A model generated the notes under the pieces. The model saw nothing but the letters and a program-made list of their open reading frames with translations, made no database searches and had not been told where the DNA came from. Below, piece after piece: positions 1 through 64,000 of a stretch of DNA of 64,000 bases (positions are counted from its first letter, which is position 1; every line of letters starts with the position of its first letter). Source of the stretch: Spironucleus salmonicida (lineage: Eukaryota); contig NC_090603.1 in assembly GCF_000497125.1 (NCBI RefSeq), forward strand, positions 806,001 to 870,000, in the 5' to 3' direction. The position numbers and the translations under genes were made by a program.

Positions 1-143
1 TATTTACCTTCGTGTTACTATTGCTTATTGTTAAAGACTATCTAAATCTACAGCATTAAAAATATTAGGTGGTTTATAGCGCAATTATCTCATTTAAAAA
101 ATTATACATATACAATATATAATAAATATAGTTACCCATGAGC

Positions 144-1613
144 TCACTAAGTGAATTTTTCAAGTAAATCTTTTACGATATCGAATATGGGACCGACAGT
201 GCTAATTTCGCAGTGTTCAGTAGGGCTATGAGGAGATATGATAGTAGGGCCGATAGAAATAGCATCCATACCTGGGTGAAGAGCACATATCATTCCTGCT
301 TCTAAACCAGCATGAATAGCAGAAATTTTCACATCTTTAGCATGCTTAGCATAGACTTCTTAACAAATCTTAAGAAGGGGAGAATCTGGGTTAGCAGGCC
401 ATCCAGGATAAGCACTTTCCATTCCAGTTATGTTCCATTTTACAAGTTAACATATACTTTTCAAACTCATATAAATGTGGTCTAATTCTTCAGAATAACA
501 GCTCCTTCCACTACCCAAAAAGTCAACAGTACCATCTTCACAAGTTTTAACGATGGTAGTAGCAAAACTAGATTCTACAAAGTCTTTAACAGCTTAGGAT
601 ATTCTTTAAGGACCATGAGGAAGAGTTAATATTATATTTAATATTTCTTATGTGTCTTCACTATTGAAACATTATTTTTCTTCAACAAATTTAGATGAAA
701 TAGTAGCCTTCTTTTCTTCTACATACTACTTAGTAATTTTATCAAAAATAGATTATAATGGGCAAGATTCTTTACAGTCACAGTTGGATATTGCAATTCT
801 AGCTTTACAAAAAGCAGGAATAGCATTATGAGTAGTACCTCCATTAATAGAGATAATTCTAGCGTCATAGCTAGCTGGAAGCAACTTAATGAGTTTTGCC
901 ATTTGCTTAATTGCATTAGCTCTAAATAAGTGGATTTCGCATCCAGAGTGTCCACCAGAATATCCATCGATAGAGATTTCAATAACCTTTCTATCAGCTA
1001 CTTCAATCTTCTTGAATGTCTTACTGATATTAACACGGAATCCACCGGCACATGAGATACATATATCACCGAATTCTTCAGTATCCATATTAAGGAGATA
1101 CTTTGATTTCAAGCAAGGTGCAAGTTTAGATGCTCCAATAAGGCCAATCTCTTCATCAGAAGTGCATAGAATTTCAATAGGACCGTGCTAATAAGTTGAA
1201 TCAATGGCAAGAGCTAGAGCTGTAACTAACCCCATACCATTATCAGCGCCAAGAGTTGTATTTGTAGCATAAAGATATTCGCCTTCCTAACGTAGGACAA
1301 GAGGATCCTTAGAGAAATCGTGAACTTATTCAGGCTTCTTAACATCAACTTTATCAGTGTGATTTTATAAACAGATCCCTGGAACATTTTCATATCCTTT
1401 GGTGGCAGGAACTTTTATCAATACGTTAGAGGTCTCATCAACTGTATATTCGAGACAGTTTGTCTTAGCGAAATTAACCAACCAATTAGTGACTGGTTTT
1501 CTATTTCCAGAACCGTGAGGTACTTCGCAAAGTTCGAAGAATAATTCAAATATTTTTCTGTACTTGGCAGGCATCTTCTCAAGAAGGGCAGCATTGTTTG
1601 TGGTTAGGGCCAT
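144..1613 (-). CDS. pepD: Aminoacyl-histidine dipeptidase (PepD, peptidase M20C), 489 aa
   Basis: ORF-track fragments 1365-1613, 753-1112 and 147-332 share one frame and join when TAA/TAG=Gln. Motifs TLGADNGMG, DEEIG, GGHSG, IHAGLEAG, HSPTE. Ends TAG TGA. Confidence 0.92.
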
Positions 1614-1808
1614 TTAATAGAAAGACTTAAATTGATTTAATGCAATTAGGATTAAACAGTATAATAATTAATTCTAATTAATTCACAAAAATGTATAGGT
1701 TTTCATAAATCACAATTATATTTAACTTTTATTATATTCTAATAATATAGATTTGAGTGTTTTGAATAAAATATAATTATTACAATTATTATATATTTAT
1801 AATATAGT

Positions 1809-2723
1809 ATGAAATCATTCTAAAAATCTATGTATGCTCCGCTTGTCAGATTTCTTGAATCATACGGGTATGACTAGCGTACTTAACTTTCCCCACTCTT
1901 ACTATTTAAAATACTTCAAACAACGATCCCTGATGACCTTCCATCCCCGATCCTTATACCCTCACTGACATAAAATCACCAAAATTAAGTTATTCTTCAA
2001 AACTTCTTAAATTCACAAAGTAATGATATTGGAACACTAGCTCTTTCCACATTCCTTTATTTATAATAACGCTCCATACCCCATTCTTTAATTTTAAGAA
2101 TTATGAAAACTTTTGGTTTAGATATAAGTAATTTCAATCGTTATATACGTAATGGAGCGTTTTTAAACCTGATTATTGCAACACATCCTTGTACTTTTAA
2201 ACTTAATTTTGATATTTTGCTGAAAACCGAGTTAGAGGCCAAAAATCGGCAAAACTTAAAAGTTTCATTACCACTTTTGCAGAGTAAATTCGATAATTTT
2301 TTAGTGAAAATTGACGATTTTAAAAGTGATATTGCTAGTAAATTTGTGATTTACTAAGTGTATTTAATGTAGGATAGTCTGGGAAAATTTAAGGATTTTT
2401 ATGGAGTAGAAATTCGATTTGCTAATCAATTCATATTGGGAGAAACTATTTAAAGCGATATACTAATAAGAAAATTTGTCATTGCATACGGTCTTTGCAC
2501 AGAGTTTGCTAATCTAACGTTTGATAATGATAGCTTAAAAATTTAAACTGAAAATAATATTTTTATTGTATAATAATCTGAGATAGTGGAAATTTAAGCT
2601 GTAGAATTAATATTAATTTTAAAGTGTAATCATGAGAAATTTTAAGAACTACGAATTGGTGTAAAGAATGACTTAGATATGTAAGACTTAAGCTAGTAAA
2701 TGGTAAAGCTAGCTAATAACTGA
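1809..2723 (+). CDS. Hypothetical protein, 304 aa
   Basis: Open ATG-TGA frame in code 6; contains track ORF 2103-2357. Confidence 0.65.
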
Positions 2724-2739
2724 GTAACTTCGATTTCAA

Positions 2740-3273
2740 TCACTCTGGCCCCATACCACTAAAGCTATTCACAGGCTTACTGGCTGTATTTTTAGTTTTT
2801 CCACCGATTGAAATTTTGATTTTCTAATCTGCCTTCAAACTGAAATCCTATACGGGCATCGCCTGAATCGGCTACGGGTTCTTGCTGCGTTCCAGCCACT
2901 TTCCAAAATCTGCTAATTGAACTTTGAAATCAAATGCAGTTTCCCTGTCTGCAAAACCAATTCCAACAAACGCTTGGCGCGTTCCAGTTGGGTCCATAAC
3001 TACTAGAACGAAGTAGCGCGAGGAGTCTGAGGCCTAGTTCAGCACAGGAATAGAGCCACGATACTAAACTGGAAAACGTGTTTACTCAGTGTTGTCAGGG
3101 TTCAAAAGAATAACAAAACACTGGGTGTCCGTAGTTACAATTTTCATCTGACCGCGGAAAATAAGCCAATCTTGGGGCCAGGATTCGCAGGTAAAATTGT
3201 CTATATTGAGAGTAGGAGCAATACGGTAGGCGAAAGAGTCCTTTAAAATGGCTACTGTTTGTTCAAATGCCAT
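2740..3273 (-). CDS. NECAP: NECAP-like adaptin ear-binding protein (PHear domain), 177 aa
   Basis: DSSRYFVL and AFVGIGFADRETAFDF motifs after code-6 read-through. Ends GAGTGA. Confidence 0.85.
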
Positions 3274-3353
3274 CGTGATTTATTGAAAGGGACTAAACGA
3301 TAAATAGTATATAATAATAAATAACAAGAGATGACTGATAAAAATTGGAAAGC

Positions 3354-3608
3354 TCACAAAAGCGCAATATCTTATTAAGTTGACCATAATTCAACTGTTT
3401 CGTAAGCATCATTGTATGGTAGGACAAATTTAGAAAGATATGAAACGTCAATACCATTAATTGTCGTTGGAAGTTTGTCACGATCTTGAAATTTCTAAAG
3501 TTTTTGCTACGGGACATTGTCAATATCAGCTACTTTTACAGTTATATCATCAACCTCAGTCTGTGGCATCGCAGCGGCATTCAAAAACTAGATTTATTCC
3601 TCAGCCAT
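3354..3608 (-). CDS. Small protein resembling the conserved C-terminus of IFT43, 84 aa
   Basis: DDITVKVAD...TINGIDVSYLSKFVLP...E.VELW resembles the IFT43 signature as I recall it; not searched. Confidence 0.5.
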
Positions 3609-3701
3609 TTTGAATTTTATATATATTATTAATATATATAATAATAAAGTATATAAAATTATATATATTTATTACTACTTAATAATACTTAGTTTTTTTA
3701 A

Positions 3702-4607
3702 ATGCTTGCGGTTGTATTACAGGGTGCAAACATATTTGTTACATCACTACCACATACTGTTGATTTTCCAAGTTATGGGATTAAAATTTATTATGGTTTA
3801 TCATGCGAATTAGCTTCAAACAATAACATTTTTGCTAATATTACACTTGACGTTGATGAGACGGCATCGCTTTAGATTTTTTATGGTTGCACCGATGTTT
3901 CTAGGTTAATTATAACAGCTTATTTAAATAATCCTTCTTATAATTAATCATTTTCGTCCGTATTTGGTGTCGTTGATTAGCCGTTATAGATATCTCATTC
4001 CACCTTTGTAGTTACGAGCTTTGCAAAATATGCAAGTGGAGTTGTATCCTATGCTATTGCCCCATGTAATATCAGCTTGTCTTTTATTTATTTCACAACC
4101 TAAGATTCTATGTCTGCTTCCTCAGTTATAAACTGGATTCATGGGGCTAAGGCAATTGCTAACTTAACAGATTTAGTTGTAGATGCAAAAATTATTGCAA
4201 GTTTATTTGGTGCTGGATTAGTTGTATGTATCGAAGAATAGGCTGCTGTAAATATGACAACGGTGACACTGAGTGCAGATATTTATACCAGAGGTGTTTC
4301 TGCTGGAGCTGTAGGAACTATTCGAACAGAGGGTAAAAGTATCATTAAAAATGTTATAGTTACTGGGAAAATCTCGGCATTAAGAGATGAATTTGTTTCT
4401 GGCCTTATTGGATAGGCGAAAGTGGGAACTGTTTCTCAGACAATTTATTGTGTTGTTTATGCTGAGGTTAAAGGATGGTGTAAAGGTGGTATTAGTGGTT
4501 AAAATTACCAGAATAATGCAGAACTAGGGAGATTAGTTATTAACCTAGATAACGGGACTAAATGCTTGTGCCCTAAAGGCTTTTGCAAGAGACTAGTTGA
4601 TAATTGA
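3702..4607 (+). CDS. Hypothetical Gly/Val-rich, possibly secreted beta-solenoid-like protein, 301 aa
   Basis: Open code-6 frame with hydrophobic N-terminus, repeated GAGLV/AGAVG/SGLIG motifs and a Cys-rich C-terminus. Confidence 0.6.
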
Positions 4608-5108
4608 TATATTTTCCGCACTACCTTCCAAAATGGACAGTTTTGACGTGAATAATTAATTTATCAATTATTAAATAATATAACTAACTATGATTGTATG
4701 TAAAACTAATATTTTACAATTTAACTGTATATAAATTTGCTTATTTATAATAGATAGTCTTAATATAGATTCGCTTTTAAAAAAATGAAATCATTGAAGT
4801 TGTTACCAAAATGCATTAAAACAGATCAATAATCAATGAACATCAAACCACGAAACTTTCATTAGAATTATATAGAAGACCTATTTGATGGAAACAGTGG
4901 ACTTGGTATGATTGCAGATTCAACTAATTCTTTAAAAAACATTAGTTAATGAACTGATTTATTTTCTGCTAAAATCTGGAATCATCTATTTATTAGATAT
5001 GTTTTAATTTTATCCAATAATTTAGCTTTTCGAATCTGAATTTTCTATTCAGATTACAAACTTCTATTATTAATTATATAAAAATATGATAAATAAATAC
5101 ACCAAAAC

Positions 5109-5303
5109 TCAAATCTAGAGCTCTAATTCGTCTGAATATTATTAGCTGATATTAAGCGCAGAACCTTCATATGTTTGAATAGAACTCAGATATTTCCTAT
5201 CTACAGTTTGACTTGAGATTCGCTATTCACACGAATTAAAGATGCCAGGGTGAGGCTGTTTATCAAGTTCAGTCGTTTGTAGTTGTTAATCTGTGATTCC
5301 CAT
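5109..5303 (-). CDS. Short hypothetical ORF, 64 aa
   Basis: ATG-TGA frame with more GC than its flanks; no recognisable motif. Confidence 0.3.
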
Positions 5304-5593
5304 TTTTAAATAATTAATCATTTATATTATAATTTATTATTAACTTCTTTACTTTATGTTTTCAATCAATTTTTAGATACAAAAGTAAAGGTTAGTAATT
5401 TGGAATATTTAGTTTTTAATGAAAAAACTAAAATTAAGAATGTTTGTATAAACTAAAGAAATAATAATTAATACTATATTTTTTAAAATAACCAAATTAC
5501 ACTTCAATTGTATTAATTATAGTATATCTTTTCTTCAAATCATTTGTTTTACTTTACAAAATTCATTATTTACAAACACGTATCTTCAACTGG

Positions 5594-6529
5594 ATGACCA
5601 GGGCCCAGCCTGCAGTACCGCCTACGTCGAGGAACATTATAGAGTTGCCGTATACGAACGAAATCAAGCAGCTCACCGCAAACTACGCCTCCCAGGAATA
5701 CAACGCCTTCATCAACTCCTGCAACATTCCGGACTGCAAGAGCCTGCTGAAATCGCGCAAGAGCGTGGTGTTCCCGTGCAGGAACGACTTCTACGCAATG
5801 CAGATCACATTCATTCGACCAGTCCACATCCAGTACCTCAACTTCTTCTCCAGTCAGCCTTTCGCATCCAACCTGCGGCAGGTGCGCATGTCCGCAGAAG
5901 GCGTCGAGGTCGGCAACATTGCGCTCAACTCCCGCGGGGGAATGTTCAAGGTGGACCACCCGGACGCTGTCAAGTCCATCCGCTTTGAGTTCAGCGTGTT
6001 CGAGAACAAGTTCCATATGTGCCAGATCGGCAACATCGGGGTGTACGGAAACAACATCCTCAAGATGCTGGAGCAGAACTTCGACGAGACGCTCTTCATG
6101 CGGCAATTCCAGCACGCCCCGGCGAGTGGTGCGGACCATGGCGATTTCGGGCTCGAGTTCCAGCAGGAGAAGGCGCTTAGCAGGAACCTGTTCGTCCGGA
6201 TTAACCAGGACCTGCTGGACCTCACCAAGGAGGCCAATGAGCTCAAGATTCAGCTCGGGCAGGCGATGTTCCTCATCTCGGTGCTCGGGATCGCGATCGT
6301 GGTCCTCGCTGCGGGGGTAGTGCTTCGGGCGTTCTTCTGCCACCGGACCGTCGGCCTGGACGACGTGCAGATGCGGGCCCGCAGCGGGACGCTGGACGGC
6401 CTCCGAGGCGAGATGCTGCAGTGCCTCCAGAACACGTCCTTCACCGACGACCCTGCCGAGGCGTGCAAGCGGATCGCCTCCTGCATGGACCTGCAGCGAA
6501 TGGGGAAGCCCGTGACGCCCACTCAGTGA
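5594..6529 (+). CDS. Mid-SUN (Slp1/SUCO-like) domain membrane protein, 5'-truncated copy, 311 aa
   Basis: NYASQEY...FPC...FASNL...IRFEF...CQIGNIGVYG, then coiled coil and TM helix. No in-frame ATG upstream before the TGA at 5420. Confidence 0.6.
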   Translation: MTRAQPAVPPTSRNIIELPYTNEIKQLTANYASQEYNAFINSCNIPDCKSLLKSRKSVVFPCRNDFYAMQITFIRPVHIQYLNFFSSQPFASNLRQVRMSAEGVEVGNIALNSRGGMFKVDHPDAVKSIRFEFSVFENKFHMCQIGNIGVYGNNILKMLEQNFDETLFMRQFQHAPASGADHGDFGLEFQQEKALSRNLFVRINQDLLDLTKEANELKIQLGQAMFLISVLGIAIVVLAAGVVLRAFFCHRTVGLDDVQMRARSGTLDGLRGEMLQCLQNTSFTDDPAEACKRIASCMDLQRMGKPVTPTQ

Positions 6530-6531
6530 TT

Positions 6532-8160
6532 TCATTCCTCTTGTGCCGCCCAGTACCGGTACGCCAGCACCTCCGCCACCTGGTGCCGGGAGAGGCCGCT
6601 CACCGGGAGGAATGCGGGCACGAAGAGCATCAGCTCGGTGGAAAAGTAGCGATATAGCACGTTCTGGCGCAGCGCCGCGGTCAGGCCCCCGAAGTATCGC
6701 TCCAGCGCAGCGGCAGAGAGGGCCAGCGCCCGGAAACCCAGACCTCCCACTAGCTCGTCCGCAGCGAGCAGTGCCATGTAGATGTCATCGAAGTCGCATG
6801 GCGTGGGGTGATGCATGGCGTCCAGGAGCGACGCGAGGGCCGCCAGTCGCCCCCGGTCCGGCAGCAGGCCCGAGGCGAACTCGAACGCGTCCCTCTCTGC
6901 GGTGGTCAGCTGGTGCAGCACGCCCCGCTGCTCCACGGTCTACTGCACGAGCGCCTGGTCCGCATAGGGGTACAGCGTGCAGAGCGCAAGAAGGTCCGAT
7001 CCCTCGGCCCCCAAGTGGCGCGCGATCTCTCCCACCCTGGGGCCGTCCAGCGCCACCAGCACCTCGCAGTCCAGGCACACTACCGCAGCAGCCGTGCTCA
7101 CGTCGGCCTGCGCTGCGAGCAGGCACCGCGCGGGCCGGTTCAGCAAGGGGCACACCAGCGCGGCGAACTCAGGCGAGGCGAGGCCGGGGTCCAGCACCTC
7201 CCCGAACTCGACCAGGCAGAACATCTCCGCTAGGCGCATCCCGGGGACCTCCGCAAAGAGCACCCGCAGCTCCCTCGCCACCGCCACGGCAGACGTCGCC
7301 CGCCCCTCGGCCAACTCGCGGTAGTACACCAGCATGAGGCCCGTGGCATGCAGCCAGCCGCTCTCGCTCTGTCCCAGGAACTGCATGCGCTCTGGTACCG
7401 TGGGGAGGCGTTCCAGCTCGGCGTAGAAGGCCGCGTTGTCGTCGCCGTCGCGGGCCAGGACGGCGCTGAAGGAGCCAGCGCGCAGGGCGGTGAAGCAGAG
7501 GAACTCCAGCACGAGCCCGTTCTCAGGCAGCGCCTCGCCCAGCTGCAGGATGTGCCGTACTGAGAGGTGCCGCTGGCCGATGCAGGCACAGAGTGCGCCC
7601 GTGGGGATCGCCGGGACGGCCGCGCACAGCTGGTCCGTGGTGAGGTGCTCCGGGGCCAGTTACCCAGCACCGACGAGCTCCAATAGCATCGTGTCGTCTA
7701 CTGCGGCGAGAGCGACCTTGTGCTGGAGGGATAGCCGCGCACCGTCCACCTTCCCGGCCAGTGCCGCCAGCTCGCGGGCCCGGAAGTAGCCCGCGTTCGC
7801 GAGCGCCATGCCCAGCACCTCTGCGCCCACCTCAGAGCCGGTGAAGTGGGCGCTCTTGAACACGAGCACGAGCTGGAAGACCTGCCGCTGCCGGGCCAGC
7901 GCCAGCACCGCCGGAAAGCTGCGCAGCATCTGCAGCTGGGCGGCCAAAGGGTCCGCCTCCTGCACCAGGGCGCGCGCCTCGCGTTCGTCCGGGGCCAGGC
8001 GCAGCGCGAACACCCGGGCCAGCAGGTCCTCCAGGGCGGCCGACGACCGCGGGGGCGCGTGAAAGTCAGCGAAGGGCGAGAAGAGGGGCGCCAGGGCCTC
8101 CGGGGCGAGGGCGAAGTCGCGGTGCCGGAGGGCGCGCAGCAGGTGCAGGCCGGTCGACAT
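6532..8160 (-). CDS. Hypothetical Leu/Ala-rich helical protein, 542 aa (IR1 copy)
   Basis: Track ORFs 7660-8184, 6940-7512 and 6532-6936 are one frame joined through a TAA and a TAG; strong GC3 bias. Confidence 0.75.
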
Positions 8161-8189
8161 TATGACCCGTCGCAGAGAGCCCACTCCAA

Positions 8190-8564
8190 ATGCTATTCAC
8201 GCGCGAGAACCCGCGGCCGGTGCGCGCGCAGGCCTTCTTCAGCGACGACTTCGAGGCGGTGGTGGTGCCGCTGCTGGCTCCCCGCGCGCCCTGTCCGGCG
8301 GAACGGCCCCCGGACGTCCCGGAGGGAGGGACGACTCCCCAGCCGCCCCGCATGTTCCGCTTCGACGTTAGCAGGGCCCGCCTGGAGTTCCAGGCCCGGG
8401 CCGTGTTCTGCGAGGTGTCCACCATGCACCCGCGGTCCAGGATCGGGCCGCCGCGCGCCACCCCCCGGCCTGCCAGCAGCGCTGCGACGCCGACCAACTG
8501 GGTGGCGCTGGCCCCCAACGAGAGCGCAATCCGCCTGCAGCGAATGGTGGGGAGCGGGAAGTGA
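8190..8564 (+). CDS. Hypothetical protein, 124 aa (IR1 copy)
   Basis: CCACTCCAA-ATG start context, ends AAGTGA, fills the gap between neighbours. Confidence 0.6.
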   Translation: MLFTRENPRPVRAQAFFSDDFEAVVVPLLAPRAPCPAERPPDVPEGGTTPQPPRMFRFDVSRARLEFQARAVFCEVSTMHPRSRIGPPRATPRPASSAATPTNWVALAPNESAIRLQRMVGSGK

Positions 8565-8573
8565 CCACTCCAA

Positions 8574-8801
8574 ATGGACGAGCGCGAGTTCGTGGCGGCC
8601 GGCTTCATCCAGGACCTCCTGCTCCGACAGACGCCCCGCACGGCCCAGTACGACGCTGAGGTGGCCGAGGGCGTGGCGGCCGTGGACGCGGAGCTGCGGG
8701 GGCTTGAGACGCAGCTAGCGGAGCTCACGGAGCGCGAGGGCCGGATATTGCAGGAGCAGCAGATTTACCTCGAGAAGATAGCCGCGCTGGAGCAGTAGTG
8801 A
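8574..8801 (+). CDS. Small coiled-coil protein, 75 aa (IR1 copy)
   Basis: CCACTCCAA-ATG start, heptad-like pattern, ends TAG TGA. Confidence 0.7.
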
Positions 8802-8810
8802 TGTGTTCTC

Positions 8811-10175
8811 TCACTTGTGGTTGGCGAAGATCCTGCCGTACACCTCGTACGCGCTCCAGAGGTCCGCGACGCCGCACACCTCGAAGGGGCTGTGCATGTT
8901 CAGGAGGCCGGGGCCCATGTCCACCACGGGGGCGTTCATGCGTTCGCCGATGAACTTCGCGATGGTGCCGCCGCCGCCGATGTCGATTCTGCCGAGGTTG
9001 GCGAACTGGTAGAGGAAGTCGTCGCCGACGCAGGTGCGGATGGCGTGCAGCAGCTCCGTCGGGGCCTCGGACGACCCGTTCTTGCCCCCAGAGCCGGTGT
9101 AGCGACTGAGCCCGATGCCGCGGTTCATCACTGCGGCGTTGAGCTTGTCGTGCACCGCGGGGAAGTTCGGGTCGAAGAGGGCCGTGACGTCCGCCGAGAC
9201 CAGCAGCGACCTGTAGAAGGCGCGGGCGTGCTGGCGCTCGGCGAGGCCCAGCGCGTACATGACGTCCTTGAGGGTGTACACGAGCGAGCCGGACTGGGCG
9301 CCCGTGCAGCCGCTGGAGCCGGTCTCCTCGTAGCCATAGATGCAGGCGACGGCCGTAGCCGCGGGGGTGTCCTGGAGGTCCACCAGGGCGTGCATCTCGG
9401 TGAACACGCAGATGCCGTCGTCCTGGCCGGGACCGCCGATCATGCTGCGGTCGAGGCCGACGAAGCGCGCGGGGAAGGCGGGGAAGAGCTGAAACTCGCA
9501 GAAGGGTACCTCGGCGGCGGTGACCCCGGTCTCGCGTTCGAGGAGCGCCAGGAAGGCGGGCGTCATCTCGACCGTGTCGTCCGCTGGGGCCGACATGGCG
9601 AGCGTGTTGAGCTCCTCGCCCTTCACGACGTCGCGCATCTTGCGCTCTGCCTGCTCCGACGAGAGGTGGATGAGCAGGTCGGGGATCGTGAACACCGGGT
9701 CGGAGGGCTTGTCGCCGACGGTGAAGGAGTGCAGCCCGTCGGGGCGCTGCACGAACCCCTTGAGCATCATGGGCGTGGTGGCCTGCTGGTACTTCTTGAC
9801 GCCGCCGAAGTAGTGGCACTTGAGCGTGACCACGCCCTGGTCCTTCATCGCGTTCACGAAGTTGGGCTTGAGGTCCAAGTGCGGGTAGTCCCCGTGCGCC
9901 CCCACGAAGGTGAAGCCCGAGTCAGCGGTGGCGGTGCCGCACACGCCAGCGATCAGGCTCTTGTGGTGGTTCACGTAGAAGAACCTGTCGCCGGGGCGGA
10001 GGCCGGCCTCGTCGCCGAGCTCGCGATGCACGAATCCTTTGGAGAGCAGGAGGGCCTGGGCCCACTGGACGCGCTCCCTGTCAGCGTGGTACTTGCTGAG
10101 GAAGCCGAGGTACTCGTCGGCCAAAGAGCGCATCTTCAGCGTCTGCTCCGGCGTAAGCTTTCCGAATAGTGACAT
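8811..10175 (-). CDS. M18 family (aspartyl-type) aminopeptidase, 454 aa, intact copy
   Basis: GAHGDYP, HYFGGVKKYQ, GQDD, EETGS, SADV, GGGTI and MHSPFE motifs. ATG at 10173-10175. Confidence 0.9.
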   Translation of the reverse strand: MSLFGKLTPEQTLKMRSLADEYLGFLSKYHADRERVQWAQALLLSKGFVHRELGDEAGLRPGDRFFYVNHHKSLIAGVCGTATADSGFTFVGAHGDYPHLDLKPNFVNAMKDQGVVTLKCHYFGGVKKYQQATTPMMLKGFVQRPDGLHSFTVGDKPSDPVFTIPDLLIHLSSEQAERKMRDVVKGEELNTLAMSAPADDTVEMTPAFLALLERETGVTAAEVPFCEFQLFPAFPARFVGLDRSMIGGPGQDDGICVFTEMHALVDLQDTPAATAVACIYGYEETGSSGCTGAQSGSLVYTLKDVMYALGLAERQHARAFYRSLLVSADVTALFDPNFPAVHDKLNAAVMNRGIGLSRYTGSGGKNGSSEAPTELLHAIRTCVGDDFLYQFANLGRIDIGGGGTIAKFIGERMNAPVVDMGPGLLNMHSPFEVCGVADLWSAYEVYGRIFANHK

Positions 10176-10738
10176 TGTTGAAACAATCAAATAAAATATT
10201 ATTTATATTATTATATATCAGAATACCATAAATATTATGTGGATTTAGTAGACTCAAATGAATAATAAAATAAAAATAACACATTTTATTTTTACATTTT
10301 TTCAAATCTCTAAATTTTATTTATGTATATATACAGGTTTCAGCTTTTTGTGAATTGATTACTTAGAGTCGAATATATGAAATTTGTATCTAAGTATAAA
10401 TATTATCTTCGATTTACTTTAGCTTATTATATGTTATTATATAATTACTAAAATTATAATGATTAATTGATTTAATATATTATAGCAGTAATAAACTTTT
10501 AATACAATTGATTGAAAGAAAAATATGCTGTTCAACAATTTTTCTTTAATACATAGAAAGTTTTAGTAAAATGAATATTAGATACTTATATTAGTTATGA
10601 TAAGTTAATATTCAACTAACACATAAGATTACTGTCTATGTATTTAGCAATTTAATTTTAACTTTATAAATGTTCTAATACTCTTATTATATATTTATTA
10701 TACAGTTATTATGTTTTAGATGATACTTTCCTTTTAAT

Positions 10739-11026
10739 ATGGCAAATAACGCTGGTGCTTAAAATTATTTAAAGTATCTTGCTAATCCTAGTAAACAAGA
10801 TTTTAAAACATTCAACGAAGATTTATTACCATTACTCTGTCTATTTCTGTAAATAGTATTGTCTCTTGCAGGGTTGGTTTTTTCAGCCACTCCTCTTTTC
10901 TATATCGCTTTCATTGCTGCTTATTATCACATTGGATCATCAACAAATAAAATGTATTCATTATTTGCATTGATTCCGCTAACACTATACACACTTCATA
11001 AGTGGAAGATCACAAATTTCGATTGA
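10739..11026 (+). CDS. Small membrane protein, 95 aa
   Basis: Open code-6 frame with hydrophobic segments. Confidence 0.55.
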
Positions 11027-11076
11027 TTTATAATATTATATACTATATATACTATTATTTATAGTTTTCATTAAAA

Positions 11077-12699
11077 ATGTCATTTATTTTACCTGGTGAT
11101 GAATAGTCTATTTTCTCAAAAAATCAATTTGAGAACAATTAATATAGAATATTAAGACCTTTCTTACGATCTACATCAAATTCTGCATTTAAACCTCTTC
11201 CTGAAGAAACACTTCTTCGCACTATTTCTTACATCCTTATTGATCTTTTCCCTAATGTCTCTTTATAATAATTTTCACCAAAAGAGCTAACTATTTATAC
11301 ATATGATCGTGTTCGTTCTGTATCTGTAAACTTACGGAAAAGCTATCACATTGATAAACTGCTGGCACCTGTTTCAACACTAATTGCTTGTTATGAACGA
11401 AGCTTGCTAACAGATGCTTAACCTTAAGAAATTATAGATTTTTAGAATGCTAGTTCGAATTGGCTTTTTTTACGAAATGAGTTTTTTGGAAATCTAAATA
11501 TTAGTAAAGTTATCATTTAAGAAGCATTAAATGATGTTGTAGCATTAAAAAAATTAGCTGTGAATTTTTTTAAATTTGGAGATATAATATAAGGAATGTT
11601 AGCCTGTGAAGCATTAGGGAGGGTACGTTTTGCACTTTAAACCAAGAATATCGCTAACGGAATAGATTATACGATAAATAATTAAATTATGGAAAAAGTT
11701 AAACTAAATAACGAGTTTAAATATGATATGATCGAATGGGCATGTCATGAGATGTATTTATGTGATTAAAGCTTCGATTTTTTATACAATCGTTAGTTTA
11801 TTGCCAATTGTTTTAGAAAAACAATACAAGATAATTAATTTGCTAAATTTGTACCAATAAGGGCGACTTGGGCGATAAAACCTATAATTTTACTTTAAAA
11901 TTAAATTAAACCGTTATAAATTACTACAGTAACTCGTAATTACGAAAATATTCAAAAACCAATTATTTAAAGCCGAATACAATTAGAATAATAACGTTCA
12001 GACACACCTTTTATTTAAATTGAACCTATAACGATAAATATCACTCATTAACCTACTTTTCCAACTGTATTAACCTCTAGAGTATGTTAGGATCAAGACC
12101 AGATGGAACCGCCACAAAAGTCTTAAGAAATATCTAAATTAGTATTGAATAGTTTTATTTAAAACCAGAAAGAAGATACGAGTGTATAAAATATTTTTTA
12201 ATAAAAACTTAATTGCGCGTAATTGCCTCTAAATGATACTAAAGTAACTTAACCTATATTTATAATGCCCCAAAGTGCTGAAAAATTAGTCCCACATAAA
12301 GTTATTACTTCAATTCCTTAAGAATAAATACATGCGAATTTCCCTTCTGCACCAAAGTAAGGTGATAGTCCTATAAAATTTTGTGTACAGTCTACTTCAA
12401 AACCTACTGAATAGAAATGCTAAAATAATAAGAATCTAGATGTTCTAAATATACCAACTAAAATAGATCTTTAGAACATACGTGAGATGGTTAAGTTACT
12501 ATAATAAAGACTTCTTTTGGAAAAAATTTATGATGCACAAATCCACGTGTTACATTAAGAAAAATTACGAAAAATTATGGAAGGAATAGAAAATGACAAT
12601 GTGGAAATTTAATCTGCTATATTATCTTAATAGGCTGCATCTCAAGAACCTTATGGAAATGCACGATATATTATTTAAAAATTTTGGTATTTAGACTGA
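11077..12699 (+). CDS. Hypothetical protein, 540 aa
   Basis: ATG and TGA in one frame; coding-like, Gln(TAA)-rich composition. Confidence 0.65.
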
Positions 12700-12999
12700 T
12701 GCTTATCTTTATATTTTGAATTAGATTCTAGTTAGGATATGAGTTTATGATGATATTATTATTATTTTATTTATCATAATATAAATCTTTAAATTGATTG
12801 CAAAACAAGAAATAAGGTTTGTTAATTTGAAAATAATATATATTTAAAAAGGTATATTTTATGTAATTCAACATTAAATGTATATATTTAAGTTTATAAT
12901 TGTCATATAACTTTTATCGAAAACCTCTAAAATATTTAAGAGCATTTATTGTCTCAATATTATTATATTATTAAAAATAAGCGCTATGAAATTTAATAA

Positions 13000-13722
13000 A
13001 TGAAGTATTTTATTTATCAGTATGAGTTGCCTTTTCCAAGTAAAGAATATAACATTGCATAACATTATATAGTTGGATAATCTGAAAAATCTACTTCTAA
13101 TTCAATTGAAATTCTATCTGATGAGCTTATTGAGATGCAGACTGAAAGTGGACCATAAGTGGACTTGAATTCACATAAAATTATTCATATTAATAGAATT
13201 GTACCAAAAACATTATCAAAATTGATTCCAAGCTATGCCGAATAACTTGATGAGAAGTCATAAACTAGAGGGTTTGAAGTTATTACAACTTAGATATGTA
13301 AGAATAAACCTGAGGCCTTTAAGCTTATAATTCATACAATGACTTTTGACGAAAAATAAGTAAAAATTCCAAGTTGTTTTACAGAGTTATAAGGAGAAAA
13401 GAAAATAGAAATTATCGATGTTTCGCTGAATAAAGAAATGGATCAGCTATAGGAGAAAGGTAAAATAAATCATAACAATTACTTCTTAGGCAAATAAAAA
13501 TGCTATTGTATGAAATTAATCTGTATTGAAACATCAATATTTGGGAAAAGCGTTATAGAGTCTGGAATTGGAAGTAAGATGAAGAAGGTATTTATTAATA
13601 ATTTTAAGAATTTGATTAGCTGCTATGATAGCTGGAAAGGATTTGATATTAAAGATATTAAAAATCTAAGATAAGGTAAGGGCGTAGAATAAGGAGAAGA
13701 ATTTCAAGATGATGAAAAATGA
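13000..13722 (+). CDS. Phosphatidylinositol transfer protein (PITP, START-like class), 240 aa
   Basis: YELPF..EYNIAQHY, SHKIIHI...VPK, DEKS, CYCMKL and CYDSWKGFDIKDI match the PITP layout. Confidence 0.8.
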
Positions 13723-13732
13723 CAATAGCTTA

Positions 13733-13978
13733 TCACTAAATTTTTTCTAAAATTTAATTAACAAAACTTTAATTGATCTCCTTTTATTAAATAGTTCGCG
13801 TAAGAGCAAAAATAGAATTAGATGAAAACGGATGCTATTAAGGTTATTCTGGGTAATATGAGTCTGTTTTATTAAGCCAAAATGGTATATGTGCATTATA
13901 TGTAGTTCTATTATCACCTGTTAATAGCTTTTCTTTTGAATAGGGAAGTTATATTTCTTATTGATATTTTCTATTCAT
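13733..13978 (-). CDS. Small hypothetical protein, 81 aa
   Basis: ATG-TGA code-6 frame ending TAGTGA. Confidence 0.5.
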
Positions 13979-14088
13979 TTAAAATTTAATGACTATATTA
14001 ATATATTAAGTACTCTAGTAGTTTATATTTTATAGAAATATTATAAATTAATATATTATATATATCATAAATCATAAATTTTCTAATT

Positions 14089-15360
14089 ATGTCTGATGCG
14101 CTAGCATCGTTTAGATCCGCATCAGAACAAGCTTCTCAACTTAAATCCAACGTTAATAATAGTATAATAAATTAGAATACTACTCATAATTCTGCTTTCT
14201 ACTCTAATAATTCAATCAACTCAAATAATTCATTTTCATCAACTAATTCACCACGTTAAAAAAATCAACACAAGCAAAGCTTTGCACAAAATATCGCCAA
14301 TTATTAGGAAATATCTGCGAAACCTCCTTAAGCTACTCCTGATTTGGCTGTTCTTTATGAAAAAATATCACTTAAAGATAGAAAAATCAGAGAACTTGAA
14401 AATGAAATATCATTCATTTCTGATCAACTAGTATCATTAAAATCAGCTTCATCGAATGATTAAAATTTCACTATTTTAAACGATTTGACTATAGCAAAAA
14501 CTTAAATTTCTGCATAAAGAAATGAAATTAAAATACTTAAAGCATCTTTAGAAACTCAAGAAATCACAGTATCACGTCTCAAGGTAATTTTAAGTTTTAG
14601 AGAGAAATAGCTTGCCATTTAGAGCGAAAAGAAGCCTCCTCTCACCGTCAAAAAGTAGAAGCTATCTGAAGAAGTAAAAAATCTTATTTTGGCAAATAAA
14701 AAACTATCAGAACAATTATTTAAAAACCGTGAGAAATTGACACGGGAATAATTTCTTGTTCTTTAGTAAGAGAAAATAACAGAAGCTGTAGAGATTGAAA
14801 CACGTATTATTTATGAGTAAAAAGCAGAAATTTTGGATTAAATGAATATACTGAAATAAGAGAATAAATAGCAACAGAAAATTATTCGCATACTTGAAAC
14901 TGAAGCTTCTAAATCTATAGAGGCAACAGATTCAAAATTTAGAAAATAAATTGGCGAATTAAAATAGGAAATACTAGATTTGGACAGTTAATTGGGTAAT
15001 AAAAATCGATAATTAGCAACAGCTTAAAATCGCACAAGATCTTATGAATAACAAACCCTTATATACAAAGATGTTTCTGAATTAAAATCAGAAGCTATAA
15101 GTAGGCATCTACGCAACAATAATGATTTGAAGTTAGAAATGAAAATGCGAAATTATGAGACAAAGTCTATACTTAAATCGGCCAGTAATTAGATTTCAGA
15201 AAAATTAATGCAAATGAAACGTGAAAATCAAAAAATCTGTTAAGAATATAATATTTTGGCAAAAAAAACGAGCTCAGAAACTCGTGCTGAAGAAAAATTG
15301 AGGGATATATATTAATAGCTAAACGAGATTAAAGAGCTCACTGAGTGACTTGAAATTTGA
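14089..15360 (+). CDS. Coiled-coil protein, 423 aa
   Basis: Code-6 frame; Ser/Asn-rich N-terminus followed by E/K/Q-rich heptads. Confidence 0.75.
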
Positions 15361-16003
15361 ATGATTTTCCTGATAAAAACAAAGAAATTTCATCTAATTA
15401 ATTCTAATTAAGATTTAGTTTAATATGATAGGTTATTTACCTCTATAAATGTATAGAAAAGGATTTATTTTAAAAACTTGTATTAAGGTATAACAATTAT
15501 ATATTTTCATTTGCAAAAATATCGAATTTAAGCTATTATTAACTATTTATTGGTATATCTGTATCCTTAGATAATTCAAAGACACTCATTTATCGATTTC
15601 TTAGATAAAATAAAAGCTAAATTTATAGATCTAAAATACTTGGTTGAAAAGCCAATGATGCCTATACTTACATCAGAAATGTTTGATCTGTTTAGATATT
15701 TATAACTTCGTCCTTGCACTCTGCCGCTAAAATAATGAGACCCGAAATCAAGTTTCTAGAGTATGAAGAATGTACAGTATAATGATATAACATTGTTTCT
15801 TTTGTAAAAATTTTTAGTTCGTTGTTATCAGCTATTATGCGATAATATGATATATTATGTTAAAGTTTTTCTGGGAAAATAATTGGGATAGCAAATTTAT
15901 TAGGAATTTTTAGATCCATTTATCGTATTAGTTTTCTATATCGTGTGACCTGAGATTGGATAAGGTCATTGTGTAGGTTTAGTATTTTGTTAAACTTTGG
16001 CAT
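15338..16003 (-). CDS. Hypothetical protein, 221 aa
   Basis: Open code-6 frame ending CAGTGA; 3' end overlaps the convergent gene by 23 nt. Confidence 0.55.
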
Positions 16004-16051
16004 TTACTGATTATAAATATTATTTATATTATAGTAAACCTTATTACAAAA

Positions 16052-17164
16052 ATGATAATTTTCGCTAAAAACAAATAAATCGTTAAATCTCAATAAATTG
16101 ATCAACCAATACTTTAAAACCTACTAAATACAACTGATACCTACTTTGCGACTGACTTTCCAGCGTTTCCAAATGCTTTTAAATCTCACTACCTCAACTC
16201 AACCTTTATTTACATGAACTAGTTTGTTTAAATCTCTACAATTTCCCCAATGATGGACCATTTATGCTAGATATTCTATTTTTATTACGCAAATGATCTG
16301 CCAAAAGATTCAGATGACTTGATTATATCGACGCTCAATTATCTAAAATTGACTATAATGTCTTAAACAGAAATAGCTAAAATTTCAAGTAGTTTCAGAC
16401 CATTTGTAGTACAAAAAAGCAATTCAATTGTTCAAAAATTAATATATGAGGATTATAATGTCCTGAATAACTGTTATTGCATATATCACTCCGTTTAGTA
16501 CAAAAACTTGTGTTTATCAGAAATCGGCGCCCCGAAATTTGTTTTTGGGTTGTTGCATCGCATCTTACATTCTTAAGACAGAGTAATTTAACGTGAAATT
16601 TGCACTCCGGTGTTTGATGAAATCATCGGCACTGCTCCCCAAACTTGGATTTTAGATAAAAATTTCGATTTTAAGGGATAGGCTGATTAGTTAGAATTCA
16701 GTCCAAATTCGAGTTTTTAGTCCAAATTTTCAAAACCTGCCTATCTAATTTTCAGCCAGAAAGACGATATTTCATGCCTAAAAATTGTTACTGGAACGCT
16801 GCGCCCTGAGATAATTTTGGGAACGAATATTGTCGAAATGCTTAACTAGCAGAAATACATGAATAGCATTCAAATGATAGTTACGAATTCAATAGAAACC
16901 CTCGAAAAATTAGACTTGAGAAGCGGAGAAATTGTGTTTTAAAATAATAAGCTATTTTGTATTTCAAATTTAACCCTATAAATGGATTTGGTTGAGAGCA
17001 TTATTAAAAATTTATATTTCAAAGAGAACGAAAAGTATGAAAATTTGACTTCTGATAGTCAGATTATGAGTATTGGGTATAATTTGTATGTTGGAAGAAC
17101 TGAAAATTGCATTGTTATTAGCTAGAGATAAGATATGGAAATTGATATTTTTAATGGCTTATGA
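16052..17164 (+). CDS. Hypothetical protein, 370 aa
   Basis: ATG and TGA in frame; AGTGA immediately after the stop. Confidence 0.65.
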
Positions 17165-17215
17165 AGTGAGAACATATATTATTATATACCAAATTAAGAT
17201 ATTTAAAATATTATA

Positions 17216-18049
17216 ATGCCAAAATTAATTTCAACAGAAATTATAAGTAAGCAGAAGATCAATCTATAGTTACATCCATATACATAATTTTTAGCAGCTT
17301 CTAATAATCAATTCCTAACTAATTTACTTCCGTGTAACACATAACATATATTTAAGTATAACCTATAAACAAAAACTTTTCACTATTTAGAATATTCTAA
17401 TAACATATTAGTAACTAAATTCACAAAATTATTCACCCATATTATAATTGGAGTATTTGTCAGTGAGTAGACTGCGTCTATCCTCTATTTCTAAGGGTCC
17501 CTGGCTGAGCTTAATTTAGATACATTAAGTATCAACCAAGAAAGAAAAATATTCACACCAATTTTTGCATTCTCAAGTAATTCTTTAATCAAAGTTATAT
17601 AGTAAAAATATGTGGTTTGTAATGATAGTATTCAAGAGTTTTAACATTAATTTGGCTTCAATTTTAAGAATATTATTACAGATGGAAACAATGTATTTGT
17701 TACTAATTAAGATGTTTACTAAATCAATAAGTAAGAAATTAAGAAATATAATGTTGGTCTTTTGGGGATTACATAATAAGGATGGGAAGTTGTATAAAAA
17801 TAGGGAAAGTTATATATGGACGGATAATATTTGTAGAATGGAGTATTTATAACCATGTGGATGGAATACTTAGTGGAAAAGCGTGATAACGGTTTGTAAT
17901 TATATAAAATAGTAGACTATTGTAAAATAATGAAATATAACATGTATGATGGCATTACAGACATAATATTCAGTTTTGAAGGCATGTTAATGCAAAGAAA
18001 TGGATCTTTGTTATGGTTTAATAATTTTTATATAGATGATAATTAATGA
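17216..18049 (+). CDS. Hypothetical beta-strand-rich protein, 277 aa
   Basis: Frame translated through without a TGA. Confidence 0.6.
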
Positions 18050-18122
18050 TATTGTAATATTAATATTATTGCCTTCCAGAATATCCCTGTTCGGAAAGCT
18101 TACGCCGGAGCAGACGCTGAAG

Positions 18123-19445
18123 ATGCGCTCTTTGGCCGACGAGTACCTCGGCTTCCTCAGCAAGTACCACGCTGACAGGGAGCGCGTCCAGTGGGCCCAG
18201 GCCCTCCTGCTCTCCAAAGGATTCGTGCATCGCGAGCTCGGCGACGAGGCCGGCCTCCGCCCCGGCGACAGGTTCTTCTACGTGAACCACCACAAGAGCC
18301 TGATCGCTGGCGTGTGCGGCACCGCCACCGCTGACTCGGGCTTCACCTTCGTGGGGGCGCACGGGGACTACCCGCACTTGGACCTCAAGCCCAACTTCGT
18401 GAACGCGATGAAGGACCAGGGCGTGGTCACGCTCAAGTGCCACTACTTCGGTGGCGTCAAGAAGTACCAGCAGGCCACCACGCCCATGATCCTCAAGGGG
18501 TTCGTGCAGCGCCCCGACGGGCTGCACTCCTTCACCGTCGGCGACAAGCCCTCCGACCCGGTGTTCACGATCCCCGACCTGCTCATCCACCTCTCGTCGG
18601 AGCAGGCAGAGCGCAAGATGCGCGACGTCGTGAAGGGCGAGGAGCTCAACACGCTCGCCATGTCGGCCCCAGCGGACGACACGGTCGAGATGACGCCCGC
18701 CTTCCTGGCGCTCCTCGAACGCGAGACCGGGGTCACCGCCGCCGAGGTACCCTTCTGCGAGTTTCAGCTCTTCCCCGCCTTCCCCGCGCGCTTCGTCGGC
18801 CTCGACCGCAGCATGATCGGCGGTCCCGGCCAGGACGACGGCATCTGCGTGTTCACCGAGATGCACGCCCTGGTGGACCTCCAGGACACCCCCGCGGCTA
18901 CGGCCGTCGCCTGCATCTATGGCTACGAGGAGACCGGCTCCAGCGGCTGCACGGGCGCCCAGTCCGGCTCGCTCGTGTACACCCTCAAGGACGTCATGTA
19001 CGCGCTGGGCCTCGCCGAGCGCCAGCACGCCCGCGCCTTCTACAGGTCGCTGCTGGTCTCGGCGGACGTCACGGCCCTCTTCGACCCGAACTTCCCCGCG
19101 GTGCACGACAAGCTCAACGCCGCAGTGATGAACCGCGGCATCGGGCTCAGTCGCTACACCGGCTCTGGGGGCAAGAACGGGTCGTCCGAGGCCCCGACGG
19201 AGCTGCTGCACGCCATCCGCACCTGCGTCGGCGACGACTTCCTCTACCAGTTCGCCAACCTCGGCAGAATCGACATCGGCGGCGGCGGCACCATCGCGAA
19301 GTTCATCGGCGAACGCATGAACGCCCCCGTGGTGGACATGGGCCCCGGCCTCCTGAACATGCACAGCCCCTTCGAGGTGTGCGGCGTCGCGGACCTCTGG
19401 AGCGCGTACGAGGTGTACGGCAGGATCTTCGCCAACCACAAGTGA
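18123..19445 (+). CDS. M18 aminopeptidase copy lacking the original start codon (ATA at 18081); 440 aa from the next Met
   Basis: ATA TCC CTG TTC GGA here versus ATG TCA CTA TTC GGA in the left copy; the rest is nearly identical. Confidence 0.75.
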   Translation: MRSLADEYLGFLSKYHADRERVQWAQALLLSKGFVHRELGDEAGLRPGDRFFYVNHHKSLIAGVCGTATADSGFTFVGAHGDYPHLDLKPNFVNAMKDQGVVTLKCHYFGGVKKYQQATTPMILKGFVQRPDGLHSFTVGDKPSDPVFTIPDLLIHLSSEQAERKMRDVVKGEELNTLAMSAPADDTVEMTPAFLALLERETGVTAAEVPFCEFQLFPAFPARFVGLDRSMIGGPGQDDGICVFTEMHALVDLQDTPAATAVACIYGYEETGSSGCTGAQSGSLVYTLKDVMYALGLAERQHARAFYRSLLVSADVTALFDPNFPAVHDKLNAAVMNRGIGLSRYTGSGGKNGSSEAPTELLHAIRTCVGDDFLYQFANLGRIDIGGGGTIAKFIGERMNAPVVDMGPGLLNMHSPFEVCGVADLWSAYEVYGRIFANHK

Positions 19446-19454
19446 GAGAACACA

Positions 19455-19682
19455 TCACTACTGCTCCAGCGCGGCTATCTTCTCGAGGTAAATCTGCTGC
19501 TCCTGCAATATCCGGCCCTCGCGCTCCGTGAGCTCCGCTAGCTGCGTCTCAAGCCCCCGCAGCTCCGCGTCCACGGCCGCCACGCCCTCGGCCACCTCAG
19601 CGTCGTACTGGGCCGTGCGGGGCGTCTGTCGGAGCAGGAGGTCCTGGATGAAGCCGGCCGCCACGAACTCGCGCTCGTCCAT
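19455..19682 (-). CDS. Small coiled-coil protein, 75 aa (IR1 copy)
   Basis: Mirror of 8574-8801. Confidence 0.7.
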
Positions 19683-19691
19683 TTGGAGTGG

Positions 19692-20066
19692 TCACTTCCC
19701 GCTCCCCACCATTCGCTGCAGGCGGATTGCGCTCTCGTTGGGGGCCAGCGCCACCCAGTTGGTCGGCGTCGCAGCGCTGCTGGCAGGCCGGGGGGTGGCG
19801 CGCGGCGGCCCGATCCTGGACCGCGGGTGCATGGTGGACACCTCGCAGAACACGGCCCGGGCCTGGAACTCCAGGCGGGCCCTGCTAACGTCGAAGCGGA
19901 ACATGCGGGGCGGCTGGGGAGTCGTCCCTCCCTCCGGGACGTCCGGGGGCCGTTCCGCCGGACAGGGCGCGCGGGGAGCCAGCAGCGGCACCACCACCGC
20001 CTCGAAGTCGTCGCTGAAGAAGGCCTGCGCGCGCACCGGCCGCGGGTTCTCGCGCGTGAATAGCAT
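19692..20066 (-). CDS. Hypothetical protein, 124 aa (IR1 copy)
   Basis: Mirror of 8190-8564. Confidence 0.6.
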   Translation of the reverse strand: MLFTRENPRPVRAQAFFSDDFEAVVVPLLAPRAPCPAERPPDVPEGGTTPQPPRMFRFDVSRARLEFQARAVFCEVSTMHPRSRIGPPRATPRPASSAATPTNWVALAPNESAIRLQRMVGSGK

Positions 20067-20095
20067 TTGGAGTGGGCTCTCTGCGACGGGTCATA

Positions 20096-21724
20096 ATGTC
20101 GACCGGCCTGCACCTGCTGCGCGCCCTCCGGCACCGCGACTTCGCCCTCGCCCCGGAGGCCCTGGCGCCCCTCTTCTCGCCCTTCGCTGACTTTCACGCG
20201 CCCCCGCGGTCGTCGGCCGCCCTGGAGGACCTGCTGGCCCGGGTGTTCGCGCTGCGCCTGGCCCCGGACGAACGCGAGGCGCGCGCCCTGGTGCAGGAGG
20301 CGGACCCTTTGGCCGCCCAGCTGCAGATGCTGCGCAGCTTTCCGGCGGTGCTGGCGCTGGCCCGGCAGCGGCAGGTCTTCCAGCTCGTGCTCGTGTTCAA
20401 GAGCGCCCACTTCACCGGCTCTGAGGTGGGCGCAGAGGTGCTGGGCATGGCGCTCGCGAACGCGGGCTACTTCCGGGCCCGCGAGCTGGCGGCACTGGCC
20501 GGGAAGGTGGACGGTGCGCGGCTATCCCTCCAGCACAAGGTCGCTCTCGCCGCAGTAGACGACACGATTCTATTGGAGCTCGTCGGTGCTGGGTAACTGG
20601 CCCCGGAGCACCTCACCACGGACCAGCTGTGCGCGGCCGTCCCGGCGATCCCCACGGGCGCACTCTGTGCCTGCATCGGCCAGCGGCACCTCTCAGCACG
20701 GCACATCCTGCAGCTGGGCGAGGCGCTGCCTGAGAACGGGCTCGTGCTGGAGTTCCTCTGCTTCACCGCCCTGCGCGCTGGCTCCTTCAGCGCCGTCCTG
20801 GCCCGCGACGGCGACGACAACGCGGCCTTCTACGCCGAGCTGGAACGCCTCCCCACGGTACCAGAGCGCATGCAGTTCCTGGGACAGAGCGAGAGCGGCT
20901 GGCTGCATGCCACGGGCCTCATGCTGGTGTACTACCGCGAACTGGCCGAGGGGCGGGCGACGTCTGCCGTGGCGGTGGCGAGGGAGCTGCGGGTGCTCTT
21001 TGCGGAGGTCCCCGGGATGCGCCTAGCGGAGATGTTCTGCCTGGTCGAGTTCGGGGAGGTGCTGGACCCCGGCCTCGCCTCGCCTGAGTTCGCCGCGCTG
21101 GTGTGCCCCTTGCTGAACCGGCCCGCGCGGTGCCTGCTCGCAGCGCAGGCCGACGTGAGCACGGCTGCTGCGGTAGTGTGCCTGGACTGCGAGGTGCTGG
21201 TGGCGCTGGACGGCCCCAGGGTGGGAGAGATCGCGCGCCACTTGGGGGCCGAGGGATCGGACCTTCTTGCGCTCTGCACGCTGTACCCCTATGCGGACCA
21301 GGCGCTCGTGCAGTAGACCGTGGAGCAGCGGGGCGTGCTGCACCAGCTGACCACCGCAGAGAGGGACGCGTTCGAGTTCGCCTCGGGCCTGCTGCCGGAC
21401 CGGGGGCGACTGGCGGCCCTCGCGTCGCTCCTGGACGCCATGCATCACCCCACGCCATGCGACTTCGATGACATCTACATGGCACTGCTCGCTGCGGACG
21501 AGCTAGTGGGAGGTCTGGGTTTCCGGGCGCTGGCCCTCTCTGCCGCTGCGCTGGAGCGATACTTCGGGGGCCTGACCGCGGCGCTGCGCCAGAACGTGCT
21601 ATATCGCTACTTTTCCACCGAGCTGATGCTCTTCGTGCCCGCATTCCTCCCGGTGAGCGGCCTCTCCCGGCACCAGGTGGCGGAGGTGCTGGCGTACCGG
21701 TACTGGGCGGCACAAGAGGAATGA
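20096..21724 (+). CDS. Hypothetical helical protein, 542 aa (IR1 copy)
   Basis: Mirror of 6532-8160. Confidence 0.75.
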
Positions 21725-21726
21725 AA

Positions 21727-22812
21727 TCACTGAGTGGGCGTCACGGGCTTCCCCATTCGCTGCAGATCCATGCAGGAGGCGATCCGCTTGCACGCCTCGG
21801 CAGGGTCGTCGGTGAAGGACGTGTTCTGGAGGCACTGCAGCATCTCGCCTCGGAGGCCGTCCAGCGTCCCGCTGCGGGCCCGCATCTGCACGTCGTCCAG
21901 GCCGACGGTCCGGTGGCAGAAGAACGCCCGAAGCACTACCCCCGCAGCGAGGACCACGATCGCGATCCCGAGCACCGAGATGAGGAACATCGCCTGCCCG
22001 AGCTGAATCTTGAGCTCATTGGCCTCCTTGGTGAGGTCCAGCAGGTCCTGGTTAATCCGGACGAACAGGTTCCTGCTAAGCGCCTTCTCCTGCTGGAACT
22101 CGAGCCCGAAATCGCCATGGTCCGCACCACTCACCGGGGCGTGCTGGAATTACCGCATGAAGAGCGTCTCGTCGAAGTTCTGCTCCAGCATCTTGAGGAT
22201 GTTGTTTCCGTACACCCCGATGTTGCCGATCTGGCACATATGGAACTTGTTCTCGAACACGCTGAACTCAAAGCGGATGGACTTGACAGCGTCCGGGTGG
22301 TCCACCTTGAACATTCCCCCGCGGGAGTTGAGCGCAATGTTGCCGACCTCGACGCCTTCTGCGGACATGCGCACCTGCCGCAGGTTGGATGCGAAAGGCT
22401 GGCTGGAGAAGAAGTTGAGGTACTGGATGTGAACTGGCCGAATGAATGTGATCTGCATTGCGTAGAAGTCGTTCCTGCACGGGAACACCACGCTCTTGCG
22501 CGATTTCAGCAGGCTCTTGCAGTCCGGAATGTTGCAGGAGTTGATGAAGGCGTTGTATTCCTGGGAGGCGTAGTTTGCGGTGAGCTGCTTGATTTCGTTC
22601 GTATACGGCAACTCTATAATGTTCCTCGACGTAGGCGGTACTGCAGGCTGGGCCCTGGTCATCCAGTTGAAGTTATGTGTTAGATGCTGCTGAATTACAA
22701 TTATTGAAAATGTTAATAGAAAACTATAGGCGAATAAATTCATCCGTAATGACCTCTAAGGTACTACATCACGTTTCTATTTATTTTACTAATCATTGCA
22801 ACAATAACTCAT
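21727..22812 (-). CDS. Mid-SUN (Slp1/SUCO-like) membrane protein, full-length copy, 361 aa
   Basis: Frame extends beyond the arm into AT-rich DNA (MSYCC...LFAYSFLLTFSIIVI, a TM helix). Internal TAA at 22150-22152 corresponds to CAA in the other copy. Confidence 0.72.
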
Positions 22813-22917
22813 TTATCTAAAAATTAGTATTAAATTGATAATTATTACTTTATAATTTAATATAACTTATTAGTATTATTATCTTATAGATTAAGCCAGT
22901 ATACTAAAATATTGAAA

Positions 22918-24087
22918 ATGTTCAAAAGTTGTTCAAAGTCTTAACAGCATAAAAATCAGTTCATTAAGTTTACAGAAGATGCTATTATATCATAACATCC
23001 TATAGATTCTAATAATTGTCTTTATGGCACCTCGTAAGGTCAATTATTTCTTTACTCTTTTGATACCAGGATTCCATAACTTATTGCATAATTCGAATCA
23101 GATGCAATTAGAACAATTGACTGTTATAATCGTGAAGCATTTATAGGATGTTAATCTGGCTCTGTTTATTTGATAAATCTGTCTGCTCAACAACCATCTT
23201 TATTAGGAAAATTAAATTCAGCAGTAACCAGATTATATATTTTTGGTGGAGGAAACAACCTTTATATCTATGCTGCTACAAAATCTTGTAGACTTTCAGC
23301 TTTTCAGCTTGTACTTGTCCGATCTTCGTTCTCTGGTAGTCTTAATAAGTAGCCCTCATCAGATATTTAAAAATAAACATAGACAATTTTGCAGATCACA
23401 TTAGAAGAAAATATATTTGTTAAACATAATTTAGAACTTTTATAGTCTGAAGAAGAGTCTTCAGATAGTAAAATTAGTCACGTACATTCTTATATTAACC
23501 TAGTAACTTAAGATCCAAATAATCCAGTTCTTCCATCATGGACCCAAAAATATCACTTTGCAACCCCAACTTACCTTCATGGTTGTGAAGGAATCATAGC
23601 ATTTTGTGCTGAGGACAAAACTGTCCGTTTTTATAATATTTTAACCTTCCAGGAAATGAGCGAATTTAGGCATGACAGACTATTCCCAACCAGTTGCCAT
23701 ATGTTTGAGAAACTATTTAGAGGGCAAAAGACACTATTTTGTATCATTGGATATAATGGTACTGGTACAGATGGAGGGGAAGTTTTTATGATGAATATCA
23801 AAGAAAACGATGTTTTCAAAGTTGATTTAAAATGTCAATTTATCGGTGGAATTCGAGCAATATCGTGCATTGATGAAAAGATACTCATCTCTGATAGGGT
23901 TTGTTGGCGTATTTTTGATCAGGAATATCAATAAATTGCAAAGTATGAGTTTAAAGACGAAAATCCGATAAGACTGGAATATTTTGAGAATGGTAATGAA
24001 ATTATACACTATCTTACATATAATTAGGGTGTATGTGGTAGAGTTAAGTGGAACGGTGCCGCATTTAAGACTGATTTTATTGAGTGA
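22918..24087 (+). CDS. WD40-like beta-propeller protein, 389 aa
   Basis: YGTSQGQLFLY, IGCQSGSVYLI and CAEDKTVRFY blade-like motifs; joins track ORFs 23170 and 23656; ends GAGTGA. Confidence 0.7.
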
Positions 24088-24099
24088 AAAATGAATAAA

Positions 24100-24552
24100 T
24101 CACTTAGAAATAGCAGTTTATAACTGTAAAATATAGTTATTCTATTAGGCAACATGATCCGCAAGCTTTTTATTATTGTCTTAGTGTATGCATAATTAAA
24201 CAGTATTAGATAAATGTAGTTACTATAAATGAATATCAACTTCTTGCTAAATCATATCTTAGAATGAAATTGTTTGTGTTTCCATGTTAACAGCGTGCGG
24301 AGTTTTTAATAAAGATTATATATTTTAATTCTCCGCTAGAAGTTTCGAGATTAGAAGTGAAATGTGCTTTAAGTCGCTCTACGCTTTCTCTGCGGAGGGG
24401 CCCTGGCCGGCGTGGAGGTCGGCGAGCCTGGCCTCGAGGAGCCTGTTCTGGGCCTCGAGCGAGCCATTGAGCTCCACGAGCTGCTCAGTGCTCCAGAAGG
24501 CCGGGATACTCGACGGGATGGCGAGCCTCGGGGTGCCGGTGCTGGCGTTCAT
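24100..24552 (-). CDS. Coiled-coil protein, 150 aa, paralog A (first half inside IR2)
   Basis: Frame runs from the GC-rich arm into AT-rich DNA and ends AAGTGA; same length as 37919-38371. Confidence 0.75.
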
Positions 24553-24683
24553 TGTGGGCGGGGGAATCGGATGTGGTGGGTTTGTGCGGAATGGTGTATC
24601 CTAGAAATAGGAATGACTCCGGGATGTTTCTGCCATCCGGGTATTCCTCCGGACCACTCCGGGGTTTGTAGGGCCCGCTCCGC

Positions 24684-25100
24684 ATGGACGCCCAGCACCG
24701 CGACGTGGTCTCCCAGAGCCGCGTGCAGACCCTGCTGCTGCAGAACGCTCTCATGCTCTTCACGTACCAGACCCTCACGGCCGCCTTCCGCGCCGGGGAG
24801 GCCCCGCTCTCGCTCTACGCGATCCCCTGCTGCTACCTCGCGATCGACGCGGTCGCAGCCGGCGTGTCCCTGCACTGCTCGGTGCTCGCGGTGCGCACCC
24901 GGCCCGGCGGGCAGCAGACCCTCCCCACCAACTGCCTCAAGGGGCCCGCCTACGGCGCCGTGCTTGCCCTCGCCTGGGCCTTCGTGCTGGTGCTCCAGGG
25001 CGCGGGGAGCATCGCGGGGGTGGTGTCGGGGGTCGCACTGGCCTTCTCCGCCGTGATGCTGGCCGTCCTCGGCGTCGCCCTCACGGTCCCGGCCGAGTGA
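24684..25100 (+). CDS. Multi-pass membrane protein, 138 aa (IR2 copy)
   Basis: About four hydrophobic segments; ends GAGTGA. Confidence 0.65.
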   Translation: MDAQHRDVVSQSRVQTLLLQNALMLFTYQTLTAAFRAGEAPLSLYAIPCCYLAIDAVAAGVSLHCSVLAVRTRPGGQQTLPTNCLKGPAYGAVLALAWAFVLVLQGAGSIAGVVSGVALAFSAVMLAVLGVALTVPAE

Positions 25101-25116
25101 GGTAATTCCACTCCAC

Positions 25117-25611
25117 ATGAGCACTCTGGTCGTGCCCGAAGCGGAGGCAGGCAAGGCGGCCTACCTGATCCGGCGCTTCGGCCTGGCTGGGGTCGTGCCG
25201 CACCCCCTCTCCTACTACTGCCTGCAGCGCTCCTTCTTCGACGCCGGCCCGCTGTAGCCGCGCCTCTTCTTCCGCCGGCCGGTCGAGGCGGGCCGCTGGG
25301 TCGCTGTGTCCCACATCTCGCAGTCGCTGGAGGCCGACCTGATAGTTTCCGACGACTTCGGGACCGCCGTCGGCGCCCTGCTCCTCGCAGCCGGGGTGGA
25401 GCTGGCGCCCGCGAGCGCTGCCCAGGCCGAGCGGGAGCTGGGCAGGAGACCCGTGTATCGGGAGCTGGACCGCATCACGGCCATCCCGGGTGTGGGCCCG
25501 GTGCAGGGCCAGCACCTCCTGGAGCAGTTCGGCAGCCTGCGCGAGATCATGCGCCTGGTGCGCGGGGGGCATCGCCTGGGCATCCGGGGTCTGGAGCAGA
25601 TGCTGCAGTGA
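25117..25611 (+). CDS. ERCC1/FAAP24-like helix-hairpin-helix protein, 164 aa (IR2 copy)
   Basis: ITAIPGVGPVQGQHLLEQFGSLREI HhH motif; CCACTCCAC-ATG start; one internal TAG. Confidence 0.65.
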
Positions 25612-25619
25612 CCAATTCC

Positions 25620-26084
25620 TCACTCGACCTGCACCACCTCGCACGCCTCGTTCTTGCCGTCCAGCTGCCCCAGGCGCTGAAGCTCCTCCATCCCGGCGGC
25701 GACGGTGCCACACTGCACGAGGTCCCGCAGCGGGAGCTCCGCAAACGCCACCACGAACTCGCTGGCGCCCGATATACAGTACACGCCACTCGCCGCGGTG
25801 CGAACGGCCCCCTGGAACTGGACCTCGGGGGCGTCCTCGGAGGGGCAGCCGAACTGCGCGTAGAGGTCCGTGAAGACTGGCTGGACGTAGGTGTTCAGCA
25901 GCTGCGGCTTGAGCCTCTTCACGCCGACCAGCGTGGGGCAGCAGACCCGGCGCAGCAGCTTGATCGCCTGCAGCTGTGTCTCGTCGGGCGAAGGCAGCAG
26001 CTGGATGGTGAGGTGGAAGCAGGTGTGCTCCGAGCACAGCTTGAGGTCCAGGTGCTTCGTGAGCTGCGGCGTCGACAACCGCAT
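25620..26084 (-). CDS. Hypothetical protein, 154 aa (IR2 copy)
   Basis: GC3-biased frame MRLSTPQL...; ends GAGTGA. Confidence 0.65.
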   Translation of the reverse strand: MRLSTPQLTKHLDLKLCSEHTCFHLTIQLLPSPDETQLQAIKLLRRVCCPTLVGVKRLKPQLLNTYVQPVFTDLYAQFGCPSEDAPEVQFQGAVRTAASGVYCISGASEFVVAFAELPLRDLVQCGTVAAGMEELQRLGQLDGKNEACEVVQVE

Positions 26085-26131
26085 TGTTGCGGTCTTCAGG
26101 ATTATTATATATATTCCGCCATCGTATCCCA

Positions 26132-26197
26132 ATGCGCAGCGCCCTCATCCCGCTGTCCTCCCTCGAGTACTCGTAGTCAGCCGTCTAAGAAATCTTC
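26132..26197 (+). pseudogene. 5' fragment (22 codons) of the 35842-36339 gene
   Basis: MRSALIPLSSLEYSQSAVQEIF, after which no similarity to the intact copy is visible. Confidence 0.55.
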
Positions 26198-26319
26198 AGC
26201 TAGAGTTCATAAAAAGATTTCGTAATTATTTTTACCAGGAACTTAAAAATTATGTAAATTTATATTAACTTTTATAAAACTGTGTTTACTAATAAAAAAA
26301 TAATAGTAAAATTCATACA

Positions 26320-27237
26320 TCAAATTAACTTTTTAATTCTTTTCCCCATTTCTCTTATACAGTCCATATACTAAATTGCCATTTCTGCTTCTTCATTTTA
26401 ATTATACAATAAACTACTTTGATGTTTTAATTTTTACTTTAATTTCTTATATTTTTCTTAACTTAGTTTTAATTTTTTTTCTAGCTCTTTAACTCGGTTG
26501 GATAAATAAATATCTTTAGAACTATTTTAGGAGTCATTGATGTTGTCTGCGTTTAATGACTAGTAAATATTAAAATTTTCCTTTGTATAAGGTGTTATAT
26601 GTTAAACAGAAGCAGATTTATTCATATTTATACCCATATCTTAATTATGAGTGCTATCCAACTCAATATTATATGAATCAAAATACGATTACGTTTCAAT
26701 AGATTTATATTAACATTGGTTTTAAGTTGATTAAGATTTTTATAAGTTGATATTATCTAGTACTAAAGAGTCTATAAGAGATTAATATTTCTTTGTGGAT
26801 TCAAATTATTACTAAGTTTAAATTAGGTATTCACGTTCCTAATGTTAATATTTTAAAATTAAATCCTATTAATGCTAAATTTATGAGTTTTAATTAGCTA
26901 TTTATAATTCTAATAACAATGTTTACTCTTAATTTTAATTCTATATAGAAACTATTTAACATTAGCTTTTGGTACTACTATCATCATTTTCTGATAACAA
27001 TTCTGCTGTCAAAAATAATTACTTATCCATACAGTTTGTATGAGATGTCTAAGAAAGGTGCACATTTGATTATGATATTTAGCTATCTAATACTTGTTTA
27101 AATGAATCTTATAATAAGCTAATAGTTTTGTTGCTAATAGATTCATAAGTTTTTGGTTAGGAAGAGCGGCAAAAAGAAACACGTTACCTACTTTGGTAGT
27201 AATTTTGTTCTTTGAGTTTATCTAGTAGATTTGGCAT
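26320..27237 (-). CDS. Gln-rich coiled-coil protein, 305 aa
   Basis: Translated through without TGA; weak resemblance (ELLSEND, ETQSYFD) to the 150-aa family. Confidence 0.65.
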
Positions 27238-27617
27238 TTTTCTTATGATTATATACTATTTTTATTTATATATACTGATGAATTACATCCTTATCTAAAT
27301 ATTTTATTTTATTATTAGTTCATGTGATAGTAAATATTCTTTGATTTTTCAAAATACTAATTTGGTTAAAGTAATAATATATATATATATGTAAAACTTA
27401 ATATATCAAATCAAGAAATATACTACTTATTATAATATTTAATATATATCAATAATATTTGTTTTAGTATTATTTGAATGAAATAAGCTCTTTATTACTT
27501 AAGCGTGTATATAGTTATAATACCATATTATCTAAATTAGTTACAAACTCTAATAATACTATCACATAAAACTAATATATTTAAATATATTAGTTTTATA
27601 AAAATAATAATCTACTC

Positions 27618-28172
27618 TCATTCATCCAAAAGACTCAGCAACCCTTATTTAATCTTTATCTGATATTAATTTTTATTTTCTATTTTTTAATTAGACTTAC
27701 TCTTCAGTTATTGTTCTAAATTTTTTATCTTAGCTTCCTATGATATCATTTATTCTGTAAGTCTTTATCTCTCTTAAATTAACTTATCACAGTCTCCTTA
27801 AATTCTATAATGCAAGGTAGCAGCTTGCACATTATAAGAATCTTCTATATGTAACTTAATAGATTATGCATTTATTTCGATATCTTAGCTGGTAATTTAA
27901 CTCTTCAGAAGTTATTATTATTTAAGGTCCTGATTTTCCTTTATAAGATTCGAAAGTAGAAATGATATTTAAGTTAAGTCAGCTTATGTGTTTTTCTTAG
28001 CTGTTCTAGGTGAATATGCGTATTTTTATAATTATTAAGTAAGCTTTTAGTTACATGATTATAATTAAGCAAAATGTTCTTTAAGAAATTTCAAGGAATG
28101 GTTAGATTCATCTATAACCGTAAATTAGGCAGAAGATAAATTGATTTGAGGCACTTATAAAATTATAGTCAT
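27618..28172 (-). CDS. Coiled-coil protein, 184 aa, diverged paralog of the 150-aa IR2-edge proteins
   Basis: TQADLTQISFLLSNLIKENQD versus AQSDLKHISLLISKLLAENKD. Confidence 0.7.
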
Positions 28173-28388
28173 TTTGTTATACTAACAAACCCAGTTATAT
28201 TTATTTATATTATATTATGAAATAAATTTCTGTCTAAATTTATTAATTCTATTCTAAATTAGTAAATGTGAAATATCATAAATATAATCTCATATAAAAT
28301 TAATTATTAAAATTATTTGATTGATGAAGATATTTATCCAAATAATTGTATATTATACTCGGTATACCCTCAAAATAATTTATTTCTT

Positions 28389-28829
28389 TCACTGATTTGA
28401 TGGAGTCATAATTTACTTTATTGTTTAATTCGCTAAGTAAAGGTTATTATTAATTAGTTTCCTTGATAATATTTTCAATTCTGTTAATTCGTCTTTTTAC
28501 TAAGTATTTTCATTGAACTATTAAATATTTTTATAAAGTTTTTAAATCATTATACTTTGTTATTATATATTTTATTATTATGCTGAATAATAACTGTTGT
28601 ATTAAAATTCAAACTATTAGTATTGCTTAATGATTCTTTATTATTCTTAAATAATAGAGTTCACCTCGTTTTCTGTTTATACTTCCTAATTAGACGTAGC
28701 ACATAACTAAAAACTTGTATTATTTATATCTTATTCTTGCTGTTATGATATAGATATCTTTAGTTAATTCAGTGATTAATTCATCTCAAATTAGATATCC
28801 GAGTAGGATTTTTAGTTGGGTTAAATCAT
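28389..28829 (-). CDS. Gln-rich coiled-coil protein, 146 aa
   Basis: Open code-6 frame ending CAGTGA. Confidence 0.5.
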
Positions 28830-28980
28830 CTAAAAATAATGTAGAGTGTTTGTAGAACGTATATCATTTATAAATCCTACTAATATAACTATTATATTTA
28901 TGCTTATTTTTACTTTGAATAGTTTAAAAAATTGTTTCGTTATTAAGTAAACTTTTGATAAAAATTCGATCACTATAAAA

Positions 28981-29247
28981 TCATCCAGGACACATCATTT
29001 TTACCCCAACAATAATTGCCACAATCCATCCCCAGAATATAAAGCATGTGAAGAACATACTAGCACCTGCCACCATCACACCACAACAGGAGGGCCTAAA
29101 GCATCCGTAGCAGCAAATTGAGCAAATACATAAACCTGAACCAGGGAAGAAGATGTTTACTAATCCGGCACAGCATTGGCAGCGTTCAAAATGTGGTTCC
29201 TAACATTTGAAAAAGATATCACAACAAGAAGGCTCCTCATTCGACAT
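28981..29247 (-). CDS. Cys-rich small membrane protein, SPEC3/Stum-like, 88 aa
   Basis: LVNIFFPGSG...FIFWGWIVAIIVG pattern. Confidence 0.6.
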
Positions 29248-29862
29248 TTTGAGCTGTTGTAGAAAGTAGATTAAAAGATATTGTTTAAATACTATTTACT
29301 ATAAAATCATAAGTTTATCTAATTCTTTAACCTCCATCAATACATATACATCATTCTGGATTGAACTAAGACTTAAAATTTATATTTATAACTATTAAAA
29401 TTCTTTTTATAATCAAGAATAATGTTACTTAACTACTATACATATTCTTTAGCGGACTAAATTATACTATTAATATTGTACACTATTTTTTTTCAATTTT
29501 AGTTCAAATTTACATATATACTTAGCTTTACCGTTATTTAAACACACTGAATATAGTAGGTTTAAAGCGAAAATATTAACAAATCGAGTAATTTTTCATT
29601 ATTAATGCTGAACCCTAACTCAATATGTTATTTTCTTAATAACAAACGTTTGGATCTCGGAAATTGTACCAAACTCACCAAAATACTTTCATTCTACTCG
29701 CAAAATCCATATTTTATAACCCTCAAATTCTTGCATTATATCAACTCAGCCTTCCTAAGGCGTCTTTTTCTAAAATTTCAACCAGATAAAACCGCTAACC
29801 TCAAGGAAATTACCGTATCTTCCTATTTTCCGAAAAAATATCTCAGTATCACTTAAAATCAC

Positions 29863-30369
29863 TCACTCGTAGCTCCGCATACACACCAAAATCTGATTCA
29901 GGATAGAGTCGACCACCGCCTCGCAAAACGCGACGTCGACTACGACCTTTTCCACTTCCAAATTCACGCCAAATCCAATTTCCGGCAGCTCCTTCAGCGG
30001 CTGCTCCTCAAATTTCACAGAAAAATCGGTGGTTTTGCCGTCAAACTCAGTAGAATTTTCGTGTAATTTGCAGAACGAAACACCGACGGCATCGGCGTAG
30101 CATCCGAGAAGCGCAGGCTCAGAGCAAGAAGGAAATGCGCAGCGCGCTACATTTGCGGATGCTGGAAAGTGGTGCGCGCAGAATTTCGCGTGGGGGAGTG
30201 CTGGAAACTAACAGAAAACGCATTTAGTAGAAGGGGGCGATTTGAACGTTTTCGGATGTACCTGCGAAATAGCTGTTGATTTCAGAAGAATTGGTGTAAT
30301 TGGCTGCGAAAATAGGTCAGGTTATGTTTAAAGAGCTAGATAAGCATTAATTTTGTCAATATTTGACAT
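29863..30369 (-). CDS. Zinc-finger protein of the zf-C3Hc3H (KANSL2/INO80D-like) type, 168 aa
   Basis: CVFCQFPALPHAKFCAHH...RCAFPSCSEP...FCKLH; ends GAGTGA. Confidence 0.65.
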
Positions 30370-30455
30370 TTTCTAGAGTGGTGTGAATTAATAAAATTTA
30401 TAATAGTATATGATAAATATTTATATAATTATCCGTTCCTATATTTCTTAAAGTA

Positions 30456-31382
30456 ATGTCAGATCATGAAAATAAGTAGGAAGAAGTGGAGTTAGATATT
30501 TTTAATGCTCTAAGTTCCAAAAAAGTATCAGATAGGATATCAGGTATAAATGCTTTTCAAAGCTACCTAAAGACAAATGATCCAATTACAGATTTATCAG
30601 ATGCAATTATTACATGTTTCAAAAAGTAGCCAGATAACCCAGAATTGTTCGATTTCTTATCTCATTTTATATTAACGAACACTACAGAAGATTTAGAAAA
30701 CAGTATTTTCTCTTTCTTTGATGATTAGAGAATTTCGATTCTTCTTAATTAACCATCTTCAGATTCGTTGATAATTTTTGCATCTATTTATTAAGTTTTT
30801 ATTTCATCATCCGATCTAATTGTGTAGAAGTTATTTGAATTATTCAAAGATAGGCCAACAGAAACTCTATGTACGGCTCTTTCATATATTACAGTTTCTA
30901 ATTTAGAGTTAGTTTAGCATCTTATATAGTAAACTGAAACCATTCAATCTTTATTAGAAAGTGATAATATTAGTCTATAAATAGGAGCAGCACGTTTGGC
31001 ACTATCGTCTGCAGTAGCTGAAAATTACGTTTCCAACTTTGAAGAGTTAAATGATATTTATGGTTATAAAATTAGTACAGAAAATAAGAAACTTTACAGA
31101 AAAAGCTTTGGTGAATTTTTGGACGAACTAAATGGAGAATTTAAAGGCGAAAATATAAAAATTGGTCGCGAAACTATTGAAATTGATAGTAGAGAATTTC
31201 AGGACAGATATGATATGATTAAGAATGGTATAAATGATGGAAATCTGAATTACTGGTTGTGTAAAGGCTTGAGAGTTAGGGAATTTTTAGGTTTAGGAGA
31301 TGTGGTAACCGATGTAATTTCAAAAAGACAATCAAAATAAGAAAAATAACACGAAAAAATAAAAAGAAAATAGAACAAGTGA
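30456..31382 (+). CDS. IFRD (interferon-related developmental regulator)-like protein, 308 aa
   Basis: KKLYRKSFGEFL...ENIKIGRETIEIDS...RYD...VREFLGL resembles the IFRD C-terminal region; ends AAGTGA. Confidence 0.7.
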
Positions 31383-31441
31383 TAAATCATTCTTTGTATG
31401 TATAATATATATGTTATATAATTCCGCTCCAAATTTACAAA

Positions 31442-33220
31442 ATGTTATCTATGCTTTCTTCGGCACATGTGGGAAATGACACCACAATGGCTTCTTCTCG
31501 TTACCCTAATTTTACTGATTTTGGTATTAAGTCTCAAATAATTGCGTAGTCACCTTTACCAGGGTAAATGTCTGGTCCAAAACTTCAGTAAGTATCTGAT
31601 GAGCCTTTATAATATAAAACTTCTACCAAATTAAATCTTGAAATGAATACTGAAAATTCAATTTCAGTATCAGTTCTGACAAAAAATGGCGGATCATTGG
31701 TCGCCAAAGCCAGCTCATTAGGGTCAGTAGATGGATTTTGTAAACCCTTATTAGAGAAAGTAGATGAAGAATGTTATTAATGTAAATTGTATGCACGGGG
31801 ATAGTTTGTGGGAACAGGTGAAACTAAGATTACGATCTCTGAAAATCTTACAGATATATGCTCAATTATTTTAGAATTTTAAGTTATTGAATAGAAGCAA
31901 ACATAAAGTGGTTTTAACCCTTATTCAAACCAAGCATAAATTCCTCCACCTCCTTAAGCTTCAGTATCATTTTAGAATCAGTCTATAAATAATTAAACAG
32001 GAGTTTACACAACTTAAATGATGAACTAACATATGAATCAAACATAACATTCTAACACACCTGCAACTTTTTATCCAGGTATATCATATGCTCCTAATTA
32101 GTCAATTTATGATGCTCCAAATAACTACTCTTCATAAATTAATTAACCAACTCCAGCCCCTTAGTAGTTTTAATCAAATGTTACTCCTCTTTAAAATTAT
32201 ACATAAGTACCATTATCTGTTCCAGTTAATGCACCATCTGTGGATATTTAGAATTATGATTAGTAGTAGCAGTAGCAGCATTTCTAAAATTCAATGCATA
32301 ATTCAAGATCTTAAAACATACTTAAATAATCAATTGCATAGACACATTCGCACGATAATCAAATACATGTACCTAATACCCGAGAATCGATTAACAACAT
32401 TGTTACTTCAAATAAGGTAATTCGTGTTTTACCATCTGATGCTATATTTCCACCAGCAGACGCTATGCATCCATCGGTACGTCCAATACGTGTAAGAAAT
32501 GTATTCAATGAACCATTATAGATATCTTGTTCTATTATAGGAAGAAGTTATGACCCTGATATTGAAAAAAATGTTAACTGTTGTAAAACAAATTAACCAT
32601 TCACTATTGTTTAGAATTAAAAATTTACACTTTAAAATTGCGTAGATCCTGATTAAGAAATAATTTCACAAGATGTTATCATATAATTTTAACCGAGAAA
32701 TGCATAAATTACTGAGCAACAATAGTGGTTATTTGCTGCGAAACTGGTTATTTAAGTAGTTGGGCAGACTGTTAAAAAATCATTTTAGGTACCTTTATTA
32801 GGTGCTTTTGGTTAACCTGATATTGTTACGAAAATCATTTCTAATAACTAGTTGATGATTGAAAATATAGGCTAGTGTCCATCGTTTTTAAGACTTAAAC
32901 CAGTGATATCTGGTTAGAACAAGAAACATGCTAGAAATGCTATTCAAGCTCCATTAGCACTTGATTTTGATAGCTTGGTTTTGCAACCTGGTTAATGCTA
33001 AACAGTAAGATTAACTTAAATTTAAACAGAATATAATATGAGTACTGATGAAACTGTATGTATTGAAATTAGATATGGTCATGAAGCTTTACGACTTTTA
33101 GCTTTGGCTAGTGAAGGTAAGGGTGCTTGGAAAGGAATTTATGATGTTTTAAGAATTAAAGATGATGTTTTAAGAGTCATGGGTAATTGCTTAGAATGTT
33201 AAATTGTGGAAATTTAATGA
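31442..33220 (+). CDS. Hypothetical protein, 592 aa; Q/P-rich linker and possible Ig-like (ASH/MSP-type) C-terminal domains
   Basis: ATG and TGA in frame; IRVRN, IENIG and LVLQPGQ motifs are only suggestive. Confidence 0.6.
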
Positions 33221-33365
33221 TTTGTTGTTTATATAGTTTATTAGTATAATAACTATTATTATTACCACAAGTAGATTTGAAGTTATTTTAAAGAATTAAG
33301 ATAATATTATAATTATAAATAATTATAATAATATATTATAGTTAGAATATTATTTAAAGATTTAA

Positions 33366-34745
33366 ATGATTAGAGCGCTTCAATTTCTCATAGCTGTCTT
33401 TTCATTTATTACTATAAAATTAACCTTTTCACATTTAAATTGTTTTAAGAATCCATCAAGGTAGATGTTTGTTATCAACATCATCAGACTTTCAACCTCA
33501 ATTTTATCCTCATATTTTTTATATTAAAATTAAAACTAAAATTCATGGCTGCTATTCTTAATTGGATCTCCAACTTTCTTCCTTAATTTTCCAAATGTAA
33601 AATTTTTCCGCAAACAAAAAATAGATCATAAAGTTCATTTTTCTATAATTTCATCTTCCTTTTTTATTCTTCCATTATTTTTTGTTTTTGTACTTACTAT
33701 TCATATTTTTAAGTTAGAGCTCATTTTTGCTTATTTAACTTCGGAGTTATGGTTTTCAACATATCCAGTTTTGAAGTTTAATAGAAATAGAAATATGCTT
33801 ATCTAAATTAAAGAATTTCTGTCACTATCTGCAGTATATTATGCATTTTAAGGAAATGAGAAATTAGCTAACAACTAACTTTTATCATCCATTATTATTG
33901 CCTTTTTTAATTTTACATTTTGCTCAATACCAAAATTTTGGTATGCGAACATCATTTCGCTTTTAAATATGCTTTGTGGTATTATCGCAATTTATAAGTA
34001 GATTTTCGAGTTTTCAACAAAACCCCAATTTCGTGTTCTGTTCTACGTACTAGCTGGCCAGTTTTTCGATGTATTTGATGGTCGTGCGGCGGATAGATTT
34101 GGCAGTACAAAATATGGAGAAATGTTTGATGATGCTGCTGATTTTACTAGTTTTGGTGTAGCCACTGGAGTATTAATATATTAGAGTTTCCATCACACTT
34201 TTTATTTTTCGCATTCTGTTTCACTAATAAGTGCTATGTTTTATATTTCTTGCGTAGCTTTTCGTCTCGTGCGTTTTGTTATTAATAAGCACAAATCAGG
34301 AAAAACTGGTGGAGTTCGTTTCTTCGAGGGCCTACCTAGCCCGGCAACGAGTGCATTCGTGATTACTTTAACCGTCGGAATTTAAAGCTTTAAAATGTAG
34401 AATTTGAGTGTTTTTGAACATTATAAAAAAATTATATAGGTTATCTATTTGGGTTTAATTATTTGTATTCTTACTCTTACTGTATCAAAAATAAAATATG
34501 CCCATTTTGGGCGTGTTTTCGCAAGCAAAGACTTTGTTTCGCACAAAGCTATGGGTATGTGTGGGTTTGCGTTAATAAGTGCTGTTTCATAGTGTATTGT
34601 TACTAAAAATCCGGATGGTATAGTTGGGTTTGGAATAGTTGGTATAGTTTGGTATATTTTTTCACCAATTTTGACTTAAAAGCTATATTTGAGAGCTGAG
34701 ACTGCGGATATGGAAAGTAGCGAAACAGATGACAAAGATGAGTGA
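33366..34745 (+). CDS. CDP-alcohol phosphatidyltransferase (PssA/phosphatidylserine synthase type), 459 aa
   Basis: DVFDGRAADRFG...GEMFDDAADFTSFG, RLVRF and FEGLPSPA motifs. Confidence 0.88.
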
Positions 34746-35030
34746 AACTAATTGTAATACTTGAATGGTCCAATTTATTATGATCAACAATTATTTTACC
34801 ACACGAAATAATAAAAATCTATAAAATTATCAACTAGTTAGTTTATTATTTATTAGGGAAAACATACCTAAGAATTTAGAATAAAATATTATAAAATTTT
34901 TAACTATTAAGTAAAAATCTTTAACTGTATTATATTTTAATTAATTAGTTCATTTACGAATATATTTTATAAATATCTATACTATATTATATATAAATAT
35001 ATTAAAAAATTATTTTTTGTCCTCTAAGAA

Positions 35031-35645
35031 ATGAGTGACGCTTCAACATATAACGGAGGAGCTATCCTAGCTATGAAAGGCAAAAACTGTGTTGTAGTTG
35101 CAACAGATAAGCGTTTAGGCGCAAGTTATTAAACAATAACAATGAATTACCCTAAAATCTCCCAGCCTAATAAGTCTTGTCTCTTGGCCATTGCTGGTTT
35201 TGCCTCAGATGCTCAGATGCTTCATAGAGATTTAGCATCAAGATGCGAACTTTTTGAGTTTGAAAACAATCGCTCTCTTACCCCTTCAGAGCTCATAAAT
35301 CTAGTATCTGCCGTACTTTATGAAAAACGATTTGGTCCACTTTTCGTCTCACCAATCATTGCTGGTATGGAAGGAGATATTTCAATTGTCGGTGGACATG
35401 ATTCTATTGGTGCTCCTGCCATCAGCGACTGGATCGTTGATGGTACTGCGAATGAGTTCTTACTAGGTCCAGCTTAGATGTACTGGAAAGAAGGAATGGG
35501 AAAAGAAGAACTAATTGAGTGTGCTAGTAAAGTTATGTAAGCAGGAACTAACAGGGATGCATATTCAGGATGGGGTATATAAATTCACTGCATGGAAGCA
35601 GATGGGTCCATGGAAATAAGAGATATAGCTTGCAGAATGGACTGA
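35031..35645 (+). CDS. PSMB3: 20S proteasome subunit beta-3, 204 aa
   Basis: [38 protein letters not shown], terminal RMD. Confidence 0.95.
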
Positions 35646-35841
35646 GTGAAATGTGTAGGGATAATATTAGATTAGTTGATTTATGTATATCAGATTTATC
35701 TTAATATTATTTTGTAAATAAAAGATTATGTATATTTATGGAGTCAAATATTAAATATAAAAAGAAATAAATTTTCTAACAATCTTTATTTTTATTAGCA
35801 AACTCAAGTGTTTACGTATAAAATTTAATTTCTTCCACCAA

Positions 35842-36339
35842 TCACTTCTTCACATCAAATTCTAAAAAATTCTTTTGCCTTAACGTCATATCAGCAGCCC
35901 TTTATTTGCTTGAATTAACTTCAACAGCTTTATAAAAACTTTACCAAGTGTTCTTTTTTTCAATTGGTTTAATTATTTTTTATTTAAACTGGTTAGCTCC
36001 AAGATAAGCTTATTATTGCTAAATAAAGCTATTTTCAAAAAGTTGTGTATTATTACTAGATTTAAGTTAAATTCTCTTAGGAATTTATCTCTCCTTCCGC
36101 AATCTATCAATTTCATCTGTTAGAGTTCTTTATAATATTTAATGTGCTTCTATGCGTTATTTATTAAGGAAATTTGCATATATTTTTTCTTTATGCAAGA
36201 CTGGGTTGGAGAATACTTAAGGTCTTATTGGCTAGGATCTAATAGGAGACATAAGTGATGTATCTACACGATCAAATATTTCTTAGACGGCTGACTACGA
36301 GTACTCGAGGGAGGACAGCGGGATGAGGGCGCTGCGCAT
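35842..36339 (-). CDS. Hypothetical protein, 165 aa, straddling the inner edge of IR2
   Basis: First ~20 codons GC-rich and inside the arm, remainder AT-rich; ends AAGTGA. Confidence 0.7.
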
Positions 36340-36386
36340 TGGGATACGATGGCGGAATATATATAATAATCCTGAAGACCGCAACA

Positions 36387-36851
36387 ATGCGGTTGTCGAC
36401 GCCGCAGCTCACGAAGCACCTGGACCTCAAGCTGTGCTCGGAGCACACCTGCTTCCACCTCACCATCCAGCTGCTGCCTTCGCCCGACGAGACACAGCTG
36501 CAGGCGATCAAGCTGCTGCGCCGGGTCTGCTGCCCCACGCTGGTCGGCGTGAAGAGGCTCAAGCCGCAGCTGCTGAACACCTACGTCCAGCCAGTCTTCA
36601 CGGACCTCTACGCGCAGTTCGGCTGCCCCTCCGAGGACGCCCCCGAGGTCCAGTTCCAGGGGGCCGTTCGCACCGCGGCGAGTGGCGTGTACTGTATATC
36701 GGGCGCCAGCGAGTTCGTGGTGGCGTTTGCGGAGCTCCCGCTGCGGGACCTCGTGCAGTGTGGCACCGTCGCCGCCGGGATGGAGGAGCTTCAGCGCCTG
36801 GGGCAGCTGGACGGCAAGAACGAGGCGTGCGAGGTGGTGCAGGTCGAGTGA
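36387..36851 (+). CDS. Hypothetical protein, 154 aa (IR2 copy)
   Basis: Mirror of 25620-26084. Confidence 0.65.
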   Translation: MRLSTPQLTKHLDLKLCSEHTCFHLTIQLLPSPDETQLQAIKLLRRVCCPTLVGVKRLKPQLLNTYVQPVFTDLYAQFGCPSEDAPEVQFQGAVRTAASGVYCISGASEFVVAFAELPLRDLVQCGTVAAGMEELQRLGQLDGKNEACEVVQVE

Positions 36852-36859
36852 GGAATTGG

Positions 36860-37354
36860 TCACTGCAGCATCTGCTCCAGACCCCGGATGCCCAGGCGAT
36901 GCCCCCCGCGCACCAGGCGCATGATCTCGCGCAGGCTGCCGAACTGCTCCAGGAGGTGCTGGCCCTGCACCGGGCCCACACCCGGGATGGCCGTGATGCG
37001 GTCCAGCTCCCGATACACGGGCCTCCTGCCCAGCTCCCGCTCGGCCTGGGCAGCGCTCGCGGGCGCCAGCTCCACCCCGGCTGCGAGGAGCAGGGCGCCG
37101 ACGGCGGTCCCGAAGTCGTCGGAAACTATCAGGTCGGCCTCCAGCGACTGCGAGATGTGGGACACAGCGACCCAGCGGCCCGCCTCGACCGGCCGGCGGA
37201 AGAAGAGGCGCGGCTACAGCGGGCCGGCGTCGAAGAAGGAGCGCTGCAGGCAGTAGTAGGAGAGGGGGTGCGGCACGACCCCAGCCAGGCCGAAGCGCCG
37301 GATCAGGTAGGCCGCCTTGCCTGCCTCCGCTTCGGGCACGACCAGAGTGCTCAT
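36860..37354 (-). CDS. ERCC1/FAAP24-like HhH protein, 164 aa (IR2 copy)
   Basis: Mirror of 25117-25611. Confidence 0.65.
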
Positions 37355-37370
37355 GTGGAGTGGAATTACC

Positions 37371-37787
37371 TCACTCGGCCGGGACCGTGAGGGCGACGCC
37401 GAGGACGGCCAGCATCACGGCGGAGAAGGCCAGTGCGACCCCCGACACCACCCCCGCGATGCTCCCCGCGCCCTGGAGCACCAGCACGAAGGCCCAGGCG
37501 AGGGCAAGCACGGCGCCGTAGGCGGGCCCCTTGAGGCAGTTGGTGGGGAGGGTCTGCTGCCCGCCGGGCCGGGTGCGCACCGCGAGCACCGAGCAGTACA
37601 GGGACACGCCGGCTGCGACCGCGTCGATCGCGAGGTAGCAGCAGGGGATCGCGTAGAGCGAGAGCGGGGCCTCCCCGGCGCGGAAGGCGGCCGTGAGGGT
37701 CTGGTACGTGAAGAGCATGAGAGCGTTCTGCAGCAGCAGGGTCTGCACGCGGCTCTGGGAGACCACGTCGCGGTGCTGGGCGTCCAT
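37371..37787 (-). CDS. Multi-pass membrane protein, 138 aa (IR2 copy)
   Basis: Mirror of 24684-25100. Confidence 0.65.
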   Translation of the reverse strand: MDAQHRDVVSQSRVQTLLLQNALMLFTYQTLTAAFRAGEAPLSLYAIPCCYLAIDAVAAGVSLYCSVLAVRTRPGGQQTLPTNCLKGPAYGAVLALAWAFVLVLQGAGSIAGVVSGVALAFSAVMLAVLGVALTVPAE

Positions 37788-37918
37788 GCGGAGCGGGCCC
37801 TACAAACCCCGGAGTGGTCCGGAGGAATACCCGGATGGCAGAAACATCCCGGAGTCATTCCTATTTCTAGGATACACCATTCCGCACAAACCCACCACAT
37901 CCGATTCCCCCGCCCACA

Positions 37919-38371
37919 ATGAACGCCAGCACCGGCACCCCGAGGCTCTCCATCCCGTCGAGGATCCCGGCCTTCTGGAGCACTGAGCAGCTCGTGGAGC
38001 TCAATGGCTCGCTCGAGGCCCAGAACAGGCTCCTCGAGGCCAGGCTCGCCGACCTCCACGCCGGCCAGGGCCCCTCCGCAGAGAAAGCGTAGAGCGACTT
38101 AAAGCACATTTCACTTCTAATCTCGAAACTTCTAGCGGAGAATAAGGATATTCAAAGTTCATTACAGAGATCCACTACTTGTAATTCGTCGACTGAGACA
38201 CAGTATTTTGACGAAATAGCTTAGTAGGTCGTGGATGAAAAACTTGAATAACTAGAAGCGTAAAATCTGATGTATTACTTTTAACAATAAAGCGATAATC
38301 GTAGAGTTTAAAAATATGTTGATTAATAGAAATAGTGTATTTAGCAGTTGCAACAGAAGCTTAATATATGA
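37919..38371 (+). CDS. Coiled-coil protein, 150 aa, paralog B (first half inside IR2)
   Basis: Open frame across the arm edge at 38143. Confidence 0.75.
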
Positions 38372-38797
38372 CCTAAGTTTTGTTAAAAGTGATATGTATT
38401 AAATTATATATTACTAGAGTTTAAAAATATAAGTATAAAGTATACTCATGTTTCCATGTTTGTCTTGATACATAGTTGGTTCTGTTGATAAAAATAAAAT
38501 TTGATTATGATTCTTATTAGAAAATATGACTTTTAGAAATTGAATTAATACGAAGTTATGTTTCAAATTTCTTATTTTAGCGCTAATATGTCAAATAGAT
38601 TATTACCAATATAGTAGGACCGTATTAAAGTCACTATAAAATCGGTTTTTGTAAATACAAAATTATATATTATGTATAATTTTACTATTATTTCTCAAAA
38701 ATTAAACAAGATTAGTAATATTATATGACTTTATAAAAAATTATTTATATAAACTCCTTTCCTATACCGCCCCTTTCCATAAATTCCATTTTTTTAA

Positions 38798-39301
38798 ATG
38801 ATTAAATCTAAGCTCACTGCGTAAGAAATAGAGATGTATTTGTTATCTTTACGTAATTACTTTTAAAAGTAACATAGCTTATCATATCTACCAACTGATA
38901 CTGAAGCATATAAGCTTTATCGGTCTTCCCCTTCAAAAAGATTATGGGGAGATATTGCTTAAATGACAAACATAGATCGAACCAAAGTATATAAACATTA
39001 TTCATTCACTTATACAAGAAAGTTTCACCCTGATATTTCTGGAGAGATTCAAAATAGTTTAAATCTACTGATTGAAAATAATGGTAATATCACTCAATTT
39101 GAGAAATAGAATGATTTGCATCATGATGTATTGGACTAATATATAAGATACTACAAGAGAAAGCATAATAAATCTAGGACACCTCAAAATTCTCCAGTTT
39201 AATTAGCATTGAAAAATTGTAAATCTGAAGAGATGAGGGCATTGATTTTAGCGGTATATTAAATGGAAGAACCTGCATTATAGTAACTTCTATTAGAGTG
39301 A
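38798..39301 (+). CDS. Possible Myb/SANT-like protein, 167 aa
   Basis: LWGDIAQMTNIDRTKVYKHY helix-turn-helix-like segment; C-rich tract upstream; ends GAGTGA. Confidence 0.6.
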
Positions 39302-39403
39302 TTTTGGTGTGTTTTACATACAAGTATAGTATTATTATATCTGCACATTTTAGTGCATAAAAAGATAACAAATTTGTCATTATAAGATGAATAAAACATA
39401 TTC

Positions 39404-42400
39404 TCACTCTTTTTGAGTCATAACTTCCTTTTCTGTATATTATAAATAATTAGTACTCGATATCATGGCTGCTAAAAACTTTTTTTATTATAATAAGATA
39501 AGTACACTATTTCGCATTTCTTCTAACATATTACTTTACAATTTGTTATGTATTATAATCTAATCTGCTTGATTTAGTCTATTTTTAATCTCTCTTATTA
39601 GTGAATCTGAATGATTAACTGATTGGAATGTCTCAAAAATTTGACAAAACATCTGCATATTAATGTCTCTACCATTTGTTAGGATTTCAATTAAATTTAT
39701 AGTCACCTAAGGGAAAATTTTACTTAATATTTAATGTGCTAGGTTAATGGAAATATTATCCTGATTCGTAGAATTTTTAAATAATTTAATTATTTGTTAA
39801 GAACTAGATGTTCGTTTTTCGGAAAAATATGCTACAAGTATTAAAAGCGAGAAATGAATAGAATTTGTAGACTTTGATGAAAACACTGAGAATGACTTTT
39901 AATCATTAATAAATAATTATTTTGATTTTTGGATTATTTAATGCTTATCCAATACCTATGGTTTTGTTGCTTGCATAAGTGTTAACGTGGCAGGGTTAAT
40001 ATTATCTAAATCATACAGGTTTCTACAATATTTATAGTAAATAAGAGTATCAATATCTAATATATTAGCTAAAAATAATCTGAATATTTCTATTTCATGA
40101 TAATAGTTTGACTATTATTAGATCCAATAACTTGTATTAACAATGATTAACCAAAGGAAACGACTGGCAAGTTTTTTAATTCCAAATTTATCTAGTATGT
40201 ATTTTGCTAAAAATTTAGAGAATGTAAAATCTGAATTTTTCTAGTTCAAGTTATATATAATATGGTAATCTAGTTCAAAAAACATTTATCGTATGAATTT
40301 TATAATCCACTATTCTGGTTTAATTTAAATATCTGGCGGAAGCTAAACAAACGAAACATTTTTATCCGAATCAAACTGTAAAACTTTAGTCATCTGCTTC
40401 TAGGCACATAAATTTAAATCGATTATTTCTTTAAGTGAATCAAATTTACAAATATATGTAACTGAATCATTAATATCTAATTTTTAGATTGTGCGCACTT
40501 ACTCAAAACTAAGCTAAGAAATGGTAATGTTAGCGGTAATAAGATTTTAAATATTATTATCCATTATCATAGAATCAAAAGATGAAATGATCTATAAATT
40601 TTTAATAACTTTTGACAACGTAAAAATATTCTTCATTATTTATTCCTTAAACATAGAAGTTTATTATAGTAATTTAATTTATTTTTAGTTTTATTGATAA
40701 GTTTAATTTTAAACAAACATATCCATTTGGTTACTCATCATCTTAACTGCCTCTGTGCCTTCATATCTATCAACTCTTTATTTTTATGAAGAAGCAATTT
40801 GATCATATTTAACTAATTTCTAAACTTCCCTTTATTTGTTTATTAATTTTTTCAACTACCGTCGATAATTTAGAGCTGCTTCATATGGTGATATAAATCT
40901 ATTATTTTCTAATTAATAAGTAGTAGGTTTAGGTGCTTTTTCAAGATTAATTTTAAATTAAATATTTTTATATTATTGTTTATCAAAAATTTGTTGTTTT
41001 AAATCTTATAATTATTTTTTAGAATAAGAAATCAAAACTGAGCAGTCTGGTTCAGCTTAGTCTGTAGTTTTATAGATATTTCTTTTCATATTATATTGCA
41101 GACTACGCTCGTAATCAAGTGACTGGGGTTTGTTTTATGCAATTAGTTATTCGTGTTCTAATAGCTTATTTGGAGATTAAGATTTTTTAATGACAAACTA
41201 AGGAGAATCTACGTCATAATATTTATTAGTATTTTATTGTCTTTAAATGTCTAATTCTTGAATTGCCTAAAGCTTTATTTCATAATCCTATTCTAAAAAT
41301 TTTTTCTCTTAGTCCCTTTCTAGCTTAACCTTTTCTGCTTCTTTTTATAATTTAAGTTCAAATTCTTAATATGCTATATCTTGCTTATTTTTAATAACGT
41401 CCTATTACTATTTCTTTAACTTTATAATATCGATTATAGGCTTTTTAGTGATTTAGTTATCTTTTTGATAATCTTTAATTAATTATTATTTCTATAATGC
41501 TTCTTATTACACTTTTTCTATTTTTAGCTCAATTGAACTCTTCTCAGTTCTAATTTTCTATTCCAACGGTTTAACATATTGAGGCGTAACAGGTTTTATA
41601 TCTTAAACATCATAATCAGCAGACTCAAACTCAATCTATTCTTCAAATTCTACGTTGGTATCCATAAAATGATCAGTATTAATAAATATTTCAGTTTCTA
41701 TACTGGGCAATCTTTATTTTATACCAGCTTTAATTTACTACTCGATTTTTGCTCTTTATGTATCAATTGGATCTTAGTTTGGAAATAGTTATGTTGCATT
41801 TAATTTAACAACGGTTATATCATCTAATTTATCTTACTTTTATAGTAAAAGTTTTGCATCTAAATTATCAAACTATGGTTTATTAATTTATATTAATAGA
41901 CCTTTGATACTTTTTTCTTCTTCTTATAGTGATACTTACTACTATACTGCTGAAGACTAGAAATTAGGAGAAGAATCTTGCAATCGTGATGAAGATTTTA
42001 ATAGTTTTGATACCTTTTTGGATAACTTAGCTTATAGTTAGAATGGGTCAACATATTAAGTTTCGATATTAACACCTTATATACTGACTTGAATTCCTGA
42101 AGATTTTACTTCTGAAAATATTTATTATTTATATGGTTCATATTAAAGATTACCAGGCTAATTATTATTTTAAAGTTTCAATCGTTCTATTTCTTATTTC
42201 AATTTATCTTATTCATTCTTTTATTTTATAAAAGATTACATTAAGGAATTCTTCAGATTATTCGATGAGTTAGTATTAGTAAGTACTGCCTGTTCATCAA
42301 TTTTTTCTCCTCTAAGTTCATATTACAACACATCTTCTTCTTAAATATTAAGTTCATCTAATAATTATTATTAACATCTAACACATAATTATGTTACAAT

Positions 42401-45391
42401 ATGCTCTGTATTTTCAGTATCAATAGGAATAAAAGTAGTTTGTTATTGTTCATCTTACTATTATTTTTGATTCATTTCTGATAATAATTCGCAGATATCT
42501 GTTTACACTTCTGTTGTTATGATTACAGGAGGTATTGAGGCTTACAATAATTAGCTAGGATCTTTTTTAGCAATAGCTAAAATTAAATTTCGCATCTCAT
42601 AAGGACAACTATCAATATTAAATTAAGACGTTGCAGGCTTCTAACTATAACTATTTGATTAATTTTTATCGTTTCTAGACTTAGTTATAGGAGTATTTGT
42701 TTTAGATAGTGGTTTATTAATATTTAAGTTCGACGTAGAAGTATTAGAATTGAGTTTATTAGAATTACTATATGAACTATTTTATTAGTCAGTTTATTAA
42801 CTATTAGCTACATCTTAAGATAAGTGTTGTTATTATTCATTAAGTTAAATAATAAGTAAAACTGGTTCCGTTTATACTTCAGTATTACTGAACACCCCAA
42901 TAAAATTTTCTAAATTAAGTATATTATCAGGATCTTTGCTATCATTATTAATAAATGACATTTATTAACTATCAATAACTGGTCTATCACCTAATGACGT
43001 TGCTAAATCGCCAGCTTGATTTTGATGCAGTGATGATTGTGATTATGAAATAGAACCAGATCTACCTACAGATATATTGATTCTATCTTAGATAATTATA
43101 CCAGTATTAATTTGAACTCCAAAGTCAACTCCTTAAACTTAGCTAGTATTAATCTATGAGTTAGACTAATTTTTAGTTAAATTTGTGCTAGAATTCTTAC
43201 CAGATTTATTATCTTTTAGTTATGGTGGCAGGCCTTATTTTTTACCACTTTTTAATGTCGTATCTTTTGTAGACTATTTTGCTGACACATTTTCTAGGAT
43301 ATTTTAAGGCTAATTCTAAATTATTAATTCACACTAAATAGTAGCATCAGTATATGTTACAACTTATTTAGAATTTGCAATATGTTCCACTGTATCCATG
43401 TTCCTTGAGGTTGACAGTCTATTAGTTTTAATTTTATTAGAAGAAGATCTAGTAGTCATAATTTCTGGGGATGTCCTAAGATCAGGCAAAAGAGATTTTG
43501 TAAAATTTTCAAGGTTGATTCTATCAATATCTGGTATATCCTCAAATGATGTAACTGTTTTAATTAATTATGAATTTGCTGCTTATAAAAGGTGTGATAC
43601 CAATTGTTTTCGATCTATATCTTATGATTCATCATTGGCTTTAAGTAATTCATCCTAAAATTGTTTTGCCACTGTTTTCATAGAATTTACAACATGAGTA
43701 TAAATGTTAAATTTGTTTTCATTCTTTTTCATCAACAATAAATTTTACTATTTAAGGTCGTTTATTAATAACAATAAATCCCCTTATGAATCTGAGCTCA
43801 TTTTCCTTGAATTGTGAATAAGTTAGTCTAAATCCATTACAGTTTTCTAAATTTAATCTTATTTAGCTTTCAATTTTTATAAATCAGTTTCCATCTTTAA
43901 TTATGTATACATATTTTTATATTTTTAATACTTTTATGCTAATAGTTAATCCCTAGCTTTTAAATCATTAAGAACATTAACTGATACATAATTTTCTTGT
44001 AAAGATTACTTAAGTTCAATAATCATTGGATTATTTGTAAACTTTGAAAATATTTAATCAAACTCCAAATTTTATGATTCAAATATTTGTTAAACTTATT
44101 CTTCTTCTTATTCTGATAATTCAGTAAGGTTAATTTATTTTTCTTATTTTCTAGCTATATCAAATAACTTACTGGGCTATTCTTCTAATTCTTAAAAATC
44201 TCCAATTTTGAAAAAATTATGATGATCATCATAGAATTATATAACTTAAACAGAAGCATTTCTTGATTATCCTTTAACATTATCTAATTACTACTATTAT
44301 TATTCTAAGCTCGATACAGAAGTATCTCTCTTCAAAAAAGACATTTATCGAGATAAGTTTGAAGAAGAGAATTGAGATTCATTAACTTATCTAGCTAATC
44401 CAGAATTTTTAGACTTCTACTACTGCAAAGTATAAATTTATTACTATTAAAATTAAATTTATCCATTTTATGAATTAAGTTAAGAATCCTTTTTAGAAAT
44501 ATTTAGTTATAAATCATTTATTTATAATTAAAGTTCTAAAATTTAGTTTTATAATACTTAAACTTATTCTATTCTTTTTGTATCCTGAGTTTTTCTTTTG
44601 TCAACTTCAACCTGGATCTAGTTTTCCAGAGAGAGGTGCATTTTTAAATTTTTTTAGATTGTTTCATTTAATTGAATTATCTTAATATCTCTTGACGAAA
44701 GTTCTGCATTTGCATTTTCTAGCTTACTTCTAATCATTGTCATATCTCCCACTAATTGGGTTTATCTCTGAGCAGATTTATTAAATTATTATTTGGAATG
44801 CTATGTATCTTATTAAATTTGTATCTTTTCTTATTAAAGCTTGTTTATCTAATCAACATAACCATTTTATTCTTTAAGTAAACTTTCATAGTCCAATTAA
44901 ACTTTATATAATTCATCTTCAGCAGATACAAGTCTAAATTTATATAAGTCAGATTCTGCTTTAAAAAACTCTTTCTTAGCTACAGCTTCTTCTAAATCAT
45001 TTTAAATAACTTTCATTTCCTCAGAGAGCGAAGATACATTATCTTTAAGCTAAATAATCTCTTTTGGCCTCAATTTATCATCAGTAACTAAAAAATCAAT
45101 AACCTAGGACACAATTAATGTTGCTTATGAGTCATACTATTCTAACGAGTTTAGAGCTTATGCTGCTGCATTAACATAAAGCTCTATACCAGATACACCC
45201 TCAGATTGCTATAAATTAAAGATATTATTTGATTATTCTAAAAATGTAAGGAATGTTTAGGTTTTGGTATCATTATGGAGTTTGTCAGAAAATAATTATC
45301 GATACTGAGATGATTATGTCCGGAGACTTCGCCCATCTTCAGCGCGAGACTGTAGCCTCGACACAGACTATGAATTTTACGTGATTTCCAT
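39404..45391 (-). CDS. Large coiled-coil protein, 1995 aa, paralog of 45483-50906
   Basis: Scanned line by line with no in-frame TGA; ends GAGTGA; shares N- and C-terminal blocks with its neighbour. Confidence 0.85.
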
Positions 45392-45482
45392 TTTTATTAT
45401 GTGAATAATTATAGTATAATAGTTTGACAATACAATTATCAATTTATCATTTATTATCATTTAATACATCATATATGAAAAA

Positions 45483-48400
45483 ATGCCAAATGAGGTACCT
45501 TCGCGTCTAACTTTACTATCAACCAAAATGAAACCATAACAACTCCAATATAAGTCACAAGTTATTTCTGATACAAATTTCATAGTGCATCATCACACTT
45601 TCTAAAAGTTTCTGGAAAATGACCATAACATCCAGAACCTATAACTTAAGTAGGCAGATGGCGCTCCAGATTTATATATTCGTGCAGCAATAGATGCTTT
45701 AAATTCGATCTAAAAAATCGATCCTACAGCATGCAAAGTTGTCAGATAAGTGCTCGACTTCTTCTTGACAGATTCGAAAATTAAGCCAAAGGAACTAGAT
45801 CAAGCGGTTGAGAATTTACAGCAACTACAATTGATCAAAACTGACTTAGAAAATGCACTTGAAGATGCTACCTACCAGTTAAATTTTGCGAAAGAAGAAA
45901 CAGACATATTCAAAACAAAACTCGTACAATCAGATGAAGACTTATCGCTTTATCAGTAGAAATGTCATAAACTTGATCGTGAATTAACAGAAGCAGAAAA
46001 ACGAATTGTTTACCTCGAAAATTTTTTGAAAACAGAAAGGAAAGACGGTGTGTTTAGCCGTTTGCGTAAAAATGAGGCTATGTATCGCCAGAACGATTTG
46101 ATTGCAAAGCAGATCGACTTGTAGACAGTTTTAGAAAAAGTTAAATTGAAACTGAAAAATGAGGAAACGAAAACGTAAGATTTAATTATAAAAAACCGCG
46201 ATTTGCTAATTGAAATGGATTTAATCGTTTAAGAAAATGAGAAAATTAAAGCTGATACTAAACATGTACTGATTATTAGCGAATAACAATGCAATAAACT
46301 AGAAAGTCAAAATGGAAAGTAAAAGTACAAAATTATGTAATTAAATAATGAAGTCTAGAGGATGGAAGAGGTTATTCGCAAATTTAAACATCAAAATTAA
46401 GTTTTATTTAATAGAATTAGCGCTGGATGTGAAAATTAGAATTACAAGATACTAAGCACTCACGCTAACAGCGGAGATAATCGTTTGAATTAGTTTGATA
46501 TTGAAGAAGATATGGTACAAATTGGTTGTCAAAACCAGTTCATTCAAACGTCGTATTTGCGTAAAAAAGTTAATAAGAATTTTGAGGATATTTTAGTCGA
46601 TCCAGAGTTGCTTGATGCTGGAGTATTCGCTGACTTATTGATCTAGGATCTTTCTGAGGTTTCAGAAGATGATTATTGCTAGATTTTGAAAATTATTGAA
46701 ACTGAGGTTCAGACATAACTGTAGAATTAAGAATAAGAATATTATGGAAAAGTTGATCTTGAACTGGTAAAATACTTAAAGAAATAGTAATATATTGAAG
46801 ATTTGACATTTTAGCAGATATTGGAGGAGTAGACTGATCGTACGGAAAAATCGGTAATATAAATTGTGGATTTTTTAAAAACCAAAGCTTGCTCAATTGC
46901 AAGAATAACCAGGCATGTTAATTTCGAAAAATCCTTAATTAAGAAGTATCGAAAGTATAAGTTTTAATATAATATGTAGTCGTTGTAAATTGAGTATTTG
47001 TAAAAGTAGGTTAAGTGCGAGGAGATTTAATAGGTTATTTTAAATTTAGATAAGATACTAAAGCATACATTAACACAGACAAAAGGATAACAGATCGAAG
47101 GAACGTATTTAGAAAATACATTATAATAGGTTGAAGATATGAAAAAAAACTTGTTTGGAAAATTATAAGAAGCGGATTAAAATGAATTATAATACATGAA
47201 GTTATTGACTTAAGCAAGAACAATTACTGGATAAATCTAATAAGTTATCGATGTTTCAAATAGTAAAACTAGTAGAAATATTTCTTAACTTGATATGAAT
47301 TAGTTTAGCTATAGTGAAACAATAACTGAGGACTCGTTTGATGGACCTAGGTCGATAATTTAAGTTACTAAAAAGCTTGGTATAGCTAAAAAATAATCAT
47401 ATAAGCCGGTTAAATTTTAGGATTTCATTAAGTAAGTATAACCAGATCTAGTGTTACTGAAGAAGAAAGTTGATGAAGGTTATAGTTTCTCAGATGATTA
47501 TGAAGAATTGATAACATAAGTTCCAAAGCTAAATTTAATGGGTCAGTCTTTGCAGAAATTACAAATATCTTCTTAAATTAAATTAAATTCATCTAGGGAA
47601 TCTATGACGTTGAATTCTAAAGCAATATTAGGATCTTCTGTTAAATAGAAATAAAGTTCACGTTGTAAAGAAAAATCTGGAGATCCATAATTATCCACTT
47701 AGGTAAAAAGTATAAAATTAGTTAATCAGGAAATTTAAACAATACAAGTAAGTATCTCTTAGTAAGTCAATAGTTATAACTAATCCAATAATAAATAACA
47801 AAATAGTGATTAGCTAAAATAGAAATAAAAACACTCTGCACCAGAATAATCTAAGAAACAAGTGGTTACTGATAAGTAAACAACATAGATAACATAAGAT
47901 TAGTAGCTTATTACAACTTAATTGGTTGGTAACAGACAAAAATAGTAAATTTAAGTAAAAAATTTAGAAGTACTATAAGAACCAGACTATATGGTATAAT
48001 AGTCAAATTATATAGAGTAATAATCGTTTGAACATATGTAAATAGCGATGACAGATTGTTCAACATAATTATTCATTGACATGTCTGACAAAGAAACTTA
48101 ATTTAATATTATATTAAAGAATCTAGATCATGAGAACACTCCTATAGTATTATTAGATTAATTACAATAAACCGATTAAATTATTTTAGTTAATCAAGAT
48201 ATTTAGGTAATTGAAGAAACATTTGAGTAGAATATTATAACAAGCGAAGAAACACAGGTAGTTGATCAATTTATTAGCGAAGTCAATTAAGATAATATAA
48301 TATCTATTGGTGTGTAAATATCTCAAAAATGTTAAATGTGTAAGTAATATATTATCAAATAGTAAGAATCATTAAATTTAATCAATAATAAATAACATGT

Positions 48401-50906
48401 TATTAATAAACTACTGGAAAAAGCCGATCACGAAAAACCCGAATTAGCAACAAGATCAACAAGTCCTTTACTTTTATCATAAGAGCATGTTGAGTATAGT
48501 TAGTTTAGTTCATAGTATGATTCTTTTAAGAAAACCTAGTCATAGAAGTATTTACCTCATTTTAACGAAGAATAATTTGGTATAAGAAAATAAATTATGA
48601 GAAATGTACAGAAAAATACACTCACGTACTTAGATAGTGTAAATCAGACAGCAAATTTGCATACTATTTTGGAAATAGGACATAAAATTATAAGAAATAA
48701 TCACTAAATTTAAATCAAACTTAAAGAAAAAGAAATGGTTGAAGAACTAGAATAGTGCAATAAGATTGACGATTTGTCTCATTAAATTATTGATGAAAGG
48801 TTAAAATTAAAAGAAAAAATCGAGGATAATAACATTGGAGTCGCATAGTTTATTAAACTTGAGGTAGAGAAAGCAACAGAGGAGTTACAATCATTAGTTT
48901 TGGAAAGTCTTATTAATAAAGAAAATTCATAAGAGACATCGTCTTTTAATTTATAAAATTAGTCAAAATCCAGGATGAATTTTTCTGAAATATATTAACA
49001 ATCCAAATAATAAAACTAATATAAAGCTTTGTATCCCAATTAAATTTTATAGGAAGGAGTTCATTTTTATGAGTGTGACTAGGTTTCATCATCAGATGTA
49101 TTAATTAAAGATCTTTCAGATGAAATTGATCTAGAGTAAAATGATTAGCATGGTACACACGGTAATGAAGAGAAAAAAGATTATACAAAAAAGTTCATGA
49201 GTACTTTACGAAAATAAAATAAATAAAAATAAAATAATAGCTGTATGATTAATGAAACGATTGAAAAAGATGATTTATTGAAGGAAGTTAAGAAATATTA
49301 TTCACAGTCTGTCGCAAAGCTCGAGAAATATTAATAGAATGATACATAGGCATTAAGTGTTTAACGTAAAAATATAGAATCATTACTAAAACACATCAAT
49401 ATGCAAGATTTAATTAATATTTCTTAGATAATTATAACATAAAGTAAATAAAAGTAACGTTAAAGTATTTTATAGTAAAAAAATGTATAACTAACTACGT
49501 AAAGCTATGAAGTTGCAGGAAATAAGTTCATTAGCCCATATAAGGCAGCATTAGTGTTTAGAAGATAAGCTGTTTCGCGAAAATCTAGTACTGCTCTCAG
49601 CTACTGCTAATAATCTGAAATTATTAATTAAGAGTACAATGGGCCATAGGTAATAAATGTAGAATGCCCTTAAGAATTAATGATAAATATAGATTATGTG
49701 AATATATATGATAAAATATATTAAAAATAAAAATTACCTACGATAATAACTTAGCGATTAGGTATTTCAACTCTAAAGTATAGTAATTTACTTGAGATTA
49801 AGACAATTCCACAAGAAAAAAATAACGTATATTGGGTTGGCATGCCTTATTGGGGCATCGATATTATTAATAAAATGAAAAATTTATTTAGATTCTTAAC
49901 CTAAAAAGTGTATCACCCAAATGATCAAGCCAATTCAAATATGTAATTAAAATACACAGACTATATATAAATTCCTCCTGATATTTAGTTAAAAAATATA
50001 TATTGGTTGATAAAATTCATTAGGTAATTTTATTATGAGGTGGATTCAATGTATGTAATGAAGATTATATAAAAAGATTAAAAAACAACATTTTTCGATG
50101 TATTAATTTAATTTATTAGCGAGAAATATGGAATTAAAGAATTAACATCACGGTTTATTTGGCAATTATTAGTAAACATTATATTTTAGTACTAACAAGA
50201 TGATATAGACGAAGGACATAAGTCTGAAATCTTTTTCTTTGTACTTTAAATTTCAAATATTATCAAAGTTGATTAGTATGTTTTCTATAAATTTTGTAGA
50301 GCCCTATTTAGTTTAGATATTAGTAATCCTATGACATCTTAATTCTAGGAATTAGTTAAAACACATTCATGTAAGAGGTAGGAAATGATAGATAAATCAA
50401 AACAGATCTTTTAAAATGATATTGCTGCTCATTAGTTATTCTCAAAATAGATTTCATGCAACGTTGAAGAAGCAATTACGTTTTTAGTTTTGTATAATAT
50501 TTCTGAGCTAGTAAAATAGCAAGATTCCATCAAAAATATATTCCAATAATTTTAAGAGAATAACTTTATTAATTAAATAAAAGCATTTAATATTTTAAAG
50601 AAAATAAATCCTTATTTAACAATGAATTCATTAAAAGAATTAGTAAATGAATAAGAATTTAGTTAAGAATTATTTATTAACATTTATCTTAACCTAGTAA
50701 CACAGCCATAAGATTCTGTAATCAAATAATGCAAACACTTAATTAAAATGGTAGATAATATAGTCACTGAAAACAATATTGAAAATATAGATGACCAAAG
50801 GAATACTGTTTTATTCTGGTTTTCAACATAGAAATATGTGAAAGCGCTAATATTAGCCAAGTTGTTACTAAAAGACGTTTAGTAACTCGCACTTTAAAAA
50901 TAGTGA
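45483..50906 (+). CDS. Large coiled-coil protein, 1807 aa, paralog of 39404-45391
   Basis: ATG and TAG TGA in frame, frame spot-checked at several points; contains track ORF 45750. Confidence 0.8.
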
Positions 50907-51043
50907 GTTTAGGTTTATTTTTTAAGATAACTTATTTATTCTATAATCTTTGTTAATATATCTTATTATATAACTTTTTTCAATTTATTATTATATTATT
51001 ATACAGATAATAGAAGCTTACTACACTTCCGCAAATTCCTAAG

Positions 51044-52651
51044 ATGTACTCCCGCCAATCAATGCAAGATTATTATACACGCGAATAGACTAATGAATAT
51101 AAACGCTAAGAACTTTAGCGCTTTGCAAACCAACATGTGGTTGGTAAAGATTAAGAAGCTAAGGAATCAACTGTACACATGCGTCAAAAGTAAAATATTG
51201 CACTTATCACAGGTGACGAGGAGAGAATCTATCAGGATCACCTTAAAAAGATTGAGAGAGAAAAAGAAGTGTAACTTAGAAACTAAAAAGAAGCAGAAGA
51301 AAACGATTTCTTCCATAAATAAGAAGTAGAACGCGTCAGACTCGCTGCAAAGCGCTAGATCGTCACACAAAACTGCCAAGAGCTTAAAGATCTCAGAAGG
51401 GCAATTGTTAATGCAGAGGCAAGCAAAGCCAATCACGAAACTATCCAGATCCACAAAGACCAAATTCAAGTAGAAAGAGAAGTTGAAAAAGTCCAAACAC
51501 TAGAGGACCTTAAACTAGCAGCAGAAATTGAACGCTAACTTAAAATTAAAGAGATAGCTAGGGCTGAAAAAATGCATGAAGAACTCTACAACGGCATGCT
51601 ATTTGATGCTGCAGAAAAATAACGATTAGCAGATGAATTCAGATAAGAAGAGCTCAATCTTGAAAAGAAAATGGTTTCTGAAGCCATCGCTGAAGCTATG
51701 GCGTTTAGACAATAATAAATTGATCAATATAATACCAAAGTAGTTAAAGCAACCACAGAACGCCGCGAATTTGAGTAGCAGCGCTAGCAGTTAAAGGCCA
51801 ACTAACTCAAACTTGAACAGGAAGAACTATACAGAATTAACCAATATTAAAAAGAGTAGGACTAAAGAGATAAGAAGCGTAAGGAAATGTAACAGTTCAG
51901 GTAGCTCGCATTCGACGATTTGTTGAATAAAATAGCAACTTAATTAAAACAAAGAGAGGACAAAATCAACAAAATGCAGGCTCTCAGAATCGAGATTTAG
52001 GAGTTTTTGGAAGGCGAAAAACTTAAGGAGCGCGAGGCCGCAGAGCTTATGTAGAGAGCAAGAATCCAGTAAGATTTAATCCAAGCTATGCATAACTAAT
52101 AGGCCGAAAGAGCTGGAAAAGAAGCAGAGTATCGTGAATACGAAGAATTTCACAAAAATCAGGTCATCGCCGCCTATCGTCACTCGTAGGAGCTAGAGGC
52201 TAAGGCTGAGCGTGAAAGAAGACAAATGGTTGCTGATTATAGAGAACAAATGGACAAGTAATTGGAGCTTCAAAGAGAGTAGCGTATGCAGGAGGAGGCT
52301 GAAATTCGCTTATTTGAGAAGAAAATGGCATCTGAGGGAGAATTAGACGATGAGGCTAAGTAGATGATTGCAGATGAGCGTGCAAGAATCATCAGAGAGT
52401 GTGCAACAAAGGTGTTTGATTATATGAATTAAGGGCAGTTAACCGAAGAGGATTTATCTATTATGCCTGAAGATATTTAAGCAAAAATCAAGGAAATAAG
52501 AACTGAAAGGAAGCTTACACAGGCAGGAGTAGGTGCCAAGGAAATGCAATATATTAGTTCGTCTATTGTTCCAAATAATCAGAAAGTGGTAGAAACAAAG
52601 CAAAAAGTCGAGGAAATGAAAAGAAAATATGATTGTGCCTTACCATGGTGA
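51044..52651 (+). CDS. MNS1-like (trichohyalin-plectin homology) axonemal coiled-coil protein, 535 aa
   Basis: RQIVTQNCQELKDLRRAI..AEASK motif followed by long E/R/Q heptads. Confidence 0.65.
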
Positions 52652-52674
52652 TTTTCAAGTGAGGAATTATAATA

Positions 52675-53394
52675 TCATTCAATCAAAGCGTCTTGAGGAT
52701 TAAATTTCCAGCCAATAACAAGAACGCCCATGAACCATAATTTTCCCAAATTAGTTTTCATGTTATCTGGTATTGATTTTCGTTCTATTATTTAATTTGT
52801 CAAGTCTTCAACCTAAGTTATATCTCTACAGATTGGTTGATACCAAAGTGCAGAACCGGCTGCTATTGTTACAAGGACTATCAAACCACCTGCAGCAATC
52901 GGAACTATACATAGGGTTTTATTATCATCTTAAATATAGAAAAACAAAGAGAGATTTAAGATAACACTGAAAAGACCAATAATAGTAGCAGTCATGAAAA
53001 ATTTGAAGAAATACGGCATATTCCAACATGCTATACAAGATTAGAAAATATCACAGTGATGATCGAACTTGCGCACACATTTCTCACATTAGGAGCAATG
53101 GTGTGCCCGTTATGGCCGCCGGTAGTTACATTTTTAACAAATTTCCTAGTACGGGTTATCGGATTATTCAACATATCCTGGATCATAAAATATTAATTGG
53201 ATAGTAGAAGTTATGAAATTAATAGTGCAATATATTAGAAGAGAATCTAATGGTAAGGCAAAATACCACTAGAGGTAGCTTGAAAAAAAGATATTGATTC
53301 CTAATATAAAAAGAGAAACCAATGAAAAGGCTGACGTTGGCAATATTTTACGCAGTTACTATTTTTTTGTAAACTTGTAAAAAGTATTCTTCAT
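52675..53394 (-). CDS. DHHC palmitoyltransferase, 239 aa
   Basis: DPG...[29 protein letters not shown]...CI...N. Confidence 0.92.
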
Positions 53395-53423
53395 TTTTAT
53401 TATTAATACGAAGAATATAATAA

Positions 53424-54341
53424 TCAAAATCCATCATCTCCTCCATAAGTTTTCTACTGATTGAATTCATCATACTCGTTTTCCTCTTCATTATAAGGTT
53501 GTTGGTCTTCATAATACTATTGGCCATCATCATAATATTAAAGACTAGCTTAATCTTGATGACCATCCGCACTAGCCTCATAAAATTCTTGTACTTCAGT
53601 AGACTATGATTCCTGATAATATTATTCTTCATTTTCTAATAGTTCTTCTTTACATTCTAAAGATTCTTCATCTATTTTATCAAAGAGTTCATCTTCTGGA
53701 GTGATTAATGAGATTTTTTCTTTCTAATTTAAAATTACATCAATATATAATTGCTCTCTTTCATCAGGAATAGGAGTATTACTATCATTTTTATTTCGAT
53801 CTACCTCTTTATCATGGTTGAGTTATTAGTTTTTCTAAAATAGAATCTAATTACAATTATTGTCTATTTATTAAATATTTTGTTAACAATCAATAATTTA
53901 TGCTGAAGTTTTTTATAGTTATGACTACATCTCTCTTTAAGCAAGTATAGGAGATTGATTCTGATTCTAAAAATCAAATACTCCTTAGAATTAAGATTAT
54001 TATGTAGGTTTCTAAACTGGTTGTACAAACATTTGTGTATTAATTAAATTAACAGCAGGCTTATTGATATAAGGTTACTAAATTGCCGGCATTACACGTT
54101 ATGAAGTTTATTGCTATAAAAATATAGTTTGTATATAAGCTTCATTTACTGCAAGATAACATTAAGTTGATACATTACTTAATGATACTGTTTAATTAAT
54201 TGATTTATCTCCTAAATTAATTCTTCTTTACTCTGAAATAAGCAAATCAGTTTTAAATTGTACTAACTATTATTTCAATGAATTGACTTCCTAATAAAGG
54301 AATTGATTTGCTCGAACAATATTTTACATTTCATCTTCCAT
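53424..54341 (-). CDS. Coiled-coil protein with acidic C-terminus, 305 aa
   Basis: ATG and TGA in frame; D/E-rich tail. Confidence 0.65.
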
Positions 54342-54402
54342 TTTTTAAAGTAGAAATAATATTAAACGGTATAATATTATGAAATTATTATTACCACTTC
54401 TC

Positions 54403-55062
54403 ATGTCCGAACTTCCTTCGTCAAAAGATTGTTATAAGATTCGTCAGACATGTTGTGAAATGTTAGCGGATCGTGGTTATATTCTCAAAAATGATGCATT
54501 TGCATCATTTTAGGAATTATCAGTCTAACCATTTTTTGAATTTGAATAAAAATACGCATCTTAACCAACTAATTGGGTTTTATATGGAGAACATCTTACT
54601 AGAGTTAGCAAGAATACATCAGATAAAACTCCCGAGTCAATTTATTTATAGTGTATACCAGATCTTAAATCATAAACTTTGGATGATGTTTTGAATCAAA
54701 TGCGAGAAAAGTTATATGACAGAATCATAATTGTTAGTTTTACAGGTTTACCAAAGAAACCTTTATAGGAAAAACTGGACATTTAGTCTAATGCTAGTAA
54801 AGTTATTGCTGAAGTTTTCTCCCATGATAGGTTGATTTTTAATATTACAAAACACTTTTTGGTCCCAAAGCACACTTTACTTACAGAAACAGAAAAGCTT
54901 TAAATATTAAAAACTTATAAGGTCAGTGAAGACCAGCTTCCAGTAATCGAGAAAACAGATCCTGTGGCTAGATACTTAGGATTAGACCAAAGGAATGTTG
55001 TAATGATCACTAGAATCAGTGAAAATAGCGGAAAATATATTAATTTCAGAATCTGTAAATGA
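54403..55062 (+). CDS. RPB5: RNA polymerase common subunit RPB5, 219 aa
   Basis: EMLADRGY, NITKHFLVPKH, LPVIEKTDPVARYLG, SENSGKY. Confidence 0.95.
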
Positions 55063-55073
55063 TAAATCATTTT

Positions 55074-55601
55074 TCACTTATATTTATTAAATTTATCAAT
55101 GCATAATTTTTGAAAATACCAACCCATATATTAAGCTACAACTGGTAGTATTGTTCCATAAATAATTCCTCCGATAGCAACACCAATTTGGAGGGAAAAT
55201 TAATTTTGCTGAACGATAAATATTAACAAGACAAGCCAGTTACATGCTATAAAAATTGTAATTTAATTCAACGTTACTCTGAGATTTTTAATAGAAACTA
55301 TGCTAATATCCTGCTAAAATACGAAGCAATGGTGGTGGAATCCATATATATGTTTTCTGCAAAGTTTACATAGTTCATCATCTGGATTTTTAGTATAGCC
55401 AGGATTTTAAAATTAAAATTTAATGATTTATGCATAGGTCAGCACTAATAAGGTAAATTAAATTATCAACAAAAAACTACTGTGATTAGGCTTTAGTTAT
55501 AGTAGAAAAAAATCTGTAAAAGCTAGTATAACAAATGATCCTAATACTAACATCATGAAAACCATTACTTTGAGAAAAATTACCAAAGGGCTGTATAGCA
55601 T
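55074..55601 (-). CDS. Degenerate DHHC-like membrane protein (HHHC), 175 aa
   Basis: Two TM helices, NPGY...CKLCRKHIYGFHHHCFVF, then further TM helices; ends AAGTGA. Confidence 0.6.
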
Positions 55602-55664
55602 TTTCAATATTATATTATATTATATTATATAAAAATAAATAACACAATATTATTTTAGACAAAA

Positions 55665-57329
55665 ATGATTTTCTTATCGTTCCTATTTGAAATTTCACTT
55701 TGTATTCTCAGAGGATACACTAGATCAACCTGTGGATCCTTTATGTACACTACTTTATAGATAGCTAATTAAATTCTCACTACTTATGCAGTTTATATTT
55801 GTAGGATTACAATTTAAAAATACTTTAAATTGAAATATAGACATTTAATGTCATCGGTATGTTTAGTATTAACCCTGATATCACTAATGGATATCGAAAA
55901 TTCAAGACATACTCATATGAGATATACATCTCAGTATAGTGAACTCTTTGGAGTTCAAAATTATTTGTATAAAAATCTTGTTATCAATAAAGGTTATAAG
56001 TTATCGAATTCGAACTGGTTCATCGGTGAAATTATTAAAAGAGATAAAATACGGTTTTCTATAATGATAATATTGTTACTAGCTATATTATTTAATTTTT
56101 TCAAACTTAAAAAATATATAATTAAGCCTACAAAACGTCAAAGTATTGTTTATGGCATTTACATTGTAATAGTATCTGTTTTATATTACTTTGATATAAA
56201 CCGAAATGCCACACCCGGTTATTGGCCGTATTTAAGAAGTCTTTTACCACTTGGCTGTACCAATTTCGATACAAAATTACCAAAATCAAACTATATTTCG
56301 TAAAAAGATCCACCATCTTTACTTTTGATATCACTAGAGTCATTTTCATCACATTACTTAGAAACTTATAAAAAAGACATTCCATTTATTACTTCTTTGC
56401 TATCTACGTCTATATTTTTTACAAATGCGTATTCGCACACAATTCCAACGTCAAATTCAGTTTTCTCACTATTTTCTTCGCTTACTGCACCAACTAGGAC
56501 TACTGTTTCGGTTGGAGCCCATAATGCAATTGAATTTCCATTTTTCATTCCTTTTTTCAATCACACAAAATCAGCTATTCTTCCTTTTGTAGCTGAATTT
56601 GACAAAACAAATTAATGGTTTTAATAGTTCGATCAAATTTTCGACCAGATGCCAGTTGAAAAGAACAAATACAAATGGAAGCCAGATAGAATATCAAAGA
56701 ATCAGGTCAAAACGACGCTCACAGCTCCATATTTATCCTTCTGGGCTACAGCAGAAGCCCATTATCCTTTTTTGGGATTTGATGACGAAGCGTACTATTA
56801 GCCTGCCGATAACGATATTGGGAGAGTTCTGCGGTACTTGGATTCGCAACTTGAGGATTTGATACAAGACGTAAAACAACCAATTTTACTAATTTCTGAC
56901 CATGGTAGCGGAAAAGATTGTACAGATACTATTCTGTGTAAATTTGGGACCATTGCTAGTTTGATAAATTTCAACGAAAGCTATATCGTCGATCAGCCAG
57001 TTACTTAGAATTTTATCGTCAGATAGATGTTTTAAATGTTGTATGGGTTCTCCTACTAAGAAAATAACCTAATTTAGGACGGATTCGAGAGCTACATTTT
57101 AGAGAATAACGTGTTTCGTAAGTCAACTGCTCGTGAAAGATATAATAATGACTGTAAAGTGGCAAATTTGGAGAGAAATGGGGAAAACGTGTTATCATGG
57201 CTGTAAGTTTGCAGATTCTTCATATATGTAAATTATGTTTATATAATTGTGATTATTGTTGACGAACTGATAAGCTAGGATGGGATGTTTAATTTGGCAG
57301 TTGTAAAATAACGAATGTAAATAGAATGA
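55665..57329 (+). CDS. Membrane-anchored sulfatase/alkaline-phosphatase superfamily protein (LtaS-like), 554 aa
   Basis: N-terminal TM helices, then LISLESF, PTSNS, AHYPF, RYLD and ISDHG motifs. Confidence 0.78.
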
Positions 57330-57425
57330 TGTAAACTATATATTATATCATAAATTGATTTGGCTAATTATTTTATAAATATGTATTATATATGGTTATA
57401 AGAATATAGTATCTTGAATATTAAA

Positions 57426-58421
57426 ATGATCGCGCTTGTTATTTCAAACATTATAATCATTTTGATTTTTACGGTATGGTTTATTATATCATGTTGTTAT
57501 ATCATTGTTCCTGAACGTAAAACTGTTATTATAGAACGGTTTGGTAAGTATCATAAATAATGTGCGTCTGGAATTTCTTCAATTTTCCCATTTGTAGACA
57601 AACCACGGAAGATAAATTTCATTTTCGTAGAAATGTCTAATAAAGATGATGGTGTGGTCGTTAGAACTAAGCTGTTGGAATAAATTATTGATTTGCGTGA
57701 AAATATTTTAGATTTCGAAAAATAAACTGTTATCACTGCGGATAGAGCTATAATTAATATTGATGCAGTGTTATTCTACAAAGTTACCGACCCTCGCTTG
57801 GCTATGTTTAGGGTAATAAATTTACCTTATTATTTGAAGCACTTATCTAGATCAATTTTGCGTGATATTATTGCTCAATTAACCTTAGATGATTTACTTT
57901 CGTAAAGATAGTTTATCAACGATTAATTATAGGATCTTCTTGAGTCGCATACTCTAAGAATTGGAATTACTATTTCAAGAGTAGAAGTTTAAAATATTAT
58001 TATGTAAGAATAAACTGCAGCAGCCTTAACTTTATAGTTGATTGCTGAGCGTGAACGTAGAGCTAGTATTTTAGATGCTGAAGGTAATCGTGACAGCTTA
58101 ATTATTCTATCAGCTGCAAACTCTACTGCTTAAATTATTCATTCTGAGGCTGATAAGAAGAATATGGTTATGATGGCTAAGGCGTATGCTAAAGTTTAAT
58201 AAATGGAAAGTAAGACAAATGTAGAGGTATTAGCGGCATTCTAATCAAAATTAAAGGCAGCAGGTAGTAGTATTCGTGGGTATGAATTTTTATTGAAGCT
58301 TAAATATATTGATCAACTCAAGAAAAATTCTGAATTTGATAAAGTTGTTATAGGCCCTAATTAAGGCTTTAAGGATATTGAAGATTATAATATTAAAGCA
58401 AAGGAAGAATTAAGTGATTGA
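57426..58421 (+). CDS. SPFH/band-7 (stomatin-like) protein, 331 aa
   Basis: TM, IVPE...IIERFGKY, VITAD..INIDAV, AERERRA.IL.AEG. Confidence 0.92.
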
Positions 58422-58489
58422 TGTTCTTTTTTCTTAAAATAAATCTTAATATATTATTCTGATAGGCTTCATAATTTTCATTTCTTTCA

Positions 58490-58948
58490 ATGGAAAGTAG
58501 CATGTCAAAACTTTAGCTTGTAACTTAACTTATGAAATAAATACCAATATATTATGAGTCTATAAACTTAAAGGATCCATTGGTTGCTATTTTGTTTTCT
58601 GTTACGGGAACGATTGCCGTGTCCTTAATAGCTTTTAGAAGAAAACCTTTAGCATAGTTGTTTATTCTTTTAGTCAATATGATAATCATTCATAATACTA
58701 GAAGAATTCATATCTATTTATCAGATAACCAACCACAGCTATTGTTAAACTAAATGATTAGTTAAAACTATTTTGAGGATGAAGGAAAATTTGTGCTATT
58801 TATTCTTACATTACCAATTTTTATAGTATCAATGTTATCTAGTATTAATCTTATTTACCTTGTTATTAAAGAGACTAAGAATGTCCATAAAGAGATAGAG
58901 TTGATAAATTAAGATAGGAAAAAGTAAAATACAGAGAAAACTGATTGA
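58490..58948 (+). CDS. TMEM18-like membrane protein, 152 aa
   Basis: Three TM helices with QNYFEDEGKF and a charged C-terminal tail. Confidence 0.6.
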
Positions 58949-59342
58949 CATCAATTATTATATTATAAATATGAATATATGATTATACATTTTCACTTCA
59001 TTAATGGTGTAAATTTTAGTTCATGTATTTTTATAGATATTCATGTGAACCTCTACGCCAATAATGAACTTAGAAATTTGACTATTAGCTAGTTTTTAGC
59101 TTAATTTTCAATTTTTAACTAAGAACAGTTTCCAACTTTTTATTATAATATGTAGCTCTCTAAATAGTTACCCAACTAGATTGTATGATAATAGGTCCTT
59201 TAAAATGATTTTTAAAAAAATTATATCAAAGATTATTTCTTTATACAACCATCTATTTCTCTAGATTCTCACTATATTATATTTAAAATTGAATATTTTT
59301 ATTATTATTATATATGGTTCTATAAAATTATCCAAAACCTAA

Positions 59343-62213
59343 ATGTCCCAAAACCATGTAAAATTCATTCCACGTTATATAGAAAATTCAATATCGATAG
59401 GTTCTAATTTTATGTAAAGTTAATAGAATTATGATGCTAGTAAGTCAAAAATAGTAAATTCAATTAATCTTTCTTTTGAACCATCTATGCAAAATACCAT
59501 TTAGGCTATTTCAGGATCTAATATTAGTAAATAAAAGTTGAAAAATACTAATAATACTATATAAAACTCTGTATCAGGGATTAAATTTGACCAATTCTCT
59601 CTTACTGAATTGATATAACCAGATAATGTTTCATTACTTAAAACCAATCAATTTGAAAATTCAATAAAATAATGTAGTCCAAAGCTGCTATAAAATTCGA
59701 TTTTTTACTCTAAGAAAAGCCCACAATCAACTCTCTTTAATTCAGTATATACACCGAATCCACTTCCAGATTCAACTTCACCATCACCATTTCATCCATC
59801 TCCATAACAATCTCCCAATTCTTCATGCTCCACTACACCAGTTAGTGAATTATCAGAACGCTCTTTACATATTAATTCCTTAGAAAATCCAATAATTCAA
59901 GAACTTTTACCATTAAATCTATAATTTGACATTCAAGAAATCTAGCTCACAAATTAGCTTCCTCAATTCATTTCTGTATATTTGAAGGATATAAATAGAG
60001 CAAAACTGCGAAGTTTAAATGTTCTGATTTCCACTTTGCTTGCAATCGAAAAATCGAAGCTTGAAATATAATTTTCGGACCTTTAGGATTCACTAATTGC
60101 GACTGGTCTAAATGGTTCAATCGTTCACTAAATTAACCCTTTCAAATAGCATTTTCTACAAGTATGGAAGCTATATTTCAAAGTTCAAATTTCACGAAAA
60201 CGTTTTGTCAAAAAAATATATTTAGACAGAATATAGTTATTTGTTAGATATGCATTTCAATAGCTACGAAAATATAGTAACATAAAACGATAATTTTCCA
60301 AAATTGATATATGTTTTTATGGTACAAAATTTATTGAGAACTTGAAATTTGAAGTTTCAGTTAAAAGGAAGAAGGAATAAGAAATTAGAGTTAAATTGGC
60401 TAATTCTATTTTTGGTACCAGCCCACAAGTAATGGAAAATAGTGTCTTTATTGGCAATGCAACAATTTAAAGTGTATATAATGATAAAAATGATAAAATA
60501 TAGAAATAGTTTTCTAAAAAGTTTTTATGTGATTTCTTAGTCAAATTATAAGTTGAATCAGTAGTGCAGTTTAAATATAATGATAATATAGATTTGATGG
60601 TGAGTAGTAGATACGATGATTAATTAGTAACTAATGTATTCAATTTGTTAAAAGATAGTATTTCTAAGAGGTTTCTTATTAATTTTGAAGGATAATTTCA
60701 TAAAGTTAGAATTTTTAAGTAGTTAATTTAGGTATTTAATAAAATTAAAGTTTTTCAATCATATGCTGATAATTTTAAGGATATTACTATTGCCTAAAAG
60801 ATATTAAAGCTGCTTTTAAATGAAGTACAGTGTCGTCGAGATAGAAAAGAGCGTTTTATAGTATTATCTGTTTAAAAATTATGTTTAAAAACAGCATTCT
60901 CTAGCATTTCTTTAGTAACATAAGAAGTACATAGATTGAAAAAAATAGAAGTATAAATCAATTAAAAATACTTTTATACCGTAAAATTTAATATTTTTTA
61001 TAATATGAAGCTATAGATTTAAGTATAAAAATATAATAAAAAGTACTAACTAAGACTTAAGTAATTGACTTTTAACGTGTTAGTATAACAGGTTCCCCGT
61101 TAAAAACTATTAAAATCTGTCATTGATTAAGCATTAACTAGATATAAAACACTTATAGTTAAAAATTAAATAGAGTAATCTTCAGTTTTCAAGTATAGCT
61201 TAAAATAGAAACATTTTTTCGCCTGGAAAATAACTATTAAATAAGAAAAAATCGAGTCTAAAAATAATATATTAGCATGTTAATTTTCTGAATTCAAATT
61301 GATGAAACACTCTTTTTATACTACTATTAATTAGTTTCAAATATTATAAATAGGTGAATAGAAAATTTCACTATCCAGATCTATAAAGCTTTTAACAGTT
61401 ATGCGTAATTAAAATAAACTTATGAAAGATCGATTTTCTACTTTAAATAATTGGGCTGATAAATTTTTGGAAGTTAGAAATGATCCAAAAAAAATCCAAA
61501 TTAATGTATTTGGATAATTTAAAAATGTATTCACAGCAATAAAGTATAGCAAAAAAATACTGTAAAACAAAGTTATAAGAACTATTTTGAAGTATTCTTG
61601 CTCTATTAAACACTTTTAGAAAATATAGTAAATGTAAAAAGTTGTTACTTTAAAATAAACCTTTTACTATATAAAGAAAGGTATTGCTTCAGCAAAGTAT
61701 CACAAGAATTTGTTAATTAAAAATTCAATATTTGGACTTAAAATAGGAAACAGAAACTTAATGGAAAATTATGAAATAGCTGAGACGCATTTAAATGATA
61801 CACTAATATAAAAAACATTTAAAATGCTTAGAAAGGAAAAATCTCTAAACGATCTATACGAAACAAGTTTACAGTAGGGAGTTACTTCATTTCGAAAATA
61901 TTATTTCAAAAAATGGCTTGTTTTTTATTTTTCAAAAAGAAAAGTATATTTCTTACATGTAAAATGCTTATAGTATTAACAATAAAAAATAAAAATGTGG
62001 GCAAATGAAGTTAATGTGTGTAAAAAATAAAGTAGCATACTTGCTAGAATTGGTGTTCACAGTTCTATTCAAATGTTATAAAAATCAGGAATATCGTGTA
62101 ATAATACTGTTCAAACTGCTATTGTGGTTTAAGATTTCAAAAATATGCTCAAGGCATTTTTAACATGGAGATGGAGACTAAGATAGATACGGAAATGGGA
62201 AATGCATAGATGA
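59343..62213 (+). CDS. Large basic helical protein with Sfi1-like F..W repeats, 956 aa
   Basis: Ser/Pro-rich N-terminus; recurrent KHFFAWK, YFKKW, AFLTWR motifs; frame spot-checked only. Confidence 0.6.
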
Positions 62214-62270
62214 CCAGATATTCATTTTATAGTTTTCATAATATAATATATATATCTAATTATTCTAAAA

Positions 62271-64000
62271 ATGTCTGACTAAGATTATGATAAAGACTTG
62301 TCATCTGCACGTTTTGCTGTATAATCTGTAGTTATTAATGATATTTTAAAAGATAAGGAGCCAATATCAACTTAATGTAAAAATTATTTATATATCTCTT
62401 CGAAAACTGCAAAACTAGTAATAAAACTGCAAATTGAGAATCTAGGAGAGGATAGATCTGCAAAATACGAAGAAATTATGTTAAATCATGAAATTTCTCA
62501 ATTTATTACTACTGAAGATAATGTATATTATGTGTCTGGAGAAACAATTTATGATCTTTCTAACTAAATAAACCTAGAATTTGATTAAATCTTCTGTATT
62601 GATACTATATAAATCGATGATACTAGAATAGTTGCTTTAGTGCAGAAGGATTATCACTATTATTGGCTAACAACAAATTTCGAAACAGTTAATGGTCCTG
62701 TATTATCCAATTTCGATATTATTAAAACCGTGTCATATATTTATTAATTATGTTTAATTACATAAAAAGATGAATAGGTATATCTGTATTAAGTAAAGTA
62801 ATTTGATTAGGTAGAGCTTATAGCGAGTATTGTATGTACTGGTATAATTATTGGCATAATAGATGAATATATATTTTTTAAACATACAGACACACTTGAA
62901 AAAATAAATATTTTAACATAAGATTCAGAATAATTCGAAACAAATGTATTTTCTGTAGAAATATTGCCAACTTTTCCTCATAAGACTGCTCCTTAATATA
63001 TTATTTTAAATAATGAGGATATTGTTATCTTAGATTAGAATTTTAGAACACTATAGTTAATAAATAACAATAATTTCATTCCACCTACGAGTACTGGTAT
63101 GGATAAACTTGTGTGCTCCTCCCCATAATTAGATCCTGATTTATTTATTTTTATTAAAAATACTGCTCATAGTTTGAACATTCCAATTCTTAATTCTGAA
63201 AGACTTAAATAAATAGCAATTAACATTAAAGGATGCTAAGAACCATAATTTCTTAATTAAGAAGGTAATCACTAATTTAAGTAAAAAGATTATTATTATA
63301 TTATGATTACTTGTGGATATGAATCTAATGGTGCTAGTATTCATTTCTTTAGCGTAAATGCACTTTCACGAAATGATAAAATTGGATATTAGTATCCATG
63401 GTCATCTTTAGACTCTAGAGCTCCTGAAAATGTTAAATTTAGGTTCAGTGAGGTAGTAAAAGTTTAAGCAGTACAAAATTACCCAGAAGAATCTGAGTAA
63501 GTATTTTACTTAAATTTAGATACTTAATAAAAAATATAGTCAACAAATAGTAGTCCACCTCATATGAACTAGAAAATTTAACTACCAGCCAAAATAGTTG
63601 AACTTGAATAAAATCATTAAAATTAAAAAATATAATAGTAATTAACAATTTCGTCTCCTAGACTTCAACCATCCAACGTACCATAAATAGAATTTCATGA
63701 TAGGAAACCGTCAATTCGAATTTCTACTCCAACTTTCAACGCATTTGCATAGGTTTCAAATTAATTAATAGCTTAAACTGAACAAATTATACCATTAAAT
63801 GAAATTAATATTTAAAACTCTATAGAATTTTGTGTAGTATTTGACGAAACAATAAACAAAAATTAAGTAGAATTTGCAGCAGATCTGTTTTTAGAGAGAA
63901 CAAAAATCCCTTATTGTTACTACAAGCTGATTAATAGCGCAGGAAAATAACTTTGCACAGCCGCCGATATTACGAGATTTTAAGATGTAAAACGTCAGCT
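62271..64000 (+). CDS. Hypothetical protein, partial (runs off the window)
   Basis: ATG at 62271; code-6 frame appears open to the window end (spot-checked). Confidence 0.6.

Follow-up and report, generated by a model that had tools for sequence, protein, structure and literature searches.

Among the closest described systems are the palindromes of primate X and Y chromosomes. Like the Spironucleus salmonicida repeats reported here, they consist of inverted arms that are more than 99% identical and surround a unique spacer (PMC8981503, PMC3723533). In the portions of PMC8981503 drawn on here, the primate arms carry protein-coding genes and are richer in GC than their flanks, as is the case at the present locus. 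Their identity is kept by intrachromosomal gene conversion (PMC8981503), and we read our locus in the same way. GC enrichment under ectopic conversion has also been described for rDNA arrays, histone families, and human segmental duplications (Galtier et al. 2001; Galtier 2003; Zhang et al. 2005; all as cited in PMC8981503).

Some elements of this picture have also been reported elsewhere. Paralogous inverted repeats of Caenorhabditis, which resemble ours, are described in PMC1803023 as small, gene-bearing, near-identical, and old enough to be common to more than one species. Their identity is credited there to gene conversion, and the term "GC content" occurs 0 times in the paper. That duplicates of S. 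salmonicida are GC-richer was already noted in 2022: duplicated regions (at least 2 kb and at least 95% identical) make up 19.2% of the genome, with 44.7% versus 30.7% GC (PMC9509377). The same paper mentions gene conversion for regions that encode cysteine-rich surface proteins; its passages on duplication make no tie to GC-biased conversion and describe no palindromes, tract edges, or the loci treated here. The new evidence that we present is a gene that straddles a repeat boundary in both of its copies.

Two inverted repeats and the limits of their GC content

S. salmonicida is a fish parasite with a very AT-rich genome. The DNA analyzed, hereafter the window, is a 64,000-nucleotide stretch of contig NC_090603.1 (positions 806,001 to 870,000). 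A repeat search of the window returned two inverted pairs (5560-10201/18055-22696 and 24307-26196/36275-38164), and a base-by-base comparison gave the clean identity runs, 5584-10166 versus 18090-22672 (IR1) and 24328-26193 versus 36278-38143 (IR2). The parts of the two repeats, to which no strand is assigned, are as follows.

5584..10166: IR1 left arm, 4583 bp, 0.669 GC, coding throughout, GC3 about 0.9
10167..18089: IR1 spacer, 7923 bp, AT-rich, with single-copy genes
18090..22672: IR1 right arm, matching the reverse complement of the left arm except at 12 substitutions; 0 indels
24328..26193: IR2 left arm, 1866 bp, 0.67 GC
26194..36277: IR2 spacer, 10,084 bp, AT-rich
36278..38143: IR2 right arm, matching the reverse complement of the left arm except at 4 substitutions; 0 indels

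The IR1 arms are thus 99.74% identical (divergence 0.26%) and the IR2 arms 99.79% identical (divergence 0.21%). Both repeats have the makeup of palindromes, with inverted arms of more than 99% identity flanking a unique spacer on one chromosome. An earlier sequence-only reading of this DNA had proposed that its GC-rich blocks pair up as arms of two inverted repeats, colinear and with few substitutions, and this was borne out to the base (12 of 4583 and 4 of 1866 sites differ). Just beyond the identity limits of both repeats mismatches crowd together, and the 150-bp flanks are mismatched at 54-70%.

GC content follows the same limits. Each arm has 0.669-0.670 GC versus 0.28 in the remaining 51,102 bases of the window, where no 300-bp interval exceeds 0.53. 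All four GC-rich blocks in the window are repeat arms and none is single-copy, and a GC step coincides with each of the 8 identity ends. In 100-bp bins, GC passes from 0.61 to 0.19 at 10166, from 0.23 to 0.61 at 18090, from 0.19 to 0.53 at 5584, and from 0.50 to 0.21 at 26193. GC does return to background where identity ends, as the earlier reading held; the drop, from about 0.6 to 0.2, takes no more than 100 bp. At the edge that lies in an M18 aminopeptidase gene, GC stays at 0.61-0.68 up to the boundary without a gradient.

The enrichment reaches every kind of site. GC3 is 0.86-0.95 in arm genes (0.72 in the converted part of one, gX) versus 0.19-0.37 in background genes, and the fraction of Gly, Ala, Arg, and Pro (GARP) is 0.24-0.45 in arm proteins versus 0.07-0.20 in background proteins. 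Bases between ORFs within the arms have 0.477 GC, a small sample of 130 bases; background bases outside ORFs of at least 150 aa have 0.214 (n = 3497). Raised GC is limited to the recombining tract and includes all codon positions and non-coding DNA (the 130-bp sample), as expected under GC-biased gene conversion.

One alternative is contamination or an assembly artefact, with foreign GC-rich contigs stitched into an AT-rich chromosome or one locus falsely doubled. We evaluated the junctions in contigs of four public runs (X1, X3, X5, and X6) from two studies, which break there or bridge, as expected of a two-copy repeat. Contigs of X1 and X3 break exactly at 18090, 22672, 24328, and 26193. At the latter two positions the sole alternative continuation is the flank of the other copy (30 of 30 letters), and both alternative flanks are found in all four runs. 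Contigs of 4582-4584 nt from DNA runs terminate exactly at both limits of the IR1 right arm. Contigs from the second study cross 22672 as well as the two junctions of the IR2 right arm: X5 and X6 contigs extend 130 nt past 22672, and one X5 contig of 2396 nt covers the entire IR2 right arm plus the flanks proper to that copy (401 and 129 nt). Contig depth, which is not copy number, is 13.2 in the arms versus 11.7-13.5 in the flanks for X1, and hence not deeper, and 20.2 versus 10.1-11.8 for X3, where the arms are deeper.

In favor of an artefact, contigs from the DNA runs overlap the junctions by 30 letters only, which is below the rule adopted for bridging. Against it stand the paired flanks and bridging contigs just described, the recurrence of inter-arm differences as alternative letters in the runs at 11 of 16 sites, and the reading frame of gX, which is unbroken across the junction in both copies. 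Furthermore, the published assembly was made from PacBio reads and optical maps (PMC9509377). We consider an artefact highly improbable.

A gene across the outer boundary of IR2

The outer boundary of IR2 falls within gX, whose two copies are arranged as follows.

24100..24636, minus strand: gX left copy, 178 aa, codons 1-103 in the arm and 104-178 in the AT-rich flank
24100..24327, minus strand: gX left tail, beyond the identity limit, GC3 0.24, in-register homologue of 38144-38371
37835..38371, plus strand: gX right copy, 178 aa, crossing the boundary at the same codon as the left copy
38144..38371, plus strand: gX right tail, beyond the identity limit, GC3 0.32

Codons 1-103 are GC-rich and near-identical between the copies, and the frame runs on from them into the tails. 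Compared in register, codons 104-178 agree at 114 of 225 nt (51%), against 0.298 +/- 0.029 and a maximum of 0.396 in 2000 shuffles, and BLASTP aligns the tails with 19 of 59 aa identical (E 4e-8). Identity at codon positions 1, 2, and 3 of the tails is 0.49, 0.61, and 0.41, as is typical of sequences that have long been diverging under constraint and are close to saturation at position 3. Beyond the shared stop codon, in-register identity drops to 0.20-0.23.

Because the tails are old and diverged while the head is near-identical, the IR2 duplication must be old and its arms homogenised by gene conversion. gX thereby establishes IR2 as an old duplication whose core has been homogenised. IR2 is the one repeat for which identity is found to come from homogenisation of a duplication far older than the arm divergence. 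Residual flank homology is present at 1 of 4 boundary pairs; the IR1 flanks have none (in-register z 1.6 and 1.2), and the remaining pair has z -0.4. For IR1 we infer arm-to-arm homogenisation by analogy with IR2 and because GC content and identity change at exactly the same positions. The earlier proposal that conversion between arms homogenises both repeats thus stands for IR2 and is an extrapolation for IR1.

GC-richness spans exactly the converted tract, even inside the single gene gX, where GC3 is 0.72-0.73 in the converted part versus 0.24 and 0.32 in the tails. This contrast within one coding sequence excludes gene-level selection for IR2.

gX also bears on the idea that homogenisation is templated by transcripts, through RNA- or cDNA-mediated repair, so that tract ends are transcript ends. 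Contigs of X5 and X6 carry adapter letters where they stop at 18090, a hint that a cDNA ends no more than about 2 nt from the inner boundary of IR1, and the ATG of gene g1 lies 10 nt downstream of the IR1 outer boundary. A transcript template is nonetheless at odds with an IR2 outer boundary mid-way in the gX coding sequence, with arms that are each a single unbroken identity run containing 4-5 transcription units on both strands, and with the X5 and X6 contigs that continue past 22672. We give this mechanism very little credence.

The window contains a third inverted duplication, which serves as an internal control.

39404..50906: head-to-head giant paralogs, 39404-45583 (minus strand) and 45483-50906 (plus strand)

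These neighboring paralogs are 29-31% identical in amino acids over aligned stretches, are not homogenised, and are AT-rich (GC3 0.19 and 0.25). We count them as a control that supports GC-biased conversion.

Arm genes and their origin

Nine genes lie in the arms. Besides gX, they are the following.

5594..6529, plus strand: g1, 311 aa, jelly-roll (SUN/discoidin-like, a lead only), C-terminal hydrophobic stretch, GC3 0.86; right-arm copy 21727-22662, minus strand
6532..8160, minus strand: g2, 542-aa orphan, GC3 0.88; right-arm copy 20096-21724, plus strand
8190..8564, plus strand: g3a, 124 aa, no family, GC3 0.90; right-arm copy 19692-20066, minus strand
8574..8801, plus strand: g3b, 75 aa, coiled-coil-like, terminus CAG TAG TGA, GC3 0.89; right-arm copy 19455-19682, minus strand
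8811..10175, minus strand: M18 aminopeptidase, 454-aa ORF from the ATG at 10175, GC3 0.95; right-arm copy, plus strand, ends at 19445, with ATA replacing the first ATG
24591..25100, plus strand: hydrophobic protein, 169 aa, start uncertain, GC3 0.91; right-arm copy 37371-37880, minus strand
25117..25611, plus strand: 164-aa protein, weak helix-hairpin-helix match, in-frame TAG (25255), GC3 0.91; right-arm copy 36860-37354, minus strand
25620..26084, minus strand: 154-aa protein, no family, GC3 0.93; right-arm copy 36387-36851, plus strand

The sequence-only reading had described these as ordinary eukaryotic genes that include a SUN-like protein, a helix-hairpin-helix protein, and a peptidase. 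The peptidase is confirmed as a member of family M18 by its match to positions 1-430 of the 432-position profile PF02127 (E 3.1e-64; 217.8 bits, where the curated cut-off is 24); its database form has 440 aa and begins at Met15 (10133). The helix-hairpin-helix match exists, yet it lies under the Pfam cut-off. The SUN assignment of g1 was not upheld: there is no Pfam match, to Sad1_UNC (PF07738) or otherwise, at E <=0.01, relaxing the limit to E 1 adds nothing but noise, and the SUN or discoidin clusters in the Atlas (0.84-0.85, structural TM 0.55) are leads only.

The claim that the arm genes are native and read TAA and TAG as glutamine agrees with several observations. The g2 protein is 100% identical to an S. 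salmonicida UniRef entry and has in-frame TAA (7662) and TAG (6942) codons read as Gln. In total the left-arm genes contain seven in-frame TAG or TAA codons, and one inter-arm difference is CAA/TAA. The closest named homologues of the M18 protein are two from Hexamita inflata (51% and 48% identity), whose GARP fraction is 0.20-0.21 versus 0.30 in the arm protein. The g2 identity, the Hexamita relatives, and the glutamine code together support the arm genes as native diplomonad DNA. They also led us to reject a recent lateral transfer island, as did the host gene gX, which continues across the edge.

A related alternative holds that the GC-rich blocks are ready-made cassettes, either a mobile element or GC-rich donor DNA, that were recently copied or inserted at two sites each. 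Razor-sharp edges, flanks that lack any residual match at three of the four boundary pairs, and the very low arm divergence would suit such an origin. However, Pfam reveals no transposase, integrase, or reverse-transcriptase family among the nine arm genes, in line with the earlier claim regarding transposases. Terminal inverted repeats at the arm ends score no better than shuffled sequence, and the two flanks share, as a possible target-site duplication, no word longer than 3-5 nt. On these grounds a DNA transposon or mobile cassette was rejected. The diplomonad affinity of the M18 protein and the glutamine code also speak against donor DNA. For IR2, old AT-rich tails joined to a GC-rich converted head rule out foreign origin and recent copying, since both gX copies cross the boundary and have homologous tails of equal length. 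Conversion depends on uninterrupted homology, and a single insertion event into paralogues that are 50% diverged would presumably not provide it. We regard the cassette origin as unlikely.

Proposed GC-biased conversion and comparison with known systems

We think it probable that IR1 and IR2 are two old palindromic segmental duplications of the nuclear genome and that their arms evolve in concert through GC-biased arm-to-arm gene conversion. Repeated intrachromosomal conversion would keep the arms alike, and repair of heteroduplexes or breaks during conversion would prefer G/C over A/T. The converted tracts alone would then rise from about 0.21 GC in non-coding DNA and GC3 of about 0.24 to 0.67 GC and GC3 of about 0.9, and amino-acid composition would be drawn to Gly, Ala, Arg, and Pro. 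Conversion would halt where the flanks are too diverged to pair, leaving base-sharp edges in both identity and GC.

GC-biased conversion fits all patterns seen in the arms. That it is the cause of the GC rise and not a mere companion is what we infer from a static pattern of unpolarised substitutions. Differences between the arms are A/T versus G/C at 15 of 16 sites (direction unpolarised) and are skewed to the outer arm (on average 0.68 of the arm length away from the inner edge; z 2.45, n = 16), and the converted part of gX turns AT-rich in its final 13 codons. These features hint at a dose-like effect.

Alternatively, concerted evolution might be real and the GC-richness might come from elsewhere: from reverse causation, in which recombination is drawn to sequence that is GC-rich or heavily used, from break repair in the arms that is mutagenic toward G/C, or from selection that keeps these genes GC-rich. 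The static correlation and the absence of a gradient at the M18 edge are compatible with this view, as is the extreme bias that a simple model demands. If only two copies take part, moving near-neutral sites from about 0.22 to about 0.9 requires a W-to-S/S-to-W fixation ratio of about 30 to 1 by our own arithmetic. This is a bias of about 97%, as compared with about 70% measured in primates (PMC8981503), so something must compound the effect. Yet the step inside the gX coding sequence is unexplained by gene-level selection or expression, and reverse causation requires a pre-existing GC island whose four edges chance to equal the homology edges. Retention of an ancestral state is unlikely, because GC3 of 0.9 is above the genome averages of Giardia (49.0%) and S. 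salmonicida (33.4%) (Table 1 of PMC3916229). GC-biased repair mutagenesis is indistinguishable from GC-biased conversion on the present pattern. Taken as a group, we give these explanations a modest but real chance.

The preferred reading, GC-biased conversion, places the locus beside systems from which it differs in degree and setting. Human X palindromes have 46.3% versus 41.2% GC (PMC8981503), whereas the Spironucleus arms have 67% versus 28%. The latter are 1.9-4.6 kb and all coding, whereas primate palindromes span tens to hundreds of kilobases. Unlike primates, S. salmonicida is a binucleate diplomonad for which no sex chromosomes are known, and the conversion bias measured as about 0.70 in primates (PMC8981503) is in Spironucleus one whose strength we deduce. 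The multicopy families cited in PMC8981503 likewise combine concerted evolution with raised GC, third codon positions included. In contrast to them, each family here has two copies in palindromic arrangement, the genes are ordinary and unrelated, and a tract edge lies inside a gene.

Within the species, both sets of arms are far above the published duplicate mean, and a mean of only 44.7% implies that many duplicates are far less GC-rich (PMC9509377). The earlier suggestion that local GC content marks recombining duplicates is a generalisation from one sentence of that paper (44.7% versus 30.7%). In kind, the system is already known from the palindromes of sex chromosomes; its effect size is exceptional and would make it a strikingly strong instance of a recombination bias already described.

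Two inverted repeats and their GC content

A repeat search across the 64 kb of the window returned only two pairs of long repeats, both of them inverted, and none in direct orientation. These pairs, termed IR1 and IR2, were compared base by base, with each half of an inverted repeat called an arm.

IR1: 5584-10166 vs 18090-22672, inverted; 4583 bp, 12 substitutions, no indel
IR2: 24328-26193 vs 36278-38143, inverted; 1866 bp, 4 substitutions, no indel

The window has a background GC of approximately 0.28 and contains four blocks of approximately 0.67. The comparison places these blocks at exactly the arm coordinates that the sequence-only reading had proposed. Mismatches crowd directly outside the identity runs of both repeats, and in 100-bp bins the GC content drops abruptly at all eight identity ends, from roughly 0.5-0.6 inside to roughly 0.2 outside, which agrees with the drop to background described previously. 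When the whole 64 kb was scanned, no 300-bp window outside the arms exceeded 0.53 GC. In single-copy sequence, only one patch, at 29800-30350 in the IR2 spacer, shows a moderate rise in GC (to a maximum of 0.53 over 300 bp). It sits in the Cys/His-rich C-terminal half of an ORF at 29863-30615 (minus strand) that matches no Pfam family, and its raised GC could reflect protein constraint or former arm sequence.

One rival explanation for such a pattern is an assembly artefact. The stretch is present in eight public sequencing runs from two studies, four of which were compared over positions 18000-27000. In two presumed-DNA runs, contigs stop exactly at 18090, 22672, 24328, and 26193 with overlaps of 30 letters. 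Exact stops of this kind are expected of a two-copy repeat in a de Bruijn graph, and the 30-letter overlaps were not counted as bridging. At 24328 and 26193, the sole alternative continuation is the flank of the other copy (30 of 30 letters in all four runs). Contigs from the second study, presumed to be RNA, include one of 2396 nt that spans the whole right arm of IR2 and reaches 401 and 129 nt into the flanking sequence, and two that extend 130 nt across 22672. Furthermore, 11 of the 16 inter-arm differences are seen again as alternative letters. This is a real finding rather than an artefact.

Genes carried by the arms

The arms are coding nearly throughout, with a three-base periodicity in which GC reaches 0.8-1.0 at one codon phase. 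They are neither GC-rich rDNA palindromes nor tRNA clusters, as Rfam at gathering thresholds gave no matches and ARAGORN no genes in the window. IR1 carries five genes: g1, g2, two small genes (g3a and g3b), and an M18 aminopeptidase. IR2 carries the head of gX, a gene that crosses the outer (spacer-distal) boundary, as well as a hydrophobic 169-aa ORF, a 164-aa protein, and a 154-aa protein (g154).

Three of these genes had originally been named as a peptidase, a helix-hairpin-helix (HhH) protein, and a SUN-like protein. The peptidase is confirmed as a full-length M18 aminopeptidase (PF02127, E 3e-64), whose nearest named relatives are two Hexamita inflata proteins (51% and 48% identity), ahead of Asgard-archaeal and clostridial relatives at approximately 40%. 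The 164-aa IR2 protein retains a sub-threshold HhH match. The SUN-like name fails at the Pfam level, where g1 (311 aa) has no match, and its SUN/discoidin-like jelly roll is an Atlas lead only. The 542-aa orphan g2 matches a Spironucleus salmonicida UniRef entry with 100% identity across 542 residues. Homologue searches with g2 and the HhH protein returned no match beyond each protein itself, and therefore the comparison of orthologue composition involves M18 alone.

The left-arm genes contain seven in-frame TAG or TAA codons. In addition, one of the 16 inter-arm differences (6104/22152, in g1) sets CAA in the left arm against TAA in the right, a change that is silent only if TAA encodes Gln, as in the diplomonad code. 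Both observations bear out the proposal that the arm genes use TAA and TAG for Gln. The arms had also been described as free of transposases, and indeed searches revealed neither a transposase-like family nor terminal inverted repeats or target duplications in them. The arms consist of the host's own genes rather than foreign DNA.

Short motifs and apparent transcript ends were also encountered at these genes. The sequence CCACTCCAAATG lies just ahead of g3a and g3b (8180-8192, 8564-8576, and mirror copies), and CCACTCCACATG lies just ahead of the HhH gene (25107-25119 and its mirror copy). Their 11-letter core is absent elsewhere in the window, and may mark start sites or promoters of the GC-rich genes, or else be a relic of shared ancestry. 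Directly outside the inner (spacer-proximal) edge of IR1, the left side reads ATG TCA CTA (10167-10175) and the right side reads ATA TCC CTG (18081-18089), such that the ATG is missing from the right M18 copy. Contigs from two runs (X5 and X6) stop at 18090 with adapter letters attached, and an X6 contig starts at 19443 after a T-run and adapter; these look like cDNA ends. The adapter-bearing ends at 18090 and the missing ATG suggest that the identity boundary is the start point of the M18 mRNA and that the real protein start is Met15 (the 440-aa database form). M18 contigs stop at 19452-19454, and with the contig start at 19443 the convergent g3b and M18 transcripts seem to end about 10 nt beyond their stop codons, overlapping slightly. 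In IR2, ORFs that are doubtful as genes start about 60 nt inside each arm, at 26132-26422 (plus strand) and 35842-36339 (minus strand), and cross the inner boundary. They have their first approximately 20 residues in common, after which the two sequences (full lengths 96 and 165 aa) show no similarity.

Age of the duplication and arm-to-arm conversion

The decisive evidence on IR2 comes from the gene gX, only part of which lies in the arm.

gX left copy: 24636 down to 24100, minus strand, 178 codons
gX right copy: 37835-38371, plus strand, 178 codons

In both copies, codons 1-103 are inside the identity run and codons 104-178 (the tail) are beyond it. The tails are identical in register at 114 of 225 nt, whereas 2000 shuffles gave 0.298 +/- 0.029 with a maximum of 0.396, and their proteins match at 19 of 59 residues without gaps (E 4e-8). 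Identity at codon positions 1, 2, and 3 is 0.49, 0.61, and 0.41, with the third near its own shuffle value of 0.30. Beyond the common stop codon, in-register identity falls to 0.20-0.23. Thus, the tails are diverged homologues, which means that the IR2 duplication is old and formerly reached past the present identity edge. In the tails, silent sites are almost saturated, whereas the arms differ by only 0.2%. Because conversion requires homology on both sides of its tract, we infer that the arms have been kept alike continuously rather than overwritten once.

The proposal of arm-to-arm homogenization is therefore demonstrated for IR2 by the head and tails of gX. For IR1, homogenization would follow by analogy with IR2 and from the exact match of GC and identity edges. 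The remaining three boundary pairs adjoin promoter or doubtful ORF sequence, and neither gapped alignment of 400-bp flanks nor the in-register test found residual homology there. The gapped local alignments of the four pairs gave z values of 1.4, 3.1 (not collinear), 1.3, and -0.9, and the in-register test reached significance for one pair only, the outer boundary of IR2. An all-against-all BLASTP search of 357 ORFs (at least 50 aa, code 6) found no paralogues at mirrored positions outside the arms except gX; overlapping ORF pairs were left out of this search, and a giant head-to-head pair was compared separately.

Giant paralogue A: 39404-45583, minus strand, 2059 aa, GC3 0.19
Giant paralogue B: 45483-50906, plus strand, 1807 aa, GC3 0.25

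These Gln-rich coiled-coil paralogues form a third inverted duplication (39404-50906), with about 100 nt of overlap between the predicted starts. Their identity is 29-31% at the amino acid level in aligned stretches (N- and C-terminal regions). The pair is a built-in control that is not homogenized and is fully AT-rich. Two direct-oriented ORFs, at 52675-53394 and 55074-55601 (both minus strand), are weakly similar (26% over 133 aa, E 4e-6), and both are AT-rich.

GC3 in the arm genes is 0.86-0.95 (0.72 in the converted part of gX), compared with 0.19-0.37 in a background set of seven single-copy genes and the two gX tails. The choice of Gln codons follows.

Gln codon counts
CAG: arm genes 97, background genes 61
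CAA: arm genes 2, background genes 120
TAG: arm genes 6, background genes 155
TAA: arm genes 1, background genes 365

Codon positions 1 and 2 and the amino acid content of the arm genes are also shifted. The combined Gly, Ala, Arg, and Pro fraction is 0.24-0.45 in arm proteins and 0.07-0.20 in the background, and for M18 it is 0.30 compared with 0.20-0.21 in the Hexamita orthologues. This comparison is at the protein level, as PMC11787283 makes no mention of GC content, G+C, or GC level for H. inflata. Inter-ORF GC is 0.477 in the arms (130 bases) versus 0.214 in the background (3497 bases outside long ORFs). A substitution bias acting on the whole region, with protein constraint as its sole limit, has left this footprint. 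A single-copy M20 peptidase (PepD-like) at 144-1613, in AT-rich background, has a GC3 of 0.26, and hence a housekeeping peptidase is not GC-rich as such in S. salmonicida.

Other rival explanations hold that the arms descend from a pre-existing cassette or that GC rose from another cause. Within gX, GC3 is 0.72-0.73 in the homogenized part and 0.24 and 0.32 in the tails. With this contrast inside one gene, explanations tied to the gene fail for IR2, and expression, codon selection, and foreign origin are ruled out as sources of its GC.

Proposed GC bias of the conversion and comparison with known systems

The best reading is that of old palindromic duplicates in concerted evolution, where a recombination-linked preference for G/C would lift the converted tracts. 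RNA templating is a further rival to this reading. A GC bias of the conversion is what we infer. There are weak hints of a dose effect between GC and conversion at the two loci. Of the 16 inter-arm differences, 15 set A/T against G/C, and nine of the 16 are synonymous and seven nonsynonymous. The differences are skewed outward, with a mean fractional distance from the inner edge of 0.68 (z 2.45, n=16, two of these sites adjoining each other). GC3 peaks beside the spacer (M18 0.95 and g154 0.93, versus 0.86 for g1 and 0.72 for the gX head), and together these two trends indicate that conversion may be more frequent there. Within gX, AT-richness already sets in over the last 13 converted codons.

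Simple arithmetic, taking the near-neutral GC to be about 0.22 outside the arms and about 0.9 inside, requires that A/T-to-G/C fixation exceed the reverse by a ratio of about 30, which corresponds to a bias of about 97% in a bare two-copy model. The conversion bias reported for primates is approximately 70% (PMC8981503). Either repair would be nearly one-sided, or the bias could be compounded through allelic and population-level conversion in a tetraploid host. It is conceivable, though we would bet against it, that heteroduplex mismatches are resolved with a near-absolute (about 30:1) GC bias, that GC is a record of recombination, and that palindromes act as "GC pumps," all three together. 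If so, any steadily recombining tract would reach about 90% GC3 despite strongly AT-biased mutation pressure, and local GC would give a quantitative, base-resolution history of recombination in this lineage. The palindromes would be pumps that recode their own proteins toward Gly, Ala, Arg, and Pro.

The original idea of a GC-biased conversion system is largely right. If its causal reading is true, few natural cases would show GC enrichment linked to recombination as strongly and cleanly as these arms, which have an edge within a single gene. Diplomonad biology would gain a sequence-only marker of active homologous recombination, one relevant to the issue of sex and recombination in these parasites, which are binucleate and tetraploid. 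Annotators should also be warned that islands of 70% GC in an AT-rich protist genome are not necessarily contamination or gene transfer.

GC-biased arm-to-arm conversion is established in primate sex-chromosome palindromes, where arms have 46.3% GC and flanks 41.2%, and GC-rich multicopy families are also known (PMC8981503 and work cited therein). Duplicated regions of the S. salmonicida genome were reported in a 2022 data paper to average 44.7% GC versus 30.7%, and the passages concerned offer no mechanism (PMC9509377); GC-biased conversion, if causal, would account for this richness. A literature search, with most papers judged by title or opening of the abstract, found no report of GC-biased conversion in diplomonads. 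The kind of system is known already, and a first glimpse of the genome-wide trend had been published. The novel elements are the proof of homogenization at the level of a locus, the tract edge within a gene, and the extreme effect size, which is 39 GC points in the S. salmonicida arms compared with about 5 in primate X palindromes.

Follow-up and report, generated by a model that had tools for sequence, protein, structure and literature searches.

Complementary gene starts at the edges of a GC-rich inverted duplication in Spironucleus salmonicida: a possible by-product of arm-to-arm gene conversion

Can an inverted duplication persist in a genome because each of its arms has lost a different gene, so that neither arm can be spared? 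The question is raised by a 64,000-nt stretch of DNA from Spironucleus salmonicida (GCF_000497125.1, NC_090603.1; the whole stretch that was analysed is referred to as the window), which holds a 4,583-nt GC-rich inverted duplication (IR1) with a five-gene block in each arm. A sequence-only reading had proposed that each arm keeps one of two edge genes intact, the left arm an aminopeptidase gene with its ATG and the right arm the full gene of a SUN-like membrane protein, and that this reciprocal loss could lock the repeat in place.

The near-identical core of the left arm (positions 5584–10166; GC 0.67) recurs as its reverse complement at 18090–22672 with 12 differences in 4,583 nt (8 silent, 4 missense). 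The arms differ, among other places, at 5818–5854/22438–22402 in the membrane-protein gene and at 9765/18491 and 9804/18452 in the aminopeptidase gene, whose residue 137 is Met on the left and Ile on the right. The arms are 99.7% identical without a single frame break, the repeat is far above chance, and a genome search finds two copies of the five-gene block in the whole genome, both of them here. All four edges show sharp steps in GC content, from 0.17–0.28 outside to 0.55–0.58 inside (60-nt stretches). Between the arms lies an AT-rich single-copy spacer of 7.9 kb (10167–18089), which by its geometry is invertible by arm-to-arm crossover; two such arms facing each other across unique sequence give IR1 the form of a palindrome. 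The genetic code is table 6, in which TAA and TAG specify Gln. The arm difference CAA 6104 versus TAA 22152, singled out in the sequence-only reading, does exist but is a silent Gln/Gln change and not a stop. Whole in both arms are a 542-aa protein of no known family (6532–8160, minus strand; mirror 20096–21724) and two small genes on the plus strand (8190–8801; 124 aa at 8190–8564 and 75 aa at 8574–8801; mirror 19455–20066).

The gene at the inner edge encodes an M18 aminopeptidase (ApeA/aminopeptidase I type). Its left copy (8811–10175, minus strand) has 454 amino acids, and its ATG is present at 10175–10173, as had been read. The match to PF02127 (E 3e-64; 217.8 bits) lies above the cut-off, residues H94, D252–D253, E283–E284, D329, and H428 are invariant across 16 aligned sequences, the PDB matches 1y7e, 2glj, and 2glf (E 2e-87 to 1e-78) are nearly full length, and the protein is 48–51% identical to the aminopeptidase I of Hexamita inflata. 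Except for its duplication, the enzyme is an ordinary member of the M18 aminopeptidase 1 family (ApeA type). That the 454-aa form is full length follows from its homologues: 117 of 119 reach at least 14 residues ahead of the Met15 column, and a Trp at position 4 is shared by 103 of the 119. The only other M18 peptidase in the genome is 24% identical and belongs to a different subfamily.

The second aminopeptidase copy (18081–19445, plus strand) has ATA as start codon in the assembled sequence, 31 nt past the TGA (18047–18049) of an upstream ORF, also as had been read. The first codons are ATG TCA CTA in the left copy and ATA TCC CTG in the right one; the 3 differences are all in third positions and could each have arisen from ATG TCC CTG by a change of G or C to A. 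The ATA falls outside the core, by 7 nt. Loss of this copy is less certain than had been read: it is not truncated, its frame is whole, one base of the start codon differs, and in-frame ATGs are found at 17946, 17949, 18000, 18036, and 18123 (Met15). A start at 18036 would give 469 amino acids with all conserved residues kept, but the site lies inside the upstream ORF. A start at Met15 would give the 440 amino acids modelled in the public records, but from a poor context (−1.3) and with loss of a conserved aromatic residue. At 6.0 bits, the context of the ATA itself is the best of 23 sites scored; it exceeds 96% of 54 true starts scored leave-one-out, so that ATA 18081 is a former or present start. 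The left ATG has a weaker context (1.8).

The gene at the outer edge encodes a membrane protein, a candidate member of the mid-SUN family, with exactly two copies in the genome (genome search). The right copy (21727–22812, minus strand) has 361 amino acids if it starts at 22812 and would then consist of a tail, a weakly hydrophobic stretch, a putative beta-sandwich domain, a helical region, and a C-terminal membrane helix. This would resemble mid-SUN proteins such as plant SUN3/4, described in the available text as having an N-terminal tail, a membrane segment, a beta-sandwich, a helical or coiled region, and a C-terminal membrane helix (PMC10180911). Unlike them, as far as that text goes, the protein has one clear C-terminal helix rather than two, an N-terminal segment that is weakly hydrophobic, and no sequence or profile match. 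Homologue searches returned nothing but the protein itself among 2,831 candidates and none among 1.84 billion representatives, there was no match at E 10 to PDB sequences or in Pfam (PF07738 included), and a SUN profile search of the genome was silent, as were its controls. The SUN domain is counted in the galactose-binding-like fold group. A single-sequence model (pLDDT 54.5) matched CBM32 best in Foldseek (E 2e-4), and also APC10 and discoidin domains. In the VIA fold search the best hit had Z 7.4 (rmsd 2.8, 92 aligned), with none at Z 8; the full-length model is poor (pLDDT 48.8). No SUN chain is among the fold matches listed, and the protein may still belong to the SUN family. No family search backs the name "SUN-like", which may fit the domain layout. 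No literature on a Spironucleus SUN domain at the nuclear envelope was found.

ATG 22812 is in frame, 50 codons ahead of the Met common to both copies (22662/5594), and is found on the right copy alone. Its context equals the median of true starts and is above 97.7% of internal ATGs, whereas the shared Met lacks an A at −3 to −1, as does only 1 of 54 clear starts. On the other side, the 50-residue leader from 22812 has an intergenic-like codon usage (−4.0) that none of 39 gene starts shows, a comparison weakened by the fact that these starts were picked by the same codon score and that a hydrophobic segment is atypical. The public records give both copies as 311 amino acids from the shared Met; a separate public fragment (P0012), in favour of the longer form, begins at 22812. 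The reading of the right gene as full from 22812 is supported by context but not by codon usage or the 311-aa records.

The left copy (5594–6529, plus strand; 311 aa) begins at the shared Met in a poor start context. Ahead of it runs an open leader frame (5423–5593, plus strand) without an in-frame ATG; ATGs 5356, 5419, and 5440 are all out of frame with the gene, the last by one base. That the left copy is without the N-terminal ~50 amino acids thus agrees with the sequence. That it is also without its membrane anchor does not: the strong C-terminal helix (KD19 2.96 at residues 276–294 of the 361-aa form) is kept, and the missing stretch is marginal (1.76 at residues 22–40) and requires a start at 22812 or 22743. 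The left frame does have a hydrophobic stretch (p 0.025 versus intergenic frames). That it represents a diverged or frameshifted N-terminus is only remotely possible: past the edge, comparison with the right leader in DNA and in protein gave nothing significant (p 0.15–0.31), and open frames of 50 codons make up 47% of those in intergenic sequence.

Just outside the core the arms are still faintly alike. At the outer edge, 15 of 24 nt at 5560–5583 equal those at 22673–22696 (p 0.002 versus draws from the partner flank). At the inner edge, the left fringe (10167–10201), which holds the aminopeptidase ATG, matches the right side at 21 of 36 nt and has a 7-nt AT block found also at 18055–18061; the right fringe (18055–18089, plus strand) consists of an AT-rich block, a C-rich stretch, and then ATA TCC CTG. 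Fringes 58–62% alike over 24–36 nt suggest, modestly for IR1 itself, that the arms are older than their identity implies; beyond the fringes, the flanks share no long-range homology. On the right, the arm adjoins a 277-aa ORF (17216–18049, plus strand), which is in public records, has a weak coding score, and found no match in a homologue search, and a WD40-like gene (22918–24087, plus strand) divergent from ATG 22812. The right arm is thus 31 and 105 nt from adjoining ORFs, and the left arm is bordered by stretches free of coding signal (976 and 901 nt), gap statistics that are unreliable in that the gene finder misses genes. A metagenome scan for outgroup synteny found no relative of the locus.

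If reciprocal loss kept such repeats in place, other persisting pairs should show it. A survey of contig C8 (40001–1060000) gave 36 inverted matches with a length of 500 nt or more and an identity of 96% or more; after exclusion of 18 in a multicopy region (79–198 kb) and 5 with GC below 0.5, and merging of 2, 12 GC-rich two-copy pairs were left. Their edge classes, assigned by eye from ORF scores, are 1 reciprocal (IR1), 7 asymmetric at one edge, 1 with both whole genes in the same arm (C8:587882–593797), 2 without loss, and 1 unclear. Similar decay occurs elsewhere on C8: in the pair at C8 434831–453525 the N-terminus of the partner copy can still be recognised although a stop interrupts it, and in IR2 of the window and at C8:351760 both gene copies are whole with diverged ends. 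C8:351760 and C8:554011, taken up as further reciprocal candidates, were dropped on inspection. None of the 10 other classifiable pairs (97–99.9% identity, GC 0.54–0.70) is reciprocal. With 1 of 12 pairs on C8, reciprocity is neither required for nor enriched among persisting repeats, and since the others persist without it, a selected lock is not needed to explain persistence. As a general reason for the GC-rich inverted repeats of this genome, the lock does not hold up against these pairs.

We consider it somewhat more probable than not that the arms undergo gene conversion and that sequence outside the conversion tract decays independently, so that mutual dependence of the arms is a by-product and plays no part in maintaining the repeat. 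The five-gene block would have been duplicated in inverted orientation long ago and be kept near-identical and GC-rich by conversion, both the conversion and its GC bias being suggested by the sequence pattern; sequence just beyond the tract would be unprotected and decay, and a gene whose 5' end crosses the tract edge could lose it in one arm or the other. The left membrane-protein copy may have lost its leader at the outer edge, if it ever had one. The aminopeptidase start and promoter at the inner edge would have been passed to both arms; the later change from ATG to ATA on the right would be tolerated because enzyme is made from the left copy. Of the two arms, the right one is probably the original locus. 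The two losses would be independent and in opposite arms by chance. Mutual dependence then holds only if both genes matter, the fallback starts are poor, and the spacer has not flipped. It should be noted that the supposedly dead right aminopeptidase has the strongest start context and the functional left copy a weaker one, which counts against gene conversion with edge decay and means that the ATA must be recent, allelic, or an error. That the 277-aa ORF behind the 31-nt argument is without a homologue also counts against it.

Possible, though rather unlikely, is that there is no true reciprocal loss: both membrane-protein copies would start at the shared Met, or the right aminopeptidase would be made anyway from Met15, ATG 18036, or ATA, or the ATA would be an allele or assembly error. 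This fits the public models, the leader at 22812 without coding signal or homologue backing, the whole right frame in its best-scored promoter-like context, and the full set of conserved residues retained from 18036. The proposal of N-terminally shortened isoforms agrees with the same models and may be right. Against the absence of loss speak the poor contexts of Met15 and the shared Met, P0012, the median context of 22812, the aromatic residue dropped from Met15, and the location of 18036 within an ORF. In addition, Giardia reportedly lacks ribosome scanning (PMC3066225, available text), although these are Giardia and not Spironucleus data. Unlikely, too, is that one changed start codon in the donor arm made a dispensable inverted duplicate into two mutually dependent arms, the dependence being switched by spacer orientation and arm loss of the flipped isomer being selected against in one state only, or that the ATA, its promoter context intact, works as a non-AUG start and gives this diplomonad copy-specific levels of the enzyme.

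Quite improbable is the selected lock, in which reciprocal loss would leave neither arm dispensable and the repeat would persist for this reason. In its favour are that each gene has only two copies, so that no other copy would supply a lost function, and that in the assembled orientation each arm has one unique good start; the start codons do differ between arms, with putative real starts and fallback ATGs in play. Deletion of either arm would indeed cost one gene in this orientation if both losses are real. However, one crossover in the core flips the spacer and places both good starts on the right arm, and reciprocity, tied as it is to the orientation of the spacer and to an ATA outside the core, could in principle be reversed. 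Inversion of the spacer is common in primate X palindromes, at about 50% between species in the available text (PMC8327919). Moreover, GC enrichment and flank divergence must be older than the ATA, whose surroundings remain intact, the essentiality of either gene is putative, and the contig survey stands against it. Least probable is that the rearrangement itself made the pattern, by a staggered-break inversion or by duplication and spacer flip, each arm having one native and one new junction. Staggered breaks were proposed as the source of 17 of 29 Drosophila inversions with flanking inverted duplications (PMC1885836, available text), one native flank per arm is what the geometry predicts, and the outer edge has the appearance of a break within the leader. 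Both arms, however, carry at the inner edge the start position, the Ser-Leu codons, and a likeness over ~26 nt upstream, from which it follows that the aminopeptidase was duplicated whole and lost its start by a single-base change. The two junctions of the right arm seem native, a weak argument; on this ground a spacer flip alone was downgraded as source of the reciprocity.

The locus has partial counterparts elsewhere. Gene-bearing palindromes of primate X chromosomes have the same layout of near-identical inverted arms with genes and a single-copy spacer invertible by recombination (PMC8327919); as far as the available text goes, IR1 differs in its 4.6-kb arms, compact protist genome, sharp GC step (0.67 versus ~0.27), and edges at gene starts. 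In the Drosophila inversions, too, a segment is bordered at both ends by unique genes in inverted copies, but these average ~88% identity and are decaying (PMC1885836, available text), in contrast to the arms of IR1 with an inner-edge gene duplicated whole. For S. salmonicida, GC-rich segments with native genes of high GC3 are known, and duplicated regions (44.7% GC versus 30.7% elsewhere) make up 19.2% of the genome (PMC1805757, PMC9509377); to these IR1 would add inverted orientation, tract edges, and edge-gene decay, which the available text does not describe. A literature search on diplomonad inverted repeats and GC content found nothing related, and one on reciprocal loss no matching case among the matches listed.

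In duplication-degeneration-complementation, or reciprocal gene loss after segmental duplication, the copies of a duplicated block lose different functions, and both are retained for that reason. IR1 differs in that the bodies of the block are homogenised, the putative losses, one of a single base, lie only at the tract edges, and complementation hinges on how the spacer is oriented. If confirmed, it would be a compact example of conversion-tract edges creating complementary gene loss within a homogenised repeat. The public models of the 311-aa membrane proteins and the 440-aa aminopeptidase may be mis-started, and a mid-SUN protein in a diplomonad, if true, would be of some interest by itself.

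IR1, an inverted repeat of a five-gene block with core arms at 5584-10166 and 18090-22672, is one of two GC-rich inverted repeats in the window, the other being IR2. Its core arms differ at 12 sites (8 silent, 4 missense), with all reading frames unbroken; GC rises across each edge from 0.17-0.28 to 0.55-0.58, and a search of the genome assembly found only these two copies of the block. Genetic code table 6 was used since the long AT-rich frames of the window open only with TAA/TAG read as Gln and since the 542-aa arm protein is nearly identical to a Spironucleus salmonicida protein. The CAA/TAA arm difference cited in the sequence-only reading is silent in this code. Of the two variable sites 7559 and 7687, the named public 542-aa protein agrees with the left arm at one and with the right arm at the other; such a mosaic could come from conversion, crossover or a collapsed assembly.

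At the inner edge starts the arm aminopeptidase, which family and homologue searches place among the ApeA-type M18 peptidases. The left copy begins with ATG TCA CTA at 10175 and the right copy reads ATA TCC CTG at 18081, with a TGA 31 nt before; the two start codons and the stop spacing are as had been noticed from the sequence. In 117 of 119 homologues at least 14 residues precede the Met15 column, and 103/119 have Trp at the position of Phe4 of the 454-aa form. This form is therefore taken to be of natural length, which implies that the right copy, whose frame is whole, is not cut by the IR1 edge. The first codons differ three times between the arms, always at the third position, and beyond the core 21 of 36 nt match (p 0.001, for one of six lengths tried). 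With a start-context matrix built on 54 unambiguous starts of the contig, the ATA site scored highest of 23 sites (6.0 bits; left ATG, 1.8; ATG 18036, 1.3; Met15, -1.3). Upstream of it an AT-rich block, a C-rich stretch and an A-rich end fit the promoter layout described for S. salmonicida in PMC3916229. Judging by sequence, both copies were presumably long kept functional, and the ATA would have arisen late by change of a single base, unless it is an allele or an error. The public records hold a 440-aa aminopeptidase beginning at Met15, a database entry that agrees with the absence of an ATG on the right copy. A third copy of either boundary gene was not found in the assembly, where the other M18 peptidase is of a different subfamily (24% identical). 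This distant second M18 peptidase, of 451 aa and on contig C5 (C5:1238168-1239391), lies ~7.4 kb from an inverted fragment of its own 3' end (C5:1230720-1230839); the two are probably a further inverted repeat with a cut gene.

At the outer edge the membrane-protein frame offers three ATGs on the right (22812, 22743 and 22662) and a sole ATG at 5594, the mirror of 22662, on the left. ATG 22812 scores 3.2 bits for context, equal to the median true start; 105 nt separate it from a divergent WD40-like gene, and one public fragment starts there. The shared Met (5594/22662) lacks an A at positions -3 to -1, as is true of just 1/54 true starts. The 50 leader codons from 22812 score -4.0, intergenic-like and as low as none of 39 gene starts, in a comparison biased against this leader, and the public records give 311 aa for both copies. 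Homologues that could settle the start were not found among 2,831 candidates or, in another search, among 1.84 billion representatives. On balance, the long form from 22812 is fairly likely. Of the claim that the left copy has lost some 50 N-terminal residues including a transmembrane anchor, the absence of an in-frame ATG before 5594 stands; as to the anchor, the hydrophobicity of the leader is marginal (1.76). A strong C-terminal helix (2.96) is present in both copies. Likeness of the left leader to the right is confined to 24 nt adjoining the core; beyond these, DNA and protein comparison gave no significant likeness. The left leader frame (5419-5593) runs for 57 codons without a stop and includes a hydrophobic stretch; ATG 5440 lies one base out of this frame, ~4 nt from the mirror of ATG 22812.

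The label "SUN-like" given to this protein drew no support from any family search. A poor model (pLDDT 54.5) predicts its middle domain as a beta-sandwich, with CBM32, discoidin and APC10 domains as the nearest folds. The domain ends carry NYAS and VYG motifs that are reminiscent of mid-SUN domains. With a start at 22812 or 22743, the layout of the protein resembles the plant mid-SUN topology outlined in PMC10180911.

In 1,020,000 nt of the contig carrying the window (C8), 36 inverted matches were found; removal of 18 multicopy-region rows and five with GC <0.5, and merging of two, left 12 simple GC-rich pairs. Classed from ORF scores and inspection, a judgement by eye on a small sample, one is reciprocal (IR1), one same-arm, seven are asymmetric at one edge, two show no loss and one is unclear. 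Asymmetric edges in 9/12 pairs, and one reciprocal versus one same-arm repeat among those with two such edges, indicate that asymmetry is common, that its direction falls either way and that repeats persist without reciprocity. In the same-arm pair (C8:587882-593797; 1.2 kb, 99.8% identical, GC 0.70) an ankyrin gene and an ankyrin/FYVE gene are both whole on the left arm; its spacer gene has high third-position GC over ~280 codons beyond the arm, which suggests a formerly longer conversion tract. The multicopy region set aside, C8:79661-197471, packs its 18 overlapping inverted matches (<=15 kb, mixed GC) closely together.

Edges often appear to be tract ends within older duplicates, since the partner copy at C8:434831 retains a recognisable N-terminus with a stop inside, and at IR2 and C8:351760 both gene copies are whole with diverged ends. 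In C8:351760-371608 it is the N-termini of the outer-edge gene, presumably sugar kinase-like, that have diverged between the two intact copies. At the IR2 outer edge (24100-24636/37835-38371) a 178-aa frame is intact in both arms, identical within the core, its AT-rich C-terminal 76 residues diverged yet homologous. At the inner edge (35842-36339/26132-26420) a 165-aa gene begins within IR2 and is intact on the right arm only, the left copy running into unrelated sequence after ~21 codons. A 164-aa gene of IR2 (25117-25611) matches helix-hairpin-helix at its C-terminus, though weakly and below the cut-off (E 0.001-0.005), and is possibly a DNA-repair factor within the repeat.

Directly observed for IR1 are the repeat structure, the GC steps, the start-codon states, the decayed fringes, the copy numbers and the contig survey. 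The order of losses, and any effect at the protein level, we infer, and we lean slightly towards a history in which the five-gene block was duplicated, the arms were homogenised for a prolonged time, presumably by GC-biased arm-to-arm conversion, the left leader was then lost and, after it, the right aminopeptidase ATG became ATA. The right arm lies 31 and 105 nt from neighbouring ORFs and the left has flanks of 976 and 901 nt that lack coding signal, which may hint at the right arm as donor. That the loss is not real at one or both edges is rather unlikely.

A selected lock, in which reciprocal loss makes each arm indispensable and holds the repeat in place, is improbable. Each arm does have a unique good start, if both losses are real; however, repeats on the contig persist without reciprocity, and by geometry the reciprocal state could be undone. 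A crossover anywhere within the 4.6-kb core would invert the spacer and bring both good starts onto the right arm. Likewise, were a conversion tract to reach 7 nt further, one start codon would be replaced by the other. In primate X palindromes spacer inversions are frequent, according to PMC8327919. Least probable is that the rearrangement itself produced the reciprocity, like the staggered-break inversions treated in PMC1885836.

PMC1805757 and PMC9509377 report GC-rich regions and GC-rich duplicated DNA in S. salmonicida. Searches of open-access main text found no description of the IR1 locus, nor of reciprocal loss at the edges of a diplomonad repeat. Palindromes under conversion and duplicates that degenerate reciprocally are known kinds, and the reciprocal edges of IR1 are a genuine but ordinary case of them.

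Follow-up and report, generated by a model that had tools for sequence, protein, structure and literature searches.

Primate sex chromosomes carry palindromes in which inverted arms, more than 99% identical, enclose a unique spacer and are raised in GC relative to their flanks. On the primate X the arms stand at about 46% GC against 41% in the flanks, a difference of 5 points attributed to biased conversion (Jackson et al. 2021, PMC8981503). Ectopic biased conversion has also been described for rDNA arrays, histone genes and human segmental duplications (Galtier 2001, Galtier 2003, Zhang 2005, cited in PMC8981503), multi-copy families in which mutually converting repeats become GC-richer than single-copy DNA. 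In the AT-rich genome of Spironucleus salmonicida, a member of the Hexamitinae with TGA as sole stop codon, duplicates that are 2 kb or longer and 95% or more identical take up 19.2% of the sequence and have a mean of 44.7% GC against 30.7% elsewhere (Xu et al. 2022, PMC9509377). In the passages of that paper that deal with duplicates the GC content is given as an average without a cause, and gene conversion is invoked for the expansion of surface-protein genes only (PMC9509377). Our literature search found no paper that connects diplomonad repeats with biased gene conversion. The large inverted repeat of plastids offers a further comparison: its arms are homogenized by conversion and evolve more slowly than single-copy regions, its borders cut genes and move, and its effect on GC is small.

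The window analyzed here, 64,000 nucleotides of S. salmonicida DNA, contains two inverted repeats, IR1 and IR2, each with near-identical inverted arms around a unique spacer. The identity cores of IR1 (5584..10166 and 18090..22672) are 4583 nt long, differ at 12 sites and are separated by about 7.9 kb; those of IR2 (24328..26193 and 36278..38143) are 1866 nt long, 99.8% identical (4 differences) and separated by about 10.1 kb. GC-content is 66.9% in the IR1 cores and 67.0% in those of IR2, compared to 28.0% in the rest of the window. The anatomy is that of the primate palindromes, in identity, spacer and raised GC, and in both systems the identity of the arms understates their age and the borders between arm and flank can move with time. 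The two differ in scale and setting: here the arms exceed their surroundings by 39 points (67% compared to 28% GC) and reach a GC3 above 0.9, they are 1.9 and 4.6 kb long and full of intronless genes, one edge is intragenic, and the host, a diplomonad, uses a reassigned genetic code. Unlike the multi-copy families, which resemble it in that converting repeats become GC-rich, the locus has just two copies, inverted, with a control inside a single gene; unlike the plastid repeat it is nuclear, its GC effect is extreme and its border is apparently fixed. The window fits the published description of duplicated regions in S. salmonicida, as far as that description goes, and adds to it an intragenic boundary, a plateau at 67% GC and effects on codons.

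The left core of IR1 contains a 311-aa gene, a 542-aa gene and an M18 aminopeptidase. Each arm of IR2 carries three genes besides the one that crosses its edge: one for a hydrophobic product of up to 169 aa (24591..25100, forward strand; mirror 37371–37880, reverse strand; GC3 0.91), which has no Pfam family; an orphan of 164 aa (25117..25611, forward; mirror 36860–37354, reverse; GC3 0.91), in which Pfam matches a helix-hairpin-helix only weakly, under its cut-off; and one of 154 aa (25620..26084, reverse; mirror 36387–36851, forward; GC3 0.93), likewise without a Pfam family. A search for tRNA genes found none.

The outer edge of IR2 lies within a gene. Translation with table 6 yields two frames, CDS A (24100..24552, reverse strand), with its head within the left arm and its tail outside, and CDS B (37919..38371, forward strand), its mirror image across IR2. 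Each encodes 150 aa followed by TGA, and both products are present in a public protein collection at that length with an exact letter match. The two stop codons mirror each other to the base (24100 + 38371 = 62471, the mirror sum of IR2), which together with the translation confirms the pair of frames described in the initial annotation. Code 6 here is the diplomonad (Hexamitinae) usage, not that of ciliates: a ciliate host was considered and rejected because an arm gene finds its best named matches in Hexamita inflata.

Over the heads (codons 1–75) the two genes differ at 2 of 225 bases, at 24522/37949 and 24508/37963; both differences are non-synonymous (A11S and S15R) and synonymous differences number zero. 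Identity ends between 24327 and 24328 on the left and between 38143 and 38144 on the right, the first differing pair being 24327/38144, precisely at the edge first proposed (24328/38143). The heads had been described as some 75 GC-rich codons with two residue differences; the differences are as stated, but GC-richness is confined to codons 1–58. GC3 is 0.91 in these codons and 0.47 in codons 59–75 (24328..24378, reverse strand; mirror 38093–38143), an edge zone of intermediate composition that is the same in A and B. It drops to 0.24 in tail A (24100..24327, reverse strand; stop context AAGTGA) and 0.32 in tail B (38144..38371, forward strand), the AT-rich stretches that comprise codons 76–150 and the stop.

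The tails align without a gap at exactly 25 of 75 residues, which bears out the earlier hand count and lies beyond every one of 20,000 shuffles (mean 6.5, maximum 16). Ungapped BLOSUM62 scoring gives a z of 7.9, the local alignment score was reached by none of 2,000 shuffles, and at the DNA level 114 of 225 bases match, compared to 67 ± 6.6 in shuffled sequences. No indel separates tail A from tail B. Their divergence amounts to a pS of 0.64, a dS of about 1.4 and a dN of 0.70; dS is near saturation, so that age and dN/dS (about 0.5) are rough only. Across the edge, then, dS passes from 0 to about 1.4 as GC3 falls along the gene. Along the mirror diagonal beyond the IR2 outer edge, consecutive 45-nt intervals contain 18, 25, 22, 25 and 21 matches against a background of 13.5 ± 3.2; similarity extends 207 nt, to the stop codon, and is at background level further out. 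Matches thus do not thin out away from the edge, which suggests a boundary that has long stood in one place and not one in gradual retreat. Mirror-diagonal counts show no similarity at the inner edges of IR2 and IR1, and blastn of the outer and inner flanks of IR2 gave no colinear match beyond the tails (the sole colinear one, 152–185, lies inside the tail). At the IR1 outer edge the diagonal is slightly raised, at 14–22 matches per 45 nt.

Tails that remain in exact register near synonymous saturation, next to heads with no synonymous difference, exclude that the unit as a whole was duplicated recently. The data support an old duplication in A and B, with homogenization now limited to the core: the arms are far older than their identity implies, which is the mark of concerted evolution. 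The initial annotation had proposed an ancient and once larger duplication of which the core alone is still homogenized; its age and its core hold, and the larger extent is demonstrated for 207 nt only.

It is conceivable that A and B are simply old, diverged paralogs and that a single recent conversion or replacement copied a GC-rich block of 1.9 kb, already present at one site, to the other, with no continuing homogenization. Four differences in 1866 nt suit one recent event equally well, and the GC edge and the identity edge are about 50 nt apart. An event driven by homology, however, needs similarity at both ends and hence an older repeat already present, whereas a non-homologous paste would rarely preserve frame and register to the base, and the mirror sum is exact. 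A single event also leaves the GC richness itself unexplained, and IR1 independently has the same anatomy. We regard this account as quite unlikely.

The composition of the arms raises the question of their origin, on which a third paralog is informative. P0003 (27618..28172, reverse strand; 184 aa) lies in the spacer of IR2 and is wholly AT-rich (GC3 0.23), yet its N-terminal half matches the GC-rich head. Among 180 other ORFs of at least 100 aa (182 found, minus the 178-aa ORFs that contain A and B) it is the best match to A and B, with pairwise BLASTP E-values of 2e-5 and 1e-4. Against the head only, z is 6.4 and none of 3,000 shuffles scored as high; the similarity of tails A and B to P0003 is not significant (z 0.9 and −0.9). 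A tblastn search of the window with A, B and P0003 returned nothing beyond self and A–B matches at E ≤ 0.1, so the link to P0003 is drawn from pairwise BLASTP, ranking and shuffles. The edge zone, codons 59–75, is the most conserved block across the three paralogs. Since an AT-rich gene matches the GC-rich head, the head is native DNA.

Beyond the window the family has no visible relatives: none was found among 5.8 billion clusters or 1.84 billion representatives, the 2 candidates retained out of 32 were A and B themselves, and a profile search returned P0001 and P0003 only. Pfam holds no family for A and a single match below cut-off for B (ANG-1-like, 19.8 bits against 28.5); nothing exceeded the cut-off in any of the three paralogs or in the five arm genes besides the M18 peptidase. 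The 164-aa arm protein matched only itself among 698 candidates. A structure model of the 150-aa protein consists of three long helices (pLDDT 74, pTM 0.27), and for P0003 an Atlas look-up yielded nothing but helical clusters that are unnamed or generic (TM 0.52 or lower).

Several of these properties might be expected if the GC-rich blocks were a foreign insert, of bacterial, viral or symbiont origin, that was later duplicated, the 150-aa frames being chance fusions: the composition steps from 28% to 67% GC, the arm genes are for the most part orphans, and beyond Hexamita the relatives of the M18 peptidase are archaeal and bacterial. Against this, the head is homologous to its AT-rich neighbor P0003, arm genes contain TAA and TAG in frame, as the host's code allows, and the best named matches of the M18 peptidase are proteins of another diplomonad, Hexamita inflata, at 51% and 48% identity. 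These three observations together rule out a foreign origin, and the arms do not qualify as a horizontally acquired island. In addition, frame, register and the conserved block cross the GC edge unbroken in both A and B. An insert from elsewhere is therefore very improbable. Relative to its H. inflata counterparts the M18 peptidase is richer in Gly/Ala/Arg/Pro, with a share of 0.30 compared to 0.20–0.21.

Read contigs bear on whether the arrangement is real. In a DNA run (X1), record 2 spans exactly 24328..26193, the left core of IR2; the contigs of tail A and tail B share one core end, each reaching 30 nt into it with undiminished depth, and the same holds for the two inner flanks. Contigs X5–X7 look like RNA from their gene-wise depth and from a stretch of poly-A following the proteasome gene at 35661, although none of the listed runs is recorded as RNA. 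Two of them, from a second study, bridge the right outer edge, X5 (36278–38271) and X6 (35877–38272), and X6 also bridges the right inner edge, with zero differing letters at the edges. Past the edge these putative RNA contigs continue along copy B for 128 nt, to 38271/38272; for this copy, transcripts that stop at the arm edge, the case that would have spoken against the initial annotation, are not what is seen. The contigs carry both forms at three of the sites at which the arms differ. None is listed on tail A (24100–24327) or beyond 38272, which are holes between contigs and silent on expression. The suggestion that the locus yields proteins with a constant N-half and a variable C-half accordingly holds for the reading frames; beyond these, the putative RNA reaches just 128 nt into tail B.

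A collapsed or misjoined repeat, or a chimera of two organisms, would gain some credence from the depth of the collapsed core contig in X1: its word depth is 170, against 137–186 in single-copy flanks, where two copies predict a doubling. Under-representation of GC-rich DNA may account for the shortfall. The flanking contigs that enter the core ends, the bridging contigs from the second study, and arms that differ at 4 and 12 sites, both forms recurring in putative RNA at three, make an assembly artefact hardly credible. The divergent tails had been advanced as evidence against recent duplication, foreign DNA and artefact; all three are rejected here, given the tail dS, P0003 and the edge-bridging contigs.

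Identity and GC-content change together. Of 254 segments of 200 nt with a GC-content of at least 0.5, just 4 lie entirely outside the cores, no 200-nt segment inside a core falls below 0.5, and at all four distinct edges the climb in GC lies no more than about 50 nt from the end of identity. GC3 is 0.86–0.95 in arm genes, compared to 0.19–0.30 outside; non-coding DNA is at 0.50–0.70 inside the arms and 0.16–0.21 outside; GC1, GC2 and the share of Gly/Ala/Arg/Pro are elevated as well. GC is thus raised at synonymous, non-coding and replacement sites alike, the pattern expected of biased conversion. The 311-aa gene retains an AT-type protein make-up (Phe/Tyr/Met/Ile/Asn/Lys share 0.30) despite a GC3 of 0.86. 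Glutamine is encoded in arm genes by CAG in place of TAA/TAG, of which 1 TAA and 4 TAG persist. Of the 16 differences between cores in IR1 and IR2, 15 pair G/C with A/T, the direction of change being unpolarized.

On this evidence, conversion would be the homogenizing process, and the high GC of the arms would stem from a bias of conversion towards G and C, read from the pattern, and not from a local bias in mutation. Conversion may instead keep the arms identical while GC-content derives from GC-biased mutation linked to recombination or repair, or from selection on composition or codon use in duplicated genes. Pattern data cannot tell biased fixation from biased mutation, and the enrichment of 39 points far exceeds the roughly 5 points of primate palindromes, so that a further or different force may act. 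The GC step in A and B is also abrupt, from 0.67 to 0.30 between neighboring 30-nt bins at codon 58/59, which speaks against a smooth gradient at tract ends, where a gentler fall is predicted. Codon selection, however, leaves the GC-rich non-coding DNA of the arms unexplained; the unrelated IR1 and IR2 agree (0.669 and 0.670), which fits the shared equilibrium of one regional process; and the excess of G/C-versus-A/T differences is as expected if AT-ward mutation is countered. We consider a separate source of GC unlikely.

The locus is probably a long-standing inverted duplication in which GC-biased conversion from arm to arm continues to homogenize the two copies. The duplication would have arisen in an AT-rich diplomonad genome and covered at least the whole small gene and three neighbors. 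The arms would then have kept exchanging sequence by non-reciprocal recombination, holding 1866 nt at 99.8% identity, and correction of heteroduplex mismatches in favor of G and C may have brought every class of site in the arms near 67% GC. Conversion tracts would end at a fixed point within the gene, just past the family's most conserved block. Beyond it the fast-evolving C-terminal halves presumably diverged long ago and lost the homology needed for conversion; such a loss could set the tract boundary and make the edge self-maintaining. Copy-correction favoring G and C is a known process, of which the locus would be a particularly clear instance and one of uncommon strength. From a GC3 of 0.21 outside the arms and 0.91 inside, a scaled bias B of about 3.6 may be put forward as a rough estimate.

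A more general proposition, which we advance only tentatively and hold to be somewhat doubtful, is that in this diplomonad exchange between repeats is frequent enough and GC-biased enough to draw any repeated sequence to a common plateau near 67% GC. If true, the make-up of proteins would be rewritten, with reassigned glutamine codons TAA/TAG turned to CAG; the signature would be among the strongest known for biased conversion; and the raised GC of the duplicates, which reportedly make up about a fifth of the genome, would be accounted for. The genome would also keep a record of its own recombination, in a lineage in which, to our knowledge, sex has not been observed.

Genes A and B provide a natural control within a gene: promoter, protein and history are shared, and one half lies in the converting tract. 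They show the reach of copy-correction, from GC3 (0.24–0.32 to 0.91) to amino-acid content, codon choice and use of the variant code, and their tails date the palindrome as old. Annotators and screens for horizontal transfer should expect native genes with foreign-looking composition. If the pattern is general to the genome, then the GC-content of repeats would be a read-out of recombination in diplomonads.

The repeat finder placed the two inverted repeats of the window at 5560-10201 and 18055-22696 (IR1) and at 24307-26196 and 36275-38164 (IR2). A base-by-base mirror comparison showed these ends to be ragged, and gave identical cores at 5584-10166 and 18090-22672 in IR1 (4583 nt, 12 differences) and at 24328-26193 and 36278-38143 in IR2 (1866 nt, 4 differences). 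The gap between the two repeats is only 1.6 kb (22697-24306) and holds one 389-aa gene (22918-24087, + strand).

The outer edges of IR2 cut a pair of paralogous genes, A (24100-24552, - strand) and B (37919-38371, + strand), so that codons 1-75 (the head) lie within the arm and codons 76-150 (the tail) beyond it. Translated with NCBI table 6, each gives 150 residues followed by TGA, and the stops are exact mirrors (24100 + 38371 = 62471, the mirror sum that pairs positions across IR2), just as the initial annotation had described; both products are present letter for letter, as 150-aa proteins, in a large protein collection. The two residue differences that had been reported between the heads are real and stem from two base differences, both non-synonymous; the accompanying description of these codons as GC-rich is slightly too broad, since GC3 is 0.91 in codons 1-58 but 0.47 in codons 59-75, where the copies are identical, before reaching 0.24 and 0.32 in the tails. 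The tails, for which a hand count had given about 25 identities without gaps, share exactly 25 of 75 residues in an ungapped alignment. None of 20000 composition-preserving shuffles exceeded 16 identities, the ungapped score has a z of 7.9, and the local alignment score was matched by 0 of 2000 shuffles: the similarity thus withstands a shuffled, Gln-rich control.

Two very large protein searches returned no relatives of A or B from outside the window. The proteins are predicted to form three long helices; the genomic result does not depend on what they do. A C-rich run stands directly 5' of the ATG in both genes, and A ends in AAGTGA (24100-24105); these features fit the promoter motif and the stop/poly-A signal, AGTGA, described for Spironucleus salmonicida in sections 10 and 11 of PMC3916229, whereas the stop context of B, TATGA (38366-38371), differs. 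The stop of A lies 12 nt from that of the convergent 389-aa gene (24087), the RNA contig of which ends at 24099.

The old homology was followed outward from the arm edge. Matches on the mirror diagonal, counted in 45-nt bins against a background of 13.5 +/- 3.2, number 18, 25, 22, 25 and 21, and then 8, 15, 14 and 12 in the next four bins; past the fifth bin the counts are at background, which means that detectable homology extends no further than the stop codon, 207 nt outward of 24307, the arm end given by the repeat finder. Similarity in the tails is flat with distance from the edge (8, 9 and 8 residue identities by thirds). Divergence there is near saturation (pS 0.64, dS about 1.4, dN 0.70), compared to a dS of 0 in the heads. 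This comparison of dS on either side of the edge, which had been proposed at the outset, supports, with the refinements given here, the view that the duplication is old and that the core alone is still homogenised. Conserved sites in the tails are most frequent at codon position 2 (46/75), followed by positions 1 (37/75) and 3 (31/75), and there are no indels; in combination, these features suggest that both tails remained coding as they drifted apart (hand chi-square, P about 0.05). The inner edge of IR2 and both edges of IR1 lie in or beside promoter DNA, and the mirror comparison detected no surviving similarity at any of them.

Contigs from sequencing runs bear on the structure of the locus. 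DNA run X1 is a possible source of the assembly, and its contigs break precisely at the core ends: one contig is 24328-26193, and the contigs of tail A, tail B and both inner flanks each extend 30 nt into a core end, an overlap below the tool's criterion for bridging. Word depth of the collapsed core contig (170) is not doubled relative to single-copy flanks (137-186), despite which the contig graph demands two core copies; DNA of 67% GC is possibly under-represented in this library. Runs X5-X7, from a second study and labelled as guessed RNA, are RNA-like in their gene-wise depth and in a poly-A run at 35661. Two of their contigs, X5 (36278-38271) and X6 (35877-38272), span the outer edge on the right and reach 128-129 nt into tail B with zero differing letters there, showing that transcripts of B run past the arm edge; termination at that edge was the second outcome that the initial annotation had named as refuting it. 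The contigs end 99-100 nt short of the stop of B, at 38271-38272, which may or may not be a real RNA end. X5 continues there into adapter letters, no poly-A run is present, and the depth of the adjacent bin is wholly explained by the two contigs. At 37949 and 37963 the right-arm letters appear in X5 and the left-arm letters in X6 and X7; at 37022 X5 and X6 both have the left-arm letter. Accordingly, both forms exist in that material.

Base composition follows the cores closely. GC-content is 66.9% in the IR1 core and 67.0% in that of IR2, compared to 28.0% in the remaining 51.1 kb and 26.5% and 28.5% in the spacers. No 200-nt window within the cores falls below 50% GC, and just four of the 254 windows of at least 50% lie wholly outside them, all at 29901-30250. 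This sole exception, within 29863-30369 (- strand), forms the 3' portion of a gene and has a GC3 of 0.5-0.6; it may be the partner of a repeat copy beyond the window, or GC-rich for another reason. Elsewhere, at 51001-53000, GC is mildly raised (0.37) and AT skew is strong (0.19-0.34) relative to adjoining sequence.

The enrichment affects every class of site. Genes in the arms, recognised as real by their three-base periodicity, have a GC3 of 0.86-0.95, compared to 0.19-0.30 in seven genes outside; six fully GC-rich arm genes encode Gln with 85 CAG, 2 CAA, 1 TAA and 4 TAG codons, whereas TAA predominates outside. Presumed non-coding DNA has a GC-content of 0.50-0.70 in the arms and 0.16-0.21 outside, although 8161-8810, counted here as non-coding, may be coding: this segment and its mirror (70% GC, between a 542-aa gene and an M18 gene) show shifting three-base periodicity and yielded no ORF call of 200 aa or more. 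The arm gene at 5594-6529 (+ strand) and its mirror, for which no Pfam family was found, encode an AT-type protein (Phe/Tyr/Met/Ile/Asn/Lys share 0.30; GC2 0.37) with a GC3 of 0.86; here synonymous sites seem to have shifted well ahead of the protein.

Is the GC-rich DNA native? The IR1 arm encodes an M18 aminopeptidase (Pfam E 3e-64), whose best named relatives are two proteins of Hexamita inflata (51% and 48% identity), followed by Asgard archaeal and clostridial proteins at about 40% (of 7998 candidates scored, 7925 reached E <= 0.001). These relatives place the host among the Hexamitinae diplomonads, which use table 6, and not among the ciliates. Its Gly/Ala/Arg/Pro share is 0.30 compared to 0.20-0.21 in the Hexamita proteins, which suggests that the shift arose in the lineage of the window. 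The left M18 copy begins with ATG at 10175 and the right has ATA at the mirror position, 18081; the collection form, at 440 aa, lacks 14 residues of the 454-aa frame, which would fit a start at Met15. The identity core does not begin until codon 4, and the copies therefore differ in their 5' ends and promoters.

A third paralog of A and B, P0003 (27618-28172, - strand), is located in the IR2 spacer and is AT-rich along its whole length (GC3 0.23). It matches A and B at E 2e-5 and 1e-4 (pairwise BLASTP). Of the 182 ORFs of 100 aa or more that a script called in the window, only the two 178-aa ORFs in which A and B lie (24100-24636 and 37835-38371) rank above it as matches to both genes. On its own, the GC-rich head still matches P0003 with a z of 6.4, a score attained in 0 of 3000 shuffles. 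The alignment continues unbroken across the GC edge, and conservation in it peaks at codons 59-75, the block that borders the identity edge on the head side. In-frame TAA and TAG are still present in arm genes. The P0003 match, its passage through the GC edge, the retained TAA and TAG codons and the M18 relatives show the arm DNA to be native and altered in place.

The locus is most simply read as an inverted duplication of long standing, with arms that still convert each other with a bias favoring GC. Such conversion would explain near-identical cores beside saturated tails, the four independent edges at which GC and identity change together, the gain in GC in every class of site (greatest at synonymous positions), the equal plateau in two unrelated repeats, and the fact that 15 of the 16 current, unpolarised arm differences are G/C-versus-A/T. 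A recombination-linked mutation bias that raises GC in place of biased conversion is a less likely but live rival. A simple model also has against it how abruptly GC steps at codon 58/59 and how large the effect is. Under continuing conversion the location of the edge, immediately after the family's most conserved block, might be understood as follows: selection would keep that block alike enough for tracts to pass through, while the fast-evolving tail would lose the homology that conversion needs, making the edge self-maintaining.

Our search for literature linking biased gene conversion with diplomonads found nothing relevant. According to the relevant portion of PMC9509377, duplicated regions of S. 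salmonicida average 44.7% GC compared to 30.7%, and that portion offers no mechanism; the present locus may be listed in its supplements. The same logic applies to primate X palindromes, where the portion of PMC8981503 concerned reports GC raised in the arms by about 5 points, compared to 39 here. The A/B palindrome is a new instance, of unusual strength, of a process already known, and not a new type of system.
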